A stretch of 64,000 bases of DNA from Iphione sp. A-MEVVRFRX5 (lineage: Eukaryota), in assembly GCA_976226885.1 (NCBI GenBank), contig OZ320315.1, positions 115,940,001 through 116,004,000 of the forward strand, in the 5' to 3' direction. Position numbers and translations under genes: made by a program. How positions within the stretch are numbered: the first letter of the stretch is position 1; each line of letters begins with the position of its first letter. Below the pieces are notes generated by a model that made no database searches, was not told where the DNA came from, and saw only the letters and a program-made list of their open reading frames with translations. Positions 1-64,000 of the stretch are shown here, in pieces.

Positions 1-657
1 TCCCAAATGTGTTCATCCCGTTTGAGGAGCTTCTCTGGGGTAGAGATTTTATGAAGGTATTTTATGAGGGAGATGCGTGTTTTCTTGGCAGTGGGGGCGT
101 GGGCTATATTAAACATGATGGACTTTTGAACATTAGGTAACTTATTGATTAGAGAATCTGAGAGAAGATAGTAGCGAGTGGTCTAGCACTCCAGGGCCAC
201 CCGGGCGTGGGCTATATTAAACATGATGGACTTTTGAACATTAGGTAACTTATTGATTTCAGAATCTGAGAGAAGATAGTAGCGAGTGGTCCAGTGCTCC
301 AGGGCCACCCGCCGCAGTTTTGCTGACTCCAGGAGGTGTGCCTGTTCCCACTGCACACGGGGCTGTGAGGTAGCACCGCCACACTTGTGATCTGCTTTGC
401 ATGGACAGTAACACACATCACAAAGTTTCCGGCAGGATAGCTCTTTTGCAAGGTGCAGGTTGTACACCTGCTGGGCTTGAGGAAGGTCAAAGTCCCAGCC
501 AGGGAACTACACACGGGCCACCCGCGCTACCTCCAGCTCATTGTAGAAGGGAGGGTGATTGTGCAGAGAATCATCAATACGTTGACCTGGTTCATAGGTC
601 AGCACAATTGGATGATCTGCTGGCAAGAGGTCAGGGGAAGTGGTGCGAGGACGTGAG
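1..657 (-). pseudogene. Accessory gene family 'Y' (CxxC-x6-H-x-C plus helical C-terminal domain), disrupted, runs off the window edge
   Basis: ORF 183..467 HLAKELSCRKLCDVCYCPCKADHKC; near-identical to 40749..41392; internal 108 bp tandem duplication. Confidence 0.6.
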
Positions 658-1830
658 TTGCCCTTCTTGCAGGCACGCTTTGGTGTGGCAGGGGTGGGGT
701 CCTGGAGAGGTGGAGGAGTGACAGATGCAGGAGGAGAAGGAAATCTGCAGCAGGAAGAGGGGATTGATGGCTAGTAGGTGAGGGGTGTGCAGAGGTGCAC
801 AGAGTGGGTGATGGGGAATCCCGAACTGAGGGATCAGGCGAGGGTTCGCAATAGGGTGGGCATGGGGGAGGAGTGGCAGACTGGAAAATGTTTACGTCCA
901 AGAGGGGGGTTCGTATAGGAGTATCCCACACCCAAAGGGCCTGGGGTGGGTGAAGGCGTGCGGTCAGCCCCAGACGAGGTAGTCGCCGTCCAGGCTAGCT
1001 CCTCCCCAGAGAGCCCATCCAAGGCCCACAGGAAAAGGTTCCTGGACCCTGCAGAAGGTTGGGCAGGTGCCTGCTGGGCTGAGGCTGAAGTAGAGGGATG
1101 GTTAGTAGAGGTGGGAGAAGGAGGATGGGAACTTCCTCCATGATTGGATGCAGGCAGAGACAACTGACCAGAGGCAATGTCCTGGTCCATGAGCGACAGC
1201 ATCAGTAGGTCTGCCATAGAGGCGATGGGCCCTGAGATCCAGGCAGCTGCGGCATTGTCTCATCCGTCACTGTTCTTCCCTGAGGATGCTGCCTCCACTG
1301 CCCGATCCAGTGTAGTCACTGCCTCGTGGCCGGAAAGTGGTGTGTTTGCCTCAGAAATGATGAAGTCAGCCCACGCGAAGGGAGACATGCACACTGACAG
1401 AGCATCGGAGCTAAGGAGGAAAAGTGAAATAGTGTGGGTAAGGTGAAATGTGTTGTAATATACCTGAATTTGCTGTTAATGTAAGATGAATCTTTGTGAC
1501 TATGGGTTGGGCTGTCTGAAGTGGGATAAAGTGGGCCAGGATTGAAAATATATTGGTTGAATTCAGGGTGTTGGTCTAGGGATGACGAAGAGTAGGTCAA
1601 TGCTTCTTGCATTGGCAAGAAGCGGGGTGGGAAGTTTCTCGTATATAACTCCGAGGTTTTGTCGAAGGACATAAGTAGGGTGTGTACCTGGGATGACGAG
1701 TATGAGGAGCAGCAGGACGAGCGTTTCCATGCCGACCTGAAATGATATGGGTTAGTTTCTCGATAATGTTAGCGTAAAAAGGACTTGTCATTTTTGTATG
1801 TGTATTTTCATCCTGAAATACTGAAGAAAA
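599..1830 (-). pseudogene. Accessory gene family 'V' (Pro/Ser-rich, probably spliced)
   Basis: DLLMLSLMDQDIASGQLSLPA and GYSYTNPPLGRKH motifs shared with 30756..31400; related motifs at 24427..24765 and 43130..44046; candidate GT/AG sites near 1686 and 1412 join in frame. Confidence 0.5.
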
Positions 1831-1952
1831 AAAAGGGGGGGGCCTGTCAGGTCTCATTTCCAAAGAGTTCACTTCCACATGCTAAAAGGAATTATTCTTC
1901 CACTGAATAACAAGAAGACAATGGCACAGCTTGTTTCAAATTTTTTTTTTTA

Positions 1953-2645
1953 TTAATAGATATCCTTTTCCAAATTAAATAAAACACCTGCCAGGGCCTC
2001 CTCCATCGCCTGCTGCACCGCCCTGAGGGTGCACAGGTGTCCATCATGGTGCCGCAGGGCACGGAGCACCAGTGTGCACAAAAAGTTCCACATCCGGTGG
2101 TCCCCCCGGTGGCGTCCATCCTGCACGAATGCCACCAGCCAGCCCCTCGCGCGGCGGGCAATGTGCGGGTACTGCAATTGGAACGCAGTTGAGTCCGCCA
2201 GCTGAGGTGTAAGGCCCAGTATACTGTCTATTAGGAGGGCCGGCGACCTCGACCTCTGTTCAAGTAGGTGTGGCTGGTGGGCTCCACCGGGAGTGTGTCC
2301 CGCACCCAATTGGATGTAGGGCTGGGTTCGGGGGGGGGGGCGGCAGGGTTCCCCGGGGTGGCGGCGGACAGCGCAGTTTACACAGAACTCCCGGCGCTCC
2401 ACCTCCGTGTTGATGTGGCGGAGGAAGATTGCTTCTGCCTCCTCCTCTGTGAAGGGCCGGCCCGGGTGGCAGAGGTGGAGTACCCTGGCATGCTCCCGAC
2501 CCCTCAAGGCAAATCCATCATGGGGCAAAAAGTTAGTGATGTCATGGCCCGGTTGCCATGAGGGGATGATCACAGTGCCGGGTGAGGGCTCGTTGGCTGG
2601 GGCTGCGTTAGTCCCATGGTCAGGCCCCGCATGGTTCCCAGGCAC
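1953..2645 (-). CDS. Accessory protein family 'Y', open 230 aa copy
   Basis: FCVNCAVRRHPGEPC and WNFLCTLVL...QQAMEEALAGVLFNLEKD, matching 40604..40972 (WDFLCALAL...QQAMEEALSGCLFNLEKD). Confidence 0.65.
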   Translation of the reverse strand: MPGNHAGPDHGTNAAPANEPSPGTVIIPSWQPGHDITNFLPHDGFALRGREHARVLHLCHPGRPFTEEEAEAIFLRHINTEVERREFCVNCAVRRHPGEPCRPPPRTQPYIQLGAGHTPGGAHQPHLLEQRSRSPALLIDSILGLTPQLADSTAFQLQYPHIARRARGWLVAFVQDGRHRGDHRMWNFLCTLVLRALRHHDGHLCTLRAVQQAMEEALAGVLFNLEKDIY

Positions 2646-3303
2646 AGGGGCCTGCTGGTTCTGAGGTTGTTGTTCATCTTGGGGATCTCCGTCCTCGACG
2701 TCAGCCGGAGAGTGGGGGTGGAGGAGAGGGGCGGCGACGTCTTCATCCTCTGCACCGGTGGGAGAGGGGGGGAGATGTCCCCATCCTCTACGTCGGCGGG
2801 GGAGTGGGGGGGAGGGGAGGGAGGGGAACGTCTTCCTCCGTGTCGGAGGGGGGAGGGGGGAGGGAGGGGAATGTCCTCCTCCGTATCGGAGGGGGAATGG
2901 TGGGGGAGGGGAGGGAGGGGAACGTCCTCATCCTCTGTATCTGACAGTATGATTATTCGCATGTCCTCCTCCGTATCGGAATCCGATATGATCATAGGTA
3001 GTTGGGGGTGGTTCTCCACGGTGGGTTGTGGGGCTGTTTGGTTTGGTGGGGCAACCACTGGTAAAACATAGCGGTGGTCGTCCGGGGGGGTCTGCCGGTG
3101 GGCCGGGGGTGGTGGCGCGGGGGTCTGTGCTGGGGGGTGGTTGGCCGGGTTGGCCTCGGGTAGGGCTGGGGGCGAGGCTGGGGGCGGGGTTGGGGTTGAA
3201 CCCAAGCTACCGGAATGTTTTTGCTTGACCTCCGACGAAGGTCTACGGTGGGTTGTTCTGCGAAGGGTGGACGCGCCACCCTTGGTTGTCGATTCTTGGG
3301 CAT
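2570..3303 (-). pseudogene. Pro-rich/acidic accessory ORF with SIM-like motifs, frameshifted
   Basis: Overlapping ORFs 2992..3303 and 2570..3205; MIISDSDTEED, IIILSDTEDED, repeated SDTEED units. Confidence 0.45.
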
Positions 3304-3382
3304 GGGTGGCCTGCGAGAAGATGAGGGGATTGGTGGGAAAAGGGCAGAGACATCATGGGCAGAGGTGCTGGGTTGCGGGGAA

Positions 3383-4261
3383 CTAGGTGGTAGGAAGGTG
3401 GACGGATCCTGGGTTGATGTGCTGGGTTGTGGTGTGGAGGGACGGGCTTGGGTTTGGGACGCGGGCTGCTCCGGGGGGGGGTTGCTCCGTGTCTGCTGTG
3501 GTGTTGGGCTCTAACCAGGCTAGAAGTGTCAACAAGCTGTCCTCTACCTCCGAGTCGCTCATTGCGCACATGGAGGATTCCAGTGTAATGGGAGTGAAAG
3601 GGTTATAGGTTGGGCTGGTGGGGCGGGGAGACCGTAGTTCCATTGAGGGTGCGAGGTTGAGAGTGGGTGATGGTAGGGGGTTTGGGTGGTGTGTTGTATG
3701 GTTCATCACACAATTAGGGGCCTCTGACAGTGTGATGGGAGAGGGCAGGTTATAAGTTGCGGTGTTGAGGCAGGAGGACAGTTGCCTTGTGGTGGGTGGG
3801 GTGAGTGGCAGGGGGGTTGTTGGGTGGGGGAGGTTTGTGATTGCAGGGAGCTCCAGTGGCATGGGAGAAGAGGGGTTTGACGTGGACGTGCCTAGCTGGG
3901 GAGATGATGGGCACATGGGGGGTGGAGGGGTGGGGTTGGGTGGGGGTGGGAGTGGGTGGGCGGGGGCTGGAGGGGTGGGATCATCCAGTGGGAAGAAGGT
4001 GGAGGGGTCCGCCGTGGAGGTGCTCGGTTGGGGGGAGAATGGACGAGTGGGGGATGCTGTGATGGTCGTCGCGGCTGCGTGGGAGGGGCCGGCAGCGGCA
4101 GGTGTGGGACGAGTGCATCCCATCACCCTGTCGATGAGGGAGATCATGTCCCCCATCAATCCTGAGTAACTGGCACCCCGGCGAGTCAGGGTTGTTCTTA
4201 TTGCCCTCTCAACCTCCTGTACAATGGTGTTCACCGGGGTTGTTGATTTGTTGTTGGCCAT
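3383..4261 (-). CDS. Pro/Thr-rich 292 aa ORF of unknown function inside the LTR element
   Basis: Open ORF with helical-looking N-terminus (IVQEVERAIRTTL), colinear with neighbouring accessory genes. Confidence 0.4.
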   Translation of the reverse strand: MANNKSTTPVNTIVQEVERAIRTTLTRRGASYSGLMGDMISLIDRVMGCTRPTPAAAGPSHAAATTITASPTRPFSPQPSTSTADPSTFFPLDDPTPPAPAHPLPPPPNPTPPPPMCPSSPQLGTSTSNPSSPMPLELPAITNLPHPTTPLPLTPPTTRQLSSCLNTATYNLPSPITLSEAPNCVMNHTTHHPNPLPSPTLNLAPSMELRSPRPTSPTYNPFTPITLESSMCAMSDSEVEDSLLTLLAWLEPNTTADTEQPPPGAARVPNPSPSLHTTTQHINPGSVHLPTT

Positions 4262-4299
4262 TATGTCTGAAATGTGGTATCATATGGTACCTGTGAAAG

Positions 4300-4790
4300 G
4301 GTGTGTATGTTGGTTTTATAAATAGAAAGCGTGTAAAAGTAGTGGGTTTGAGGGAAAAAGTGTCTCAAACTGAGGGTTTTATAAATAAAAGGTGTGTAAA
4401 AGTAGTGGGTTTGAGGGAAAAAGTGTCTCAAACTGAGGGTTTTATAAATAAAAGGTGTGTAAAAGTAGTGGGTTTGAGGGAAAAAGTGTCTCAAACTGAG
4501 GGTTTTTATAAATAAAAAGTGTGTAAAAGTAGTGGGTTTGAGGGAAAAAGTGTCTCAAACTGAGGGTTTTATAAATAAAAGGTGTGTAAAAGTAGTGGGT
4601 TTGAGGGAAAAAGTGTCTCAAACTGAGGGTTTTTATAAATAAAAAGTGTGTAAAAGTAGTGGGTTTGAGGGAAAACGTGTCTCAAACTGAGGGTTTTATA
4701 AATAAAAAGCGTGTAAAAGTAGTGGGTTTGAGGGAAAAAGTGTCTCAAACTGAGGGTTTTTATAAATAAAAAGTGTGTAAAAGTAGTGGA
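4300..4790. repeat. Tandem array, 63-64 bp unit, about 7.5 copies
   Basis: GTGTAAAAGTAGTGG starts at 4331, 4394, 4457, 4521, 4584, 4648, 4711, 4775. Confidence 0.95.
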
Positions 4791-5339
4791 TTCTAAAAGG
4801 TAGTAGTCTAATGTTGTGGACTTGGGTGGGGAGAGGGGAAAGAAAAGGGGGTGTGGTTGGAAATACCTGATAAAGGTTTTTGAAATATGGTTTGGCACAC
4901 AGTAAATTAGATATTCCTTCATTTTTGATGTACAAGTAAAAGGTTTATATATGTAAAAGGCACTTACCAGTTTTTAGGTGTTGTTTTTGTGGAGAAAGGG
5001 TGCTGGCACTCTGTGTGTAGAGGTGTAGTCAGTTGTTATGTTTTCCTTTTTGGTTAAATATCCCTTTTGTTCTTTGAGAGATTTTTTGTATTTTCCTTTC
5101 CTGATATATGTAGGTATAGGAGAGATGTGGTCAGTTCTGTGACTTGGACAGAAGTGGGGTTGAGGGTTATGTGTAGGGTTAGTTTAAAAATTTCGTTTGA
5201 AGGGAAAGAAGTAATTAAGGGGGGTATGGTCATAAAGTTGGATGAAGTTTATTGTACTCCCATTGTGGGCCCACCCTGGATGCTCTCTTAGGTGAGTCTA
5301 TCTCACACCTCCCCATGAGCGCCACCCCCCAACCACCTG

Positions 5340-5645
5340 CTTTGCGTCGCGTTTCAACCGCTTCCCCCAGCACGCATGCACAAACACACACACATACTTT
5401 CCCACGACTATGACAATGCCCTGCGTCGAGCCTCGACTGCCTCCCCCAGCACGCACGCACAAACACACACACACTCCATCCGGTTTTTCGGTTTTATGCC
5501 TGAATATGACCTCGCAGAATGCGAAATTTCCATCATTTCAGGCAGTTATGCCCTAATATCATCCAATTTTATCATTTTTCAGGCATATATTCCCAAATTT
5601 TGATCTTTGACAACGCTCTGCGTCGAGTTTCGACCGCCTCTCCTG
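5340..5645. repeat. Short imperfect repeat (GCGTCG...CCCCCAGCACGCA-(CA)n), 2 full copies and 1 partial
   Basis: Copies near 5343, 5421 and 5619. Confidence 0.6.
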
Positions 5646-6029
5646 GTACCCCTACCCCAATTTCGTGCGAACTTAAGGGATGGGTGCCAGGACGATTGTT
5701 ATTTCCGGTTGGTGGCGAATCGTGATGCTATGAGGAATATAATCGGATTTTAGCAAAAACCCTGGCAATTTTCAACGAAATAACAACAAAACTCAGGTGA
5801 ATTCGTCAAAAAGACATCAAAACTAAGGCATTGTCGTCCGAAAATCCGGGAAACTCAGGTGAATTCGTCCGAAAAGTCGTCAAAACCCAGGCATAATCGT
5901 CCGAAAAGCACCATAACTGAGGTAAGTTTCCCCGAAAATCCGGGGAAACTGAGGTATTTCGTTTGAATACTTGCGAAACTGAGGAAATTTTGATTGAGTT
6001 TTGGCTAAACTGAGACATTTTTGCATTGA

Positions 6030-6480
6030 ATTTGGTCAAATCCAGGGGTTTTTGTGTGAGTTTTGACAAAACTGGTGTGGATTTGTGTAGAAAATTGGCA
6101 AAATTCAGGGGTTTCTGTGTGAGTTTTGGCAAAACTGGGGTGGATTTGTATAGAAAATTGGCAAAATTTGGGGGTTTTTGTGTGAGTTTTAACAAAACTG
6201 GGGTGGATTTGTGTAGAAAATTGGCAAAATTTGGGGGTTTTTGTGTGAGTTTTAACAAAACTGGAGTGGATTTGTATAGAAAATTGTCAAAATTCAGGAG
6301 TTTTTGTGTGAGTTTTGGCAAAACTGGGGTGGATTTGTATAGAAAATTGGCAAAATTTGGGGGTTTTTGTGTGAGTTTTAACAAAACTGGGGTGGATTTG
6401 TATAGAAAATTGGCAGAATTTTGGGGGGTTTTTGTGTGAGTTTTAGCAAAGCTGGGGTGGATTTGTATAGAAAATTTGGG
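6030..6480. repeat. Tandem array, 63 bp unit, about 7 copies
   Basis: Unit GGGGTTTTTGTGTGAGTTTTAACAAAACTGGGGTGGATTTGTATAGAAAATTGGCAAAATT; appears as a 21 aa period in the ORF track. Confidence 0.95.
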
Positions 6481-6705
6481 AAAGTTCTGTCCCTTAATTA
6501 CCCGAAACTGAGGTGTAGCCATATACCTGTCATAACTGTTAAGCCAATTTGGCTTTTTGATTCATATCCTTTTTTGTGGCCGATACATGTATACTGGGTT
6601 GAATAAAGACATCATTTGCTAATTACGAATACTTTAATAAACCTGAGTTTCGACATACAATCAAGAAAAAGAATTCTTCAAAAGTGTGCTATTAAAACTG
6701 TCATT

Positions 6706-7250
6706 CTACAGTTGAATATGGAATATGGAATATGGACATGGAATACCTGCCATGATGATATTTGTTTGCGGGACAGTGGAGGAGTAGCAGGATGTGTAGG
6801 TGAGTACCGCCTTTACCGCTGCCTGCCTATGGATGTCAGCAGGAGGGGATGGGACTGCCTGACGTTGGTAGTTGTTCAGTGTCACCAAAATGAGAGCGTC
6901 CCATGCAGGCAGGAAGTGTGTTGGGAGGTCCGGCTCCTTGCGGGTGCGAAAATAGTTAGTAATCAATTGTATCACCCCCAGTTGTACAAGGGGGCAGTCC
7001 AGGTTAAAGAACTGCCCCTCCTGCCAGGTGGGCAGGATGACTCCCATGTACGTATCAGTTGTCAATGCCAATCAGTTCAACATCAGGAGTCGCTCTTGGG
7101 GGTTTATGTCAGGGTGCCAGATCCCCGTTCTTTGGCCAAACAGTACCCCGATGAGGACAGGGTCACAGTCCACAAGGGTTGGCTTCTCCCCCTGCAAAAT
7201 GGACTGGGCCCTCATCATGGCTCTGGTATAACGTCCCATCATGATCTGAA
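6706..7250 (-). pseudogene. Accessory family 'X' copy (X3)
   Basis: GIWHPDI...GVILPTWQEGQFFNLDCPLVQL...EPDLPTHFLPAWDAL...RQAAVKAV, one internal stop. Confidence 0.65.
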
Positions 7251-7331
7251 GTAAAAGTGTTTTTTTGAAAATAACTGCTAATGGGTTAGGGAGTCTGTGG
7301 AGGTGGATGAGGGGGGGAAACGGCCTGAAGA

Positions 7332-7986
7332 CTACCGTGGTCGTGGGTTGCGTGTGTCATGAACTAAAACAATATAGGGCAGGGGCGTGCATGAACTTAG
7401 GTGGAGGGGTCCGGGGGAGGGGTGAGACATTCCGGGGATGTTAATGGTTCTGTTCCACTCATCATCATCATAGGTGGGGAGTGGGGGGTACAGTCCTCCG
7501 TTTAGAAGGTGTAGGGTGACCAGGTGGCCTGACCCTGTTTTCCGCATATACGCATGCAGGCCTTGTACTGCCACCTCACACACATAGTCACTGGCTGCAG
7601 ACAAGCGGGCTGTCCTCCTCATGGCTGCGAGGGCCTCCGTGGCCAGCTGGTCCCATACGGGGTAAAACCGTGCTGGGAGCAGTGGTTCTTGGGCGGTCCT
7701 TATGTAGCGGGCAAGGATCCGCACCACGGAGAGCTGCACCAAGGGGTGAGCTCAGATTGATGAACGCCCTCCTCCAGGGGAGAATGACTGCCCCGAGGGA
7801 TGCCGTGTGGTACGACATATGCTGGAGTAGTTGGTATCGGCCGAGGGGCATCACCGAGGGATGTCTCAGTCCTTTGTCGGGCTGGTAGAGGGCGAGGCTC
7901 ACCCGAGGCATACAGTCCTCCAGTTCAGGCGCCCCTCCCTCCTGGAGGCGCCCAATCCTTGCAGACACCTCTGCATATGTGGTCAT
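7332..7986 (-). pseudogene. Accessory family 'X' copy (X2), frameshifted
   Basis: DKGLRHPSV...GAVILPWRRAFINLSSP (7588..7986) continues as VQLSVVRILARY...EPLLPARFYPVWDQL (7332..7742). Confidence 0.65.
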
Positions 7987-9626
7987 TTCTGGAGAAAAAA
8001 GGTGAACAGTTAAATGGGGTCTTGTTCGATGGGAGTATGTTTTACTGTCCCTTCAGATAAAGACGTGGTGGGTGTGGATTGTGAGGGAGACACAGGGGAT
8101 GTGGTTGCTCTGTTCCCAATGCATTTGTTGTACTGTGCCTTTTCCTGGCCCTTTTCTTTTAGGTTGGGGGTTTCCATTGCAACCACATTCCCGAGAGGGG
8201 GGGGGTGCGAGGGTAACTAAAATGCAACAAAATATATCTTCAGCCTATGTGTCCTTCGTGGTAGAGGGGTCATGTGTGACCACTATTGGTTGGAGGATCC
8301 AGACTGTTTAGATGAGGTCATTGTTTACATGATAACAGCTGTGGGTTGGTAGGGGTGTTGGAGGAAAAGACGTGGCCGAAAAATGCGTACGTGTCTCCGG
8401 CTGTGGGTAATTGGTTTCATCAGTTCTGCGAGAGAGAAGGAGCGGAGAGCACTAGGTTGGAGGCAAAAGAAAAAATGGATCCAAGACCGTCTTGCTGGGA
8501 GTGGGTGCTGGTGTTCGTGATGGCGGCATGGACAGCCATACAATGGGAGATTAGGGAGGACGTTTCCCTTGAGGGTAAGCTTTTGCTGTTTTTGACTCCC
8601 TATCTGGTGTTGTCTGCTGGGGTGGGGTGAGTGGTGTCTTTGGTATGTAGTTAGCTGCCCGAGAGGGGGGGGGGTGGGTATGGGAGGGCAGGCTTCATAC
8701 CTTTTTTGTATTTTAAGGGCAGTGCTCTTGTACTAATTGGCTTCTCTGTTCCCCTTACAGAGATCGTAGTGGTGACTGAAAGGGAGAGGGACATCCGTAG
8801 CCGTCATTCACCGGGGAGGAGAAGCAGCATTCTTTGAAGATGTCAGCCCTGGCAAGGGAGAGCATCCGCATGGACGCATGAGTGTGTGCAGTAGATTTTC
8901 CTCTAGAAACCGCTACAGCCATATACCTGGTGAATCCTGTTGCCTCTTTAATGTATTACTAGTGTGTTAAGAGCGAATAAATTAATTTCGTTAAGTTTTG
9001 TGTTTCTATTCTTCCATTCAGTTAAGTTTTTCTTTATGGTGAAGGGTATAATTAAATTTTTCAGAAACCATTTTGTGATGGATCCATCTTTTATTCATTG
9101 CTTAAGACAACAATTTTACCACAACATGTATATATATAGATATCCACAACTAGAAGAGAAGCGGGTATTTTAGGCAAAACAGATCATCCGAAGTAAGAGA
9201 AAAAGATATGTTATTTTAGTAGATGTGCCATTGATAATAAGAGTGTTCATAGTGAAGACGCTATCATTGATATCCGTCTAAGATGGTATCTATAGGCCGC
9301 TAAAGCGAGCATATGGTTTGGTGATAATACACAGACAGCTCTGTGCAGATAGTCCGAATGATGGGGCCCTCGACCCAGCTGCATGACCTCACTCGGGTCA
9401 AGTTTGTTTGCTTGTTAAAGGTAGGTGCTGTCCCTCTTGGGGTGAGAGGGGGGTTCAGGCCACAGATGGTGGCCAGGTGTCTTAAACCGTTGGTGAGAGT
9501 CCTTTCCTTTTACGTGAACAAGTGCAGTTACCAATAGTCTTTTTAAAGATAAAATTACTACTACTACAGTTCTTCAGCGTCCTTCATTGTCCGTGGGGCG
9601 TGCCATGTCGGAGACCAAGAGTTCAT

Positions 9627-10415
9627 TCAGGGGGATCCACTTTGCATTGATTCATACTCCCAGTCCTCCTCAGCATGGAGGGGTATGGCATGCAGGGTAT
9701 GGGTGCACCTGTGGGGCTCGGATGACAAGGGGCCGGCGGCTGGAGTACCTTGCCCCTGCCTGTCTGGGTTGCAGCCCGAGGTTTCCGTGCGATGGGATTG
9801 TTTGCCCTTCCTGTGCCATTTGGGGGTACGGGGCTGATGGCGGCGGGTGTGGTGACGTCCATCTCTTGCGGGGGCCATGGTCCGGCGCCCGGGTGATGGT
9901 GATCTGTCCGAGCGGGAGGTGGACCTTTCCCTGGAGCGAGGCGCCGGGGTTGTATGCTGTTGGGATGTCCCGTCCTGGCGGGGTGAAGTGGGTTCGGCGA
10001 AGTGTCGGAACAAACCCGCCACCAGGATATCCATACGGGGAATTACATCGGCGGTTCGCTTTATATACTTCCCGAGAGCTTTGACCGCCGCCTCCCTGTA
10101 CACGCCCGTGGATAGACAGCAGCCCTTGGCAGACCGGTACTCGCACAGGGCCATAGTGACAAGGCTGTCCCAGGCTGGGAAAAATCTGGGTGGCATGCGA
10201 GGATGGTGGCGCTCCCTGAGGTAGTCTATCAGCATTTGGACCACTCTGGACTGGGCAACCGGGTAATGCAGATCGTAGAAGTGGCCATCCCAGGGGTAGA
10301 GTACCATGCCCAGGGCATCCACAGTAAAGGAGAGGTGCCACATGAGTTGGTGTCGGTACCTGTCCGAGACGTCGGGGTGACGGAGCCCCCTGTCGGCCTT
10401 GAAGAGGAAGGGCAT
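9627..10415 (-). CDS. Accessory family 'X' copy (X1) with Arg/Ser/Pro-rich tail
   Basis: DRGLRHPDV...GMVLYPWDGHFYDLHYPVAQ...FFPAWDSLVTMAL...REAAVKAL. Confidence 0.7.
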   Translation of the reverse strand: MPFLFKADRGLRHPDVSDRYRHQLMWHLSFTVDALGMVLYPWDGHFYDLHYPVAQSRVVQMLIDYLRERHHPRMPPRFFPAWDSLVTMALCEYRSAKGCCLSTGVYREAAVKALGKYIKRTADVIPRMDILVAGLFRHFAEPTSPRQDGTSQQHTTPAPRSRERSTSRSDRSPSPGRRTMAPARDGRHHTRRHQPRTPKWHRKGKQSHRTETSGCNPDRQGQGTPAAGPLSSEPHRCTHTLHAIPLHAEEDWEYESMQSGSP

Positions 10416-11229
10416 AAGGACCGGAATGCAGTCCGCTGGGGTTGGTAGGTCCCCTTACAGAAGAAGGCTTTCCCGGTCCCGGATCCGCATATGGCGGTCG
10501 GCCATGACCTGTGAATATTTGAAGTAGAGAGATGTGAGAGATCTCCCTAGAAATTTATACAATTTTGAAGGGGGTTTTAATGGGAGTCATGGTGGGGGGT
10601 GGGGGTGGGGGTCCCTGATTCGGAGTGAGGCTCTTATGGGTGGGGTGGAGGGGGGGGCGGGTAGGGGAAAGTCCCATTCGTGGTGCTGGGTACTGATGTG
10701 TCCTTTTCCTTGTATAGGTTAATTGAAACCAATGATTTTGGATGGAAAGTTCCCATGTGTGGTGCATAAAGGAGGAACCCTTCTCAGAGGAATGAGAAAC
10801 ATTGATTGTTAGCTAGCCAGTGGCAGATTGTGTCTTGGCTCTGTAGGGGAAGTTAGAATCTGGATGGCGTACCCTCATTTGGAAATTTTGATGTTCAAGT
10901 GCTTGTGTGAATTGTTTTGTTGCCTACTTGACAGAGCGGAGGTAGCTAGTCTCCGGTACTGTTTTCCAGGTCATTCCAAGGGTTAGTTGTTTTATTCTCA
11001 TTACCTTTTTATTCACAGGTGAAAGGTAGGACCCAAAGGTGAGAGGAAGCCAGTTATTTGTTATCTTATACTCAGTTTCTGTTCCAATTGGTACTGTTTT
11101 CATTTTCCCTTTTTCTGTAAGAGATTTATTATTGACGTACTGCTTTCTTCGATGCCTTTTTGTTTTCTCATTCCCTTGAATCACATGTACTTCTTGTGGA
11201 GGTCCTTCTTAGTGTTCTTATCATAATTG

Positions 11230-11520
11230 CTTTTTGTTCCATGCTTCAGGTCTCTCACCCATGTTACTGTGTTATAATGAAGGGGGAGGGTTGATGCTGG
11301 TTTGATTATGAACATTTCCTCCCTACAGGGTTCTACCTTCATTTATTGATTTTATAAGTTGTGGCTTTTTCTATTCTGGCTACTCTCATCCTAGTCCCTT
11401 ACTTCCTTGAACAAGCTTTATCTCAGAAAAACAAGAGGGTATAAATAGAGATGATTGACTGTATTTGCCATCTTAGGATGCCTCCCCTTTACATTGAGTA
11501 CAATCAAAACGTATACCTCT
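11230..11520 (-). pseudogene. Degenerate retropepsin-like aspartic protease
   Basis: Across frameshifts reads VLIVLNVKGRHPKMA-NT-SQSSLFIP...IKLVQGS, resembling V.G....lvDTGS..S.I; catalytic D not intact; follows gag. Confidence 0.35.
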
Positions 11521-11804
11521 ATGACCACCTTGGGCCATTACAGTGCTGTTCCCTGCCTTAGCCTTAGTCTTTCTCTGGGAGGGCTTCCCTGGGCAGAGAG
11601 GGTGTGATTTCAGCGTTCTATATACAAGGTTCTTAACCCAACCCAAGTTTTCTTCGGGTAGACGAGGGTAAAGTTTTGATAAGATTATACTCAGAAATTT
11701 CTTTCCTGGTTCAGGTAACCCAGGGTCCTTTAGATTTTTATCGGTCACTTCGTCTGTCCGGGATGTTGGTGACTCCCAATACTTGGGAAATTTGGAAGTC
11801 TGGT

Positions 11805-13388
11805 TTAGTTTCCCGGGCGGGAAAAATCAGCCTCACTGAGATGGTTATAGTCCCCATGGGTCTGTTCTATTGGGCGATTTCTGGGGACACCCCTGTCTTC
11901 CCAGGATTGTGGGGGGAGGCGTCTCTGCGGGCGTGGAGAGGGGAAGCGGTAGGGCCCCGGTTGAGGACCTATATTACGGGGAGGGCGGTATTCCTGCTGG
12001 TTTGGGGAATATTGTGACCTTCTTCCCCGTGAACCTCTTCCTCTATCAGGGTGTTGCGGGGGAGGACGGGCTCGTTCCTCCATGTCCCGCTTCTTGGTAC
12101 GACATTCCCTAGCATAGTGTCCTCTTTTCTGACAGTAATAGCATGTTATATTAGAGTCAGGAGGTGTCGGATCTGGGACCTGTCGTATTATGTTAGGAGG
12201 GGGTCAGGTGGTACCACCTATAGTCTTCAAGGTAACTGCTGCTATCTCACTGGGGAGTTCCTTCATTAGTTCTCTCTTAAGAGCATCAACCACTGCTTCC
12301 ATCCTGGAGATCCTTTTACGGAACCCTCCCTGGGCATGCCAGGCTTCCCTGGCATCCTTAACTGCCTTATCAAAAGAGGGGACCGTTCGCACCTTCATAG
12401 ATTCTCTTAATTCTGGGAGTATATTTTCCATGAAAATTCTTCCTGCCATTTCATCACGATCACGCCCTGCTGCCACACACACTTTCATAAGCCTATCTGC
12501 GAATTCAGAGGGGTGTTCATCTGGTCTCTGCTTAGTGGCACTTAGTCTGTCACCTAGTTCTACTGGAGGGGGTCCCTTTTGTTCTATCAAGAACTTTCTT
12601 AACTCATCCCAATCTTTATTGGCCTCTGTGTAGAGGTGGGCAGTGCGGGGGAGGAAGGTCCGTGCCTTTTCATAGCAACGTTCCTTCCAACCTACCTGTC
12701 CCCCTTGTTCTCCTTCCTGGGGGTTGGGGTTGTCCTCATACACAGCTTTAATATAGTCCTCATACTGATGTACCCAATCTACTACCTGATAGGGGTCAGA
12801 AGGGAACATCCCTGGGCGCTTAGGAATAATAGTTAACCTTTTTGCAAATGCTTCAATCATACCCTCTTCTGCCATTTTTCTTAACACACGTTGCTCTTCC
12901 CTAGCATTAATAAGGTTAGAACTTACTGGTTGTCGAGTCTGGTAGGATGGTGTAGGCTGGGGTGTACGCATTGACGGCTGTCGTGATGGCCCTGGTTGAG
13001 GCTGGTGGATCTCCAGTGACTGTCTGGAGGTAGAGGGGTGTGGCTTTGGTAGAAGTAGAGTCTTGCGTGGGCCTGGATGGAGGACCGGTGATGATGCCCG
13101 AGGTGTCGCGGTGGGTGGAGAGGAAGGTGATGCTGGACCTTGTGGTGGAAGAGCCAGAGGGGTAGCCCAAGATGTAGGTGAAGTGGACCGCCCTGGTGGT
13201 GAGTAGGATGGGCGCCGGTGAGGATGTTGCCCTGGAGTTGTTGGGGGCCTCTGGGTGTCCAAACTCCTTGGTGGCTCTTGAGAGGTGGCACGGGTTCGTT
13301 CCCGGGACCTTCCTTGCCGAGAGCTGCTGGAGGAAAGCTTGCTTTTGGCAGTAACACTCCTGGTGACTGGTCGGGAGGCTTCAGCCAT
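11805..13388 (-). pseudogene. gag: Ty3/gypsy-type Gag (Pro-rich N-terminus, capsid, basic Arg/Gly-rich tail), disrupted
   Basis: ORF 12204..13394 with KQRPDEHPSEFADRLMKV...FMENILPELRESM capsid C-terminal motif; ATG 25 nt after PBS; RG-rich ORF 11805..12083 follows. Confidence 0.8.
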
Positions 13389-13412
13389 ACACAAGAACTG
13401 CCAGGTGGTGGT

Positions 13413-13430
13413 TACCCGGGTTCTCCACCA
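13413..13430 (-). other. Primer-binding site, tRNA-Ala-like
   Basis: TGGTGGAGAACCCGGGTA, complementary to a tRNA-Ala-type 3' end (...TTCTCCACCA), between LTR and gag. Confidence 0.75.
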
Positions 13431-14533
13431 GTTTTAAGTTCACCTACTTTCAGTTGTTATAGTTTGTAAGTGACTTTATGCGGGATCAGCCAAATGAAGG
13501 AGTCACGCAAGATTTTAGGCTTCCACCTTTTTATTGAGGACTATGCACGTGGGGCATGAGTCCTCGACCTGGCAGTATCTCTGTGGCAACAAGTCCTAGT
13601 GGGCTGGGAAGTTTACTACTTATATTGAAAACTGGAGTTCCCAAGTGGCCTATTCCTGCAGGAGGACTGGACAAGACTGTGTTGGCTATCCCCTAGAAGG
13701 TAAACCTGTTCAGTCCAATGTATAAGTCCAGAGTGGTGATTAGGTTCAGGCCAAAGGTTGCTCTTGTGGAGATGTGCAGCAGTCTGCTCCCAGTCAAGGT
13801 ATCTCCCCTGGTAGGCCAGAACTGCCTGTTTATAAAGGGTCCTGGGCTCTATGATAATGAGGGGGGGGGAAGGGGTGGAGTCAATCAGACCCTCTGGCAA
13901 AGGTAGACCCTCTGCCAAGGGTACCTTCTCTCAAAGGTACCTTCCCATAAAGGTATGATGTAATAGGGTATGACCTAATATTATATAATGGGGGGTGGGT
14001 GGGTGGGTTAGTCAGACCTTCTGCCAAGGGTACCTTCCCTTAAAGGTACCTTCCCATAAAGGTATGATGTAATAGGGTATGACCTAATATTATATAATGG
14101 GGTGGGTGGGTGGGTTAGTCAGACCTCCTGCCAAGGGTACCTTCTCTCAAAGGTACCTTCCCTTAAAGGTATAGCGGGGAGGGATGGATGGATCAATCGG
14201 ACCTTCTGACAAAGGTAGACCCTTCGCCAAAGGTACCTTCCCCCAAAGGTACCTTCCCTTAAAGGTATAGCGGGGAGGGATGGATGGATCAATTGGACCT
14301 TCTGACAAAGGTAGACCCTTCGCCAAAGGTACCTTCCCCCAAAGGTACCTTCCCTTAAAGGTATAACGGGGAGGGATGGGTGGATCAATCGGACCTTCTG
14401 ACAAAGGTAGACCCTTCGCCAAAGGTACCCTTCCCCAAAGGTACCTTCCCCCAAAGGTCTGGCCCTCGGACATAAGTTTGGAGACGAGGAGATTTTTGAG
14501 GGGAAAACGTGTCCTAGAGTTGATAACTTAACA
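13431..14533 (-). mobile_element. 5' LTR of element E1 (1,103 bp)
   Basis: Starts TGTTAAGTTATCAA, ends CTTAAAAC at PBS; TATA-like motif about 13830, AATAAA about 13533; homologous to 22645..23950; 96 bp and about 110 bp tandem units at 13890..14460. Confidence 0.75.
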
Positions 14534-15076
14534 ATTCCTAGTATTGCCTTGTCATGGCGGCTGACCTATCAGGTAATTGTTTGTATCGCTATGGAGGTAG
14601 TATTTGCCAAGGTTGAAACCTGTGTCTGCAAAGTTAAGATGGGTCTATTTTGTCTGCTAACATATCTATGCACCGTACATCATCCATTGTGGCAGTACAA
14701 AATAGAGCTTTTGAGGCTGAACCCACAAATCCAAACCAGGACCGTGGTTGTCTACCTGCTGCCTCAGAGGTTGGATGTGCTAAAAGTCTATTGAGGTGGA
14801 GGTTTCCTTCTCCCATTTCGTGGAAGACTCTCTCATAAAGGTGTTGTATTTTTCGAATGAAGTCTTCCAGACGTCTGCATGTCCCTCTTTCAGAACATGG
14901 TAGTTGACCTCTTAGTGGAGTGATTTTATTAATAGATTGAAACGATTTAGGTCTGGGAATTATGAAGAGGTCTGCATTCTTATGGTTAGTGAAACACCAA
15001 AATTTTGCCACAAGGTGTATGATGAGTGTGTGGCAGGCACCAGGGTTATTACTAGAAGTAAGAAGGCTGTCCCCAT
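14534..15076 (-). pseudogene. env: env 5' fragment truncated by LTR E1
   Basis: MGTAFLLL start after TTTTAG acceptor; RQPR|SWFGFVGSASKALF; homologous to 35100..35706. Confidence 0.8.
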
Positions 15077-15269
15077 GTTGATCTAAAATGACATGTAGGT
15101 TAGCAATATTTTAGTTTAAATATCATATTATCTGCTAATACATTTGTTACAGGGAAAGTCTATGCACCCTCCCAAGCACTGAAAAAAGAAGCACTGAACA
15201 GAAAAAAGGGTGATAAAAAGGATAACAGACAGATCATATAGTGGACACAACTGTTTTATTGCATGACAA

Positions 15270-16290
15270 ATTTGGGAGGACAGTCCTTTTCCAGATTGAA
15301 GAATGTTTTTGACAGGGCCTCCTCCATAGCCTGTTGAGTGGCATACTCAAGCTAGAGGGGCCCTGAGTGGTGGTGCCTCACCTGCAAGGCTAGTGCACAG
15401 AGGAAGTCCCAGCACAGCAGATTGTCTGTACATATGTTTTTGGGAGTGTAGGGTCACCGGAGATATCGGATTAGGCAATCCTGTGTTCTAGAGGCTGCAG
15501 AGGGTTTAGTTATGTTAAAGGACCTGGACTTACTGAGGGCTGGGACTTTACCTAATAAGGTATCAATCAGAAGGAAGTGCTTTGTGAGCCAGCGCATAAG
15601 ACTCTCCCGACGGCAGGTCCACGATTCGTTTTATTGTGCCTGTTGCCATTGCACCTGGGGCTGTGTTACAGGAGCACCACATTGCTCATAGCACACATCG
15701 CAGAGGCCCCTCCACACCAGCTGCTCAGAGAGGTGCTGGGCATATTCCTGCTCAGCTTCATGGGACCCTGTGAGGAAACTGTTCTTTTGAGCCTTGTATG
15801 AGTGAATGTTTGTGTAGCTGGTGACAGCATTTACGGCTGCTTCCCTTACATGATCATAAGAGGTGCAGAGGCAAGAGGTCTGGCACAGCTCTCTGAGGCC
15901 CATCAGGACCAGTGTATCCCAGGAGGGTAAGTAGTATTGGAGCATAGAAGGTTCAGTCCCCATGTGTAGGTATGTTGTCAACAATTTTGTAACGTAGAGT
16001 TGTATGAGGGGGGAGTCCAAATTGAAGGTGTATTTCCACCCTTTGCCTTCATGTGCCATCAGGGTATGTGAAAGATTCTCAAGGAGATGGCGGTGTTGCT
16101 TTGGAGAGATGTCAAGGTGACGCAGACCGGAATCCTTGCGGAAGAGGGAAAAGATGAGGGAAGGGGTACAGTCGGTGAGGGTCTGTTGACTCCCCTGAAG
16201 GATGTGTGTTTCACGGCGTGTCATTCTAGTGTGGCTGTTCTGCATTGTCTGATGGTCAGAGAGAGAGAGAGATCTTTGCTTTAATGACAT
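15270..16290 (-). pseudogene. Fused X+Y accessory gene
   Basis: ORF 15631..16290: DSGLRHLDI...YLPSWDTL...REAAVNAV then EYAQHLSEQLVWRGLCDVCY; downstream frame ends QQAMEEALSKTFFNLEKD. Confidence 0.65.
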
Positions 16291-16849
16291 GACGTATTAC
16301 TTCTTATAATGTACTAATCACAGGAACTTCATTTTGAATTTGTAGTATAATTTGGTTTGATGAATAAAGTCTTCCTTCAGTAGAGTGATTAACCTGTGTA
16401 TAGTGTCTTATAAGTCCTCTAGGCTGCGACTGTTGGGCTCCTTTGTCCTTTGATGTCCTTTGATGATAATGTGATGGAGAGATGATAGAGGTAGCTAATC
16501 TCCTCACCTCCCCTGTGGTAGCAGACCTCTCTCATGTGATCAGCTCCAGCCCCCCTACAAATTAGTGTCTGTTTTGATGTCCATCTACTGACAGTCATAA
16601 TGAAGATAATGGAGAGCTTGGGAAGGACCATGAAACAAGCAGACTGGGTCACTTGGCCCCCAATGATCTGATCCCATCCACGTCCAAATCAGCCAGAGAG
16701 GCACTATCCACTTCCATGGATGAGGAGGAAGACAGGATAGTACGATTCAAGGTGAAACTACTCAAACCCTTTCCAAAGCACTAACCCCATGAACATGACA
16801 AAGATAAACTTGATCTATCACCAAAGGTCCGATTGGAGAGACTAAATAT

Positions 16850-19240
16850 ACCCCTAAATCATAAGAAAATAATACTAATAATATAAAATCAGATACAAAT
16901 TATATTAATATCACATTTAGGAAGTTTGATGAAAGAATAAAAAGAAGGTTGAAGGAAGTCTTAAATAATTTAGACTGGTCTCCCATGTATAATACTGATG
17001 ATATGAATGATGCCTGGAATTTTATGTTGACTTGGATGAAGTAACACCTGGATGAAGTAACACCTGAAATATCAAAGCAAGTTCCATCAAGAAAAGGCAA
17101 TGAATGGATCACTTCAGATCTGATTAAGCAAATAAGGTTAAAAAACTATTTTCTAAAAAAGGCAAAACAAAGAAAAGATATTGATACAATTCGTATTGCT
17201 AGAAGATTAAAAAGCCAGGTACGAAAATTGATCCAATCAAGTAAACAAAACTATGTTAGGAATAGGTTGAGTAATTATACTCTAGGTGAAAAGGATTATT
17301 GGGATTTGTTAAAGTCAATACTTGGTACTAATAAAAATGTTTGTAAGAAGATAAATATTGCTATTAATGGAGATATGCTACCTGTTGATATTATCCCAAA
17401 TGAATTCAACAAGTACTATACTGAAATTATTGAGAAATTAGTAGTGACTATTCCAACTGTATATGTTTCTGAACGATCAGGAAGATGTGATAATGCTGCT
17501 GACAAAAAATTTGGTTTGAAAAACATCAGCCAAAATGACCTAGCAAAGACTATATTAAATATTGATATGCGGAAATCGTCTAATGTACCAGGTATCCCAA
17601 CAAAAATCATGATTTACCTATTATTATGCACATTAAACCATTTCAATTATTTGATTAATAGAATGATCCAGACTGAATATATGCCAGATATCTGGAAACA
17701 AGCTAAGGTAGTCCCAGTGTATAAAGGAGGCGATAAAAGAAGGATGGAAAATTATCGACCAATATCTGTATTACAAACCCCGACAAAGATATTTGAAAAA
17801 TTAATATTTAATCAGATCTATGATCATTTGGAATTGTCTCAATTATTATCATCATCGCAATATGGATTCAGGAGAAATTTAGGAACTAGGGAGGCAGTTA
17901 TGGATGCACTTTTTTATACCATAGATCAATATAATTGCTGGAAGCATATCAATCTTATTTTTTATGACTTGAAAAAGGCCTTTGATATGGTGGACAGAAG
18001 AATTTTGATAAATAAATTAAGGGACCAATTTGCCTTAGATGATCCAACTTTGAAATTACTTTCGGCCTATTTAAGTGATAGAAAACAATATACTATGGTA
18101 AATGATGGAAAATCTGAGATATGTTTGAATAAATATGGAGTTCCACAAGGATCCACATTAGGGCCACTTCTTTTTAGTGCTTACATTAATGATCTACCAA
18201 GCTACTTAAATGAAAAAACGATCCTATTTGCAGATGACAGTCTTGTAATTATTTCATCGAATACTGTGAAAGAATTATCCGAAAGAACACAAAAAGTTTG
18301 TGATCTATTTGCTGAATGGTGCAATATGAATAGGATCTTAATCAATGTTAACAAAACAAAAATTATGTATATACCACCAGTTAAGCAGAACAACACTGAA
18401 TTGCCAGATGGTATAATCATTAAAGATCAATTAATTGATTATGTCCATGAGTACAAATATCTAGGTCTAACAATTGATGATCAGCTGAAATTTGATGTTG
18501 AATTGAAATGTGTTGTAACCAAGCAAATGAAAAAGCTCTATGTTATGAATAAAATGAAACATTATCTCAATAAGACAGATCTACTAGTGATTTATAAGAC
18601 ATTTATAAGACCCAGTTTGGACTATGTTACATCATTTCTAGGTGGAAATACAAGATTGATGCTGGGTAGACTACAATGTATACAGAATAGGGCTTTAGCT
18701 ATTATTGACTCAATGGATAATAAGGCTGGTATAAAACTTGGATCTAGAGAACTGCACCTAAAATATAACATTCCTAGTACTTATAGGAGAAGGGTTTCTT
18801 TTCAGCTGTGTTTAATTCATAATATGGTTGCCAATAAACTACTACCCATGAAAGAAGGAAGAGAGACTAGGTCTATGGCGGGTCCTATAATATATGTATC
18901 AAAACCAAGAAATCAAATGGTTAAAAAATCAATTTATTATCAAGGGGCTACTTTGTGGAATAATATGGATCCGATGTTTAGGTTAATGCAGTATGATTCT
19001 TTTTTCAAGGATATGGCAAGGGTGTTATCATGTAACGAATATGATTTTTAAGTTGCTTATATCTATACAATGTACATGAAATATTCATGTATTATAAATG
19101 CTAATTTGCATTGACAATGTAATGTACCTACTGTATTATCTGACTGTTATAGTACTGTAAATCTGTACTATGAAAAACGCCCTTCTCAGGGCGATAGTTG
19201 GATAATAAATTCTTTTGAAATTGAAATTGAAATTGAAATT
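16850..19240 (+). mobile_element. 5'-truncated CR1/L2-like LINE
   Basis: RT ORF, 3' UTR with CGCCCT-N4-AGGGCG hairpin, AATAAA and (TTGAAA)4 tail 19215..19240; 5' boundary approximate. Confidence 0.85.
17228..19051 (+). CDS. LINE reverse transcriptase (ORF2 lacking the endonuclease part)
   Basis: NYRPIS, QYGFR, DLKKAFD, GVPQGSTLGP, FADD, YKYLG motifs; frame extends upstream across a 16 bp duplication. Confidence 0.92.
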   Translation: MIQSSKQNYVRNRLSNYTLGEKDYWDLLKSILGTNKNVCKKINIAINGDMLPVDIIPNEFNKYYTEIIEKLVVTIPTVYVSERSGRCDNAADKKFGLKNISQNDLAKTILNIDMRKSSNVPGIPTKIMIYLLLCTLNHFNYLINRMIQTEYMPDIWKQAKVVPVYKGGDKRRMENYRPISVLQTPTKIFEKLIFNQIYDHLELSQLLSSSQYGFRRNLGTREAVMDALFYTIDQYNCWKHINLIFYDLKKAFDMVDRRILINKLRDQFALDDPTLKLLSAYLSDRKQYTMVNDGKSEICLNKYGVPQGSTLGPLLFSAYINDLPSYLNEKTILFADDSLVIISSNTVKELSERTQKVCDLFAEWCNMNRILINVNKTKIMYIPPVKQNNTELPDGIIIKDQLIDYVHEYKYLGLTIDDQLKFDVELKCVVTKQMKKLYVMNKMKHYLNKTDLLVIYKTFIRPSLDYVTSFLGGNTRLMLGRLQCIQNRALAIIDSMDNKAGIKLGSRELHLKYNIPSTYRRRVSFQLCLIHNMVANKLLPMKEGRETRSMAGPIIYVSKPRNQMVKKSIYYQGATLWNNMDPMFRLMQYDSFFKDMARVLSCNEYDF

Positions 19241-19338
19241 AATGCCATTCTCCTCATCACTTTGGGCTGGCTTGGGCGAGGAATCTCTTGCAGGTGAGTT
19301 ACGACTACTGTGTACCACTGGGATCTCTTTGGGGATGG

Positions 19339-20600
19339 CTAACATTTGAGGGACAGGCCAAGACACCAGTCTCTGTCTTCTGGCAGAAAATGGTCTTTGA
19401 GTAGTTTCACTTTGTCCTTCACAAAACTGTGAGGTGGTAAGTCTTCATGGGAGAAGTCATCATCATGAATTTCCCTATTCACTGTTGGAGCTGGGGAGCT
19501 AGTCTTTTTCAATCGGCTTATGGTAACTGGTCTTGCAAGGTGTTTGTTAGTTTGTAGGCATTGAAGAAAGACTGTAGAGTCAGTATGAAAGCTGGTTATT
19601 GCATAGGGCCCATGGTATACTTTGGCTAGTTTCAATTTTAATGAGGAGTCTCATAGTTTAGGCATGTATACCTACACTACATCACCCCTTTTCAGGTCTG
19701 GTTTGTATGCATTTTCTTCATGTTTGTCTTTCATTGCTAAGGCATATTTTTCTGAGGACTCATTTGCTGCCAGATGAGCCTGGGTTGAGTGTGGGTGCAT
19801 TGGACCAGTTCTGCAGCATGTGCTACTGCTGCGTGCCATCAGGTGCATGACCCGAACTGAACTGAGTGGCCCGCAGGGTTGGTCGTCATTGTGTTGTGTG
19901 AGATACCGCACACATATCTTACGGTGTTCCAGTTCTTTTTGTAAGTGGTTGAGGAAAGCCGCCTCCACCTCCTCTTCCTTTTAGGACCAGTTGGGGTAGT
20001 GCGCATGGAAGATGTGCGCATGCTCCCAGCCACGTAGGATGTCGAGTCCCGGGATATAATTTGTGATTTCATGACCCAGTTGATACGTGAAGGTGGGGTG
20101 GGTTTTATAGGAGCACGAGTCATTGCAGCAACCGAGTTGGTGGGGTGGCTTGTTGCCCTCTCCATGAGCATGGCCATGTCTCACATTAGGCCCACAAAAG
20201 CAGTGCCGGAGCTGGTAAAGGCATCCCTGATGGCTTTTTCAGCTTCAGTGAGGAGAGCTGCTGTTACTGTGAGGCCGGCCATGTCTGTAATGCTGTGTAG
20301 TGTGTCTGCAATGGTATGTAGTGTGTTTCTCATAAAAGGGTATTTTAGTACAGTGCCTGTTGTCATTGTGACCTGAGGAGGGGTTCGTGGTGGTTGATCC
20401 TAAAGGTTATAATAAAGTACACGTGCAGTTATTATATCAAGTTTTGGAAAAGGCTCTGAGTAATTGGAAGTCCATTTATATCGACCTTTACAATTAGCTT
20501 GTGAGGTGTACCAATATTCTTTTTTTTGCTTTGTTTTGCCTGACTGTGGGCAAAGTTGTCATTATAGGTTTCTAGGTGGTATGGGGGAATAAAAGGGGTG
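19339..20600 (-). pseudogene. Degenerate Ty3/gypsy integrase
   Basis: Across frameshifts: VDINGLPIT (first D), HNDNRHCTK (second D), RPHSNS/AEKAIRD (E), DLKRGDVV, and KLAKVYHGPYAI...VTISRLKK (GPY/F C-terminal domain). Confidence 0.72.
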
Positions 20601-20779
20601 CTTAGAGGATGAGGGTGTATTTTGTGGTGATTCTTAATGTCTAAAAGTCCTTGGGGCTCTCAGTACATGAGGTGAGTGTGGGGGTTGTGCCTAGGAGTTG
20701 TAGATTACTTAATTGGTAAAATGATAAGTTCAGGGAAATGGAGTAAACAAATGAGAAGTTTTATTGATCAAGTTAACAA

Positions 20780-21067
20780 CAACAACAAAAAAAAGACCTC
20801 CCAGCCCCTTTAGTGCTTCCTGGCCATGGTATACCACCAAATCGCATCCTCTACACTTTGCGGCATCAGTGGCATGTAGAGTCTTTGTAAGGCGATTACA
20901 CAGATCGCGTCCCAGGTGGGGAAGCAGTGGGCTGGGAGATCTGGCTCCACCTCTGTGCGGAGATAGCGGAGGATCTCCTCTTTCAGGGCTAGCCTGACTA
21001 GTTTATTGTCCAGGTCAAAGAATGTGCCCATCCAGACTGGCTGCAGGTGGCCAATCTGACATCTCAA
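20780..21067 (-). pseudogene. Accessory family 'X' copy (X4)
   Basis: WMGTFFDLDNKLVRL...EPDLPAHCFPTWDAICVIAL. Confidence 0.6.
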
Positions 21068-22018
21068 AAAGTTCGAGGCTACTGTCTGGAGGAAGCTTTT
21101 TTTTTGACAGGAACTATACTGTATTCCAGGATTGTTATTGTGGAGGTCTTGTAATCTTTTCTATAGATGTGCAGTATCTTACAGAAAGTCAAGAGTCTTC
21201 TTTTTGCAGATCTAAGTGTATTACCATAAAGCCCAATAATAATTTTTCTACATTTGGTTATGAGTTACTACAGTAAGATGCAACGTCTAAGGTAAAAGGT
21301 ATACAGGGTCTTGTCACCATGAATAATGTTCATAAAGGTTATACATAGAGCACTTTGATAAGATATCTAGGATGCATATATGTTGATAATGTGGCCCATG
21401 AGAGTAGCCATGTTCATAATTCCCCAGGGTGCCATTGTGGTCATGGAGATGTGTGACACCTGCTATCGGAGGAGCCTCCCTGCCTTAAGCGGGATGACTG
21501 CATGGTGCTGATATGAGTCTGATGGTGTGACTTCCCTTTGGAGAAAAGGAAAGTGATGGTAAGTGTTATCCCATTTGTGATGGGGAGTTGCATCAGGTCA
21601 TAGATGGTGGCCAGGTGTTTCTTTTCGCATGGAATGACTCCCAAATGGGCCCGTGTCAGATAGTGAGTCCTTCACCATTACTAATTCTATAGTCACTACA
21701 ATGTTTTCATGGGAGGTCGTTTGTTGTCCAGGGGCATTCCAGGTTTGTCAGTGAGGGCTCATTCAGGACTCTCCGCTACTTGGCAACTTGAATTCCCATT
21801 CCTGTTCCACGGGGAGGGGTAGGATGGGGTGGTTGCATCTGGGGATCTTGGTTGATGGAAGTTTGGTGTCTGGAGAATCGAGTGCTAGTAGGACGGGGTG
21901 TTTGCATCTGACGACGTCGGTTGATGGGCATTTGGCGGCTGGATAATTGGGGACTAGTCGGGCGGGACTACGGTATGCTGTTCCAGGACAATATGTGGAT
22001 CTGCCTTTCCTGTGCCCC

Positions 22019-22633
22019 TTAGGGGATACGGGGGCGACGGCGGCAGGTACGGCGATGCCCAACTTCTCGGGGGACAGTGCTGCGGCGTTTGGGCAGTGAG
22101 GACCGGTCAGAGCGGGAGCTGGATTCTCCTCTGGGACGGGTTGTTGGGGCGGCCCGTGGATGGGTAGGCCTGGCGGGACGGGATGTGGTATCCCGGGAGG
22201 ATGAGACATCCCTCTGGGGTGAGCCATCCCTGTGTGGTGAAGTATCCCAATGGGGCAGGATATTCCCATGAGATGAGGTATCTTGGCGGTGTGGGTAGTG
22301 CGTCTTGGGGTGTTGGTACAGGTTGGCTGCCAAAATGTCCATGCGTGCTGGTATATGGGAGGTCCTCTTCAGGTATTTCCCGAGGACCCTCACGGCTGCT
22401 TCTTTGGTCTGACTCGTGGCCAGAGAGAGCCCAACAGTTGATCGAAACTCTGCAAGGGCTACGGTAACCAGACTGTCCCAGGCGGGGTAGTACTTGGGTA
22501 GCATGCGAGGTGTCTGATGGTCCTTGAAGTAGGCCATGAGCATGTCGACCACCGTAAGCTGGGCCATTGGGTATTCTAGGTCGTAAAAGTAGCCTTTCCA
22601 GGGGTGAAGCACTGTGCCTATTGCTTCTACGGT
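22019..22633 (-). pseudogene. Accessory family 'X' copy, closest to X1, 5'-truncated at the PBS
   Basis: GTVLHPWKGYFYDLEYPMAQ...YYPAWDSLVTVAL...KEAAVRVLGKY. Confidence 0.7.
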
Positions 22634-22644
22634 GTTCTCCACCA
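22634..22644 (-). other. Truncated PBS (11 nt), tRNA-Ala-like
   Basis: TGGTGGAGAAC directly after LTR end CTTAAAAC. Confidence 0.6.
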
Positions 22645-23950
22645 GTTTTAAGTCTTTAATTGCTGTGGGATGTTGTAGTAGCAGAAAGACTTAATGTGGG
22701 ATCGATCATAAATGAAGAATCACACTTGGGTAGGTTTGCACCTTTTTTATTGAGAACTATGCACAAGGGGCATGAGTCCTCAACCTGGCAGTATGTTTTG
22801 GGGCAATAAATCCCTTCAGGTTACTGTTGTCTGGGACCTCTGGGCTCCAGAATATTCATCCTTAATAAAAAAACTGTGGTTGACTAATAAAATTAATTGT
22901 GCAGCTTACTGAGTTGGAGTTTTATCCTTTTCTGAACCTGGGTTGGTCCTAACTGATGTAGAAGTGACTTGGATGGCTCAAGGTCCCTCTGGTGGTGGTC
23001 TGCAGTTGTCTGTTCCCAGATCAGATTTGCCTGAGTGGGCCAGATGTGTCTGCTTTTAAAGGGCCTGGGCTCTATGATAATGAGGGAGGGGGAGAGGAAA
23101 AGCAATCAGACCTTCTGACAAAGGTAGACCTTTTGTCAAAGGTACCTTTCCCCAAAGGTAGCTAAAGGTATGAGAGAACCCTTTACCAAAGGTATAGGGG
23201 TGGGAACCTTTTGCAAAAGGTATGAGAGAACCTTTTGCCAAAGGTATAAGGGAACCTTTTATCAAAGGTGTAGGGGTGGGGACCTTTTGCAATAGGTATA
23301 AGAGAACCCTCTACCAAAGGTATGGGGTGGGAACCTTTTGCAAAAGGTATGAGAGAACCTTTTGCCAAAGGTATAAGGGAACCTTTTGTCAAAGGTGTAG
23401 GGGTGGGAACCTTTTGCAAAAGGTATGAGAGAACCTTTTGCCAAAGTTATAGGGGTGGGAACCTTTTGCAAAAGGTATGAGGGAACCCTTTGCCAAAGGT
23501 ATAAGGGAACCTTTTGTCAAAGGTGTAGGGATGGGGACCTTTTGCTAAAGGTATGGGAAAACCTTTTGCCAAAGGTATAGGGGTGGAAACCTTTTGCCAA
23601 AGGTATGAGGGAACCTTTTGTCAAAGGTGTAGGGGTGGTGACCTTTTGCAAAAGGTATGAGAGAACCTTTTGCTAAAGGTATAGGAGGACCTTTTGCTAA
23701 AGGTATGGGGGACCATTTGGCAAAGGTATGAGGGAACCTTTTGCCAAAGGTATGAGGGAACCTTTTGCCAAAGGTATGAGGGAACCTTTTGCCAAAGGTA
23801 TGAGGGAACCTTTTGCCAAAGGTATGAGGGATCGGGGGGGGGGGACCTTCTGACAAAGGTGCAAGGGAGACCTTTCTGCAAAGGTACGGATTATGATTGA
23901 GGCTGGATTTCTCTGATGGGGAGAAGTTTTGAAGAGTTGATAACTTAACA
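22645..23950 (-). mobile_element. 5' LTR of element E2 (1,306 bp)
   Basis: Same TGTTAAGTTATCAA start and CTTAAAAC end as E1; R/U5 aligns with 13431..13870. Confidence 0.75.
23107..23886. repeat. Array of about 30 imperfect 16 bp palindromes (ACCTTTTGCAAAAGGT) in LTR U3
   Basis: Hand count; 8-12 bp recurring purine-rich spacers, 24/28 bp units. Confidence 0.9.
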
Positions 23951-25722
23951 CCTCTCTTGGACAGTTGTTTAGCAATGTGCTGGTCATACGCCTGCTTAGT
24001 TTCATTACAATTTGGATGATGGCCTGAGAGGCAGATACTGGCCACTCATGTCCTTTCTAGGTTATTGTAAAAGGATGGGTGAGCTTGCATATGATCATCC
24101 ATGTGATAACCTGGCTTGTATGTTGGAAGCCGAGGGGTCTCAGCATGGGCACCAGATATGAGTCCCCCTAGATGTGTGGGGGTGAGGATATTTCCTAACT
24201 GGTAGCTGGGGTTCTTCATCTGAGGAGGAGTCTAAAGAAGTGGAAAACATCAAAACAGGTGCCACCAGTGGGCAGCGTGAGGAAACAGATTGAGCTAGTG
24301 AGGTGGGAGGGGATGTAGGCCTAGCTGGAGAGGTGCATGGGGGCCCTCCTGGAGAGGAGCCCATGGAGAAGCCCCACGGGGATGGACAGGGTGGAGGAGT
24401 GGTGTCGCAGCTGATCCTCTTATGCCCTAAAGAGGGTTAGTGGAGGAGTAGAAGGTAATGGGGTCTTTGGAAACTAGGGAAGGAGCCATTGACTGCAGTC
24501 CAGGCATCATCACTGTTGTAGTCTGGATGAGCTCTGACTCCAGGAGCTCCTCAAGGGCAAGGCTGAATGGATCCATGGACTGTGCTGTGGGAGAGGCAGA
24601 GGGGTCTAGGACAGAGACTGAAGTGGGGGGATGGGCTGATGAGGTGCTGCGCTCAATGTGTGGCACTGGGGCAGGTACCAGCAGGGTTGAAAATGTAATG
24701 TCTGTGTCTGTCAGACACAAAATTGGCATTGCAAGGTCCGGCATCATAAGTGTTAAAGTGTTCATTTACCAATCATCCTCCTCATCTCCACATGGTTCAT
24801 ATTGGATTGGAGGGTAAAGTCCTGCTGTGAGGAGATTCTTTTGAGCCTTGTATGCGTAAATGTTTGTGTAACTGGTGATAGTGTTGATGGCTGCTTTCCT
24901 TACATGATTATTAGAGGTGGAGAGGCGAGAGTTCTGTCACAATTCTCTGAGGCCCATCACAACCAGTGTATCCCAGGAGGATAAGTAGTGTTGGGGCATA
25001 GTAGGTTCAATCCCTATGCGTAGGTATGTTGTCAACACTTTTGCAACACACAGTTGTACAAAGGGGGAGTCCAGATTGAAGAAGGTGTATTTCCACCTTT
25101 TTCCTTCATGTGCCATCAGGGTATATGAAAGATGCTCAAGCAGATGGTGACGTTGCTTTGGAGAGATGTCTGGGTGATGGAGACCAGAATCCTTGTGGAA
25201 GAAGGCAAAGATGAGGGATGGGTTACAGTCGATGAGGGTTGGCTGACCCGCTTGAAGAATGTGTTTCCCAGCATGTCATTCTTGTGTGGCCGTCCTGCAT
25301 TGTCCGGTGGTTGGATCTTTTGAGAGATCTTTGTTTCAATGGCATATATCATTAGTATAGGTGATGTACTAATCACAGTAACCTCACAATTAAATTGTAG
25401 TCTACTTTTGTTTGATGAATAAAGTCTTCCTTTAGTAGAGTGATTAATATAAATATAATACAGGTTCATATTATGTCTATCATTGGAGAGACCTGATTGT
25501 CAAAACACTAGATGTGTACTCAGGCAGGAAATAAGCAACCAAGCTATCTTATAAGGCCTTTAGGCTGCAATTGTTGGGCTACTTTGATGTCCCATCCATT
25601 GTACCTAATTTTATTAGGGGTGAGGCTAATGTGATGAAGAGATGATAGAGGTCGCTAATCTCCTCACCTCCTCAGTGGTAGCAGGGCTCTCTCATGTGAT
25701 CAGCTCCAGCTCCCCACAAATT
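23951..25722 (-). pseudogene. Older accessory block fragments (X, V, start of Y) interrupted by LTR E2
   Basis: 24820..25722 aligns with 15760..16562; V motif at 24427..24765; AYDQHIAKQLSKRG stops at the LTR start. Confidence 0.6.
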
Positions 25723-26099
25723 TCACATATAGATGTGAAGCTTGAGTCAAGGTAGCTAAAGGTAGGTAGTTAGTCGGTGATGTTTTGTGAGAAATAATGA
25801 ACAGGTGACAACGATGGTGATGTGTGTCCAAACTCCGAGAAAATCTAGTTGCACTATGAAGATGGGCATGAAGTGAGATGTTGTGCAGATAGTTGTTGAT
25901 GGATGTGAGAAGGAGATTAAAGTATTTACATATGGGTTATAGGTAGTGTTTTGGTACATCATACCAACTGATTATTGCACGATACCTGGAGCAACTCATT
26001 TGGAATCACTGATCACACATTGTCAGATTTACTACTCAGAGATGGATTGATGGAGGGAATGCCATTGCCAGATTGACCAATTTTGTACCGTCTCACTTA

Positions 26100-26290
26100 T
26101 GATTTTACCAAATTATGGGACTCTCCAGTTTTTCTTCAGCAAGCATTTGAACAAGTATCTCTTAAGTTGCACTTTGATAACTTCAAGTTTTGTGTTGGGG
26201 GTGCTGATGACTAGCTTCCTTATTGCATTCGGGATTGTATTCCACACCTTTGTACTGTTATAAGCCAGTGAATGTTTATAGACTAGACTA
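26100..26290 (-). mobile_element. LINE 3' fragment abutting the Polinton polymerase
   Basis: SLAYNSTKVWNTIPNAIR...LKRYL, typical ORF2 C-terminal tail. Confidence 0.5.
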
Positions 26291-28520
26291 GACTCCTGTT
26301 TCAGTTTGAGGAATGTGTTGATATATTCCGTGAATAAACTCTCTTTTTCATCAAGGCCATCAGCTGGTGCCTGGTACTGCTTAGACTCCTCAAAATGGTA
26401 CACCTCATAGATCTTGAGGATCTGGTACTCTTTCTTGACTGCCATCTGTATTTCTGGTGTACACCATGTAGCAGTCAGTGCTCTATCCTGGTCATTACAC
26501 TGGCAACCTGCTTGCCGTTCCTCAGCTGCACATGACCAACAGAGGGGAAATTTCAGCTTTCCACCCAAACATACTGGGAGGACAGGGTGATAGAGGCCAT
26601 GTGGTGCATGAATGTTTACTTTGGCTAGTCCAAAGTACTCGGTGATATCACTAAATTGATCTGTGATTATTTTTTGGACTGGAGAAATCCACGTAATGGA
26701 TTTTTTCTCCATCTGCAGCTTCATAGTGCAACTGAGAAGCATTAGTCCTCCTGCCAAAGAATGATTCCCTGGGATCCAGTCAGCTAATAAGATCTAATCC
26801 ATCGATATAATCCTTCATACCTCCTTCATTGTTGGCTAGTTGGTGGTCCTTGAATTCACATACCCATATGGATATATAGTTGTAACCTTTGAGTCTGAGA
26901 CATGTTTCTTTCTTTTTGGTCAACACATACAGCTCATTTATGGACTGCTGTGTATATGGATGTTTCATAGACTCACAATCAGTTGGGTAGCATTTCTGAC
27001 ATCCATGAAAAAGGCATCTATGAAATTCATAGGCTGGTTTTGTTCCTTCATGGAAACCAACTTTGTTCCCAGTACCTTGTGTTCTCCTCTACCATTCAGA
27101 GCATGTTGATTTCCTGACCTGTTGTATAGCTCAACCATTCCAACCACTGTATGGAGCTGATGCTAGAGTGATCTTTAGCCACATATCCGTGTGTTGGTAC
27201 TTGAGCAAGGGGAGATTTGACAAACTCTTAAGACATGACAATCCAGTTTTCATTCAAGCTTTTCTTGTCAATCCACACATTGGTTTCAATTTCATAAGTG
27301 CACGTCCCATTTTTTACATTGGCTTTTATCAAGTGATCATCTTATGTGGCTTTGTGGCTGATCTTTACTCTGTCATCCTCTGGATTATATTTTGTCTTGA
27401 AAATTACCATGCAAACACTGGCAATGGTTGTATGCTCCATCTATCCATTTGAGGATTATTTTCAGTGCCATTTCCAGTGCCTTCCCCTTTGTCCTCTGTA
27501 CATCCTAACACCAAGTTATGGAACTGCATGCAGGCCTCTTGAAGAATAGTTACATCTGACTGGCAATATTCCTTGATTTTGTTTTGGAAGTTCAAAGTGG
27601 ACATAGCATTATTTGCATGCCACTTTAGGAACTGCTCACATTCCTTTGAACTCATGAACTTGACACCATAATCATCTGGATTTCGAAGGGGTTAAACATA
27701 ATCTTGGTTGTTTTTCCTGTTGAAAAAATGAGGGAACCATCACTTCTTCAACTCTGTCAGCGCAAATGCTTTTCGAAGATCGGCTAGCCACATATGGAAA
27801 AGTCAATCACCCGAATATCCAGACCTTTACCCACAGTCAGTTACATGATAGATGATGTTGTTTGGAGTAATGGACTGATTGACCAAGTAGTCAACCAAAA
27901 AGTATCCATCATAGCCACACATGTTGTGGGCAAATATGACAGATTGATTGTAATCCTCACTAAAAAGGAAAGATTCCAGATTCTTACCTGTAGTCTGACC
28001 TTCAAAGATTGACTCTCGATGTCCACAATTTGTGCATGGTGGATTTCTGTAATGACCATCTCTGTTCTTAGCCCTACAAAGACTGCATCTTTTACCACAG
28101 TTACCACATTTGTCTTCCTATGGAAGATGTTGACACAACATTACACACAGACTGAATGACAGCAAAGGTTGGGGTGTGCTGAAAAGAGCCACATGTTGAA
28201 TCATATATGTCATCCTGACAGCACTCAAAGTCCAAGAACACATACTTGAATGTTGAAGTGTCTTCAGTTGCCATTGCATTCTGGTAACAGTAATGCTCAC
28301 CCATAACAGTTGTTTTACATGCTGTACACAAACCATTTACCACATTCATGTTCTTTCGGATCTCTGTCAGCTCTCTTGAGCACCTTCTTGAATGTAGGTC
28401 CTTTCCACCAGTCATCACATTCAGATGACATGTATCCTTTGATCCTGTGATGATTATGACGATGTTTTCTTCTCTTGTGTCTGTCATAACACTCAGCACC
28501 ACGCCCCTACCTAATAGCAA
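26290..28520 (-). pseudogene. Polinton/Maverick (adintovirus)-type protein-primed DNA polymerase B, fragmented
   Basis: YVFLDFEC (ExoI-like), EYCQSDVTILQEAC (ExoIII), KGYNYISIWVCE, YFGLAK...LYHPVLP...GKLKFPLCWSC...TWCTPE...YINTFLKLKQES. Confidence 0.85.
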
Positions 28521-29279
28521 CAAAATGCTACAGATTACAGACTACAGATTGTTTATTCACTTCTCGTAAAGACAACATGTTAAGGAAAAGAAAAAAAATG
28601 AAGAAAACTTACCTTAAAGGTTGGATGACTGTTGTAGGATGATCACCTGTACAAGTTGAAAGGTTGCACAGGTGTTTTCTGCTCTGCAACATTCATGGTG
28701 GCTCTCTGGATGAAGAATGACTGTCTCTATGGGTGAGGTTTTATAGGTTCTGGGGGTAAAATTCTGCCTTAATCCTCCAATAAGTCTTATTCTTTAATCT
28801 CACTCTTCCCACACATTCCTTTTTGGGGTTTGTTTACTAGAATAACAGTGTCAGGACGTTTCTCACACATCACCCCTTTGTTAAGACAGTCTCTGGTAGG
28901 TTAAATAATGTTATATTTTCTCTGTAACGTTCTTGAAGTAGCTCCGTCATTGCACCGACTCTTGAGATATAACCACAGAGATATAAATTATGATTTGTTT
29001 CACAGAGATTACTTTGTAGTTCTATGTTATTCTACAGATGCACAGACAGATTCAAATAAAACGTTTTCTAGAAACACCTTGATTCTTATACTTCTGTAAA
29101 GTAGGAGACTGTTCTCTCCTAATTTAATGAGTAATGTATACCTTTTTATTCTACATTCATTAATGTGAACCTATCATCACATTGTTGCCCAGCTCCTTAC
29201 AATCTACATTACATCTAGTATTCCATACTCTTCTACTTTTTTTCAATGTGAACCTATTGTCTCATTGTTGGCTAGTGCC

Positions 29280-29400
29280 TCACATTTACATTTCATCAAG
29301 TATTCCATACTTTTACATTTCATCAAGTATTCCATACTTTTACATTTCATCAAGTATTCCATACAATTTATATTTCATCAAGTATTCCAAGTATTCCATA
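29280..29400. repeat. 27 bp tandem repeat, about 4 copies
   Basis: TTACATTTCATCAAGTATTCCATACTT units. Confidence 0.85.
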
Positions 29401-30021
29401 TATTCACAGAATTCAAACTCATGGATCACATTCTCAAAGTAATCAACATCTTTGAGGAATTCTGTTGCCTGCTCATAGCTCATACTGAGTGGCCATGGTT
29501 TCAGAAGCTTGCATGAGACGACCTGCAGACACTCTGTAGTGACTAGCCAAACCATGACAGTAGATTTGGTTCAGCTTATTGTCGGTGCAGCCACCCTCAA
29601 TGTGTTCCAGCTGTGACCCTTTGTCATGTATACAGCCAAAACAATGAGTCTTCACTCTCTTCTTCAGTTCTAGGCATGCTGGGTACCTGTAGCATCACCT
29701 CTTTGTCAATTGGCATTGCCACTGGCTTTGAACTGATCACCAGTTTCAGCTCAGTAGATCTGGTCAAATCCTGCTCTGGAATGTTTCTAATACCGTCAAG
29801 CTCACAGTTTTCCTTCTTGAGGAAAAAGGTCTGTCCCTTTGCCTCACACACACACCTTCTTCCGTCACATATGACCAAAAGTACACCTCCATTTCTCTCC
29901 TGGGTCTCTTCTTTGGGGGGGGGTCTCCTCCTTTTCCCTCATCTGAAGACAAGTTGAACAGTGCCCCCGGCTTGTCAGTGCTAAGGTTGATGAAGACACA
30001 TTTCCTGGAAAAAACAACCAC
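29340..30021 (-). pseudogene. Possible Polinton accessory ORF remnant
   Basis: CFGCIHDKGSQLEHIEGGC motif (29473..29655) and PPPKKRPRR, upstream of the polB remnant on the same strand. Confidence 0.4.
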
Positions 30022-30429
30022 AGGTTAAAGTACATTCAACTTCAACCTCGTGTTCATCATTCTCCACAGGACACTACTTTATTTTTATCAGGTATATCTC
30101 CATATCTCCAGTTCTATACATATTTTCCTTAGACATCGTCAGACATCACTACTATGCACAAAAAACTAGATTCTGTACTTTAAGATATCTGGCTATAAAA
30201 ATAAATCAGTACATTAAAGTTTGTGTCCTTACTGTTTGGTCCATTCTTTTTTGTGTAGCACATAGCAAAGGTACCTCTGTCCTTTAAAGGAAATCAGGTT
30301 CACCTTCTAACCTTCTTTTTCTAATACTGTTCTCTCACTGTCAGATGCAGTGGATGTAGTTCACATTTCATCTCTGAACTGGAAACTTTCATTAATAAAC
30401 AAATGGAGAATTTATTACATCAAAGTCAT

Positions 30430-31400
30430 CTTTCTCTAAGTTGAAAATATTCCTGGAGAGGGCCTCTTCCATGGCTTGTTGTGCCACTTGGTGGAGTCAG
30501 AGGGGTTCTGTATGATGGAGCTCTGCCTGTAGAGCCAGTGCACAGAGGTAATCCCAAATGGGTTCATTCCTTTCAAGGATATTGGGGGTAAAGGGAGTGT
30601 GCAAGTATTTGATGAGGAGGGTAAGTGTTCTCTTAGGTGTGCCAGAGTGGGTAAAGTTAAAAGAAATAGTCTTGAGCATTGGGTACTTTGTTCTGACACG
30701 AGGTAGTGATGAGTGGTCCAATGCTCAAGTGTCACACGGTGCAGTTTGTCTGACATTATGCTGCATGCTTGTTTCCATGGAGGATATTGCTGCAAAAGGA
30801 ATCAGGTGAGGATTCCCCATAGGGTGGGCATGGAGGTGGTGTGGTGGACTGATAGATATGTTTACACACTATAGGGGGATTTGCAAAGGAGTACCCAGCC
30901 CAGGAAGGTCCTGGAGTGAGTGAGGCAAGGGCTGAGTGCACAGCGGGGCTGGTCCTAGATTGGGAAGCTGAAGTCAGGACAAGTTCTTCCCCAGTGAGTT
31001 TGTCAAGAGCACTGAGAAAGGGGTCCCAGGATTGTTGATGGTTGGGTGGGCTGATGCTAGGGAGGGATAAAAGCCATGGGGGTGTTAGAGGGGTGATTAG
31101 AAGCAAAGTGGAACATATCCTCTGGCCTGGATGCAGGCACAGACAGCTGGTTGAAGTAAACATCTTGGTCCATGAGACAGAGCATCAGCAGGTCCACTGT
31201 AGAGGCAGTGGGTCCATAGACAGAGGTGGCTGTGGCAACCATTCAGGACTGTGGCACTTATGGCACTGTCCTCAAAAGGGGCGCTTCTTCGTGTACTCAT
31301 TTGCCTTATGCCTGGTGCTATTACATAAAAAGCCCTTACCTTGGAACCCTGATGAGGATGACATTTTGTCAACTTCCATGGGCATTTCAATCCTACCTCA
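30430..31400 (-). pseudogene. V and Y accessory gene remnants
   Basis: VDLLMLCLMDQDV, GYSFANPPIVCKH, IWDYLCALALQAELHH. Confidence 0.6.
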
Positions 31401-31899
31401 GAGGCTTATCTTTTACTAAGGGGAGCCTCCTGTGCTACTATTTCAATGGCTGTGGAGAAGGCTGTTGAGGACTTGCGCAGTAATTTGCAATTTGTGAGAT
31501 TTTCAATCATCAGTTGATCTAGGTCTTGGTCTGATCATCCCCAGCCTTATCTAGCACCCTGCAAACACAGTAGCACTCTCAATACTGCTTTGCTTCATAC
31601 ATTGCAGTGGTGTCAAAGCATGCCTTGCATTGACTCTGTCACCAAATCGGTTTGTCAGTTCTTTAATAGTGGCCCATTCAAGGTTCCTGCCCTTATTTTC
31701 ATGTAAAAACCTATGCAGAAAATCTGTAACCACACCTTACGGCCTTTGGGTGGCTAACGTTTTTGAGAAGCATTACCACCCATTGACATTGTACTCATCT
31801 ACCTTTCAAAACCGTCTCTGCGAGACGACATTGTGGATGAAATAAATGGTTTCTTATCTTATCTTACCCTGTATTGCCTGCACAGTTCTTTTGATGTCC

Positions 31900-32582
31900 T
31901 TTATCCACCTGTTAATCTGCTTTGGTGAAATTGTGTAACGCCTGACTCTGTAGTGAGTGGATAGGTAGGAATTGGTGCTCTGGTATATGTAGATCTGCAC
32001 TGGTCTGCTCAGTCCTCCAGAATGTCTCCCTGTGGCTAGGAGCTGGCTGCTTATATAGGCAGCTGCCTTCTGATTGGCCCAAACCCAGTCCATACTTTTC
32101 CTATATAGGGTGAGGGTCACCCTGACCCTCTGTAGCCAAAGCCTTAGTCCATACATTTTCTATATGAGGGTGAGGGTCACCCTGACCCTCCATGACCAAA
32201 GCCTTAGTCCATACATTTCCTATATGAGGGTGAGGGTCACCCTAACCCTCTATGACCAATTTCATTCTATAAATATTTCAACTTCTCAAATACACATAAC
32301 TACATACTTTTAAATTTGTTGATATGAATTTTGTCCAAAGTATAGCTATTACTGAGTTGATAGAAATTTTATCCAAAGTTTGTGATCCTTACAATTGTCT
32401 ATATAGAGAGGTAGGAACATCCAGTCTAACCTAACCCAATACTTCAAATACATTCTTTATAAATCAGACTTGTAGTCAAATGCTATTTCAATACTTAGAA
32501 TACATACCACTACACATGTATGGATCTATGGTTAGGAAACACATACCTTGTTTTATTAATTGAGGGATTTGATAACTTAACA
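31900..32582 (-). mobile_element. 3' LTR (U3 and part of R) of the env-bearing element; distal end not found
   Basis: TGTTAAGTTATCAA start next to a PPT-position motif downstream of env; CCAAT 32073..32077, TATA 32051..32057; R-like sequence resembles LTR E1. Confidence 0.6.
32088..32260. promoter_or_regulatory. 3 x 60 bp repeats each with a GGTCA-nnn-TGACC palindrome (ERE/IR3 consensus)
   Basis: Perfect at 32115..32127 and 32175..32187, one mismatch at 32235..32247; directly upstream of CCAAT and TATA. Confidence 0.6.
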
Positions 32583-32583
32583 A

Positions 32584-32597
32584 CCTCCCAAGCACTG
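32584..32597 (-). other. Plus-strand primer (PPT-position) motif CAGTGCTTGGGAGG
   Basis: 1 nt from the LTR start; identical 14-mers at 15168..15181 and 40512..40525. Confidence 0.5.
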
Positions 32598-33001
32598 TAG
32601 AAGCTGTGTTACAACTACACAGAAACTATGAATCAGATATACGCTGTCAAGTGGAGAGTGACCCAAAGACACAATAATCCAGGAATACAATATTGAAACT
32701 GATATAGGTGATAATCTTCATAATACAGGAATACAAGGTACAATCTCCAGAGTACAGTAATACAATATACACAATGAAATATGTTATACAATTCATCATA
32801 CATATTTTAACCATCAAAGGTACATCAAGATGTGGTGATGACTACTGATACATAATTTGCCCAAGATTTGTCTTGTATCAGTCAGCATACCAGTTCAACA
32901 GTATATACCGCTATAAACATAACTAGTCAAACTCTCAAACCAAGTCAGGTGCAGATAAAGATTCCTGAAGTCTCATGTTAGACCCCACATAGCAAAGATA
33001 T

Positions 33002-35706
33002 TTAGACATAATCATTAGATGCTAGACTTTCAGTGGAGTCAGCATAATGTGAGTTAAACAACTTGACAATATTATTCTGTTTCCTTGGGGGAGGAGCATC
33101 AGAGACTGATGCTGGCTCTTTAATAACCTCACTCATATCCAACTTTGCAAGTAGCTCATTATAGGCAGGGGGAGAGGAAGCAATTGATTCAGCCCTTTTG
33201 ATCTGTTTACCAGAGGAGGTGGAGAGGTGGAAAGACGGATGAGATGGAGGACAAACAGCCACTGGGGGCAAAGCAGGATATAAACCATTTTGTAAGGGTT
33301 GGGCCCATCCCTGTTCCCCTAAAATAATAGCCTGGTATGGGAGATCTTTAATTGTCTTACAGAGGTGGTGAATATGTTGGCCTTTCCACAAAGGGACTTT
33401 TATAACTGAGGGTAAGATTACTTTTTGTGTTGAGGTAGTATCAGATCTATACAATGGGTTCTAGTAGGCTAGGTGGACTGAATAGGATAGACAGTGCTTC
33501 TCAACAGACAGGTCTGTTACCTTTGGTACAAGGAAGGTAGTTGATGGGAGGGCATTTGTCCTGAACTCATGGAGTAAGAGAGTGGTATGGTCATGAGAAG
33601 ACCCCATCTTAAGGATTCTGAAACCTGAGGGTGATGGCAGAGGGCCAGACTTTGTTGACTTTTTAGTACAAATTCTTACAACTGTTTGGACAAACTTACA
33701 AAGGACCCATATACAGAAAAGGACGCTCGCCATTATTTGGACAGTGTCTGTATGATTGAAATTAATTTCAATATTGGGTGATGTTGTAGTGGTGGGTTTG
33801 ATTGTTGGTCCAAAAAGAACTGGTGTAGCCTCAGACATTTGGGCTAGACTCATATAGAGCACCAATCTATTCATTTTCAGGGATAAGTAAATTACCAGTA
33901 CTAGGAGAATAATAGTAACTGCTGAGTGAATGGAGTTCCAGATCCATATCACAGGGCTGGCAACCTCCTGTGCTCACATTGTGGGCCAATGTGCCATTTC
34001 CTTAGTTCGCCTAATGGATTCTTGATGGGATTTTTCTATGTCTGCTGCTACCTGTAGAAGGTCCACCCCTGTATCTTTAGGGAGTGCTTGTGACATGTTG
34101 AATAGGGGAGCCTCATCTAAGGGAATATTGAATAAAAACGAGTCATTAAACTTAGCTGAGGCTATAAAATTTGGGAGAGATAAGTTAAATGCAGTGGCCA
34201 TGGCCAGGTTGATACCGTGAATGGGTAGCTGTGTGTGAGTTTTGTTACAGGATTTAGGTGACTGTATCTTGTATGGGCCCACAGTAAGTGTGCAGTTACA
34301 GGGGGGTTTGTATGTACAGAGAGGACAGTTGAGAGTGTCTTTTGTCTGAACATGTGGTCAACACTGGAGGTGTGCCTGCTGAGATAAGGACTGTGTCATT
34401 AAGCATGTGAACATATGGAGTCATGGTTGATTTAGGGTGAACTGTGAATTGGCATAGTGTGTGTGCAAGGTCATGTCTGTCATAGAAGAGTGCTGTGGAG
34501 CATGCTTCAAGTGGTTTTGTGTTGAGCTGTGGTAGCTCCCAGCAAACACGAATGTCATGGCCATGGCAATGAGTCATGTCTTGGTGGCTAAGCTCTATAA
34601 AAGATGATTGATCAGGGGAGATGGCTAAAAATGCAGGCATGTGTTGTATTTTGGTGTATCCATGTGCAGTTGTGGTGGAGAATGGTGTGTTGAATGTATG
34701 TACACGATATAGATCATGTTGGTCTTGTGCTGTTCCTACTGGGACCCGGACATGTATAAATAGGAAACTAATGGAATACATAAATTGGGCATGTTCATAG
34801 TAAAATGCTGGGTCTGTGATCATTACTTGCTCCCATTCCGTAAGCATCTGGCTGACCCTATGAAGACCTCTGGCTATTTGGTCTGGGCTAACTAATGATC
34901 CTGATAATTGACCTATATGTAAATCATTAATGGCTAACCTAAAATGGAGGAACTGTTCCTTTAGTTTGTGCAGTGCTCCAAGCTTAAGGATTAGAAAAGA
35001 GATATAAGTCTGTGTTTCCAGACTAATATCAATAACATGGGATTAGTTTCTCATTATGTAATCAACTTGTCTGGAGAGATGCTCTGCACGTTGGATGATT
35101 CCTAATATTGCCTTGTCATGGCAACTGACCTGTCGGGTGATTGTTTGTATCGCTATGGAGGTAGTATTTGCCAAGGTTGAAACCTGTGTCTGCAAAGTTA
35201 AGATGGGTCTATTTTATCTGCTAACATATCTATGCGCTGTGATAACGCTTGTACATCATCCATTGTGGTGGTACCAAATAGAGCTTTTGAGGCTGAACCC
35301 ACAAATCCAAACCAAGACCGTGGTCATCTACCTGATGCCTCAGAGGTTGGATGTGCTAAAAGCCTCAGAGGTTGGATGTGCTAAAAGTCTATTGAGGTGG
35401 AGGTTTTCTTCTCCCACTTCATGGAAGAGTCCCTCATAAAGGTGTTGTTTTTCGAATGAAGTCTTCCAGACATCTGCATGCCCCTCTTTCTGAACATGGT
35501 AGTTGACCTCTCAGTGGAGTGATTTTATTAATTGATTGAAATAATTTAGGTCTAGGAATTATGAAGAGGAGTTCCACATTCTTATGGTTAGTGAAGATGG
35601 GTGTAGGTAATTTTTCATACAAAACACCAAAATTTTGCCGCAAGGTGTACGATGAGTGTGTAGCAGGCACCAGGGTTATTACTAGAAGTAGGAAGGCTGT
35701 CCCCAT
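33002..35706 (-). pseudogene. env: Envelope glycoprotein, baculovirus-F/errantivirus class I fusion type, full length but disrupted
   Basis: Signal peptide MGTAFLLLVITLVPATHS; R(stop)PR|SWFGFVGSASKALFGTTTMDD fusion peptide; Cys-rich ectodomain; TM IWIWNSIHSAVTIILLVLVIYL; 25 bp duplication near 35337 and several frameshifts. Confidence 0.85.
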
Positions 35707-36151
35707 GTTGATCTGACATTACTCATAGTGGTCGCTATCTATTTACATACAAGGAGTAACTTCGTGCTTGGGGTAATCAATTTTATTAAATACAAAATGT
35801 AAAAGCTAATAATAGGTAAAATTGAATAAATTGATAAAATACACACCATAATTGGAAAATAATTTACAGTAATCACAGGAGTGGGTGGGTGGGCTTTTCA
35901 ACTGCGCTTGGTCGAGAGAGGCCGACTGACGTGTGTAGCCACTATTTATATCACAGGTTTGTGGCGCCCCCTCTCGCAATGCTTAGTCATGCGATGCCGA
36001 CATCATTACTCATAGTGGTCGCTATCTATTTACATACAAGGAGTAACTTCGTGCTTGGGGTAATCAATTTTATTAAATACAAAATGTAAAAGCTAATAAT
36101 AGGTAAAATTGAATAAATTGATAAAATACACGCCAAGCCCCAAGCACGAGT

Positions 36152-37435
36152 TTAAGTATAAGGAAGTGACTTGACTAGGGTATCAGCGACATGCCTGCTA
36201 TTTGCAGACACTATATATTGCTGGTACGCATGCGATGACCACCCACCATAGTCCTGGACCTGGGTATGTGAGCACCCTTGAAGAACAGCATTAGTCGCTG
36301 CGGAGCGACGCAGGCTATGCAATGTGAATTTACAAGGATCAAGTCCAGCAACAGCAAGAGCAGCCCGGAACTGATGGGTCAGCCACTGAGTGGTGACTAT
36401 CTGACGTGACCTAGGCATTGTAAGGAGGGGTTGAGAGGCAGAAGTAGTAGGGACAGCTAAACACATATCATTAAATGCCTGCACAGGACACAATAGAGGG
36501 TCTAGACCCGATGGTAACATAATCACACGACTATGGTTATAACCTTGCATATTTTTAGACCATTTTTGCAAAATTTTCAGCTGGCCATTAACCACAGACA
36601 CATCACCCCTAGTCGGATGCCTTGTCGGATCGAAGGCTCGAACTACATTTGGTGCCACCTCCGATTGGCGGAGGGCAGCATAGTACATAATGAGAAAAGC
36701 AAATCGTAACACTGCACTACTTTGCATAGACTGCGTTATCTTAATAACATTCCTAAAATCATGCTGTGTTATTGGTGGACGTTGGACGGGCTGATGCGGC
36801 TTGGTCCGTCGAATGGCATCTCACATCAATGTAGTGGTCCTGGCCTCAAACGCTGAGACGTCTGCTCCTGCGTCAAGCAGAAACTGCTTGACTCCACCTA
36901 AGATGTTGAAGATGGTACCAGGAGAGGGGATGTAGTGATGGAGGTATGCAATGAAGGCTGCAGCATCCGTCAGAGATGGAGTCAACGGATTCAAGGTGAA
37001 GTGGTGGCAGAATGCGAGAAACAACCCTGCCGAGCTCCTTTTGTTGGACGTCGTCCCTGGCGCCCTCGCCTCAGCCAGCAAACGGTTGGCCCCTTGGATG
37101 AGCGCGCCCATCTGCGGATCTAAAACAGAGGAGGCAAAGAAACACACATAATCATGCACCAGACCACGGACGAGCCTCACACAGGCCAAGTCTCTTAACA
37201 TGATAAGATGTGACGGCAGCATGAGCGGGACTACTCGTGGCCCTTGACATCGCATCAGGCACCACCATATAGATGCCGGGAACATGACCGAAGCGGATGT
37301 TGACATGGCACGTTGCTTGGTGAAACCAAATGTCCCTCGCGGCAGCCAACAGCTCTGGGTCACGACCGCGGCCTGTCCTGAAGACAGCCACTGCTGCCTC
37401 ATTGTCACAACACAGTTCCACTGTCGACCCTGCAT
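36152..37435 (-). pseudogene. Ngaro tyrosine recombinase with one in-frame TGA
   Basis: LRQSEV, HSLRRSAAT, GGWSSHAYQQY; ORFs 36821..37435 and 36152..36727 share a frame; overlaps the RT ORF. Confidence 0.9.
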
Positions 37436-38852
37436 CTGCCGTAGTCACAAAAGTTTTGATGGCGAGAGCGGCGTTGTGTGCCTCTATCTGTGAAATATGC
37501 ATGGAGCTGAATTCATCAGGAATTTCACACGCATAATACGCACGGCCATCCGTTGCCCCGATGCCCTGGGGGCAAGCGTCAACCTTGACACATCTGTCCA
37601 CCACATCACTAGAGATGAGAGCCACCCCATTCCATGCCACCAGGTACTTGCGGAACCAGTCAAGATCTTGTTTCATACTCACATTGACCCGTAGGAACTG
37701 CCCTTTCATCTGACGTAACGCAGTCAAAATACGGCCCACAAACAGCCTCGCAGGTCGAACACATTTGGCCACATAGAGGAGCCGGCCAAGTAGGCTCTGG
37801 ATCATCTTCTTGGTAACGGCCTTCCTCTCGTACACCTTGTTGACCTCAGCCAATGCTTCATTCACCTTGGATTCTGGAATAGAGAGAGTCATGGCATGAA
37901 CATCAATCTCGACCCCAAGCCACGTGATGCGGGCAGCTGGTGGTTGAGTCTTCTCCAATGCCTCGGGGAGGCCAAGGTTTTTAAACAGATTCCTGGTTAT
38001 CCGAAAGGCCCGCCATGCTTCTTTAGCATTCGGAGCCACCACCACCAAATCATCCAAGTACGTTATTGCTGTGATATTATGTTGGGCCAGGATGTGGACT
38101 ATGGCCTCCGCTACCTTCTGCATATGGCAGGACGACACCCGGGCACCAAATGGCATTGATGTATCCAGGTAGATGCCGTCCTGCCAGCCAAACAGCAGCA
38201 GAGGCCAATCGAGAGGGCAGGACCTGAAGTTCTTATATGCCCTCTCGATGTCGATGGTAAACATACGAGTTTGTGGTCCCATGGCCTTAATGTGATCAGT
38301 AAGGGTGGTAATGGTGGGAAGGGTATGGTGCTGTGTCTCCCCAAGAATGGCATTTTTGCCTATATAGGCGTTGATAGAGAGGTCATGTGGGTAGGATAGG
38401 TCAGTGATGATTCTGCGGGCACTCGGGTCCTTCTTAGGCCTAGTCATTAAGGGTGATACATGCGCCCACTGAACAAACGGTGATGAGGTAAAGGGGCCAT
38501 ACACTGCGCTATGTGTGAGCTCTGCCTGGATGAATGACTCCACATGGGCTGGAAAGGATTGTGCAGATGGATGGTTGGCAATCCCCCTGGTGTCAGACAC
38601 AGGGCCCATGTACCCCATAGGGAAGCCAAACTCCAAAAAGTCGAGTAACCTGGCATATTTAGGGTCATATTGTAACCATCGTTTCCATTCAGGGATGTTA
38701 ATTGCAGATTTGAGTGGAATGCGGGCGCCTTGAGCATTAGGGCACCCAGTCTCTTTAACTCGGTTATAAATGTACGCAATGTCTGACTGCAGTTGGTAAT
38801 TATCAGGTTCAGGCCAGTTTTGCTTCCTATAGTTCACCAATACCTCATTCAA
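37152..38852 (-). CDS. Ngaro reverse transcriptase / RNase H
   Basis: RIITDLS, DIERAY, MPFGA, YLDD, WLG; RNase H VDAC, EAH, CDN, DAMSR. Confidence 0.93.
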   Translation of the reverse strand: MNEVLVNYRKQNWPEPDNYQLQSDIAYIYNRVKETGCPNAQGARIPLKSAINIPEWKRWLQYDPKYARLLDFLEFGFPMGYMGPVSDTRGIANHPSAQSFPAHVESFIQAELTHSAVYGPFTSSPFVQWAHVSPLMTRPKKDPSARRIITDLSYPHDLSINAYIGKNAILGETQHHTLPTITTLTDHIKAMGPQTRMFTIDIERAYKNFRSCPLDWPLLLFGWQDGIYLDTSMPFGARVSSCHMQKVAEAIVHILAQHNITAITYLDDLVVVAPNAKEAWRAFRITRNLFKNLGLPEALEKTQPPAARITWLGVEIDVHAMTLSIPESKVNEALAEVNKVYERKAVTKKMIQSLLGRLLYVAKCVRPARLFVGRILTALRQMKGQFLRVNVSMKQDLDWFRKYLVAWNGVALISSDVVDRCVKVDACPQGIGATDGRAYYACEIPDEFSSMHISQIEAHNAALAIKTFVTTADAGSTVELCCDNEAAVAVFRTGRGRDPELLAAARDIWFHQATCHVNIRFGHVPGIYMVVPDAMSRATSSPAHAAVTSYHVKRLGLCEARPWSGA

Positions 38853-38939
38853 AGAATCGTCAATATATGACTGCCTACCTTGGTCACACTTATGACGAAT
38901 TTCATCAAAGTCAAGGTCAAACTGACATACCTGTGGGGT

Positions 38940-40406
38940 CTACTGATGGTCCTCGACCCCAGCTACTCGTTTTTTGTGGCGTAGGATGGTGGCGTTGGAC
39001 CCCGCTGGTGCTGGTGGTAGTGATTTTGCTGCTGCCATTGAGGGGGCTGCTGCCTGCCTGCCAACCTGTTGTCCGAGATGGCTACCATGCGACTGCATCC
39101 TTGGTGGAGCCAACACCTTAGCCCTCTTGCCACATACACTAAGAGGATGAGAGTTCTTGGAAGCAGTCAATGCAAAGCAATAAGCACAAACATGAATAAA
39201 ACGAACACTGTCACCCATCATGTGGTCTGCCTTGAATTCACATGCTCCTGCACCATATGCCGGGCAGGGAACTTCGGTGATAGCTTGAGGGGCTCCAGGG
39301 GCCATGCTGAGACGCATCCGCTCATATTGTATTGTCTGTTGGTCATGCCATGACATCTCTCCCCGCTCAATGCCATCAAAGATGTAATTTGACCAATGCC
39401 TAACGGACTCCCACGTTCTATGTTGTGCATCCCGTGCAACCTCCTTAACATGTTGTAGGATATAGGGAAATTCATGCTGAGAGGTGGAATTAGCATCAGT
39501 AAGAAGGGCCAAAATTGCGGGCATGAACTCATAGTAGGACATGGTTTCCCTCGCCTGGTTTTTGTCCCTCATAGTTGAACAGCCTTTTCTATCAAGATAC
39601 ATGTGTGGCTTGGCAATAAGCTGGCGTATTCTAATGTCATGATTACCTTTTGCTTGACTTGAGGCGACCCACGGAGCAGCAGAGTCAAGGTAGCTATCAA
39701 TGTACGACTGGACTGCCGGCGTACGTCGCAGTTGGGCTGGTGGTGGGGGCACCGTCTGGGGCAAACCATAGGAGCTTGTAGGCTGAGAAACGTGGTGGTG
39801 GACTGTGGAGGCTTGTTGGTCAACAGAATGTGGTTGGACAGGAACTTGTGGTGTTGGTGATGGAATTGCTGGCGTCTGAATGCTTTGGGTTGCTGTGTGC
39901 ACCTGCTGTGGAGTATTGTGTGTCTGCTGAATAGCCGAAGACAAAGAAAGCACATGCTGTTTAAGTTCAGTGAGCTCACCCAAGACACCCTCAATGCGGT
40001 CCAGCCTTACTTGCACAGAGCCTGCTGAATTTCTACGGCGTCGTGGTTGCTGTTGTGAGTCTTGGTTGACGGAGTTCCCAGGTGCCGGGTCAGTAGGCTG
40101 TGACTGCTCGTTGTCGGCTGCCACGTGTTGCGACGGGACCGGTTCTCCCTGTTGCTGTAGGCCTGCATTGCTACTCTCTACGTCCCCGCTGTCATTGGTG
40201 GTTAACTCAGGGTTGGTATTCCTTGTAGAGCGCATGTTGGCGTTCTGGAAGAATAAATAAAATATAAATGAACGAATAAAAGATAGCCAGCAGTGTCGAC
40301 GTCTGGCTATGAGGTCCACCCTTTTCAACTGCGCTTGGTCAAGAGAGGCCGACTGACGTGTGTAGCCACTATTTATATCACAGGTTTGTGGCGCCCCCTC
40401 TCGCAA
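38940..40406 (-). CDS. Ngaro gag-like ORF1
   Basis: 488 aa ORF inside the repeats; C-terminal Cys/His cluster CPAYGAGAC...HVCAYC...HPLSVC. Confidence 0.8.
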   Translation of the reverse strand: MREGAPQTCDINSGYTRQSASLDQAQLKRVDLIARRRHCWLSFIRSFIFYLFFQNANMRSTRNTNPELTTNDSGDVESSNAGLQQQGEPVPSQHVAADNEQSQPTDPAPGNSVNQDSQQQPRRRRNSAGSVQVRLDRIEGVLGELTELKQHVLSLSSAIQQTHNTPQQVHTATQSIQTPAIPSPTPQVPVQPHSVDQQASTVHHHVSQPTSSYGLPQTVPPPPAQLRRTPAVQSYIDSYLDSAAPWVASSQAKGNHDIRIRQLIAKPHMYLDRKGCSTMRDKNQARETMSYYEFMPAILALLTDANSTSQHEFPYILQHVKEVARDAQHRTWESVRHWSNYIFDGIERGEMSWHDQQTIQYERMRLSMAPGAPQAITEVPCPAYGAGACEFKADHMMGDSVRFIHVCAYCFALTASKNSHPLSVCGKRAKVLAPPRMQSHGSHLGQQVGRQAAAPSMAAAKSLPPAPAGSNATILRHKKRVAGVEDHQ

Positions 40407-40430
40407 TGCTTAGTCATGCGATGCCGACAT

Positions 40431-41466
40431 AATGATATGTAGGTGAGCAATATTTTAGTTTAAATATCATATTATCTGCTAATACATATGTTACAGGGAA
40501 AGTTTATACACCCTCCCAAGCACTGAAAAAGAAGTTCTAACACTGAACTGAAAAAGTGGTGGAAAGTATGATAAACACAGTAGTTTGGAGGATAGAATCT
40601 TTATTATGATGATTGTCTGATATGATCTTTCTCTAGATTGAACAAGCATCCTGAAAGGGCCTCCTCCATGGCCTGTTGTGCAGCATAGTGGTGTTGGAGG
40701 GGCCCTGTGTGGTGATGCTCTGCCGACAGAGCCAATGCACATAGGAAGTCCCAAATGTGTTCATCCCGTTTGAGGAGCTTCTCTGGGATAGAGATTTTAT
40801 GAAGGTATTTTATGAGGAAGATGCGTGTTTTCTTGGCAGTGGGGGCGTGGGCTATATTAAACATGATGGACTTTTGAACATTAGGTAAATTATTGATTAG
40901 AGAATCTGAGAGAAGATAGTAGCGAGTGGTCCAGCACTCCAGGGCCACCCGGGCGTGGGCTATATTAAACATGATGGACTTTTGAACATTAGGTTAGAGA
41001 ATCTGAGAGAAGATAGTAGCGAGTGGTCCAGTGCTCCAGGGCCACCCGCCGCAGTTTTGCTGACTCCAGGACGTGTGCCTGTTCCCACTGCACACGGGGC
41101 TGTGAGGTAGCACCGCCACACTTGTGATCTGCTTTGCGTGGATGGTAACACACATCACAAAGTTTCCGGCAGGATAGCTCTTTTGCAAGGTGTAGGTTGT
41201 ACACCTGCTGGGCTTGAGGAAGGTCGAAGTCCCAGCCAGGGAACTACACATGGGCCACCTGTGCTACCTCCAGCTCATTGTAGAAGGGAGGGTGATTGCG
41301 CAGAGAATCATCAATATGTTGACCTGGTTCATAGGTCGGCACGATTGGATGATCTGCTGGCAAGAGGTCAGGGGAAGTGGTGCGAGGACGTGTTGTGACT
41401 ATGGGTTGGGCTGTCTGAAGTGGGATAAAGTGGGCCAGGATTGAAAATATATTGGTTGAATTCAGG
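40431..41466 (-). pseudogene. Y gene plus env upstream region (continuation of the element split by Ngaro)
   Basis: 40431..40530 aligns with 15085..15185; 40749..41466 aligns with 1..655 and 1494..1567. Confidence 0.75.
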
Positions 41467-41760
41467 AGGACTCCAAAGGCAAAATTCATCAGAAAATAAT
41501 GGAATTTGTAATAGTCATTGAGAAAGTGATATTGCTGCCTTCCCTGACGTCAGATATATAGATTAACGTGATATATAGATTAACTGTTTTAGCAAGCAGA
41601 TGGAGATGGAGTTTTATTTTAACATTCAATTGTGTGGAAAAAGGGGGTAACTTGAACTGGTGGATACAATGAACATGCTGTTACTACTGCTAATGATCCA
41701 TTATAGGAAAAATAACTATTTTATACAAAAAGAAGTGTAGAAAAAAAAATTTCAACTTAC

Positions 41761-41834
41761 CTTGAGTCCATAATGGTGTAGGGGTTGCTGTCTTCTGTGT
41801 TGGTGATCTGTGAGGAGTCTTGGAAAGTGAAAAT
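41761..41834 (-). other. Putative leader micro-exon with start codon
   Basis: CACAG|ATTTTCACTTTCCAAGACTCC...ATGGACTCAAG|GTAAG; paralog at 44354..44415. Confidence 0.45.
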
Positions 41835-42065
41835 CTGTGGTTTTGTTGAGATCCCTGGGATCAATTCTTCTGATTATATGGGGCAGTATATTATTTTGTT
41901 TTTGATTTTTCTCAGTTTCTAGAATCCAGGCAGGTTCTGGAGAGACCTCCTTAGGTGAATGAATCCAAGGGGAATGGACACATTACCTGGTGTGGCGTCA
42001 TATGAGGTACAAATAACAATGCCTTCATGAGGTGACTGTCAGAAATAAAATTTCATTCAATTCAA

Positions 42066-43030
42066 TGTCTGTCATAGAAGATTTCTGTGGAGAATGCTTC
42101 AAGTGGTTTTGTGTTGAGCGGCAGTAGCTCCTGGCAATCAATAATGTCATGGCCCTGGCAGAGAGTCATGTCATGGTGGCTAAGTTCTATAAAAGATGAT
42201 ACATAAATTGGGCAAAGGCATGTTCATAGTAAAATGCTGGGTCTGTGATCATTACTTGCTCCCGTCCTGTAAGCAACTGGCTGACCTTATGAAGGCCTCT
42301 GGCTATTTAGTCTGGGCTAACTAATGATCCATGGAAGAAATGGAAGAATTGTTCCTTTAGTTTGTGCAGTGCTCCAAGCTTAGGATTAGAGAAGAGAGAT
42401 AAGTCTGTTTCCAGACTAATATCAATAACATGGGATTGGTTCCTCATTATGTTATCAACTTGTCTGGAGAGATGCTCTACACATTGGATGATTCCTAGTA
42501 TTGCCTTGTCATGGCGGCTGACCTATCGGGTAATTGTTTGTATCGCTATGGAGGTAGTATTTGCCAAGGTTGAAACCTGTGTCTGCAAAGTTAAGATGGG
42601 TCTATTTTGTCTGCTAACATATCTATGCACAGTACAGAGCTTTTGAGGCTGAACCCACAAATCCAAACCAGGACCGTGGTTGTCTACCTGCTGCCTCAGA
42701 GGTTGGATGTGCTAAAATTTTATTGAGGTGGAGGTTCTTCTCCGACTTCATGGAAGAGTCCCTCATAAAGGTGTTGCATTTTTCAATGTACTGAGGGTTG
42801 GGACTATACCTATTAGGGCATCGATCAGAAGGAAGTGCTTCACGAGCCAGTGCATAAGGGTCTCTGATTCATTTTGTTGTGCCTGTTGCCATTGCACCCG
42901 GGGCTGTTACAGGAGCACCACATCACTCATGTTTGTTGAGGGGGCGGTAGCATACATCGCAGAGGCCATGCCACGACAGCTGATCAGAGAGGTGCTGGTC
43001 ATATTCCTGCTCAGCTTCATCCTCCTTTAA
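42066..43030 (-). pseudogene. env: Internally deleted env copy plus Y fragment
   Basis: 42066..42760 aligns piecewise to 34478..35420 and to 14534..14790; 42850..43020 aligns to 15590..15760. Confidence 0.7.
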
Positions 43031-43129
43031 CTAACGGCCTGGTACCCGTGCACTGGCGACATGATTCACTTCCAGTCTGGCATAAAATGGTGGGGAATTA
43101 CGGAGGTCATCATCCAGGCGGTGGCCTGG

Positions 43130-44415
43130 CTCATATGTCAAGGGGAGGCTGTCCAACACGAGTGTGTGACCTGCGTTTATAGGGGCGAGTTAGTCGTTGG
43201 AGGCAGGGGCTAGTTAGTGGGCATGTGCAGCGGTGCCGCCTGGGAGGAGGTTGGGGTTCCTCATCATCAGAGGAGATCAGAGGGTAACCTAGGGTAGGCA
43301 GGGTGACAGGTTGGCCTGGAGAGGAAGGTGGTGAGAAATTCTGAGGTGCCTGCTCAGACCCTATTTTTTGGTAAGAGGCCCCTCCAACAGGGGAACTTGT
43401 GGACCGGTCCCCCACAGGTGGACAGGGTTGAGGAGTGGGATCACTGCTGATCTCTTTCTATCCAGTGGACTGATCAGGTGATGAGTTTCTTGGCATAGGG
43501 GATTCCGGAACCAGTGAGGGAAGGGTTGACTGCAGCCCCTGATCTGTCTCCCATGCAGCAAAGGCTGTCTTGATGAGCTCTGACTCTGAGAGCTTGTCAA
43601 GTGCTGCTGCAAAGAAATCCAGGGACTGCTCCGGGGATAGAGGAGAAGGGACCGGGGTAGAGCCTGCACCAAAAGAAGGGCTGACCTACATGCTGGGACC
43701 GCCACATGGTGCCTGGGGGCATGGCCATTGAGAAGAAAGTGATGTCTGTGTCTGACAGACACACCACAGGCATCTGGAGGTCAGTTGTGGGTGGCATGGT
43801 GGCATTGACCGCAGGCATGCCGGAGGTGAGTGCTGCAGGCTTCAGCGATCAGCTGTGGATATAACCGGCTCATCCATGACAGCTGCCATCGCTTGCACTA
43901 CTGCCGTCTGCTGGGCGTTGCCCAAAGGCCGGGCGTCCTGTGCTGGAGGCATCATGAATGACATCAGGTAAGCTGCCCATGCAGCCAGGGACATGCAACC
44001 TGGTTGGCTGGCCAAGGCAGGTGAGACCACTGCAGCAAAGTTAGCACTGTGTGTCAAAAGGAAAACAGTGCAAGTAATTGTGACATGCAGAAGAAAAGAG
44101 GAGAACAATTTGTCATGTGTTTGCTGATATCAGGCAGAAGGGCATGATAATACAAAGGTGGAGCGAAATAGAAAAAAAATGAATCCCCTGCCACAGAGAG
44201 ATTATTTCAGAGTATAGAGGAATGAAGGCTAATGATTAAGGGTGATTGGCCCTGGGGAAGGTAGTGGAAGCATTTTTAATATTTTGCAATGACATTTTTG
44301 TATAATATGATGTATATATATATATATATAAGAGAATAAGGGTGAAGACTTACCTGGAATCCATGTGGAGGATGTGGTCCTAGGTGATCCTTTAGGAGTC
44401 TTGGAAAGTGAAAAT
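43130..44415 (-). pseudogene. V-family accessory gene with predicted 307 bp intron
   Basis: Exon 44354..44415 (ATG GAT TCC AG|GTAAG) joins in frame to acceptor CAG at 44047 giving MDSSANFAAVVSP...; later DLQMPVVCLSDTDI and LISSDDEE. Confidence 0.5.
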
Positions 44416-45365
44416 CTGTGGTTCTATTGAGATCCCTCGATGCATTCTCGTATTTATGTAGTTTGTTTAAAAATGATTTTATCCCAGATTTAGGAGTCTC
44501 AAGTATTGGGGTGACCTCCTGGGGTGAATGGATTTAATTAGAGTGGATGCATTTGTGAGTTTTCTCATCCAGGTGTGGGCCAACAGAAGAAGTAATTCCC
44601 AACACCAATAATCCGAGATCTTTAAATTCTCACATATATGCAATTCAATGACTGTTTAAGGTTTAAAGTCAGACTGTGGAACTATAAAACTTGCTTGGCA
44701 GTGAGATCAAATAATTTATATTTTCAGTGTTAGATATGTTTCAGATATGTTTCTATGGATGAAGTACAGGGAAGGCCAAAATATAGTTAAGACCTTTTAT
44801 TTGGAGTAAACACATCTGTAGGTACATGTGAATATCTCCTCCCTGGCAGCAGTACTTTTCACAAATACACAGTTCACAATTCTATAGTATGAATTACACT
44901 TGTTTTCAGTATTGCGGTATACAGTTATCATAGTATACAGTTCACAGTTTTGAAGTATACAGATCACAATATAGTGTATATATGAAAAACAGTCATACCT
45001 CTACCTTATATATGTCCTCATTGAAACCTCAGAGAATGTCCTTATGTGAGGAAGAGTCCTTATGTGAGTTCCAATGGTCCATATAGGATCCTGTGTAGTG
45101 TGGTGGCAGAGCTCTGTACTGCATGGGTCCCAGGTCCTGACTGACTGCCTAAGGGGAACCCTGCTCCTTATATAGCCAGAGGCCCTGTGGCCTACCACCT
45201 GTTGGGTGGTCCCTAGTACAACCTATACTGTATGTAATCTCGGAAAACTTTTTATAGAAAGTTATGTCTAAAATAGGGTTTTGTAAGATTATGTAATTGG
45301 ATTTTGGGCCAAAGTTTGCAAATTTTGCATTATTTGGCGAATTAAAATTACACTACTTAAATGGG

Positions 45366-45650
45366 TTGCATTCGTAACCCCGTCTATCAGAAGACGTAAG
45401 AAACTTATCAATCTATCATTTTAAATGGTTTGGGTTATGATTTCAATTTACGTCTTTTCGTTATTTGATGATTTAAAATTATGCTATCTAAATAAGTTGC
45501 ATTTGTAACCCCATGTATCAGAAGGGATAAAGAACCTATGAATCTATCATTTTATAAGGTTCAGTTCATGTTTCCAATTTACGTCTTTTTGCTATTTGAC
45601 GATTTGAAATTAAGCTATGTAAATGAATTGCATTCTTAACCCCATGTATA
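45366..45650. repeat. 131 bp imperfect tandem repeat, about 2.2 copies
   Basis: TTGCATT..TAACCCC at 45366, 45497, 45628. Confidence 0.75.
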
Positions 45651-46423
45651 TAGAATTATGTGGGGATGGGTAAGGAACTATTTTTGTGAGTTGCAGGATA
45701 TTCTGAAATTTCATGACCTGGCAAAGTGGCAATTTATTATTAAACTAATTTAATATGCATAAAACATAACCTAGTTGGTCTAAACAAAATCTTAAGGTCC
45801 TTAGGGCAATTTTTAGTAATTTTTTGAAATTTTTAATTTGATGTAAAATTCATGATTTTTGAGAGAATAAATTTAATTGTGTAAAAAATTACCAAAATAT
45901 ATTCCAAAATATTCTAGACCACCCAAAGTAATTTTAAGGATCTAGATGCGTGATGTAAATTTCTATTTCAGCATAGTGATCAGTCCCCAATTTTTCTTGA
46001 ATTTGTCTGGATTTATTAGCTTATTTTTGCATCCTGGGATATTTTGAAATGGTAAGGGTTGTTTACTCCTTTGTTTGCTTTCAAACAAAGAAAGCCTTTG
46101 TTTGGTAAAGAGTAAATATACACAATTCCTAATACACAGATTCTCTTTTAAATATACCTAGCTTTATCTAAACATGCAGATTTGGTATTGCTGACAGTTA
46201 TAAATGTAGTATTTTGAATGGTATGCTATGTTTAGGCCTTTGTTTGTTTCAAACAGTCTTTGTTTGGTGGGAAGGGTAGGTGATTTCTAAAGCGCAGATC
46301 CCCTTGAAAACAAATACCACTTTACCTAAAATTCAAACTTTGTATCCTTTTTCATTTTTTAATGTAGTATTTCAAGGAGATATTTATGTTTACACTTGTT
46401 TACAAATGTGCACAAAAAAATGT

Positions 46424-46496
46424 TTCCCCATGTGGGGTTTAAACCTCTGACCTTTGGCTTGGGAAGCCAGCACCTAACCCATTGGGCCATTGAGGC
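46424..46496 (-). pseudogene. Decayed tRNA-Arg(CCT)-like gene, anticodon now CCC
   Basis: GCCTCAATGGCCCAATGGGTTAGGTGCTGGCTTCCCAAGCCA...GGTTTAAACCCCACATGGGG matches the animal tRNA-Arg(CCT) pattern; T7 run follows. Confidence 0.6.
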
Positions 46497-46669
46497 CACC
46501 TGTCAGACTGAGAGTTAGAGGTTGGCCTTGTCCCTACATAAGGTTAGTAGAAGTATTCCTTAAATTGAAATAATATATAAGATCATTTCAAAACTTTGAA
46601 TTTTGATGTTAAATTAGTGTTATTTAACAAAATAAGATATGAAAACTCTGTTTCGAAGTGCAAATGAAA

Positions 46670-47297
46670 AAACCTTAACCTCTCACTGATCTCAGTATAA
46701 GAGGACCCCTTTCTCTTTAGAAGGTATTTCTTTAGAGCACCCCAATTTTTATGATGAGCAATGTGTACATGCATAATTCTTGGGAGGAAAGCCTGGGCCT
46801 TTTCAAAACACCTATTCTTCCAAATATGGCACCTGTCATCCCCTCACCCTCTGCTTCTTCTGTCCTATGAATTCCTTCATGTACTCTTCATACTGATGTA
46901 TCCATTCAGCCACTGCATAAGGGTCTGTAGGAAACATACTAGGCCTTTTTGGCATAATAGTCAACCTCTTAGCTAGAGCCTCAACTACATCACCCTCTGC
47001 CATTCTGAACTGTCTCTGTCTTTCTCCCACAAATTCAGCAAAGTTTGGACTTACTGGTGAAATATGTTGTCTGGCAGCAGATGATCTTGATGAGACAGGT
47101 CTGGCAGGGGCTGGAAGAGGGACTGGTCGTTGCGGGAAGCCATCGGAAACCAGCAGCTGGCTTGGGGTGGTCCACCTCACGGGATCAGTTGCTCTCTTGG
47201 AAGGTTTGGTGTCCTTGGGTTGGGAGCTGCAGGTGCTGGTTTGCTCCTGGTCCTCTGTGTGGCTGCTCTGTGTGATCCGCCAGCACTTGTTAGCCAT
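46670..47297 (-). pseudogene. gag: Second, divergent gag copy, truncated
   Basis: MAEGDVVEALAKRLTIMPKRPSMFPTDPYAVAEWIHQYEEY versus E1 MAEEGMIEAFAKRLTIIPKRPGMFPSDPYQVVDWVHQYEDY. Confidence 0.8.
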
Positions 47298-47319
47298 GTA
47301 CAACTGCTGTCAGGTGAAA

Positions 47320-47337
47320 TACCTGGGTTCTCCACCA
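47320..47337 (-). other. PBS, tRNA-Ala-like, with LTR remnant upstream (47338..about 47610)
   Basis: TGGTGGAGAACCCAGGTA preceded by CTTAAAC; AATAAA near 47545. Confidence 0.7.
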
Positions 47338-47610
47338 GTTTAAGATTGAAGACTCCCTGGGGGACTTACTTGGGGGGAAGTGTCCTTTGTGGTGAGAGTC
47401 TTCAGATCTTGCCTGAGATCGATGATGTGGGAGCTCGTGGTTTCCTTCTCTCAGTTTTTTTATATATATTCAAAGTCTCTGCACTATATTTTCTACACCT
47501 TCGTGTATGTGGCTTTAACACTAGCTTTGATTTGAAATTCTTTATTTAATCTGGTTAATTTCTGTACAACTGAATGTATTTGCAACCAGAACTTTTCAAT
47601 TGATATTTTC

Positions 47611-48715
47611 TAATAACATAATAATAATAATAATAATAATAATAATAGATTTTAATTCCAAGATGTCGCCCTGATTAGGGCATTGTTAACACTATGGAAT
47701 GTACATGAACAAAAAGTTGCATATTGTATACTCATTGTTTTCAGTATCTATGATGTTTAAAACATATGATTCGTGCATGTAGTCTAAATTCTTGCATAGA
47801 GATTGTCTCTCTATGTAATGGATCCATTTCATTCCAACATTTTGTGATACTATAATACAATCTGGGTAGGGGCACATAAACTTGTCTACCATCACCTTGT
47901 CTGGTAATTGTGTCATTATTCCTTAAAGGAATAATTCCTAAATTAACCAAATTATGAAATATTGTCAGACCAAAATATAACCTTCTGCAGTATGTACTCA
48001 TCATATTATATTTAATATAGAGATATTCAAAACGAGAACCTTTAATATTGTTATCACATACATTCTTATTCCTATAGTCTACTATTGATAATGCTCTACC
48101 TTGGAGTCATTGTAACCTCTTAAGATCTCTATCAGTGTTACATAGGAGAAACGCAGTAGAATAATCAACATGCGGTTGTATATAACATTTATAAAGTAAT
48201 AATATATCCTGGTATCTTAAATAAATTTTGATTCTGTTTAACACTGCTAATTTGCTTGTGACCTTCTGATGGATGTCTTCCAATTCTTTTTTGAATAGCA
48301 AGTCAGAATCAATCCAAACACCTAGGTATTTATATGATTCAACAATTTCAATATTCTCACTATCTATAGAGAAAATTACATCTTTAGATAGACTACCTTT
48401 GTTCACTATTAGTAATATCTTTGTTTTCTTTACATTTAAATTAATTTGTTACCCGTACACCAATTTTGTAGTTTTACAAAGACTAATTTAGCTCTTTCTA
48501 CTAAACGACCCAAACATGTATCAGATAAACAAATAAGAGTATCATCTGCATAGAGAGTTGTGTTTTCACCCAATGTTGCTGGTAGATCATTTATAAATAA
48601 CGAAAATAACAACGGTCCCAAGGTAGACCCTTGGGGTACCCCATGCAGTATGCTGGCAGTTTTTGACTTAATACCATTTACATAGCAATATTGCGTTCTG
48701 TTTGTTAGATAATTC
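47611..48715 (-). mobile_element. Older CR1/L2-like LINE, 3' half
   Basis: NYLTNRTQY, GVPQGSTLGP, YADD, YKYLG; GCCCT-N4-AGGGC hairpin and (TTA)n tail 47611..47646. Confidence 0.85.
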
Positions 48716-49497
48716 AGATTCAGATTCAGATTCAGATATTTTGATTGAGGTCTCCGCACATGTTTACAGAGTTTTCCACAACAATAGGTATTGGCTATGA
48801 AAAATGGGAATTAAGTGATGGATTATCTTAAATAGAGAAATTGATCATTTAAATAATAGTTACAGTGTTTGGTGAAACTAGAATTTGTATAGGTATTTGA
48901 TAAACATATGAAACAGATTATAATGTAATAACCAAACAAAGGTAACAAGACATTCGAATATTCATAAATGATCGCAGAGGCAAAGTACAATTTACGTCAA
49001 ATTTACACAATATACTTTCGCAGGATACATGATTACATACACCTAGTAATGAACGGCATGACATATAGAAAACAAATTATGTGCAACAAGAGCCACACTC
49101 CCACCACCATCTAACTCGATACAGCAATATGAAATACATACAAGGTAAATACAATTGGTAAGTAAACTGTTACAAAAAATAGCATGGAAAATAGAAGCAA
49201 TTGTCATGGATAAATTAATTCAATATTAAGTAACTGTACATGCATCGGAAAACAATGACTAGTAAACAATAGAGTTGCTCAGAGTTGTTATGCAAAGAGC
49301 TCTTCGCCTGACTTCAATCAAAAATTTACTGAGACATTTACATGGAAACCCTGGTTATACAAGCTCTAAATAAGGCCACAAACATGCCTGTAATTGTACA
49401 TGCCCTCATAGAGCGATACAACACATCTACCACTTCCTAGTTTTATACAGACGATCATAAGAATCACAAGAGAGAGTAGCCTGACTTTACCATGGGC

Positions 49498-51863
49498 TCA
49501 AGTGCACATACTGTCAGGTACCCTTTTGCTAAGCTTTACACTCAAGGGTAGGGCATTCCATTTTACAGTGCCTTTATAGCGAAGTGACTTAGCATACATT
49601 GCACCGGTTGGTTTGCTCACCACTCCACATAGAGTCTGTCCAAGCCTTGTCGTCGTCTTGGCTTTGGAGGGTATTTGCAATGGTTCACCATCTAAAGTTA
49701 GATCCAAATCAGCTCCTGCTGCTCTACCCACCTGCAGGTAGGAACACTTAGAGATACTCAGGACTAGTCCTGTTTTGTGACTCCATTCAGACACAGCACA
49801 GATTACCTGTGAACACCTATCTCGAAGGCAGAGCAGATCCCTAGCACCAATAGTAATTGACAGATCATCAGCATAGATGGTTGGTTTACAGAACTTTGGC
49901 AAATGCTGGACTATGTCATTGATGACCAAGATGAAAGCGTAAGGCCCAACGATTGAACCTTGAGGCACACCATGCTTTACAGGTTTAATCGACGAGACCT
50001 CACCCGACACTTTACTCTCTGGTACCTGTCACTGAGATAACTACTGAAAAAAACCCTTGTCTTAGGACCTACCCCAATTTTCGTTAGTTCAGATAATATT
50101 TTACCATGTGGGATTACGTCAAAGGCCTTTTTAAAATCAAACATTAATATTGTTGTATACAGCCCTTGATTGCAATATTCCTGAGCGTCACCTATGATTG
50201 TCATGATTGCAGTTTCAGTAGATCTTAAACCCCGGAAACCATGTTGTGCCATATGTAACAGTCCCTGTGACTCAATCCAACTCATCATCTTTCCCATCAT
50301 CCATGCTTCCAAAATCTTCCCTGGAAGTGGGAGGATGGTGATTGGACGGTAGTTTGCAATGTCCTCTTTGCTCCCTTTCTTGTAAACTGGTGTTACCCTC
50401 CCCTGCTTCCATGACATAGGGAATGAGCTAGCTAATATGCAATTGACAAACACCCAGGTTAAGAAGGCATGGATTCTAATTAGGACAGGTTTTAAGATTT
50501 TGGTAGGGACACCATCTATTCCAGAGGGTTTTGTTGTCTTTTGTTTCTTGATTAGATCCACTATCTCTCTTGGTTCTGGAATAGGAAGCTCAAACTGTTG
50601 ATCAGTCATACTATTGAGACATTCACGCTCTATTCTTGTGTCATCTACTAGCTTGTCAACCTCACTAATGAAAAAATTATTAAAGGAGTCGGCTAGTTCC
50701 TTATTCCCATTGATACTACTCCCTGCACTAGGTAAGATGTCCTTATTACCTGCTCTTCCCGTCGCCTCATTAAGCACCACCCATGTTCTTCTGGAATCCC
50801 CATGTGCATCACTGAGTCTACTCTGCCACCATACCCTCCTTTCTGATTTTAAGGCCTTCTTAACTTTCTTGTCAAGATACTTGTAAATTCTAAGGTCATC
50901 CAATGAACGGTACTTTCTCCATTTTTTGAAGAAATATTCCCTATCTTTATGTAGGCTATTTAACCCAGCACTAGGCTCAAAGTTGTTTCTATCCAGCCTC
51001 ACCTTTCTACTTTTCTCGGGGCAAGAGGATGCTAGTTCTTCTCTCAATTTAGCCTCAAATTCATCCCATCTCTGCACATGATCTCCTTCCATTATGCCAA
51101 CTCCATTACCTTCTAGGGTTTCACATAAGTCAGGCACATCTACCTTCCCCCATTCCCTGTAATTTTGGGTTTCAGACCTACAGAAGCCCCCACCCTTCTT
51201 TATTGTGACGAATATTGGGAGATGGTCACTCAGGTGCAGAGAACCTACTTCAGACCCCCTATGGTCATCAAAGTTCACCCATAGGTGATCAAGGCATCTC
51301 TCAGAGTCGATCATAGTGGAGTCTGTTACCAACTGCCTCATCCCTCTCCCATGTAGGTAGTTTGCAACCCCTAACCCCACTTTGCATGTATTTGAGAAAT
51401 GGTAATTGAAATCCCCCCCAACCACCCTGTCACTTCGTCTCAGATTGAAAAAGCCTTTCATAGCACGGTCAATAGCTGACACAGAGTCCGATGCCTTGTC
51501 ACCTGGGGGCCGGTAAACACAAAGCAGTTCGATTGGACGTCTCATTCCTGCCTTTAGTTTTATTCCTAAGATTTCTGTTGATGAGTCTGCAACTGTTAAT
51601 ACTCTACTGTCCAGCAAGGTGTAATGTGACCTATAATAAATAATGAGTCCTCCCCCCTTTTTGTTGCTAGTTGAGCACCTATCTGCCCTGACTGTACTGT
51701 ACCCTGGGATATAGACGCTGCTATCCAAGTGATTAGTTGATAGCCAACTCTCAGTTATCCCACAAATGTCAACACCCTCTTTATGGAGATAATCAGCTAG
51801 ACAGTTTTTCTTTTTAGCTATACTCCTTATGTTGTAGAACATTATCTTGGCACCAGGGGCCAT
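49498..51863 (-). pseudogene. LINE ORF2 (APE endonuclease + RT), frameshifted near 50000, thumb region deleted
   Basis: YNIRS, ITESW, SDHLP; NYRPI, DFKKAFD, GVPQGS, YADD; jumps from LDGEPL to the YKG..WNALP tail. Confidence 0.9.
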
Positions 51864-52974
51864 TTCGAAGATAATAGGGATAATAGGACTGAGGTAGTTG
51901 TCAAAAAGTCAGTATCACAGTTAGCAGTGAAAGTTTGGTAGATAATGACCAACCCTTAAATGAAACACATTGTAAGACAGTAGTTCAATACATAAGAGAT
52001 GAGATAAAGCATAGAAGACAATTATGGAAGAGAAAAATTTACACGGCTTCAATGACCATGGGATAAACTGACTAGTATGATACACAGATATATGTGAATC
52101 GCTGTATACAGACAAATCAGGAAGGTTTCAATATAACTAATAACTTGGATATGTACAGGTATTAGCAATCGTTGAGTGTTTACCAATTGCTAGAGAACCA
52201 CCACGCACTCATAAAGGTCGGATGAGTGTGAGAAAGAATACAAATACAGAAACACCGGGGCTATTTCATCCACAATGACTTAGTAGAGTTGGCAGACTCT
52301 GTGAGTAGTGGTATTGAGTTACAAACCCTAGTTCACCTACAACCTACTTGTACCAGACGGTACACAGATCTTACCAAAGATTCAAGTTAGTTATGTACAT
52401 AGATACTGGTTTTTAGTACACTATGTCAATATGTTGTATAGGTGCTCTCTGTCCGTGCTCCCCCGGCAACATCCAGCACCCAGGGTAGTAAAGGAAGAAA
52501 TCTTCCTGATTAAATCACAGAAAAGCTCTCATGAGCAAATCACAAAGAGTAAAGATATGTTTCTTAAACACAACTCTAGATGCCTCCTGACTGACTAGAT
52601 GCGTGTGTGGACCGTCAGTATTTTGCAACTAGAATATATACCAGTAACACATAGACAAACACAGGTCTCACCTAGGGTAGGGGCAGGATATTATAACATG
52701 ATACATAAGTAGATTATTAAATCGATAGTGTAATAGAAGAGATAAATAAAGAACCTGGTAAATATTCATTGCAAACACACCACCAATATTTGGCACTTAA
52801 CATAAGTATATTTGAGGTAACATACTAGGATACTATTGACTCTCAGGCAATCTAGCAAGATATGAACTTTAGTCCAGCCTTGTACTCAGACTGGTGCCAT
52901 GTTCATTGTGCTCACCCAACTGGCTGTTGGTGTATCTGTTGTTGCAGGCACAAAATACCCAGTCCAGGGACATC

Positions 52975-53664
52975 TTATGGCTGTGAATGGTGGAGATGTC
53001 CGAACTCCTGAATGTACTCTGATAGCAGCAGTTGCACCGCGAATGTCCACTCACCCACTACCACCGGTTTGGGGGTGTACCCATCACTGCCTAGTAGTGA
53101 AAAGTTGTTCACAATGTCCCCATCAATGTTTTTACTTACAGGAGTGGAGAATAGGCACGGGTGAAGTCCAATGGAGCATGCTGAGTCCTCGCAATACATA
53201 TTGCTAATGTAGACGGCCATGTCTAGTTTCAGCTGCTCGAGATCGTCGTCAATATCAGGCTCAAATCTCTGTAGGTCCACACTTGGTGACCCACAGAAGA
53301 TCAGATGTGGTTCGCCCTCGCCTGAACTGCAGCGCCTTGCAATTCTGGAGATACTCTTTTGGATCTTCTTCGCGTACTCAGCAGGAGTACCAGTTTGGAC
53401 GCACCACTGGCCAGTCTCCCATCGTAGCCAGTCGTGCGCACCAGCAGCAATTATCACCAGATGAAAACGACCGACGTCTCCATACGACAGCCAACGTGCG
53501 ATGCGCCTGTAACTACAGCGCTCAAGCATGATCAGGTAGATTTTCGTAGGTGGGAGGAGATGCAGGACTCCTTGCAGACCCTTAAACGCTGGGGCAGTTC
53601 GCTCATCCGCGATGATCAGTACATGTGTACGATGCGTGACTGACTCGTACGCTGGGTACTGCAT
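52975..53664 (-). CDS. SGNH/GDSL esterase-fold-like ORF, catalytic residues apparently altered
   Basis: VLIIADE (block I-like), VIIAAGAHDW (GxND-like), GSDGYTP (DGxHP-like); open 229 aa from the first ATG. Confidence 0.5.
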   Translation of the reverse strand: MQYPAYESVTHRTHVLIIADERTAPAFKGLQGVLHLLPPTKIYLIMLERCSYRRIARWLSYGDVGRFHLVIIAAGAHDWLRWETGQWCVQTGTPAEYAKKIQKSISRIARRCSSGEGEPHLIFCGSPSVDLQRFEPDIDDDLEQLKLDMAVYISNMYCEDSACSIGLHPCLFSTPVSKNIDGDIVNNFSLLGSDGYTPKPVVVGEWTFAVQLLLSEYIQEFGHLHHSQP

Positions 53665-53792
53665 CTTCGAAGCTGAAACACATCCAAATGTACATGGTTC
53701 TAGCAAGCATCATTACTCAGAAAGCATTAGCTGGATTGAGATGATACACGATCGATTGCATGATATAGTGTGTACAGCACTAGATCAGTAGT

Positions 53793-55679
53793 CTAACCTA
53801 CTAGTTCTTCTCTTATTGACATTAGGGCCTTTCCCAGAATGTTTTTTCCATCCACAACATTAGTCGACACAGTGTCACCATCAGGCAGGCTCGCAGTACC
53901 CGTTCCCAATTCTGGGTCACGATCCACGTATTTAATAGATCGCTTGCCAGTCGCGATCAGCGCAGCTTTAGCCTCCCTGTTGTTCCTTATAACGTGTCGC
54001 ATCACGTTTTCCATAATTACCTGTGAATTGCAGTCCCATTTTTCTCCTTTCTGCACTTTGCGATTCACTTTCCTTGCCTCATCCACCGATTCGCAGTTGT
54101 TTATTTCTCGCGCGAAATCAAAGTCTCGCTCCAAACGAGATCTTAGGTGGTGGAATGCGACTTCCGGCGATTCGTGTTGTTTACCTTCGAGGATTAAGGG
54201 GGGGAGGCATGCTGGTGATAATAAGTTGTGGTCCCTGTCAAAGCAAAACTCTTTATCAGTTTCGACATAGTTTAGACCATTGGTACGCAGATTTTCCGGC
54301 AAGTATGCAGTATCTTTTGGGGTGTATTTCGTTCCATCTATGAACAAGTCGACGCCCCTGACACTCGCTTTACTGCCATGTGCACGGGCCTTGTAAGCTA
54401 GTCTGCGCTGTTTTCGGTTTATGTCAGTGGCACTGGGAGGTAAGTCTTCCCTGATGAAGATACATTTTAGCTCCTGCTTTGTATTGAGTTTGCCTTTGTT
54501 TTTCAGAATTAGGTTCCTACCCTCTATTGAGTCCAGTAAAACCACCACTCGAATCTTGCTTCTCTGTTCACCTAGAATGTTGTAGTCGACAACTTCAGCA
54601 GGCCTAATGTTCGCCACCATCTTCACTATATGTCGAATCCTTTCACCTAATTTGTTTCTGTGTTTCGCATCTATCCCATCAATAACAACTCTCCGACAGC
54701 GATCTTTCACCTCAATTCTCGTCAAGTCTAGTTTGAGAGTATTGCACTTGTCTCCAATTGCTCTTAAGTGCTCATCCATCTTTATCAATTGTGATTCAAT
54801 TTCAGAGCGCAACTTTGTCGTATGCCTTTGCTCTAATGTTTTCCTTTCCTCCGCTAGTTTCACAATGCTCTCTTTGACACCTGTTAAGTCTGTCCTTATA
54901 GCAGATAATTCACCGTCAACACGCTCCTTGAAAAGAGTGATATCCTTTTCTAGGCTGCTCATAGAGTTAAATATCACATTGTTCATTCCAGAGCACTCGG
55001 TGTCATCCCCAGGGATGTCATTACTTGGAGTTTGATCAGGCGTGCCCTTCGAACCTACGTCCTGGATCACAGGTAAGGACGTGTCCGATCTGGTGACACC
55101 AACCGTCACATCCGATTTTGTTGCATTCCCATTCGTACAAACTGTGTTCTCATCATCATGTTCGACCAGATACCTATCCTGACCTTCATCCTGATCATCA
55201 ATAGATAAGACACAGTCCACAGGATTCTTTGGTATAGCCCCTTGTCCAATGCTGTCACACACTGACACCGACTCCAGGGAACCAGCCATGTCATGTTTAT
55301 GCTGTACGACTTGTGAACCGCTCCCTATTTGCTGGTCCTGTGTGCTGTTCTGTGCAGCAGCAATACTTTCATTAGGACTGTTATTACTGATCCGGTCTGT
55401 CTTGTCTTGAGTAGCCCAAACAATCTCACCTTTGGTCAGCTTCTTGACGATGACCGTTGGTCGCAGATACAGCGGCAACATTTCCCTATTGTCGCCCGTC
55501 AGTTTGAAAATCATATTTGGATCGATCGCATTGCCATTCCCATTGCAGATCCGGTCACCTACGATTCTTGTTGGCAATCTCGGTAGGATGTTTGCCTTGT
55601 ATGCATTCTTTTTGTGAGCTTTAGTTCCCATGTTTACCCACTGAAACTCGATGTCGCCGGGAGAGCACTGGAGCCACAT
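53793..55679 (-). CDS. LINE ORF1: coiled coil + RRM/CTD-like region + C-terminal NADAR (YbiA/DUF1768)-like domain
   Basis: Heptads then RRVVIDGI...IFIREDLPP; C-terminus ESPEVAF...EKW...ALIATGKRSI...DPELGTG...GKNILGKALMSIREEL; likely start at ATG 55631. Confidence 0.8.
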   Translation of the reverse strand: MWLQCSPGDIEFQWVNMGTKAHKKNAYKANILPRLPTRIVGDRICNGNGNAIDPNMIFKLTGDNREMLPLYLRPTVIVKKLTKGEIVWATQDKTDRISNNSPNESIAAAQNSTQDQQIGSGSQVVQHKHDMAGSLESVSVCDSIGQGAIPKNPVDCVLSIDDQDEGQDRYLVEHDDENTVCTNGNATKSDVTVGVTRSDTSLPVIQDVGSKGTPDQTPSNDIPGDDTECSGMNNVIFNSMSSLEKDITLFKERVDGELSAIRTDLTGVKESIVKLAEERKTLEQRHTTKLRSEIESQLIKMDEHLRAIGDKCNTLKLDLTRIEVKDRCRRVVIDGIDAKHRNKLGERIRHIVKMVANIRPAEVVDYNILGEQRSKIRVVVLLDSIEGRNLILKNKGKLNTKQELKCIFIREDLPPSATDINRKQRRLAYKARAHGSKASVRGVDLFIDGTKYTPKDTAYLPENLRTNGLNYVETDKEFCFDRDHNLLSPACLPPLILEGKQHESPEVAFHHLRSRLERDFDFAREINNCESVDEARKVNRKVQKGEKWDCNSQVIMENVMRHVIRNNREAKAALIATGKRSIKYVDRDPELGTGTASLPDGDTVSTNVVDGKNILGKALMSIREELVG

Positions 55680-55700
55680 CTACTCAGGCGCCATAACTGA

Positions 55701-56240
55701 AATTCGAGAACCATGCTGTAGAAGCTTCAGAGAAACCAAACTGTGATTTTAATTTAGTTATTAACAAAGAGTGATTTACAGTGTCAAAAGCCTTTTTTAA
55801 GTCTACAAAGATTACTATACTGTGTTTTTACTATTCAAAGCTGCATACAAATCATAAAGAACCTTATAGATAGCCTCTTTGGTTCCTCTGAACCTTCTGA
55901 TGCCGAACTGCTCTTTACATAGTAATTGATTGTTTTCCAGAAAAGTATATAACTGATTGAATATCAGTTTCTCTAGAACTTTAGTGGTTACAGGTAGAAG
56001 AGAAATAGGTCTGTAATTGTCAATCTTAGTTTTGTCACCAGCCTTAAATAAGGGTATCACCTTTGCACATTTGCACATTGTAGGAACCACTGCATGATGA
56101 ATTGAATAATTAAATAGATACAATAATTGGTTGTGACAGTTTGAAAAAATCATCTTAAAAATTCTAGTGGTAATTCCTTCAACATTGGAGGATTTGTCAT
56201 TAGCCAGTCTACAAAGGCTAGTGATAAGGTTAGTATGTCA
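55701..56240 (-). mobile_element. Older LINE, 5' RT part (continues at 48715)
   Basis: KVIPLFKAGD, NYRPISLLP, QFG, VDLKKAFDTVNH, AWFSN. Confidence 0.85.
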
Positions 56241-57387
56241 GTATATATACCGATATTCGTCTTTCCAGGTTCAAACAATATATAGGGGATTATAAACATT
56301 TTTTTCTTTTTACATCCTCCAGAGATGGATATACTACTAATATATTAGTCTTTTTTTTCATAAAAATTTTTTTCCATAAGGTCTCCTCAGACCCATTGCA
56401 ACACAAATGAGATTTCCTTTTGTGCCTGATGAGATGGATTTCGAAACCAGGAGAACATTCTGTGTAAGCAGGACAGTCCCCCTTCCCTTGAACCAATCAG
56501 AACCAAGTAAGGCATTAACTGTCCCGGGTCGCTAGGCAACAGTATGTATGTAAACATACTTGTATGTAAACTACATATAGCCCCTGCTCCACATGTAGGC
56601 TCCACAGAACCTGGTAGCACATGCAGAAGGAATGATCTAGCCACGTGCCCTTCTGATTTACTAATATATTAGTCGTATATATGATATTCCGGACCAAGCC
56701 CTCAACCTAGTAGATAGCGATGAAGCCTATTTAGTGTCAAGCAAAGTCACAAACCTAGCAGTTTGTTTTTTCGCTAGGGTAAGCTAATCCTTTATTTCTC
56801 AATATACACAGTGAGCAGGATCAAATCCATTGCACTTTAGTTATCAGTTATGTAATACCTTTCTATATTATTTCTATGGTTACTATTTCTATGGCTGTCT
56901 AGGATCAAATCCTGTACAATGCTTGTATTTCGTCTCAACTTGAATTTCTTTATTTTCAAGGCACATAATAATTACTCACTACTCTTTTGTCACGCCTTAG
57001 CCTCTTCCAAAGTGATCTCATTTCACACTCAGTGTAATTTGATTTGATGTCTCAGTATTACAGTGAGATATTAATATGACAGGTATTTCAACACAGTGAG
57101 AAATTTACTGGAATAACAATTCTTCTGTTCCTCGTCCTTGTTACATCCATCTAGTGAGTCCTTCTGCGTCTTCTTGTTATCAAGTTGTATTGTTACAAAC
57201 ACACATTCAGAATGTCTAATGAGCAGCTAAGTTAACTTATTATGTTACAAATATCGGTCAATAGAGCTTCATCTTCTGTCTTTTCTTCTCCGCTTCTGGT
57301 AGACTATTCCACAGTCTTATACCCTGGTAATAAAAACTACTGCTAAGTTCTTGGCCTTATTTGTTCCAACATCAAAAGACTGCTGCC

Positions 57388-58120
57388 TCAGGTTCTGCTG
57401 GATTTCTGTTTCCTATGCTCCAGTACTGCTATTTGCTGTAACCTGTTGGTTAAGATGGTACATCTTCCATTAATTAATTTTTCAATTGTCTGTAGCTTTA
57501 GCTTAACTCTTAGCCTCTTTACGCTCATTTCACGTTTTAATACACCTGTCAGCATTGCCCTCTTCAGTGCATTATTATACTCAATTTGCAAGAGCTGTTT
57601 ACATTTGTTGCTACTACCTTTGATGAATGCTAACCCTTAGAGGAAAAGAGGCTCTATAAACCCCCTGAAAATGGATAGCCTTACACTAAATGGTAGCATC
57701 TTGACTATCCTTGCCAGAGTGATACTTCTTAGTCTTACATTCCCTCTTACAGCTTCTACGTGTGGCTTCCATGTCAGTTTATGATCCAGCTTGAAACCCA
57801 GCATTTTGGGAGTCAAGTCCACCCGTAGCTTTTTCCCATTATGATATAGATCAAGAACTAGTTGTCCACTTTTACCAAACCCTGCATATGTGGTTTTGTT
57901 CTCATTAATATGTAGACCATTATGTTCTGCCCATCTAGCTAAGTCTTTTAACCCTCTTTGCAGCTTCAGACGTAGCATTAGGAATTTGCTGAGCACAAGT
58001 AAGGCCTTGCCAGATAGTTTGATACCTATATGTAATGCTCTTCTGACACTTTTCCTTCTTGGGCCCGATCATGGGTATACATTTTCTCAAAGCCTTGTTT
58101 GTATTGTACTCGTTGAATGA
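57388..58120 (-). pseudogene. LINE RT fragment(s)
   Basis: DLARWAEHNGLHINENKT, KMLGFKLDHKLTWKPHV, FRGFIEPLF. Confidence 0.7.
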
Positions 58121-58369
58121 ACCTCCCTATCTAGTCCCAAGCTAGAAGAAGCACTATTATGATAGTAACCCAATCTTAACATGCTGGAGTCACATATTCC
58201 AAGTATTTCTTCTTCAAATTCCTAACGTAGTTGGGGGTACAAACACACCCTGTATACCATTCTCCATGCAGTTACATATTTATTAAATACCGTTCCTTTT
58301 TGATTTACAACTACGCAAATCCCATATTCTGACAACTGATAAAGAGTTATATGGAACATTAATGTTTGT

Positions 58370-60300
58370 TCTAATGGAGAGGTAAATAATAATGATAGTC
58401 AATATAATAGTCAGTGCAGAATGAATGCTATTCCATATCCAAATAAAAGGAGTTGCAATCTCATTGGCTCTGGTAGTTAGCCAAATTGGCCAATGTCTCA
58501 TGTCAAATTCATGTTTGAGTGTTAGCTCGCTTGTTTTTGCGATATCAAGGGCCACAGATTTTAAGTCTAATCCTGTGGTCTCTGGAAGTACTTGTGATAG
58601 ATTCAGGAGTGGAGACTCTGGCAGAGCTATGTTAAATAGGTAGGAGTTGTTGTAAGTGGAAGTTGCAGTATAGTCTGGGAGGGATAAATTGAAGTGAGCC
58701 GCTGCTGGAAGGTTAATTCCATGAAGTGGTACTTCTGCTTCTGACACACCAGAGGATGTAGTTGCTTCAACTTCATATGGTCCAACTGTCAGTGTACAGT
58801 TGCAAGGTAGCTTATAGGTGCATAATGAATAGTCTAAGTTAGTTTTAATATTACCACATGTAGTATAAACTAGATTAGGTCCCACAGAGATTAAGAATGT
58901 ATCATTTAGTGAGTGTACGGATGGAGGCATAGTTTTAGAGTGAACTGTAAAAATACACTTTTCAGTTGCTAAATCATTTCGATTAAAGAAAGTAGAACTG
59001 GCACAAGTGCTAAGGGTTTTCTTATTGGTGGATGGTAATTTCAAGTTTGTTGATCTGGGGCAATGGAAATATATACAGGCATATTTCTGTGTTCTGTATA
59101 TCCATATGATATAGGTGTAGCAAATGGTGTCCTGAATGTATGAATTCTGTAAAAGTCATGTATGTCAGTTGTCTTGCTAATAGGTACGGATACCTGCATA
59201 TATAAATAGCTGTCTGAGTACATGAACTTGGTGACTGAATGTTCATAATAGAAGGCTGGGTCCCGAACTAATATTTTATCATTACCTGTGAATAAATTCT
59301 GTACTTTACCAAGTCCATGCTTAACCTGATCTGGACTAACAAGAATACCAGGTTGTCAGCCAGCATGGAGATCATCTTTAATTCTGTGTAATGCAGCAAT
59401 TTTGAGAAACATTTTGTTAAGGTATACTTGTATATCTAGGCTAAAATCAATGGCTTGTGACTGGTTGGTCACTGCAAATATAAGTTGCTTATTTAGTTCA
59501 GTAGTACGTCTAGAAAGTGCTAATATGGCTGCATCATCTGATTACATCTGATTTGATAGTGCTGGTACTGCAATAGAGGATGAGTTAGCAGCAAGTGCAG
59601 ATACAGTTGACTCTCACCCTGCGACCAGCTGCCTTGGGAGACCATTTGCCTAAAGAGACCACTTTTGTTCAGTACCAGTTGATTCCCTCTATAATTATAA
59701 CCAATGCCTTAGGAGACCATCTGCCCTAGGCGACCACTTTCCTTAAGTCCCTCTGGTGGTCGCCTAAGGGGGGGGGCAACTGTAGTTGCATCTGTAAGCT
59801 ATGCAGAGCAGAGGGGTTGACTGATGCTGCCACTGTTTCTATTCTCCGTGCAAACATTCTGATGTCTTCCTGGGTAGTGGTACCAAATAGATATTTAGAG
59901 GCTTTACCTACAAAACCAAGCCACGATCTGGGTCTCCTACCCTAAGAATCTTTGATAGGTTTTGAAAGGAGTGCATTAAGATGCAAGTTTTCCTGTCCTA
60001 CTTTATGAAATAGTTTGGCACACATGTCATGGGTGTTATCGAGAAAAGATGTTAGTCGAAGACATGCGTCAGTATCCCTACAGGGAAGATTAACTCTAAG
60101 TGGAGAAAGACTATACTTGGAGGGAAAAGATTTGGGTCTGGGTGAGACGAATACTAGATCAACCTTCTTGCTGTTTGTCAGAAGTGGGGTAGGTAATTTT
60201 TTAAAATATACTCCTAAATTTTGCCTAAGGATAAAAGAGGACTGGGTAGGAGCAAAGAGTAAAAGAAGAATAAGAAGAATGATGCTCCTCTTATTGATCT
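58370..60300 (-). pseudogene. env: Second env subfamily, truncated after the first TM segment, interrupted by a MITE
   Basis: IILLILLLLFAPTQS signal; RRPR|SWLGFVGKASKYLFGTTTQED; DPAFYYEH; IWIWNSIHSALTIIL. Confidence 0.85.
59604..59782. mobile_element. Tc1/mariner/pogo-type MITE, 179 bp
   Basis: TA|CAGTTG...CAACTG|TA with imperfect longer TIRs and internal GACCA repeats; excision restores the env frame. Confidence 0.8.
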
Positions 60301-62793
60301 GAAATTAATAAAAAAGGGAGAATACCTTCAGATATTTACCATTCTTGGTTCTTTATCCATCAATCATAGATATCACAGTACCAACAGATCTGTCTGTAAT
60401 CTATAATATGGTGCCATTATGTGGAGGGTGTGGTTCTTATAAAAGGACTCACTTAATAGATCATGTGAATAACTGGCTGTTATCCCAGTAAAAGTGAACA
60501 TGCTGGCCAGTTAAGATAAATGGACTCCTGGTAGAGGTTATGACTAGTTTTGGACTATGTGAGAATAATGACATGAAGTATATTTGTTAAAATTTGTTTT
60601 ATTTAGTTTCATAAGCTATAATGTACATGTCTTCGTCATCTTTATCAGGGATTTCTATAAATTCTATAGTGTCAGCATTTGGATTTGTAATGGGTGCATT
60701 TTTATCACTGGAATCTTCATCATCTGAGTCAGGAACGATAACAGGGTTATCCCATGTTCCTTATCCATCCCTCATGGCGCACCTGGGTCCCACTTGTCAA
60801 AGTCATCCTCCTCCTCTTGTTCCATGTCATTGATAGTGACATCACTCCATTCACTCCAATCGCTTTCCATGATGTAGTGGTTTAACTGTATTGCCTATTG
60901 GCAAAGGGAAAAATACTGTCTTTATGGAAATCAAGATGTCTTAAAGGAAAATATGCTTAAAGAGAGTCACAATTCATATAGAATTGAAGGGTAGTAATAA
61001 TATCATAAGATTGTTGCCAATTATTAAAACTGCTGGTAAGGTTGAATCTGCTGGACAGAATGTGTGTGTGTAGAGTCAAATAAATACTGCTGCACAGTTA
61101 AAGTGGTAAAAGACAGTCCTTTTGCACTTTAAGTTCAGTCCATAGATAGATAAATGCAACTATAGAGTCATAAAATGAAAGGCCTTGATTTGTTGTTGGA
61201 ATCATTTGTTTGGTAATATGGTAGTAATTTTGAATGTGAACGTGAGTTGGACATCACCGTGTGGTAGTAATGTGGTGAAATATCTGTTTATTTTCCTTGG
61301 AAGGAAATGGGTAGTAGCTAACCTAACAGATTTACCTAGGAACCTTCGAAACTATGCTATCAGGTCGTGTTTTATGTCAAATAAAAGCTCAAAGTTAGCT
61401 CTTTTTGTTGGTAATGTCAGTCTTGTTGTGGCATAAGAACTACAGGCGCTAGAGTGACTGAAACATCGCTGAGCGGCAAAACGGCAAATTGCGAGGTAGT
61501 GATATTGAAATGGGGTTGAAACTTGGACTGCGGCTACAGAGATCGTTGTGATCTCCACACTGCTATCATTGGTTTAATGATAGAATAGGACACAGAGGCA
61601 TAGGAGCGAATTTAAATATCGCCGAGCAGCAAAGTATGTGTGAAGCAGTCAGATTATATCTAAACTTTGGTGCTGGGTTTGAAGAATGGGGCTAGAGGGT
61701 CGTATCTTACTATCAAAATAAAAGGTCTTAATCTGCTGAATAAGGTGGTTTTCTCATGTCATAAAATATGTGGGCATCAGAGTGAATTTAATATTGCTGA
61801 GCGGCAAAATGGTGGCCGATTGTGCAGATCCATTGTCACTAAATCAAATATTCAACAGGCCCACATGGCCATGTATCTAACCTTAATATTGGTCGTAGAG
61901 AGTCATATCTTATATCTTGGCTTGCTGAACACAGTGGTAATATATGGAGAATATTGCCAAGCGGTTAAAGTATAAGAATGCATGGTAAATGTTTAGCGAG
62001 TGTGTTAGTGTGATCGGTTTGAGTGAGGGCTGCTGTTTATACTTCATAGCTGTTGCTGCAGAGTGGGGGTCACAGGCAATCAAGTCCGTAGTTTCCCGAG
62101 GTATACTCTAAACAGCTTTTGCAGCTTTTTAACATGTTGGCTAAAAAAAGAGGGTGGTTTTCGAGGTTTAGCAATATTTTACAAGAGGACGTCATGCTGG
62201 AACTAACCCACTCATGGATTTACTTGGAGAAAAAGGATTGTTTTTAGAGGTTGTTAAGTTCAGCCATCAACAATAGGAGAACCACTTGCCTGATTTACTC
62301 AAGACGCACAGGGTATGTATGCCTCTATGTGGTCTCTATGTGTGAGCAATTTCAGACCTCTGTATTTATTCACTCTGGTTGTATGGTGAGTTCAATCACT
62401 GATTGGCGAGAGCAGTTCATTCAATCATTTCAGGTACGTGAGATGAATTTTCCTTCAGATAAGAGTTAACATTGTAGGTAACAGTAATATGTTGAAACGA
62501 AGCTGTAGGTACACTGTTTTCTCTTGATGACATTAGTTTGCCAGTATGATAAAATCTAACGCGTGAGAACAGGTTTAAAGTTGCTGATCAGTAAGAGTGG
62601 AGGACTTAATGTAGGCCTAGCTGCTGTCGGTTGTAGGAGTGGTAGACATGTTCGGTAGGGACATTTGTCTTGGTCATGATTATAATCATGGGTAGGTACT
62701 TCAAACATTGTTATCATATAAATATAGTGCTTTAAATCCATAGAGTAAAAAGGTAATTTAAAAGTTAAAAGGGTTTACAGATAAAATGTCCAT

Positions 62794-63236
62794 TCAGTCC
62801 CAAATTTCTTGTTCTTCGGACTCTGCTTGTGACTTAAATCCTGCAAAATTCAGCCTCTCTTGTTCTCTGTACATGCCAAACTCAAACTCACAGAAGTAGT
62901 GTGTGTAGTTCCACACCACTCTTTGAGCTGCCTCTCTCCAACTCATACAAGACCTTGAATGCTGGAAAGTCAGCAAAACGATGCAGGACGGTAGTGAGCA
63001 TGAAGGTCGGGCTCTTGCCTATTCTCCATGTATGTGAGCACTAGATTCATCACTGTTTGGCGAACCAAATTGTTTTGAAAGTTGAAGAACCTTCCTCTCC
63101 ATGAAGGGAGAATATCCATGGCTAATGCCAGATAGATGTCAAATATGTGAGACAGTATCTTGAGCATTTCTTTTCTTGCCCCATTTGAAACCTTTGGGTC
63201 GCAGATCCTCGTGTCCTTCCTAAGAAGATACATCAT
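62794..63236 (-). pseudogene. Divergent accessory family 'X' copy
   Basis: ILPSWRGRFFNFQNNLVRQTV...EPDLHAHYRPA, then REAAQRVVWNYT in the next frame. Confidence 0.6.
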
Positions 63237-64000
63237 GAGATGTACTGTATACAGTCTTTGGTTGTTGGAGGTATGCCTTGATCCAACTTTCTTCCTCGGC
63301 AGTGGGCCCTCTTCATTGCTTTGTAAGGCATCTGAAAGGTTAATGTTCCTTGGATAAAAACAATTTCACCAAGTTTAGAAAGGGGATGAGGTACAGGTTG
63401 TAAGATGTTTTTGCTTTTTTTTTCTGGGATTCTCCAAGGAATTTTTACATTAGCAGTCTTTTGAGTGATTTGCTCATTTTATCTTTCCATTTATTTCATT
63501 ATGTTATGTAGAATAAGTACAATCCTACATAATAGGGCTGAACTGACTGAACAATTCCCTACATCTTGATATATGAAGAGGTGATAATGAAGGTATATAA
63601 AAATATGCCAAATAGATAAATAGAATAAAGCTCTCATTCTAAAGTGAAGGTAGTTTATACTATAGTGAATTAGCACTATCCTCCTAGAAAGGTGGATAAA
63701 GACTGGTGTCTTACATGGAATCTAGGCTGCGCCAACCTACAGCCCTGTTTTTCTATTTGATGTATACTTTGAAAAGAATAGAGGATGTGTGCCAACTTAT
63801 GGGCCTCTAGGCTGCAAAACCACTCCTCCCTTTTGAGAACTCTTCATCAGTATATAACTAAATTTTGGTCAGGCTCTTCTGCCTTCCAGTAGAGTATGCC
63901 TCAAATAATTTTGTACATGATTTCTACATAATTCTATATTGAAGTGAGACAGTACTAGACATACAATTGACAAAACAATCATTTGGCAAAATAAGGCTAA

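Follow-up and report, generated by a model that had tools for sequence, protein, structure and literature searches.

Dead copies of an env-bearing LTR retroelement lineage with multi-kilobase accessory genes directly before env

The window, that is, the whole stretch of 64,000 nt that was analysed, is a one-strand transposon graveyard in which every copy of one LTR lineage is dead. Positions 1-47337, the range covered by the first-pass annotation, consist of nested, internally deleted copies of this lineage, all on the minus strand (-). Large deletions were found in almost every copy, also within the X, Y and env genes, and CpG was depleted (observed/expected 0.39 overall and 0.16-0.33 in the older elements). 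One near-identical duplicated segment was present (1-655 versus 40749-41392, 95% identity). Nearly all transposon remnants in the window lie on one strand, and a shared strand is therefore no link between neighbouring elements. Neither paired LTRs nor a target-site duplication of the env-bearing family was found within the window, and Rfam and ARAGORN found nothing in it. What lies here is a pile of env-bearing LTR retroelement copies with multi-kb accessory genes directly before env.

The three primer-binding sites (PBSs) and three LTR starts of the first-pass annotation were both confirmed. The PBS motif occurs at 13420-34, 22634-48 and 47327-41 (chance mean 0.19), and the 14-nt LTR start occurs with zero mismatches at 14533, 23950 and 32582. 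When two mismatches were allowed, the chance mean rose to 0.88 and three occurrences were reached in 5/100 shuffles, so that support for the LTR starts comes from exact identity together with junction context. The LTRs are unpaired, two being 5′ LTRs and one a truncated 3′ LTR from another copy.

13431..14533 (-): E1 5′ LTR, ~1.1 kb, with tandem repeats in U3 and the exact 14-nt start
13413..13430 (-): E1 PBS (motif match 13420-34)
22634..23950 (-): E2 5′ LTR (~1.3 kb) and PBS, with exact start and PBS motif, fused straight to X1′
31850..32582 (-): truncated 3′ LTR with the exact 14-nt start
46676..47341 (-): E3, comprising LTR end, PBS and 5′ part of gag, from the PBS motif (47327-41) and gag comparison

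The R-U5 of the E1 LTR is 73% identical to that of the E2 LTR, and the R region of the truncated 3′ LTR scored 144 against E1 (shuffle maximum 118). All LTRs start with TG; CA is missing at all three ends before the PBS, and there is no 3′ LTR end to fix the terminus. The E1 5′ LTR sits within the env of another copy, the env homology stopping at 14534, and the E2 5′ LTR is inserted within a Y gene. A second LTR family, or an LTR of the copy at 58-63 kb, was not established, a region near 45 kb scoring barely above shuffles. The succession of LTR, tRNA PBS and gag is that of an LTR retroelement, with gag downstream of only 2/3 PBSs and the E2 PBS joined directly to an X gene. The complement of the E1 PBS fits what we take to be the 3′ end of tRNA-Ala (G3:U70, A73). 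Among the 7 supplementary files of PMC13524379, this complement occurs once, in a water-flea element, and the PBS string itself has no match.

Both gag genes reported earlier were recovered. They are 51% identical over 110 codons, with pN 0.29 and pS 0.77 between E1 and E3 gag, and one carries a Pfam zf-CCHC domain (E 1.9e-6).

11805..13388 (-): E1 gag, zf-CCHC at E 1.9e-6, with an in-frame stop at 12204-12206 ahead of the zinc knuckle
11750..11814 (-): slippery site G GGA AAC at the gag stop and downstream hairpin (z -1.9)
10700..11826 (-): decayed 5′ pol-position sequence of E1, with no pol enzyme domain detected
19340..19830 (-): integrase-C-terminus-like scrap seen by eye and tied to the LTR lineage by adjacency only

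The zinc knuckle was the sole recognised Gag domain; sequence searches gave no match to a capsid fold, and querying longer proteins with gag was equally empty, although as evidence this is weak. BEL/Pao elements with env have three CCHC knuckles in Gag; one was found in E1 gag. A third gag seen by eye at 31.55-31.74 kb was not significant (23/500 shuffles) and was rejected. A -1 frameshift from E1 gag into pol is probable judging from the slippery site and its 3′ hairpin, which 6/200 shuffles folded equally well, and E1 retains the start of a pol-frame ORF besides this signal. Pfam found no protease, RT, RNase H or integrase in 10700..11826, and no RT, RNase H or integrase core of the LTR lineage was present among the 136 ORF pieces scanned. 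The integrase claimed previously could not be confirmed: it consists of ~160 codons of C-terminal sequence in 19340..19830 whose GPY/F-like motif was spotted by eye, and on which Pfam and PDB searches were blank. A LINE and about 300 unassigned bases stand between this scrap and X4.

The missing enzymes bear on the possibility that the accessory block is confined to LARD-like satellites, non-autonomous derivatives without pol that a plain gag-pol-env helper mobilises in trans. Non-autonomous derivatives of LTR elements are known (PMC6431247), and both LTR-led copies are without pol enzymes, E1 having ~1.1 kb of decayed pol-position sequence and E2 a PBS fused to X1. However, loss of pol is expected from decay, as nearly every copy carries large deletions; E1 keeps a frameshift signal and the pol-frame ORF start, and the integrase-like scrap lies upstream of X4 when the LINE is set aside. 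We consider this explanation unlikely.

The recurring ORF families in a repeated order, noted in the first pass, are real; the E1 and E2 stretches and their left neighbour run as follows.

9627..10505 (-): X1, X family, with an Arg/Ser/Pro-rich tail; an early stop breaks the gene
7332..7986 (-): X2 paralog, frameshifted
6706..7242 (-): X3 paralog, one internal stop
4312..6486 (-): two 63-bp tandem arrays and spacer, in E1 and absent from E2
3383..4261 (-): W, proline-rich ORF (20% Pro) with conserved N-terminus
2570..3352 (-): V′, proline-rich acidic ORF with two SIM-like motifs
1949..2927 (-): V (Y family), with a CX2CX4HX4C knuckle, an X-related helical domain and AATAAA on the stop
1572..1745 (-): E1 env acceptor and env N-terminus (signal peptide), from homology to the 35.7 kb env and the E1 break
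1..1567 (-): Z and Y sequence belonging to a copy other than E1; 1-655 is 95% identical to 40749-41392
19845..22633 (-): E2 interior with X1 ortholog, X3-like gene, W′ and V N-terminus, in the order of E1

Two divergent copies, with 46% divergence in the X1 protein, thus both keep the order LTR-PBS-X-X-W-V. W scored 63 against W′ (shuffle maximum 34), and the SIM pattern applied to V′ was written after the motifs had been seen. The 63-bp arrays of E1 are possibly a later insertion. It had been stated that E1 runs for at least 14.5 kb without reaching env, and this is wrong: its env ATG lies at 1730, 12.8 kb from the LTR start, and the signal-peptide ORF from 1730 shares 59% identity with the 35.7 kb env across 51 codons. 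E1 breaks at about 1570, and the DNA beyond belongs to another copy. The accessory block belongs between the LTR/gag end and env; in none of the copies is it joined to an intact pol.

The X family was found at 8 loci and Y/V at 8 loci. Profile comparison of X with Y gave an hhalign probability of 88.7 and a score of 42.8 (maximum 18.7 in 200 column shuffles), by which X and Y/V are distant paralogs in one helical family. Judged from their codons, both are under purifying selection: dN/dS was 0.19, 0.41 and 0.32 for X pairs and 0.20 and 0.19 for Y pairs, and 6/12 pairs were saturated at synonymous sites (pN 0.26-0.42 versus pS 0.75-0.91). The extra ORFs are genuine, and several accessory ORFs under selection lie inside an LTR unit, as in complex retroviruses. 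X and Y have no transmembrane segment (maximum hydropathy 1.26 or less). The X profile had 0 matches at E up to 0.001 among 1.84 billion proteins, and the best Atlas score of X1, 0.76, is not a lead. No Pfam match was found for Y, W or Z except a weak Ski2_N (E 0.037), Z had one weak PHROGs match (E 0.0073), and sequence searches against the PDB returned nothing for gag, env, X or the integrase-like scrap. The X model has six helices (pLDDT 74) and no Foldseek match at E up to 0.001, its best VIA Z being 5.1 (rmsd 3.6, 87 aligned). Several Bcl-2-like rows for this model had E values above 1 and were set aside as unreliable. For Y, the model was too poor (pLDDT 54; best Z 5.1). The block is made up of proline-rich ORFs and of tandem paralogs sharing one orphan helical domain (X, Y/V). 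The large accessory repertoire proposed earlier thus holds as a multi-gene block, most of which is one tandem-expanded paralog family.

The absence of known relatives and the single 95% duplicated segment are what could be expected if X/Y were a host gene family or the array an assembly artefact. Against this, the copies range from 74% down to 37% protein identity with codon-position bias, and X/Y join directly onto a PBS and have env and LTR as their boundaries, which makes such an origin scarcely credible.

The remaining copies and the foreign insertions place env and its flanking signals.

14534..16563 (-): copy E0, with upstream region, X4, deletion junction, Y, AATAAA, 14-mer, acceptor and 5′ part of env
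15168-15181 (-): 14-mer of E0, between AATAAA and the env acceptor
23951..25722 (-): copy E4, with upstream region, X5, Z and Y N-terminus, 82% identical in DNA to the X4 region
30392..31248 (-): Z and Y fragments with AATAAA
32584-32597 (-): 14-mer at the polypurine-tract (PPT) position, 1 nt before the 3′ LTR start at 32582
33002..35706 (-): full-span F-type env of ~900 codons, with frameshifts in the 5′ half and internal stops
35716..40430 (-): foreign DIRS element in the env splice acceptor, from RVT_1, Phage_integrase and junctions
40512..41982 (-): upstream exon with GTAAG donor, Y gene, AATAAA and internal 14-mer
40512-40525 (-): internal 14-mer, after the Y gene and AATAAA
42065..44533 (-): deleted copy with upstream exon, Z, Y and env pieces
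58283..63365 (-): divergent third subfamily with X, acidic ORF, acceptor and env (Baculo_F E 6.6e-4), outside 1-47337

The four env loci annotated within 1-47337 were confirmed (1572-1730, 14534-15076, 33002-35706 and 42065-42780), and a fifth lies outside that range at 58.3-60.3 kb. The env is F-type by its sequence matches: Baculo_F clusters scored 0.90-0.92 in the Atlas (21/30 hits), and Pfam Baculo_F matched the 58-63 kb subfamily at E 6.6e-4, below the curated cut-off. The env at 33002..35706 has a signal peptide, a fusion peptide, two hydrophobic segments and a long tail; a furin-type RxPR site occurs in 3/3 env copies checked, and dN/dS was 0.12. This combination of signal peptide, furin site, fusion peptide and transmembrane segment is that of an errantivirus env. 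A search of longer proteins with env also came back empty; this is weak evidence.

An acceptor stands 2-6 nt before the ATG in 8/12 genes (background 0.149, p 7e-5), a test that is partly circular, as starts were picked after seeing their contexts and orthologs are not independent. AATAAA lies at the end of 4/4 Y/V genes (background 5%) and within -25..+60 of only 7/17 stops examined. The GTAAG donor is conserved; the second exon of the spliced gene showed no significant similarity between copies (121/500 shuffles scored as high). The 14-mer has 3 exact occurrences and one 2-mismatch match on the other strand, and 4 were reached in 0/100 shuffles. It is purine only in part, also contains an acceptor-like AG, and occupies the PPT position before the 3′ LTR. 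The DIRS element is flanked by Y-AATAAA-14mer-acceptor on one side and env-14mer-LTR on the other, and at 15.1 kb the Y-14mer-env junction is uninterrupted. The 14-mer probably serves as both 3′ and internal PPT, because without the DIRS insertion the order is Y-polyA-14mer-acceptor-env-14mer-LTR.

Per-gene polyA signals and a conserved GTAAG donor would also suit an origin of X, Z, Y and env in a DNA element, either a Polinton/Maverick or a large DNA virus that had integrated, with introns and polyA sites of its own, the LTRs and gags being unrelated nested insertions. Fragments at 26.3-28.5 kb, between Y30 and X5 and on the same strand, resemble what we take to be Polinton polB motifs, their only match being a weak PHROG endonuclease (E 0.0099); three regions were scanned for inverted repeats, and none was convincing. 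The shared strand is no link here, as nearly all remnants share it. Moreover, the same gene order stands in two LTR-led copies 46% divergent in X1 protein, and the same 14-mer precedes both env and the 3′ LTR, so we regard a DNA element as very improbable.

The CpG depletion fits a methylating host, as would be expected if the same architecture belonged to a lokiretrovirus- or foamy-like relative of vertebrate retroviruses rather than to an invertebrate errantivirus, but transposon methylation occurs in some invertebrates too. A host search with the RT of the DIRS element brought up only unnamed proteins. The Atlas neighbours of env are mostly arthropod Baculo_F clusters, a lead only, with taxa taken from few members. 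F-type env is present in lokiretroviruses (PMC7947760), and fish foamy-like ERVs carry paralogous acc genes as well as accessory ORFs placed between pol and env; foamy viruses, however, prime on tRNA-Lys (both PMC5512871). A vertebrate relative is thus quite unlikely.

An env-bearing LTR lineage with a splice-acceptor-fed multi-gene block before env, the core of the earlier proposal, is supported by E1/E2 collinearity, the DIRS-split Y-env-LTR unit, purifying selection and acceptor enrichment; its 14.5-kb claim did not stand, and its repertoire narrows largely to one paralog family and proline-rich ORFs. In the reading that we favour and hold to be fairly likely, this is probably a Ty3/gypsy-type lineage with the layout LTR-PBS(tRNA-Ala)-gag-(-1 frameshift)pol-[6-8.5 kb accessory block]-F-type env-PPT-LTR. 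We infer an autonomous gag-pol-accessory-env form, membership in Metaviridae and an invertebrate host. The autonomous form is estimated at roughly 17-20 kb, a figure that mixes subfamilies and includes an assumed pol length. LTR-driven RNA would be spliced to an acceptor just before each start codon, some messages may terminate at the internal polyA signal after Y/V, and the second PPT copy before env would prime plus-strand synthesis internally on the long genome. The sense-strand internal polyA signals raise the question of how full-length genomic RNA is made. Possibly, albeit doubtfully, X/Y act as soluble nuclear regulators that keep intron- and polyA-bearing genomic RNA full length and export it (Rev- or CERV-like) and blunt host silencing, perhaps via SUMO binding.

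Many spliced accessory genes are thought typical of vertebrate complex retroviruses. Tentatively, and with somewhat less than even confidence, we propose an invertebrate Ty3/gypsy lineage with an independently evolved complex-retrovirus genome of ~17-20 kb, combining F-type env, a lentivirus-style internal PPT copy, regulated internal polyadenylation and a new tandem protein family as RNA-export or anti-silencing factors, which was missed by the size and gap filters of screens and may be widespread. If true, this second origin in an F-env LTR lineage would mean that genome complexity evolves repeatedly, and X/Y would form a new family of proteins that are candidates for RNA export or counter-silencing. 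A metazoan errantivirus survey freed of its limits on gap (1 kb) and size (10 kb) should then recover such elements.

No description of the X/Y element family was found in open-access text, and within that literature a complex-retrovirus layout with orphan genes is not yet described for the apparent group, F-env LTR elements. Precedents for env-bearing LTR elements with extra genes are fish foamy-like ERVs and planarian Burro. The comparisons below follow the accessible portions of the papers cited. Metazoan errantiviruses with F-type env (PMC13524379) share LTR, tRNA PBS, gag, and env with signal peptide, furin site, fusion peptide and transmembrane segment; they are described as gag-pol-env only, whereas the window lineage adds 6-8.5 kb of genes, internal polyA signals and a duplicated PPT-position motif. 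The premise that errantiviruses have gag, pol and env only rests partly on that survey, which required a pol-env gap of <=1 kb and a total of <=10 kb, and because of this filter the present layout would be missed. Lokiretroviruses (PMC7947760) likewise have LTR, gag, pol and an F-related env with an RXKR-type site, but differ in their vertebrate hosts and in at most an extra smc gene. The fish foamy-like ERVs AciFLERV/AliFLERV, ~17 kb in size (PMC6431247), are similar in having up to 8 ORFs, orphan pol-env accessory ORFs and a paralogous accessory pair, and differ in being Retroviridae with a tRNA-Lys PBS and more accessory genes after env (PMC5512871). Going by these descriptions, the window lineage is set apart by its Baculo_F-like env, Ala-like PBS and extra genes all placed before env. 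The giant gypsy element Burro (PMC6431247) is also very large and invertebrate, with env homology and extra host-modulating cargo. In contrast, its cargo has known domains (BIR, BCL2, MATH) in one polyprotein and its env lies between gag and pol, and the window lineage has separate, orphan genes with predicted acceptors. Other LTR elements of invertebrates, namely Cer1/CERV of C. elegans (PMC10309623), Oikopleura Tor (PMC4402516) and bdelloid ORF3s (PMC5408684), show a regulatory gene that is spliced, a spacer between pol and env together with subgenomic env RNA, or an additional ORF; each has a single extra gene or promoter, whereas the window lineage has a paralog array of 4 or more.

Copies of an env-bearing LTR family were arranged in the window as follows, where X (X1-X5) and Y/V are families of extra ORFs, W, V' and Z are further accessory ORFs, X1' and W' are the E2 counterparts of X1 and W, PBS is the primer-binding site and the 14-mer is a conserved motif at the polypurine-tract (PPT) position.

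5' LTR at 13431..14533, minus strand: LTR-led copy E1, in the order LTR, PBS, gag, slippery site, pol-position sequence, X1, X2, X3, two 63-bp arrays, W, V', V, AATAAA, acceptor, env start
5' LTR and PBS at 22634..23950, minus strand: LTR-led copy E2, in the order LTR, PBS fused into X1', X3-like, W', V start
15-16, 24-25, 30-31 and 40-44 kb: second subfamily, in the order X, Z, Y, AATAAA, 14-mer, acceptor, env
63.4-58.3 kb: third, more divergent copy, with X, acidic ORF and env

The gene order of E2 was that of E1 although their X1 proteins were only 54% identical. The E1 accessory block spanned 8.5 kb (10505-1953), of which approximately 2.2 kb was an array region absent from E2. This region (4312-6561) held two distinct 63-bp arrays, one of them an open ORF of 21-aa repeats whose start context was shared with a short ORF at approximately 8925.

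As the first-pass annotation had claimed, the PBS motif was found three times (chance mean 0.19), and so was the 14-nt LTR start, with zero mismatch. When two mismatches were permitted, 5 of 100 shuffles gave three LTR starts, so junction context matters. The start at 14533 cut into the env of another copy and that at 23950 into another copy's Y gene, with the PBS 1.1 kb and 1.3 kb further on, respectively; the R-U5 parts of these two LTRs were 73% identical. The third start, at 32582, came after env and its LTR was truncated. Before the PBS, the 5' LTR ends at 13431, 22645 and 47338 lacked CA and finished with an inverted but imperfect repeat of the LTR start. The U3 of both 5' LTRs (13905-14458 and 23161-23886) consisted of related tandem repeats (16-128 bp) with many short palindromes, probably acting as enhancers. 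TATA-like and polyA-like signals at 44700-45260 suggested a further LTR, whose similarity to the family LTRs barely exceeded shuffles.

The 14-mer had three exact occurrences in the window; followed by one base and TG, it was present both ahead of env and ahead of the 3' LTR. A DIRS element at 40430-35716 sat within an env acceptor, and the flanks of this insertion matched the uninterrupted junction at 15.1 kb; therefore the 32582 LTR belongs to one unit with Y, env and a second 14-mer, which lies 420 nt past the stop codon of env. The DIRS-type element was nearly intact, with gag, RT, tyrosine recombinase and split repeats; the RT was 45-52% identical to the best database proteins. Polymerase B-like fragments lie close by, as would suit a DNA-element origin of the accessory block, but collinearity and the 14-mer link the block to the LTR and make that origin very improbable. 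The fragments themselves (26116-28541), which by their motifs we take to be decayed Polinton-type, had no Pfam confirmation; a LINE-like tail lay at the low end.

Both gag genes claimed earlier were present, one with a zinc knuckle. In E1, gag was followed by a slippery site, G GGA AAC, and a modest hairpin, and then by approximately 1.1 kb of decayed pol-position sequence, in which no enzyme domains were detected. The reported integrase came down to a C-terminal scrap without a match in Pfam or PDB searches, presumed to be integrase solely from a GPY/F-like motif. With pol enzymes in no copy within the window, the block copies might be non-autonomous satellites, which we consider rather unlikely. 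An in-frame TGA (12204-12206), a mutation or read-through site, separated the capsid-position region of E1 gag from the zinc knuckle. A gag-like remnant seen by eye directly after the truncated 3' LTR (31400-31760) was not significant.

Four env loci lay within the range first annotated, and a fifth at 58-60 kb. E1 was first read as not reaching env; an acceptor and signal-peptide ORF in fact begin at 1730, and the copy breaks off at approximately 1570, where a fragment sharing 95% identity with 40749-41392 takes over. By its sequence, env is F-type: its Atlas (protein cluster collection) neighbours carried Baculo_F (scores 0.90-0.92, 21 of 30 matches), annotated on 28-44% of members in those clusters, and env had a signal peptide, an RxPR site and a transmembrane segment. 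Pfam gave Baculo_F at E 6.6e-4, failing its cut-off. The env at 33002-33973 had a second hydrophobic segment and a seemingly unusually long tail of approximately 250 codons beyond the transmembrane anchor.

The extra genes are real and, judged from their protein profiles, mostly one family. The X profile recovered eight X loci with Y pieces next best, and the Y profile had X pieces next best; profile-profile comparison gave a probability of 88.7 and a score of 42.8 (200 column shuffles, ≤18.7). In a tree of 11 core pieces X and Y separated (100/100) and X4 paired with X5 (98/96), other groupings being less well supported. Synonymous change exceeded non-synonymous in 12 of 12 pairs tested, with dN/dS, pulled somewhat downward by local alignment, of 0.19-0.41 for unsaturated X and Y pairs and 0.12 for env. 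The X profile had no match among 1.84 billion proteins, and its six-helix predicted model no fold match. That X/Y is a host family, or the array an artefact, is extremely improbable. V carried a CX2CX4HX4C knuckle, with variant spacing in other Y copies; the four SIM-like acidic motifs of the window, a pattern composed post hoc, all fell within accessory ORFs.

In 8 of 12 genes a pyrimidine-rich acceptor lay 2-6 nt upstream of the start codon, against a background of 0.149 in a test that is partly circular; the misses were X5, the env whose acceptor DIRS disrupted and two Z starts. AATAAA ended 4 of 4 Y/V genes but lay near only 7 of the 17 stops as a whole. Two copies shared a conserved coding exon that closed with a GTAAG donor in frame, their downstream exons not being significantly alike. 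These signals suggest LTR-driven nested spliced mRNAs, in which accessory messages would end early, after Y/V, and env and genomic RNA would be made by read-through. The 14-mer probably represents the PPT plus an internal copy before env, as described for Ty1, EVADE and HIV (PMC7197481), but could be just a splice signal. Since an RNA that carries introns and internal polyA sites must be both protected and exported, our tentative best guess for X/Y is Rev- or CERV-like regulation (for CERV, PMC10309623) plus counter-silencing.

By our own count, recognisable transposon remnants in the window (1-64000) were all on the minus strand except one plus-strand LINE (16.9-19.2 kb), a pattern that we take to resemble a flamenco-type one-strand piRNA cluster. 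A LINE-associated 628-aa ORF (53796-55679) had a C-terminal NADAR domain (E 6.8e-14); the 244-aa ORF after it (52978-53709) had no Pfam match.

These findings show that a selected, paralog-expanded orphan accessory block is a real feature of this env-bearing LTR lineage. The element works like an errantivirus with an F-type env, is laid out like a complex retrovirus and is a putative member of Metaviridae; CpG depletion would suit a relative of vertebrate retroviruses, an unlikely placement that bears on classification only. No description of the family was found in open-access literature text. A survey of 1,512 errantiviruses admitted elements with pol and env no more than 1 kb apart and a total length of up to 10 kb, and its main text nowhere uses "accessory" (PMC13524379). 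As described, fish foamy-like ERVs carry orphan ORFs in the interval from pol to env, along with accessory genes that are paralogous (PMC5512871). The larger Burro elements have known domains fused in a polyprotein (PMC6431247), Troyka has CG termini, unlike this family (PMC12440569), and Tor, Cer1 and rotifer elements are credited with single extras each rather than a block. This lineage, with its orphan accessory block, is a new variation on known env-bearing LTR elements.

Follow-up and report, generated by a model that had tools for sequence, protein, structure and literature searches.

The 64-kb stretch of DNA analysed here (the window) carries broken copies of what appears, from alignments and profile searches, to be a new accessory protein family, termed X, of env-bearing Ty3/gypsy elements, and this family occurs also in a DNA transposon. 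It is very probable that X is a family of spliced accessory genes. A broader reading, in which these spliced genes, situated between pol and env and occurring also in a DNA transposon, would encode an adaptor acting in trans against silencing, stands in our estimate at about an even chance.

The X domain and its retroelement carriers

Eight copies of an unrecognised domain had been proposed for the window in an earlier note, and all eight were recovered in their places by tblastn and an iterated profile, every one on the minus strand (the strongest segment of each copy scored E 2.7e-13 to 3.4e-63 at Z=1e6); the whole genome (1.18 Gb, CpG-poor) contains at least 149-150 matches. The length of ~140 aa given in that note has to be corrected to ~172 aa (about 170-175 aa), with an additional N-terminal helix. 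When 31 copies, chosen at a ceiling of 93% identity from the 46 full-length ones in the fetched stretches, are aligned, pairwise identity spans 22-93% (median 34%) and seven columns are invariant (D31, G46, H49, Q89, P114, W116 and D117). The note had further suggested purifying selection, and the divergence of the copies points the same way, with dN/dS of 0.05-0.36, not ~1, in 30 pairs with dS of 0.15-1.0. Out of 1035 pairs in total, 770 are saturated; the 216 pairs at dS 1-2 have a median dN/dS of 0.44, and the six closest pairs range from 0.16 to 1.04. X evolves faster than integrase within matched element pairs (dN/dS 0.05-0.40, two undefined, versus 0.03-0.07).

These values bear directly on whether X could be a neutral passenger, or else a host gene in decay. 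Such an origin would suit the fact that the window copies are all broken and that a second capture by the DNA transposon described below is degenerate, but dN/dS lies far below 1 across clades, the splice and C-terminal motifs are conserved, and recent insertions keep their X frames open. Judged by dN/dS in both retroelement and DNA-transposon X, the neutral passenger appears largely refuted, and we consider it very improbable.

The AlphaFold2 model of X consists of six helices and no strand (pLDDT 85.1, pTM 0.81), and its fold may be new. Profile, sequence and Foldseek searches led to no annotated family: no match was obtained in Pfam at cut-off for the 31 X members, in PHROGs, among PDB sequences at E 10, among 5.8 billion proteins of 85-315 aa queried with a single sequence or the alignment, in viral and metagenome contigs by peptide-pattern search, or in PDB and BFVD by Foldseek at E 0.001. 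One match among 1.84 billion representatives was a low-complexity repeat and was rejected, and neither X nor Y, the gene that follows X in its elements, was found near 77 distant pol loci. With VIA-align, the best of 48,161 chains was NusB (Z 4.1, rmsd 3.5, 84 aligned residues in the C-terminal half of X), a score that lies below the noise of helical proteins and thus speaks neither for a new fold nor against a hepadnavirus core; sequence and fold searches as a whole yielded no usable family match. Two further candidates were discarded. The PD-(D/E)XK (YqaJ) nuclease fold, a weak Atlas lead (score 0.92, with 126 of 256 features in common), needs an alpha/beta core with a sheet, and the X model is all-helical; the US22/SUKH family, which has the alpha/beta SUKH fold, agrees neither with the same model nor with the zero Pfam matches of the 31 members. 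A literature search, with Repbase, bioRxiv supplements and most subscription papers outside its range, found no description of the family, and three short motifs were absent from the available supplements of PMC13524379, which may not include pol or accessory sequences.

The X core is basic (median pI 9.3), and one paralogue clade, X1, carries an Arg/Ser-rich tail of 120-180 aa with a net charge of +8 to +21, so that the RS-rich tail of the earlier note is a genuine feature of that clade. Within the final 32 residues, 37 of the 46 copies have an acidic-Trp motif, even behind a long RS tail; several of the nine copies that lack it are truncated, and one clade carries SLEWD at this end. The acidic-Trp end has the appearance of a short motif at which a host protein would dock; motifs of this kind fit several unrelated partners (kinesin light chain, Arp2/3, PH domains and ATG8). 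Neither a signal peptide, nor a membrane segment, nor a recognisable effector domain was seen in the alignment or the model. A helical domain followed by an Arg-rich tail is also the layout of the hepadnavirus core, which X resembles in this respect, and it is conceivable that X is a component of a particle or RNP, either as a core-like helical protein or as a motor adaptor working through its Trp-acidic end. Kinesin-1 is bound by Trp-acidic motifs (PMC5450233), and SLEWD might be one. The element nevertheless has its own Gag, most X proteins lack the basic tail, and the DNA transposon is free of particles, all of which make a role in particles improbable.

The Y gene is a relative of X as well, its C-terminus being a distant X paralogue (profile comparison: 96.8% probability, E 2.7e-10, 102 columns). 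Pfam at cut-off gave no family for 11 Y members, and an Atlas lead to the SU10 adaptor was dismissed as weak. This X-like region is what stands of the fusion of X to Y reported earlier. The ‘X-Y fusion’ itself reflects the loss of about 5 kb, private to one copy: its junction (~15760) is spanned by one of 40 matches, the window copy alone, and at C11:44.38 Mb the two halves stand 5.1 kb apart.

None of the window copies is intact (Table 1). Internal stops interrupt those at 6709-7242, 9627-10505 and about 24769-25345, a frameshift breaks that at 7332-7986, deletions have fused 15631-16245 with Y sequence and, at the 5' side of 22019-22636, joined the LTR/PBS into the gene, and the remaining two are only fragments. 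Just three copies (6706, 7332 and 9627) derive from one single element, which has lost its pol (junction near 11491-11496; LTR start 14533); those at 15631 and 24820 match a second, single-X family and that at 22019 a third, and for 20810 and 62970 no DNA-level match was found among the 23 tiles compared. The eight copies thus lie in what is left of nested env-bearing Ty3/gypsy elements from at least three families. A folded domain, as envisaged in the earlier note, is supported by the pLDDT of 85, and its duplication inside an element is real, with one to four X genes in each, but the eight copies at hand stem from several nested insertions and not from one element.

Table 1. Features of the window (positions counted from its first letter)
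Feature	Position	Strand	Remarks
Y gene	1956..4261	-	frameshifted; has a Pro-rich N-part, a cluster of Cys and a C-terminal region like X
Two 63-bp tandem arrays	4312..6476	.	between X3 and Y
X3	6706..7242	-	single internal stop; acceptor-like CAG 3 nt upstream of ATG
X2	7332..7986	-	frameshift near 7745; acceptor-like CAG 2 nt upstream of ATG
X1	9627..10505	-	X domain with Arg/Ser-rich tail and acidic-Trp end; single internal stop near N-terminus; acceptor-like CAG 3 nt upstream of ATG
gag of X1-X3 element	12084..13388	-	
Donor-like A/GTAAGT (cut at stroke), gag leader	12921..12927	-	aligned-site motif
PBS	13413..13430	-	18 nt, complementary to host tRNA-Ala(AGC)
5' LTR of X1-X3 element	13432..14533	-	contains 21 ACCYT-N6-ARGGT dyads
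X of single-X family	15631..16245	-	fused to Y sequence near 15760, private deletion
X fragment	20876..21109	-	profile match, E 7e-14
X1-type gene, third family	22019..22636	-	5' part lost, LTR/PBS joined into coding region; RS tail frameshifted
LTR of third family	22646..23950	-	contains 28 ACCYT-N6-ARGGT dyads
X of single-X family	24769..25345	-	one stop and one frameshift
Y C-terminal fragment	30422..30679	-	weak match to X profile
Broken F-type env and 3' LTR, single-X family	31976..35667	-	
X fragment with stops	62982..63242	-	profile match, E 2.7e-13

Stretches around other genomic copies reveal the complete layout, LTR-gag-pol-(1-4 X genes)-Y-env-LTR, in which accessory genes and arrays take up 6-11 kb between pol and env. 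Both LTRs are present in seven elements, whose lengths run from 17.5 to 24.1 kb, and their LTR identity of 98.5-100% indicates that several families inserted recently. Pfam confirms a zinc knuckle, protease, RT, RNase H, integrase and Baculo_F; the order in pol is PR-RT-RH-IN (275-369, 591-753, 816-948 and 1109-1281), and env is of the F type (Baculo_F E 2.4e-09, 36.8 bits versus a cut-off of 24.1). The PBS is the 18-nt complement of the host tRNA-Ala(AGC), a polypurine tract is present, exact LTR-end/PBS matches number 70, and the single insertion checked has a 4-bp target duplication. With PR-RT-RH-IN, LTRs, PBS, polypurine tract and F-type env, the X-bearing retroelement is an errantivirus in the wide sense; its closest pol relatives are P0006 (71%) and P0033 (54%). 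Integrase is 78-95% identical across families, among which the number of X genes varies from 1 to 4. Between PR and RT, pol contains an insert that may be a dUTPase-like region, which Pfam did not confirm, and a Cys/His region at the N-terminus of pol that seemed X-like by eye was not backed by the X profile. Arrays of the ACCYT-N6-ARGGT LTR dyad occur in five of nine leaders examined. The repeat arrays of the X-bearing elements are family-specific.

Splice-like signals in front of X, Y and env

An in-frame start exists in 40 of the 46 X copies, and in 40/40 of these a YAG stands 2-3 nt before the ATG, compared with 177 of 2257 other ATGs (7.8%); YAG together with at least 10 pyrimidines in the 15 upstream positions marks 31 of the 40 X starts versus 2.6% of the 2257. 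An acceptor motif likewise lies 5-9 nt upstream of all nine env starts found and, in the range of 2-9 nt defined for Y and env together, upstream of six of nine Y genes. On the donor side, GTAAGT is invariant at an aligned site in 13/13 gag leaders with divergent surroundings, and in 12 of them it is placed 51 nt before the second ATG; Val-Ser codon usage would predict GTAAGT there at ~3% per lineage. Since the copies are related, 40/40 corresponds to about ten lineages and 13/13 to about six. Few ATGs occur upstream of the gag-leader GTAAGT. A conserved GTA after the PBS falls within the 18 nt complementary to tRNA-Ala and was dropped as donor evidence.

Taken as they stand in the DNA, these motifs point to a likely splicing scheme like that of complex retroviruses, with one donor and several acceptors. 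The acceptor precedes the X start codon by 2 nt in some copies and by 3 nt in others, so that splicing would not always lead into one and the same reading frame, and some spliced products could be gag-leader fusions, others not; this, together with the acceptor motif in just six of nine Y genes, counts against the splicing account. Spliced-leader trans-splicing or internal promoters might instead make use of the same acceptors. No spliced PBS-to-ATG retrocopy was encountered among 13 pattern matches, a search confined to joins from the PBS.

One donor and three to six acceptors would also create a need for export of the unspliced genomic RNA of 17-24 kb, and X, above all the RS-tailed X1, might then be an exporter like Rev or CERV. 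The Arg/Ser-rich, basic X1 tails would suit this task, and there is a precedent in CERV of Cer1, which is made from a spliced mRNA and required for genomic RNA export (PMC10309623). CERV, however, has 517 aa and different predicted domains in that account, no RS-tailed copy exists in the families that possess one or two X genes, yet these too have inserted recently, and X is under selection in a DNA transposon as well. Export thus seems an unlikely function for X.

A second carrier with CAC termini

Retroelement genes are absent from the surroundings of one X clade, which sits instead in a 14.0-kb unit common to at least five loci compared. The unit has 25-bp CACAG inverted ends and 2-bp duplications (TG, TG, TA and AT) at 4/4 insertions. 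CAC termini, short inverted repeats and a 2-bp target duplication define CMC/EnSpm (CACTA-like) elements, and in its termini and target duplications the 14.0-kb DNA transposon agrees with them. Its 723-aa frame has weak matches to Plavaka and DUF4218, below cut-offs (E 0.002-0.02). X is present in nine copies of the transposon, seven of them open, with AATAAA 40-48 nt past the X stop in eight; its frame continues the phase of a SAM-like exon that lies 903 nt upstream (Pfam SAM_2 E 0.025, below cut-off). In seven diverged pairs its dN/dS is 0.15-0.42 (Fisher p <=0.009); in a near-identical pair the value for X is 0.97, from four changes. The transposase has a dN/dS of 0.24.

Among five more distant relatives of the DNA transposon, three near-identical ones have X at the same place and two do not. 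The X of a sister subfamily comes from a different clade, falling inside the single-X clade of the retroelements (bootstrap 94 within a clade at 100); it has lost 13 residues as well as the ATG and the invariant Trp, and is readable only as a fusion. Because of this degenerate second capture and because the related transposons L188 and L192 are without X, the gene is dispensable in some DNA-transposon lineages. X has crossed between transposon classes no fewer than two times, whether in two captures or in a single capture plus a conversion; the direction of the second move is clear and that of the first unsure (support 87/85, midpoint root).

Possible roles of X and their significance

What need could be common to two such different carriers? 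A DNA transposon requires neither the export of unspliced RNA nor a virion, which argues that selection on X there reflects a more general role, and a protein selected in both classes should serve something that both share, namely to be expressed in spite of silencing, or to control the host cell. The second of these would have X manipulate the cell through superinfection exclusion, cell survival, immune signalling or drive. Any host-facing effector might be expected to change fast, to gain and lose paralogues and to pass between transposon classes, as X does, and Burro elements encode apoptosis- and ubiquitin-related domains (PMC6431247); on the other hand, nothing recognisable as an effector domain, a signal peptide or a membrane segment is seen in the alignment or the model of X, and its core is basic. 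We regard this possibility as about as doubtful as export, or very slightly more so.

The anti-silencing or activating adaptor would, by analogy, best fit the basic core, the acidic-aromatic tail, the rapid turnover of paralogues and the family-specific repeat arrays. A single LTR transcript would be spliced from the gag-leader donor to an acceptor before the start codon of each X, Y and env, and X would be translated from these alternatively spliced subgenomic mRNAs. Its basic helical core might then bind the DNA or RNA of the element or a silencing protein, and its acidic-Trp tail could recruit a host factor, whereby X would act in trans to keep its element expressed despite host silencing. 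The paralogues would divide the job by target or partner, with X1 adding its Arg/Ser-rich tail for nucleic acid binding. The role is predicted by analogy; no homologue or fold points to a function. The LTR dyad, which might be the target of X, is lacking in four of nine leaders and absent from the tiles of the DNA transposon, and these facts and the dispensability of X count against an adaptor role.

How does X compare with systems already described? The ‘ancient errantiviruses’ of invertebrates in PMC13524379 share LTR-gag-pol-env, F-type env and a PR-RT-RH-IN pol with the X elements, and F-type elements whose primer site is that of tRNA-Ala are listed there from annelids, molluscs, cnidarians and crustaceans; the X elements differ in adding 6-11 kb between pol and env, for a total of 17.5-24 kb. 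As the filter of that survey passed only elements with POL and ENV no more than 1,000 nt apart and a total of up to 10,000 nt, X-type elements fell outside it. Burro of planarians and Ogre of plants resemble the X elements in their size (>20 kb), extra ORFs and tandem repeats, and in Burro a dUTPase-like region separates PR from RT (PMC6431247), at the place of the insert in the X-element pol. In Burro, however, known domains reside in one polyprotein and env stands between gag and pol, and Ogre owes its length to its LTRs (PMC6431247), whereas the X elements possess separate short paralogous genes of a family without known relatives. CERV of Caenorhabditis elegans Cer1 is likewise a novel accessory protein that an LTR element encodes and that is restricted to one lineage, and it is translated from a spliced mRNA (splicing of X is predicted), but it is a single gene, with 517 aa and other domains, for which no paralogue array is reported in the text available (PMC10309623). 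The bdelloid rotifer ORF3 is a case of the same extra ORF in unrelated element types, although it encodes known enzymes and is shared among retroelements, as described in PMC5408684, in contrast to X with its LTR element and DNA transposon. VANC of the Arabidopsis VANDAL elements is comparable as a diverging accessory family encoded by transposons beside family-specific tandem repeats, but these are plant DNA transposons, and no link to X in sequence or fold was found; binding and anti-silencing have been shown for VANC (PMC5735166) and would extend to X by analogy. The most specific proposal, in which X and Y form a new-fold anti-silencing or transactivating family, an animal counterpart of VANC, that grew into an array of spliced paralogues in giant complex errantiviruses and that a CACTA-like transposon took up twice, there as an in-frame exon behind a SAM-like domain, is tentative and on balance rather doubtful.

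Invertebrate env-bearing LTR elements have mostly been described as simple gag-pol-env units. In the X families the accessory genes number as many as five and bear splice signals like those of retroviruses; they derive from one helical domain that has been duplicated, lost and exchanged, and on which selection persists after its move into a DNA transposon. If X does counter silencing, it would offer a small, foldable family with which the resistance of animal transposons to host control could be tested.

X in a DNA transposon

X, an accessory gene of env-bearing Ty3/gypsy elements, also sits within an intron of a 14.0-kb DNA transposon whose genes comprise a divergent transposase and a SAM-like one, and in eight of nine copies this intronic X is accompanied by its own AATAAA. 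A sister subfamily (stretches L189-L191) bears an X of a different clade at the identical site, and two further relatives (L188, L192) are without X.

LTR dyads and coding features

The LTRs of five elements each contain 8-26 occurrences of the dyad ACCYT-N6-ARGGT, the only part that their otherwise different repeat units share; across a 152-kb control it occurred 0 times. In families with a single X gene, ARGGT-N7-ACCYT takes its place. The Cys/His-rich pol N-terminus is present as well in the pol relatives P0006, P0033 and P0035, and had zero matches in Pfam. Genes of Y, the accessory gene before env, have an invariant Cys cluster (C-x2-C...C) upstream of their X-like region (Y alignment A2), spaced in one family exactly as a CCHC knuckle. 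In most close copies of X1, the RS-tailed clade, an open frame of 290-400 codons overlaps X1 in another frame; it could represent an overlapping gene, or GC content could have produced it incidentally.

Coordinates of features in the window and elsewhere in the genome
Feature	Location	Remarks
ACCYT-N6-ARGGT arrays	window 13889-14443, 23110-23870	in LTRs
ARGGT-N7-ACCYT	window 32107-32233	single-X families
Cys/His-rich region, ~170 aa	L017:4420-4950	pol N-terminus, upstream of protease
Frame overlapping X1	window 9673-10554	also L002-L010
CAC-terminated DNA transposon, 14.0 kb	G000:C11:31489106-31503086 (L164-L165)	further copies: C1, C4, C19, C22
DIRS-like element	window 36155-40409	gag-like, RT, tyrosine recombinase
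628-aa frame	window 53796-55679	coiled-coil/LINE-ORF1-like middle, C-terminal NADAR domain
Polinton-type family B polymerase-like fragment (by appearance)	window 26116-26793

Nesting, insertion sites and possible exchange

Throughout the window (1-64000), every remnant of these LTR families lies on the minus strand and the remnants are nested, an arrangement that would resemble that of a uni-strand small-RNA cluster. The DIRS-like element is inserted in an env remnant; the NADAR domain of the 628-aa frame scored E 6.8e-14, and the fragment resembling a Polinton-type polymerase had no Pfam match.

Several recent insertions lie in long tandem satellites (L021-L025, L026-L029, L053) with units of 671 bp, about 215 bp and 157 bp.

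In matched element pairs dS of the X/Y region often exceeds that of pol, a possible sign that cassettes have been exchanged between families.

What the first reader, a model, noticed from the sequence alone, without database searches (positions are those of the whole stretch)
53793..54250. NADAR/YbiA-like domain fused to LINE ORF1
Seen: the last ~150 aa read LLS...E.K.HESPEVAF...W...IM...L.ATG...DPELGTG...GKNILGKALMSIREEL. Established: this is the NADAR (YbiA/DUF1768) pattern; characterised members are N-glycosidases, including enzymes that remove ADP-ribose from DNA guanine. ORF1 domains I know of are RRM, CCHC, PHD, Tnp22-like and esterase, not NADAR. The E and D positions look retained, but SNF, KFxQN and the W of DxxWG are altered. 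Inference: the element may bind or reverse ADP-ribosylation of nucleic acid or protein as a counter-defence.
Basis: partly seen in the sequence, partly recalled or inferred. Interest (0 to 1): 0.85.

Follow-up and report, generated by a model that had tools for sequence, protein, structure and literature searches.

The report
NADAR domain on a LINE ORF1 protein
A LINE retrotransposon in this window carries a genuine NADAR-type domain (an enzyme family that removes ADP-ribose from DNA and RNA bases) at the end of its RNA-binding ORF1 protein. The fusion is widespread and was already noted in oyster LINEs, and this copy has lost key catalytic residues.

Summary
ORF 53793-55679 (-), 628 aa, ends in a NADAR domain: Pfam PF08719 E=6.8e-14, above threshold. 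An AlphaFold model (pLDDT 93) matches the NADAR structures 8BAU and 2B3W.

The ORF is the ORF1 of a 6,985-bp LINE (48716-55700, -) nested in an older LINE. Its order is ORF1 (heptad region, L1-type RRM-CTD, NADAR), a separate SGNH-esterase-like ORF, then a damaged APE-RT ORF2.

The fusion is not a one-off. 465 protein clusters share RRM-CTD plus NADAR, and seven loci from three assemblies place such an ORF1 directly upstream of an APE-RT ORF2.

It is not unprecedented either. A 2025 paper notes NADAR in the ORF1 of Crassostrea gigas Tx1 LINEs.

Across the family the active site is nearly invariant. The window copy has replaced the YbiA-family glutamate (E125 to Y), W133 (to L), the SNF Asn and the KFxQN Lys. 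Its esterase ORF has also lost the catalytic Ser and His. ORF2 motifs are kept, and 1,669 codons are stop-free, so these changes predate the insertion.

Likely role in the family: an ORF1p-tethered remover of ADP-ribose from nucleic acids. This copy is probably impaired. That function is inferred, not shown.

The parts
48716..55700 (-). One LINE (non-LTR retrotransposon) copy of 6,985 bp, inserted into the RT gene of an older LINE
   Evidence: The host RT reading frame reads W-F-S-N | Y-L-T-N-R-T-Q across the insert once the insert and one GAATT are removed. Host RT pieces lie at about 55701-56195 and 48710 down to about 47750.
55701..55705 (-). Candidate target-site duplication GAATT, upstream copy. 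The downstream copy is at 48711-48715.
   Evidence: Read directly from the sequence. It is only 5 bp and overlaps the last tail repeat, so it cannot be told apart from priming microhomology.
55680..55700 (-). A 21-nt leader before the ORF1 ATG. The element may be 5'-truncated.
   Evidence: Sequence read. There is an in-frame TAG immediately before the ATG at 55679.
53793..55679 (-). ORF1, 628 aa, intact
54987..55679 (-). ORF1 aa 1-231: N-terminal region with no family match, rich in D/N/S/G, net charge -17 over aa 100-239
   Evidence: composition; no Pfam hit. Disorder is inferred.
54672..54986 (-). ORF1 aa 232-336: heptad-like segments, a putative coiled coil
   Evidence: A crude heptad script found 42-residue windows with 75% hydrophobic a/d positions. 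Pfam gives only weak coiled-coil hits. The position matches the coiled coil of L1-type ORF1p. Inferred, not shown.
54276..54692 (-). ORF1 aa 330-468: L1-type RRM, then a CTD-like helix plus beta unit, then a linker
   Evidence: The AF2 model has a beta-alpha-beta-beta-alpha-beta fold followed by a helix and three strands. The family profile hits human L1 ORF1p RRM-CTD: 2ldy 5.5e-5, 2yko 1.3e-4, 2w7a 0.002. Foldseek gives 2ldy and 2yko probability 0.98-1.0.
53796..54275 (-). ORF1 aa 469-628: NADAR (YbiA-like) domain. Kept: E506 (E43), R540 (R79), W548 (W89), D588 (D130). Replaced: K50 to R513, R93 to S552, E125 to Y584, W133 to L591, SNF Asn to P489, KFxQN Lys to V563.
   Evidence: Residue roles are taken from PMC11543638.
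52975..53664 (-). Middle ORF, 229 aa from its first ATG (the frame is open from 53706): an SGNH/GDSL-fold esterase homolog. The catalytic Ser is Glu (ADE where relatives have GDS) and the catalytic His is Thr (DGYTP where relatives have DGxHP).
   Evidence: Alignment with the middle ORFs of L001, L003 and L006. AF2 model pLDDT 73, pTM 0.76. Foldseek returns 92 SGNH/GDSL hits with E<=1e-3 and probability 1.0. No Pfam hit for the window copy.
51864..52974 (-). 1.1-kb spacer between the esterase ORF and ORF2
   Evidence: The relatives have spacers of 0.4-0.85 kb. Not analysed further.
49977..51863 (-). ORF2 part a, 628 aa: APE endonuclease (aa 8-218) and the N-terminal half of RT
   Evidence: Pfam Exo_endo_phos, Exo_endo_phos_2 and RVT_1. 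About 27% identical to ORF2 of NADAR-bearing LINEs.
49498..50010 (-). ORF2 part b, 170 aa, in another frame: the rest of RT including YADD. It then jumps to the C-terminal WNALP motif, so about 170 aa present in the relatives are missing.
   Evidence: Pfam RVT_1. tblastn and hmmalign against the relatives' ORF2 show a frame change near 50010 and uncovered conserved columns 790-972.
48714..48737 (-). 3' tail: four ATCTGA repeats, after a 3' UTR of about 0.76 kb (48738-49497)
   Evidence: Sequence read.

Best explanation
Shown: the ORF is the ORF1 of a LINE whose lineage encodes an L1-type ORF1 protein (heptad region, RRM, CTD) with a YbiA-family NADAR domain appended. In part of the lineage a separate SGNH-esterase ORF follows, and then an APE-RT ORF2. 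The fusion is old and widespread, and the NADAR active site is under strong conservation across the lineage.

Inferred mechanism for the lineage: ORF1p binds the LINE RNA in cis and so holds the NADAR hydrolase on the ribonucleoprotein. There it removes ADP-ribose from nucleobases of the LINE RNA, the nascent cDNA or the nicked target DNA. Guanine is the best-documented NADAR substrate, on both DNA and RNA. This would undo a host (or toxin) ADP-ribosyltransferase mark that otherwise blocks reverse transcription or integration.

For this particular element the domain still folds as NADAR, but it has lost the family-defining catalytic Glu and several ADP-ribose-contacting or motif residues. The neighbouring esterase ORF has lost its Ser and His. 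The ORFs are otherwise clean, so these changes were already present in the master copy. This sublineage therefore most likely carries a weakened or non-catalytic NADAR, with at most a binding or scaffold role. The copy itself is dead because ORF2 is damaged.
For: Identity:
- Pfam match above threshold.
- Profile against PDB: 8bau 5e-31, 2b3w 2.4e-25.
- AF2 pLDDT 93, with Foldseek TM 0.69-0.71 to 8bau and 2b3w.

ORF1 nature:
- L1 ORF1p RRM-CTD is hit by both profile and fold.
- The whole unit is a single insertion bounded by the two halves of a split host RT, with a microsatellite tail.

Lineage:
- 465 clusters at 50% identity match with E<=1e-3. Most of the 150 best, which are the ones listed, align across RRM-CTD and NADAR together.
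- A NADAR ORF1 sits directly upstream of an APE-RT ORF2 in L001, L002, L003, L005, L006, L007 and L009, from three assemblies.

Selection on the active site in 150 representatives:
- E43 is E in 142; W89 is W in 144; E125 is E in 138.
- The KFxQN Lys is K in 148; K50 is K in 103 and R in 30.

Window deviations: P489, V563, N566, Y584 and L591.

Domain-specific loss:
- ORF2 keeps 62 of 68 columns conserved at >=80%, NADAR keeps 14 of 21 (Fisher p=0.011).
- At >=70% the counts are 80/94 against 18/30 (p=0.005).

Timing: 1,669 open codons with no stop, while 4.45% of point changes would create one. This bounds neutral decay at about 1.3% or less.

Biochemistry from the literature:
- NADARs hydrolyse guanine-ADPr on DNA (PMC11543638, PMC11125620) and on RNA (PMC11833690).
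- Mutation of the E125-equivalent residue abolishes efficient activity. K-to-R keeps in vitro activity but fails in vivo.
Against: - No activity, substrate or host ADP-ribosyltransferase has been shown for any LINE NADAR.
- The host organism is unknown.
- No second copy of the window's own family could be found, so it is an argument, not an observation, that Y584 and the other changes are fixed in the family.
- Phage NADARs work with His at the E125 position (PMC11543638, PMC11125620), so a non-Glu residue does not prove inactivity.
- The window keeps 10 of the 13 NADAR columns conserved at >=90%, and 16 of 150 family members score no better. It is in the low tail, not an absolute outlier.
- At the >=90% level the contrast with ORF2 is not significant (p=0.20).
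Confidence: 0.55

Rival explanations
1. The window's NADAR is still an active hydrolase that uses a different catalytic arrangement or acts on a different substrate (another ADP-ribosylated base, or a small-molecule N-glycoside). On this view the substitutions reflect a change of specificity rather than a loss of function.
For: E506 (E43), R513 (K50 to R, which is active in vitro), R540, W548 and D588 are retained. The fold is predicted with high confidence. The ORF has stayed open. NADAR subfamilies already use Asp or His in place of the Glu. NADARs also reverse cytidine ADP-ribosylation (PMC12945103, title and abstract). Another LINE sublineage has Asn at E125 (P0110, P0119, P0123), and for P0110 the start of an APE ORF2 lies downstream.
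Against: Tyr is not a known substitute at this position. Two pyrophosphate-contacting residues (R93, W133) and the near-invariant KFxQN Lys (148 of 150) are lost as well. The esterase next door has lost its nucleophile and its base in parallel, which looks more like general relaxation of the accessory enzymes.
Confidence: 0.2
2. The family's NADAR serves the element's own RNA or NAD housekeeping rather than counter-defence. Examples would be processing NAD- or ADP-ribose-derived groups on the RNA intermediate, or modulating ADP-ribose signalling at the integration nick.
For: The original comparative-genomics work linked NADAR to NAD+ metabolism and RNA processes (cited in PMC11543638). PMC12477816 suggests RNA-intermediate processing for the Ectocarpus and oyster elements. 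The domain is tethered to an RNA-binding ORF1p.
Against: NADARs tested so far do not remove phosphate-end RNA ADP-ribosylation (PMC11833690). The only nucleic-acid activities demonstrated are on ADP-ribosylated bases. NADAR domains also occur in other genetic parasites (a Gypsy lineage; an oyster nidovirus next to a macrodomain), a pattern typical of conflict genes.
Confidence: 0.15
3. The NADAR segment is a chance resemblance, a captured host exon peculiar to this copy, or neutral pseudogene debris.
For: Single-sequence similarity to solved NADARs is weak (E=0.029 and 0.081). The first word-indexed homolog search came back empty. The copy is defective in ORF2.
Against: The Pfam match is above its curated cut-off. 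Strong profile and fold matches exist. The same domain order occurs in hundreds of clusters and in seven RT-linked loci. The ORF is intact with 0 of 20,000 shuffles staying open, and decay is bounded at about 1.3%.
Confidence: 0.03

Closest known systems
NADAR-bearing ORF1 proteins of Tx1 LINE families of Crassostrea gigas (Repbase), noted in Genome Biol 2025 26:320 (PMC12477816)
   Same: A YbiA-family NADAR domain inside the ORF1 protein of an APE-type LINE. No function is known.
   Different: Those elements are classed as Tx1 (L1 superfamily). The clade of the window's element is unresolved. Its relatives' ORF2 lacks a C-terminal CCHC motif, ends in a WNxLP motif, and matches human L1 ORF2p only at 6e-9. 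The element also has a microsatellite tail and an esterase ORF. I could not compare sequences directly because Repbase is not available here.
Phytophthora nicotianae NADAR (PDB 8BAU) and E. coli YbiA (PDB 2B3W)
   Same: Same fold (TM about 0.7) and the same motif order. The E43, R79, W89 and D130 equivalents are present.
   Different: Those are free-standing enzymes with the full active site. The window's domain is the C-terminal module of a 628-aa RNA-binding protein, and it has E125 to Y, W133 to L, R93 to S and K50 to R.
Human LINE-1 ORF1p (PDB 2YKO, 2LDY): coiled coil, RRM, CTD
   Same: The RRM and the CTD-like unit are homologous at profile and fold level. A heptad region lies upstream. 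The gene sits 5' of ORF2.
   Different: There is no Pfam Transposase_22 hit. It has a long acidic N-terminus and an added NADAR domain. L1 has no esterase ORF.
SGNH esterase of non-LTR retrotransposon ORF1p (zebrafish ZfL2-1, PMC3905857)
   Same: An SGNH-fold module encoded 5' of ORF2 in a LINE. In relatives L001, L003 and L006 the GDS Ser and the DGxH His motifs are kept; the block III oxyanion motif (GxND) is more variable.
   Different: Here it is a separate ORF following an RRM-type ORF1, whereas esterase-type ORF1ps are described as lacking RNA-binding domains. In the window copy the Ser and His are replaced.
NADAR domains in other genetic parasites: an Ectocarpus Gypsy Pol lineage (PMC12477816) and Pacific oyster nidovirus PONV1 ORF1ab (PMC12377751)
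   Same: A NADAR domain carried by a replicating RNA or retro-element of a marine eukaryote.
   Different: Different host proteins (Pol polyprotein, replicase polyprotein) and probably independent acquisitions.

Membership tests
NADAR superfamily (Pfam PF08719 / DUF1768) | Profile match above the curated threshold | tested here: met
   52.9 bits against a cut-off of 35.1, E=6.8e-14. Family profile against 8bau gives 5e-31.
NADAR superfamily (Pfam PF08719 / DUF1768) | YbiA-like fold: a helical core flanked by small beta sheets | tested here: met
   AF2 pLDDT 93.2. Foldseek 8bau E=1e-8 with TM 0.69; 2b3w E=6.9e-7 with TM 0.71.
NADAR superfamily (Pfam PF08719 / DUF1768) | Catalytic Glu (E43 of PnNADAR, E88 of E. 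coli C7) and Lys (K50 / K95) | tested here: inconclusive
   The Glu is present (E506). The Lys is Arg (R513), a state seen in 30 of 150 family members. K95R is active in vitro but fails to rescue in vivo.
YbiA family within NADAR | Conserved Glu at the E125 position (Asp in BC4488 NADARs, His in phage NADARs) | tested here: not met
   The window has Y584. The family has E in 138 of 150. The definition is from PMC11543638.
YbiA family within NADAR | ADP-ribose pyrophosphate contacts R79, W89, R93, D130, W133 | tested here: inconclusive
   R540, W548 and D588 are kept. R93 is S552 and W133 is L591.
YbiA family within NADAR | N-glycosidase / ADP-ribosyl-hydrolase activity | not testable with these tools
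   Needs a biochemical assay.
L1-type (coiled coil-RRM-CTD) ORF1p | RRM plus CTD homologous to L1 ORF1p | tested here: met
   Profile against 2ldy 5.5e-5, 2yko 1.3e-4, 2w7a 0.002. Foldseek probability 0.98-1.0. There is no Pfam Transposase_22 hit for the single sequence.
L1-type (coiled coil-RRM-CTD) ORF1p | Coiled coil N-terminal to the RRM | tested here: inconclusive
   Only a crude heptad count: aa 232-287 and 295-336 have 75% hydrophobic a/d positions. Over the whole segment it is not better than shuffles.
L1-type (coiled coil-RRM-CTD) ORF1p | Encoded 5' of an APE-RT ORF2 within one retrotransposon insertion | tested here: met
   The split host RT frame, the GAATT flanks and the microsatellite tail bound one unit of 6,985 bp. 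The same gene order occurs in seven related loci.
Tx1-clade LINEs with NADAR ORF1 (C. gigas, Repbase) | RT groups with the Tx1 / L1 superfamily | tested here: inconclusive
   No labelled reference RTs were available. A relative's ORF2 matches human L1 ORF2p only at 6e-9 and R2 at 1.8e-6. There is no C-terminal CCHC motif, and a WNxLP C-terminal motif is present.
SGNH esterase of non-LTR retrotransposons (applies to the middle ORF) | SGNH fold | tested here: met
   Foldseek returns 92 hits with E<=1e-3 to GDSL/SGNH hydrolases, using a model of moderate confidence (pLDDT 73).
SGNH esterase of non-LTR retrotransposons (applies to the middle ORF) | Catalytic Ser (block I, GDS) and His (block V, DxxH) | tested here: not met
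   The window has ADE and DGYTP. Relatives have GDS or DS and DGxH.

The most novel reading that the evidence does not exclude
[quoted passage not shown] On this reading, a large LINE lineage answers it by tethering a NADAR de-ADP-ribosylase to its RNA-binding ORF1 protein. Sublineages such as the one in this window have turned the NADAR, and the neighbouring esterase, into non-catalytic binders or decoys.
Probability: 0.2. Interest if true: 0.85.

Novelty: new member of a known kind. Interest (0 to 1): 0.5.

Why it matters
NADAR enzymes are the only hydrolases known to reverse guanine ADP-ribosylation on DNA and RNA, and their role in animals is unknown (PMC11125620, PMC11833690). A large and diverse LINE lineage keeps a conserved NADAR active site on its RNA-packaging protein. 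This gives a concrete way to test whether nucleic-acid ADP-ribosylation restricts retroelements in eukaryotes.

The survey here goes beyond the one-sentence literature note in four ways:
- The ORF1p is of the L1 RRM-CTD type.
- The family comprises hundreds of clusters.
- Part of the lineage adds a separate SGNH esterase ORF. That combination does not fit the published ORF1p classes I read, though I did not check Repbase.
- Sublineages with a degraded active site exist and could serve as natural controls.

The window copy itself is a dead element with an atypical, probably impaired domain.

Tried and rejected
- **Word-indexed homolog search with ORF1 aa 240-628:** empty. This was a sensitivity limit of the tool, since the exhaustive HMMER search later found 465 clusters.
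- **Profile search with A2 to get taxon names:** 33 hits, none carrying an informative organism name; the only name given was 'ribA/ribD-fused uncharacterized protein'. Cluster look-ups also gave no names. The host taxa of the relatives remain unknown.
- **Close copies of the window's own family:** Viral contigs and metagenome contigs both returned nothing. So there is no within-family comparison and no dN/dS.
- **Second copy of ORF1 in the window:** none found by tblastn.
- **Rfam scan of the window:** no matches.
- **Literature search for the sample accessions:** nothing.
- **Clade assignment through the PDB:** uninformative.
- **P0119 and P0110 context look-ups:** the contigs were too short. 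Only L011 shows the first ~50 aa of an APE domain downstream.
- **First attempt to map family columns:** mis-registered because hmmalign --trim shifted the numbering. It was redone, and one search should be ignored.
- **First ORF2 alignment script:** timed out; rerun.
- **Rejected reading, neutral decay:** substitutions in the NADAR and esterase are not post-insertion decay, given the bound from open codons.
- **Rejected reading, host gene:** the ORF lies inside a bounded insertion.
- **Rejected reading, separate elements:** ORF1 and ORF2 belong to one element, because the same three-ORF order recurs in L001, L003 and L006.
Full report

- Pfam NADAR (PF08719) matches aa 497-626 at E=6.8e-14 and 52.9 bits, above the curated cut-off of 35.1.
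- The riboflavin-fusion NADAR model TIGR02464 gives E=3.7e-12 but stays below its own cut-off.
- Alone, the sequence is only weakly similar to solved NADARs: 2b3w E=0.029 and 8bau E=0.081.
- A profile of the sequence with 49 homologs hits 8bau at 5e-31 and 2b3w at 2.4e-25.
- An AlphaFold2 model of aa 329-628 built on that alignment is confident (pLDDT 93.2, pTM 0.81).
- Foldseek places its C-terminal half on 8bau (E=1e-8, TM 0.69) and on YbiA (E=6.9e-7, TM 0.71).

The ORF is not a chance open frame, since 0 of 20,000 shuffles stay open. The window contains no N.

**2. What is it part of?**

Upstream of the ORF lies the first half of an RT gene of another LINE. Its reading frame stops at 55701 and resumes at 48710, reading W-F-S-N | Y-L-T-N-R-T-Q across the gap. 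The 6,985 bp in between (48716-55700, minus strand) are therefore one insertion. It is flanked by GAATT on both sides and ends in four ATCTGA repeats.

Inside the insertion, in order:
- a 21-nt leader;
- ORF1 (628 aa);
- after 128 nt, a 229-aa ORF (53664-52975);
- a 1.1-kb spacer;
- an APE-RT ORF2 in two frames (51863-49977 and 50010-49498).

Compared with relatives, ORF2 has one frame change near 50010. It also lacks about 170 aa between the end of RT and the C-terminal WNALP motif. This copy is therefore not autonomous.

**3. Architecture of ORF1p**

- The N-terminal ~230 aa have no family match and are acidic.
- Residues ~232-336 contain heptad-like stretches. The evidence is a crude count, so a coiled coil is inferred only.
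- Residues 330-468 fold as a beta-alpha-beta-beta-alpha-beta RRM followed by a helix and a small sheet.
- The family profile hits the RRM-CTD of human LINE-1 ORF1p (2ldy 5.5e-5, 2yko 1.3e-4, 2w7a 0.002). Foldseek agrees with probability 0.98-1.0.

ORF1p is thus an L1-type RNA-binding ORF1 protein with a NADAR domain added at its C-terminus.

**4. Is the fusion a property of a family?**

No close copy of this family was found anywhere. The nearest ORF2 proteins are only about 27% identical. Even so:
- Three of the four best ORF2 hits have an upstream gene with a NADAR Pfam hit (L001, L002, L003). The fourth, L004, has none called.
- An exhaustive HMMER search with ORF1 aa 329-628 found 465 cluster representatives at E<=1e-3, 37 of them at <=1e-10. 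Most of the 150 best, which are the ones listed, align over both the RRM-CTD and the NADAR part.
- Of five such proteins looked up on contigs long enough to show their neighbours, four lie directly upstream of an APE-RT ORF2 (L005, L006, L007, L009).
- The fifth, L008, is a protein of five tandem NADAR units with no RT nearby.
- Two further look-ups landed on contigs too short to tell. One of them, L011, shows the first ~50 aa of an APE domain downstream.

The seven linked loci come from three different assemblies.

**5. The middle ORF**

L001, L003 and L006 have a 209-262-aa ORF between ORF1 and ORF2. These three are homologous to each other (blastp 1e-15 to 1e-49) and carry the SGNH-hydrolase signature motifs: a GDS-type Ser motif and DGxH in all three, plus a GxN/GxxD-type block.
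- The window's middle ORF is collinear with them (E about 4e-6).
- Its model (pLDDT 73, pTM 0.76) hits 92 GDSL/SGNH hydrolases with E<=1e-3.
- In the window copy the nucleophile Ser is Glu (ADE for GDS) and the His is Thr (DGYTP for DGxHP).

SGNH esterases are known in LINE ORF1 proteins of the CR1, RTEX and Penelope groups. There they follow a coiled coil and are said to lack RNA-binding domains (PMC3905857). In this lineage the esterase is a separate ORF behind an RRM-type ORF1. The esterase ORF is absent from L002, L005, L007 and L009, so it is a variable module.

**6. State of the NADAR active site**

Residue roles come from the P. nicotianae NADAR-ADPr structure and from E. coli C7 NADAR mutagenesis (PMC11543638):
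- E43 and E125 hold the distal ribose.
- K50, R79, W89, R93, W133 and D130 hold the pyrophosphate.
- E125 defines the YbiA family. Mutating its structural equivalent abolishes efficient hydrolysis.
- K-to-R keeps in vitro activity but not in vivo rescue.

Using the profile alignment to 8bau and 150 family representatives:

| Position | Family (of 150) | Window |
|---|---|---|
| E43 | E 142 | E506 |
| K50 | K 103, R 30 | R513 |
| W89 | W 144 | W548 |
| D130 | D 101, N 31 | D588 |
| E125 | E 138 | Y584 |
| W133 | W, F or Y 148 | L591 |
| SNF Asn | N 134 | P489 |
| KFxQN Lys | K 148 | V563 |
| KFxQN Gln | Q 134 | N566 |

The lineage as a whole conserves a complete active site, which argues for a selected enzymatic function. 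The window protein sits in the low tail. It keeps 10 of the 13 columns conserved at >=90%, and 16 of 150 members score no better.

**7. Decay or lineage feature?**

The same copy keeps 62 of 68 ORF2 columns that are >=80% conserved among its ORF2 relatives, and the losses are mostly conservative. It keeps only 14 of 21 such columns in NADAR (Fisher one-sided p=0.011). At >=70% the counts are 80/94 against 18/30 (p=0.005). At >=90% the difference is not significant (p=0.20).

The four ORF pieces total 1,669 codons without a single stop, although 4.45% of point substitutions would create one. This bounds neutral divergence since insertion at roughly 1.3%. That is far too little to replace a dozen conserved NADAR residues and both esterase catalytic residues. 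Ser to Glu alone needs at least two nucleotide changes. The substitutions were therefore already present in the element that made this copy.

A second sublineage (P0110, P0119, P0123) has Asn at the E125 position. For P0110, the start of an APE ORF2 lies downstream.

**8. How it most likely works**

Shown: the domain identity, the fusion to an L1-type ORF1p, the linkage to APE-RT, the family-wide conservation of the active site, and its partial loss in this copy.

Inferred: ORF1p binds its own RNA in cis and thereby concentrates NADAR on the LINE ribonucleoprotein. NADARs reverse guanine ADP-ribosylation on DNA (PMC11543638, PMC11125620) and on RNA (PMC11833690), and they also reverse cytidine ADP-ribosylation (PMC12945103). 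[quoted passage not shown] The simplest mechanism is therefore removal of base-linked ADP-ribose from LINE RNA, cDNA or target DNA. That would counter an ADP-ribosyltransferase that otherwise blocks reverse transcription.

Circumstantial support: NADAR also occurs in an Ectocarpus Gypsy lineage and in a Pacific oyster nidovirus, next to a macrodomain.

For the window's sublineage I consider catalysis unlikely but not excluded, since phage NADARs use His at the E125 position. A binding or scaffold role is the default alternative. The rivals are listed with their evidence in the rival explanations.

**9. Comparison with what is known, and novelty**

NADAR in LINE ORF1 is not new as a category. 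PMC12477816 (2025) reports it for several Tx1 LINE families of Crassostrea gigas in Repbase, in one sentence and a supplementary figure, and suggests RNA processing.

Whether the window's element belongs to Tx1 could not be tested. Its relatives' ORF2 lacks a CCHC motif, ends in WNxLP, and is only remotely similar to human L1 ORF2p. With the microsatellite tail and the esterase, this points, from my own recollection of LINE clades, toward the CR1/Jockey-like group. That is a lead, not a result.

I file the finding as a new, divergent member of a known kind. The parts that go beyond the literature I read are:
- the size of the family;
- the L1-type RRM-CTD context;
- the three-ORF layout with a separate esterase;
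- the existence of active-site-degraded sublineages.

**10. Limits**

- Host organism unknown.
- No sister copies of the window's family.
- No labelled RT references.
- No access to model coordinates to inspect the pocket.
- No biochemistry.

Noticed in passing
window 52975-53664 (-): A separate SGNH/GDSL-fold ORF lies between ORF1 and ORF2 of the LINE. Its catalytic Ser and His are replaced (ADE, DGYTP). Homologous ORFs that keep the Ser and His motifs sit in the same position in L001 (4883-5512), L003 (4786-5574) and L006 (8456-9115). An RRM-type ORF1 plus a separate esterase ORF does not fit the published ORF1p classes I read.
   Followed up: yes
window 49498-51863 (-): ORF2 of the element has a frame change near 50010. 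It also lacks about 170 aa between the RT and the C-terminal WNALP motif, compared with its relatives. YADD and the APE motifs are intact.
   Followed up: partly
window 55701-56195 and about 47750-48710 (-): An older LINE is split by the insertion inside its RT gene. Its RT is 37-42% identical to the same relatives' ORF2 over that stretch, so the target belongs to the same broad LINE group.
   Followed up: partly
L008 1734-4961: A 1,075-aa protein made of five tandem NADAR units, followed by an 81-aa NADAR fragment, with no RT in 12 kb. This is a different, unexplained NADAR architecture from a third-party assembly.
   Followed up: no
L005 684-3119 (P0096): In this 811-aa ORF1 the NADAR domain (aa 369-514) is not C-terminal. 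About 300 further residues with coiled-coil-like weak hits follow it.
   Followed up: no
P0110, P0119, P0123 (L010-L012): A sublineage of ORF1-NADAR proteins has Asn at the E125 position (motif LNCDT instead of xEAT). L011 shows the start of an APE ORF2 about 0.9 kb downstream.
   Followed up: partly
window 17228-19051 (+): Another LINE-type RT ORF (607 aa, RVT_1 E=2e-31), about 28-30% identical to the element's ORF2 over the aligned parts.
   Followed up: no
window 36152-38852 (-): An RT ORF (566 aa) is followed by an ORF with a tyrosine-recombinase (Phage_integrase) hit. This looks like a DIRS-type retroelement. A 488-aa ORF with no family match lies upstream at 38940-40406.
   Followed up: no
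window 58283-59044 (-): A 253-aa ORF with a hydrophobic segment near its C-terminus and N-x-S/T sites. No Pfam hit; nature unknown.
   Followed up: no
window 2001-4000: A GC-rich stretch (62.6% GC against about 35-50% elsewhere) with several overlapping ORFs of 150-290 aa that have no Pfam hits. GC skew is strongly positive over roughly the first 26 kb.
   Followed up: no
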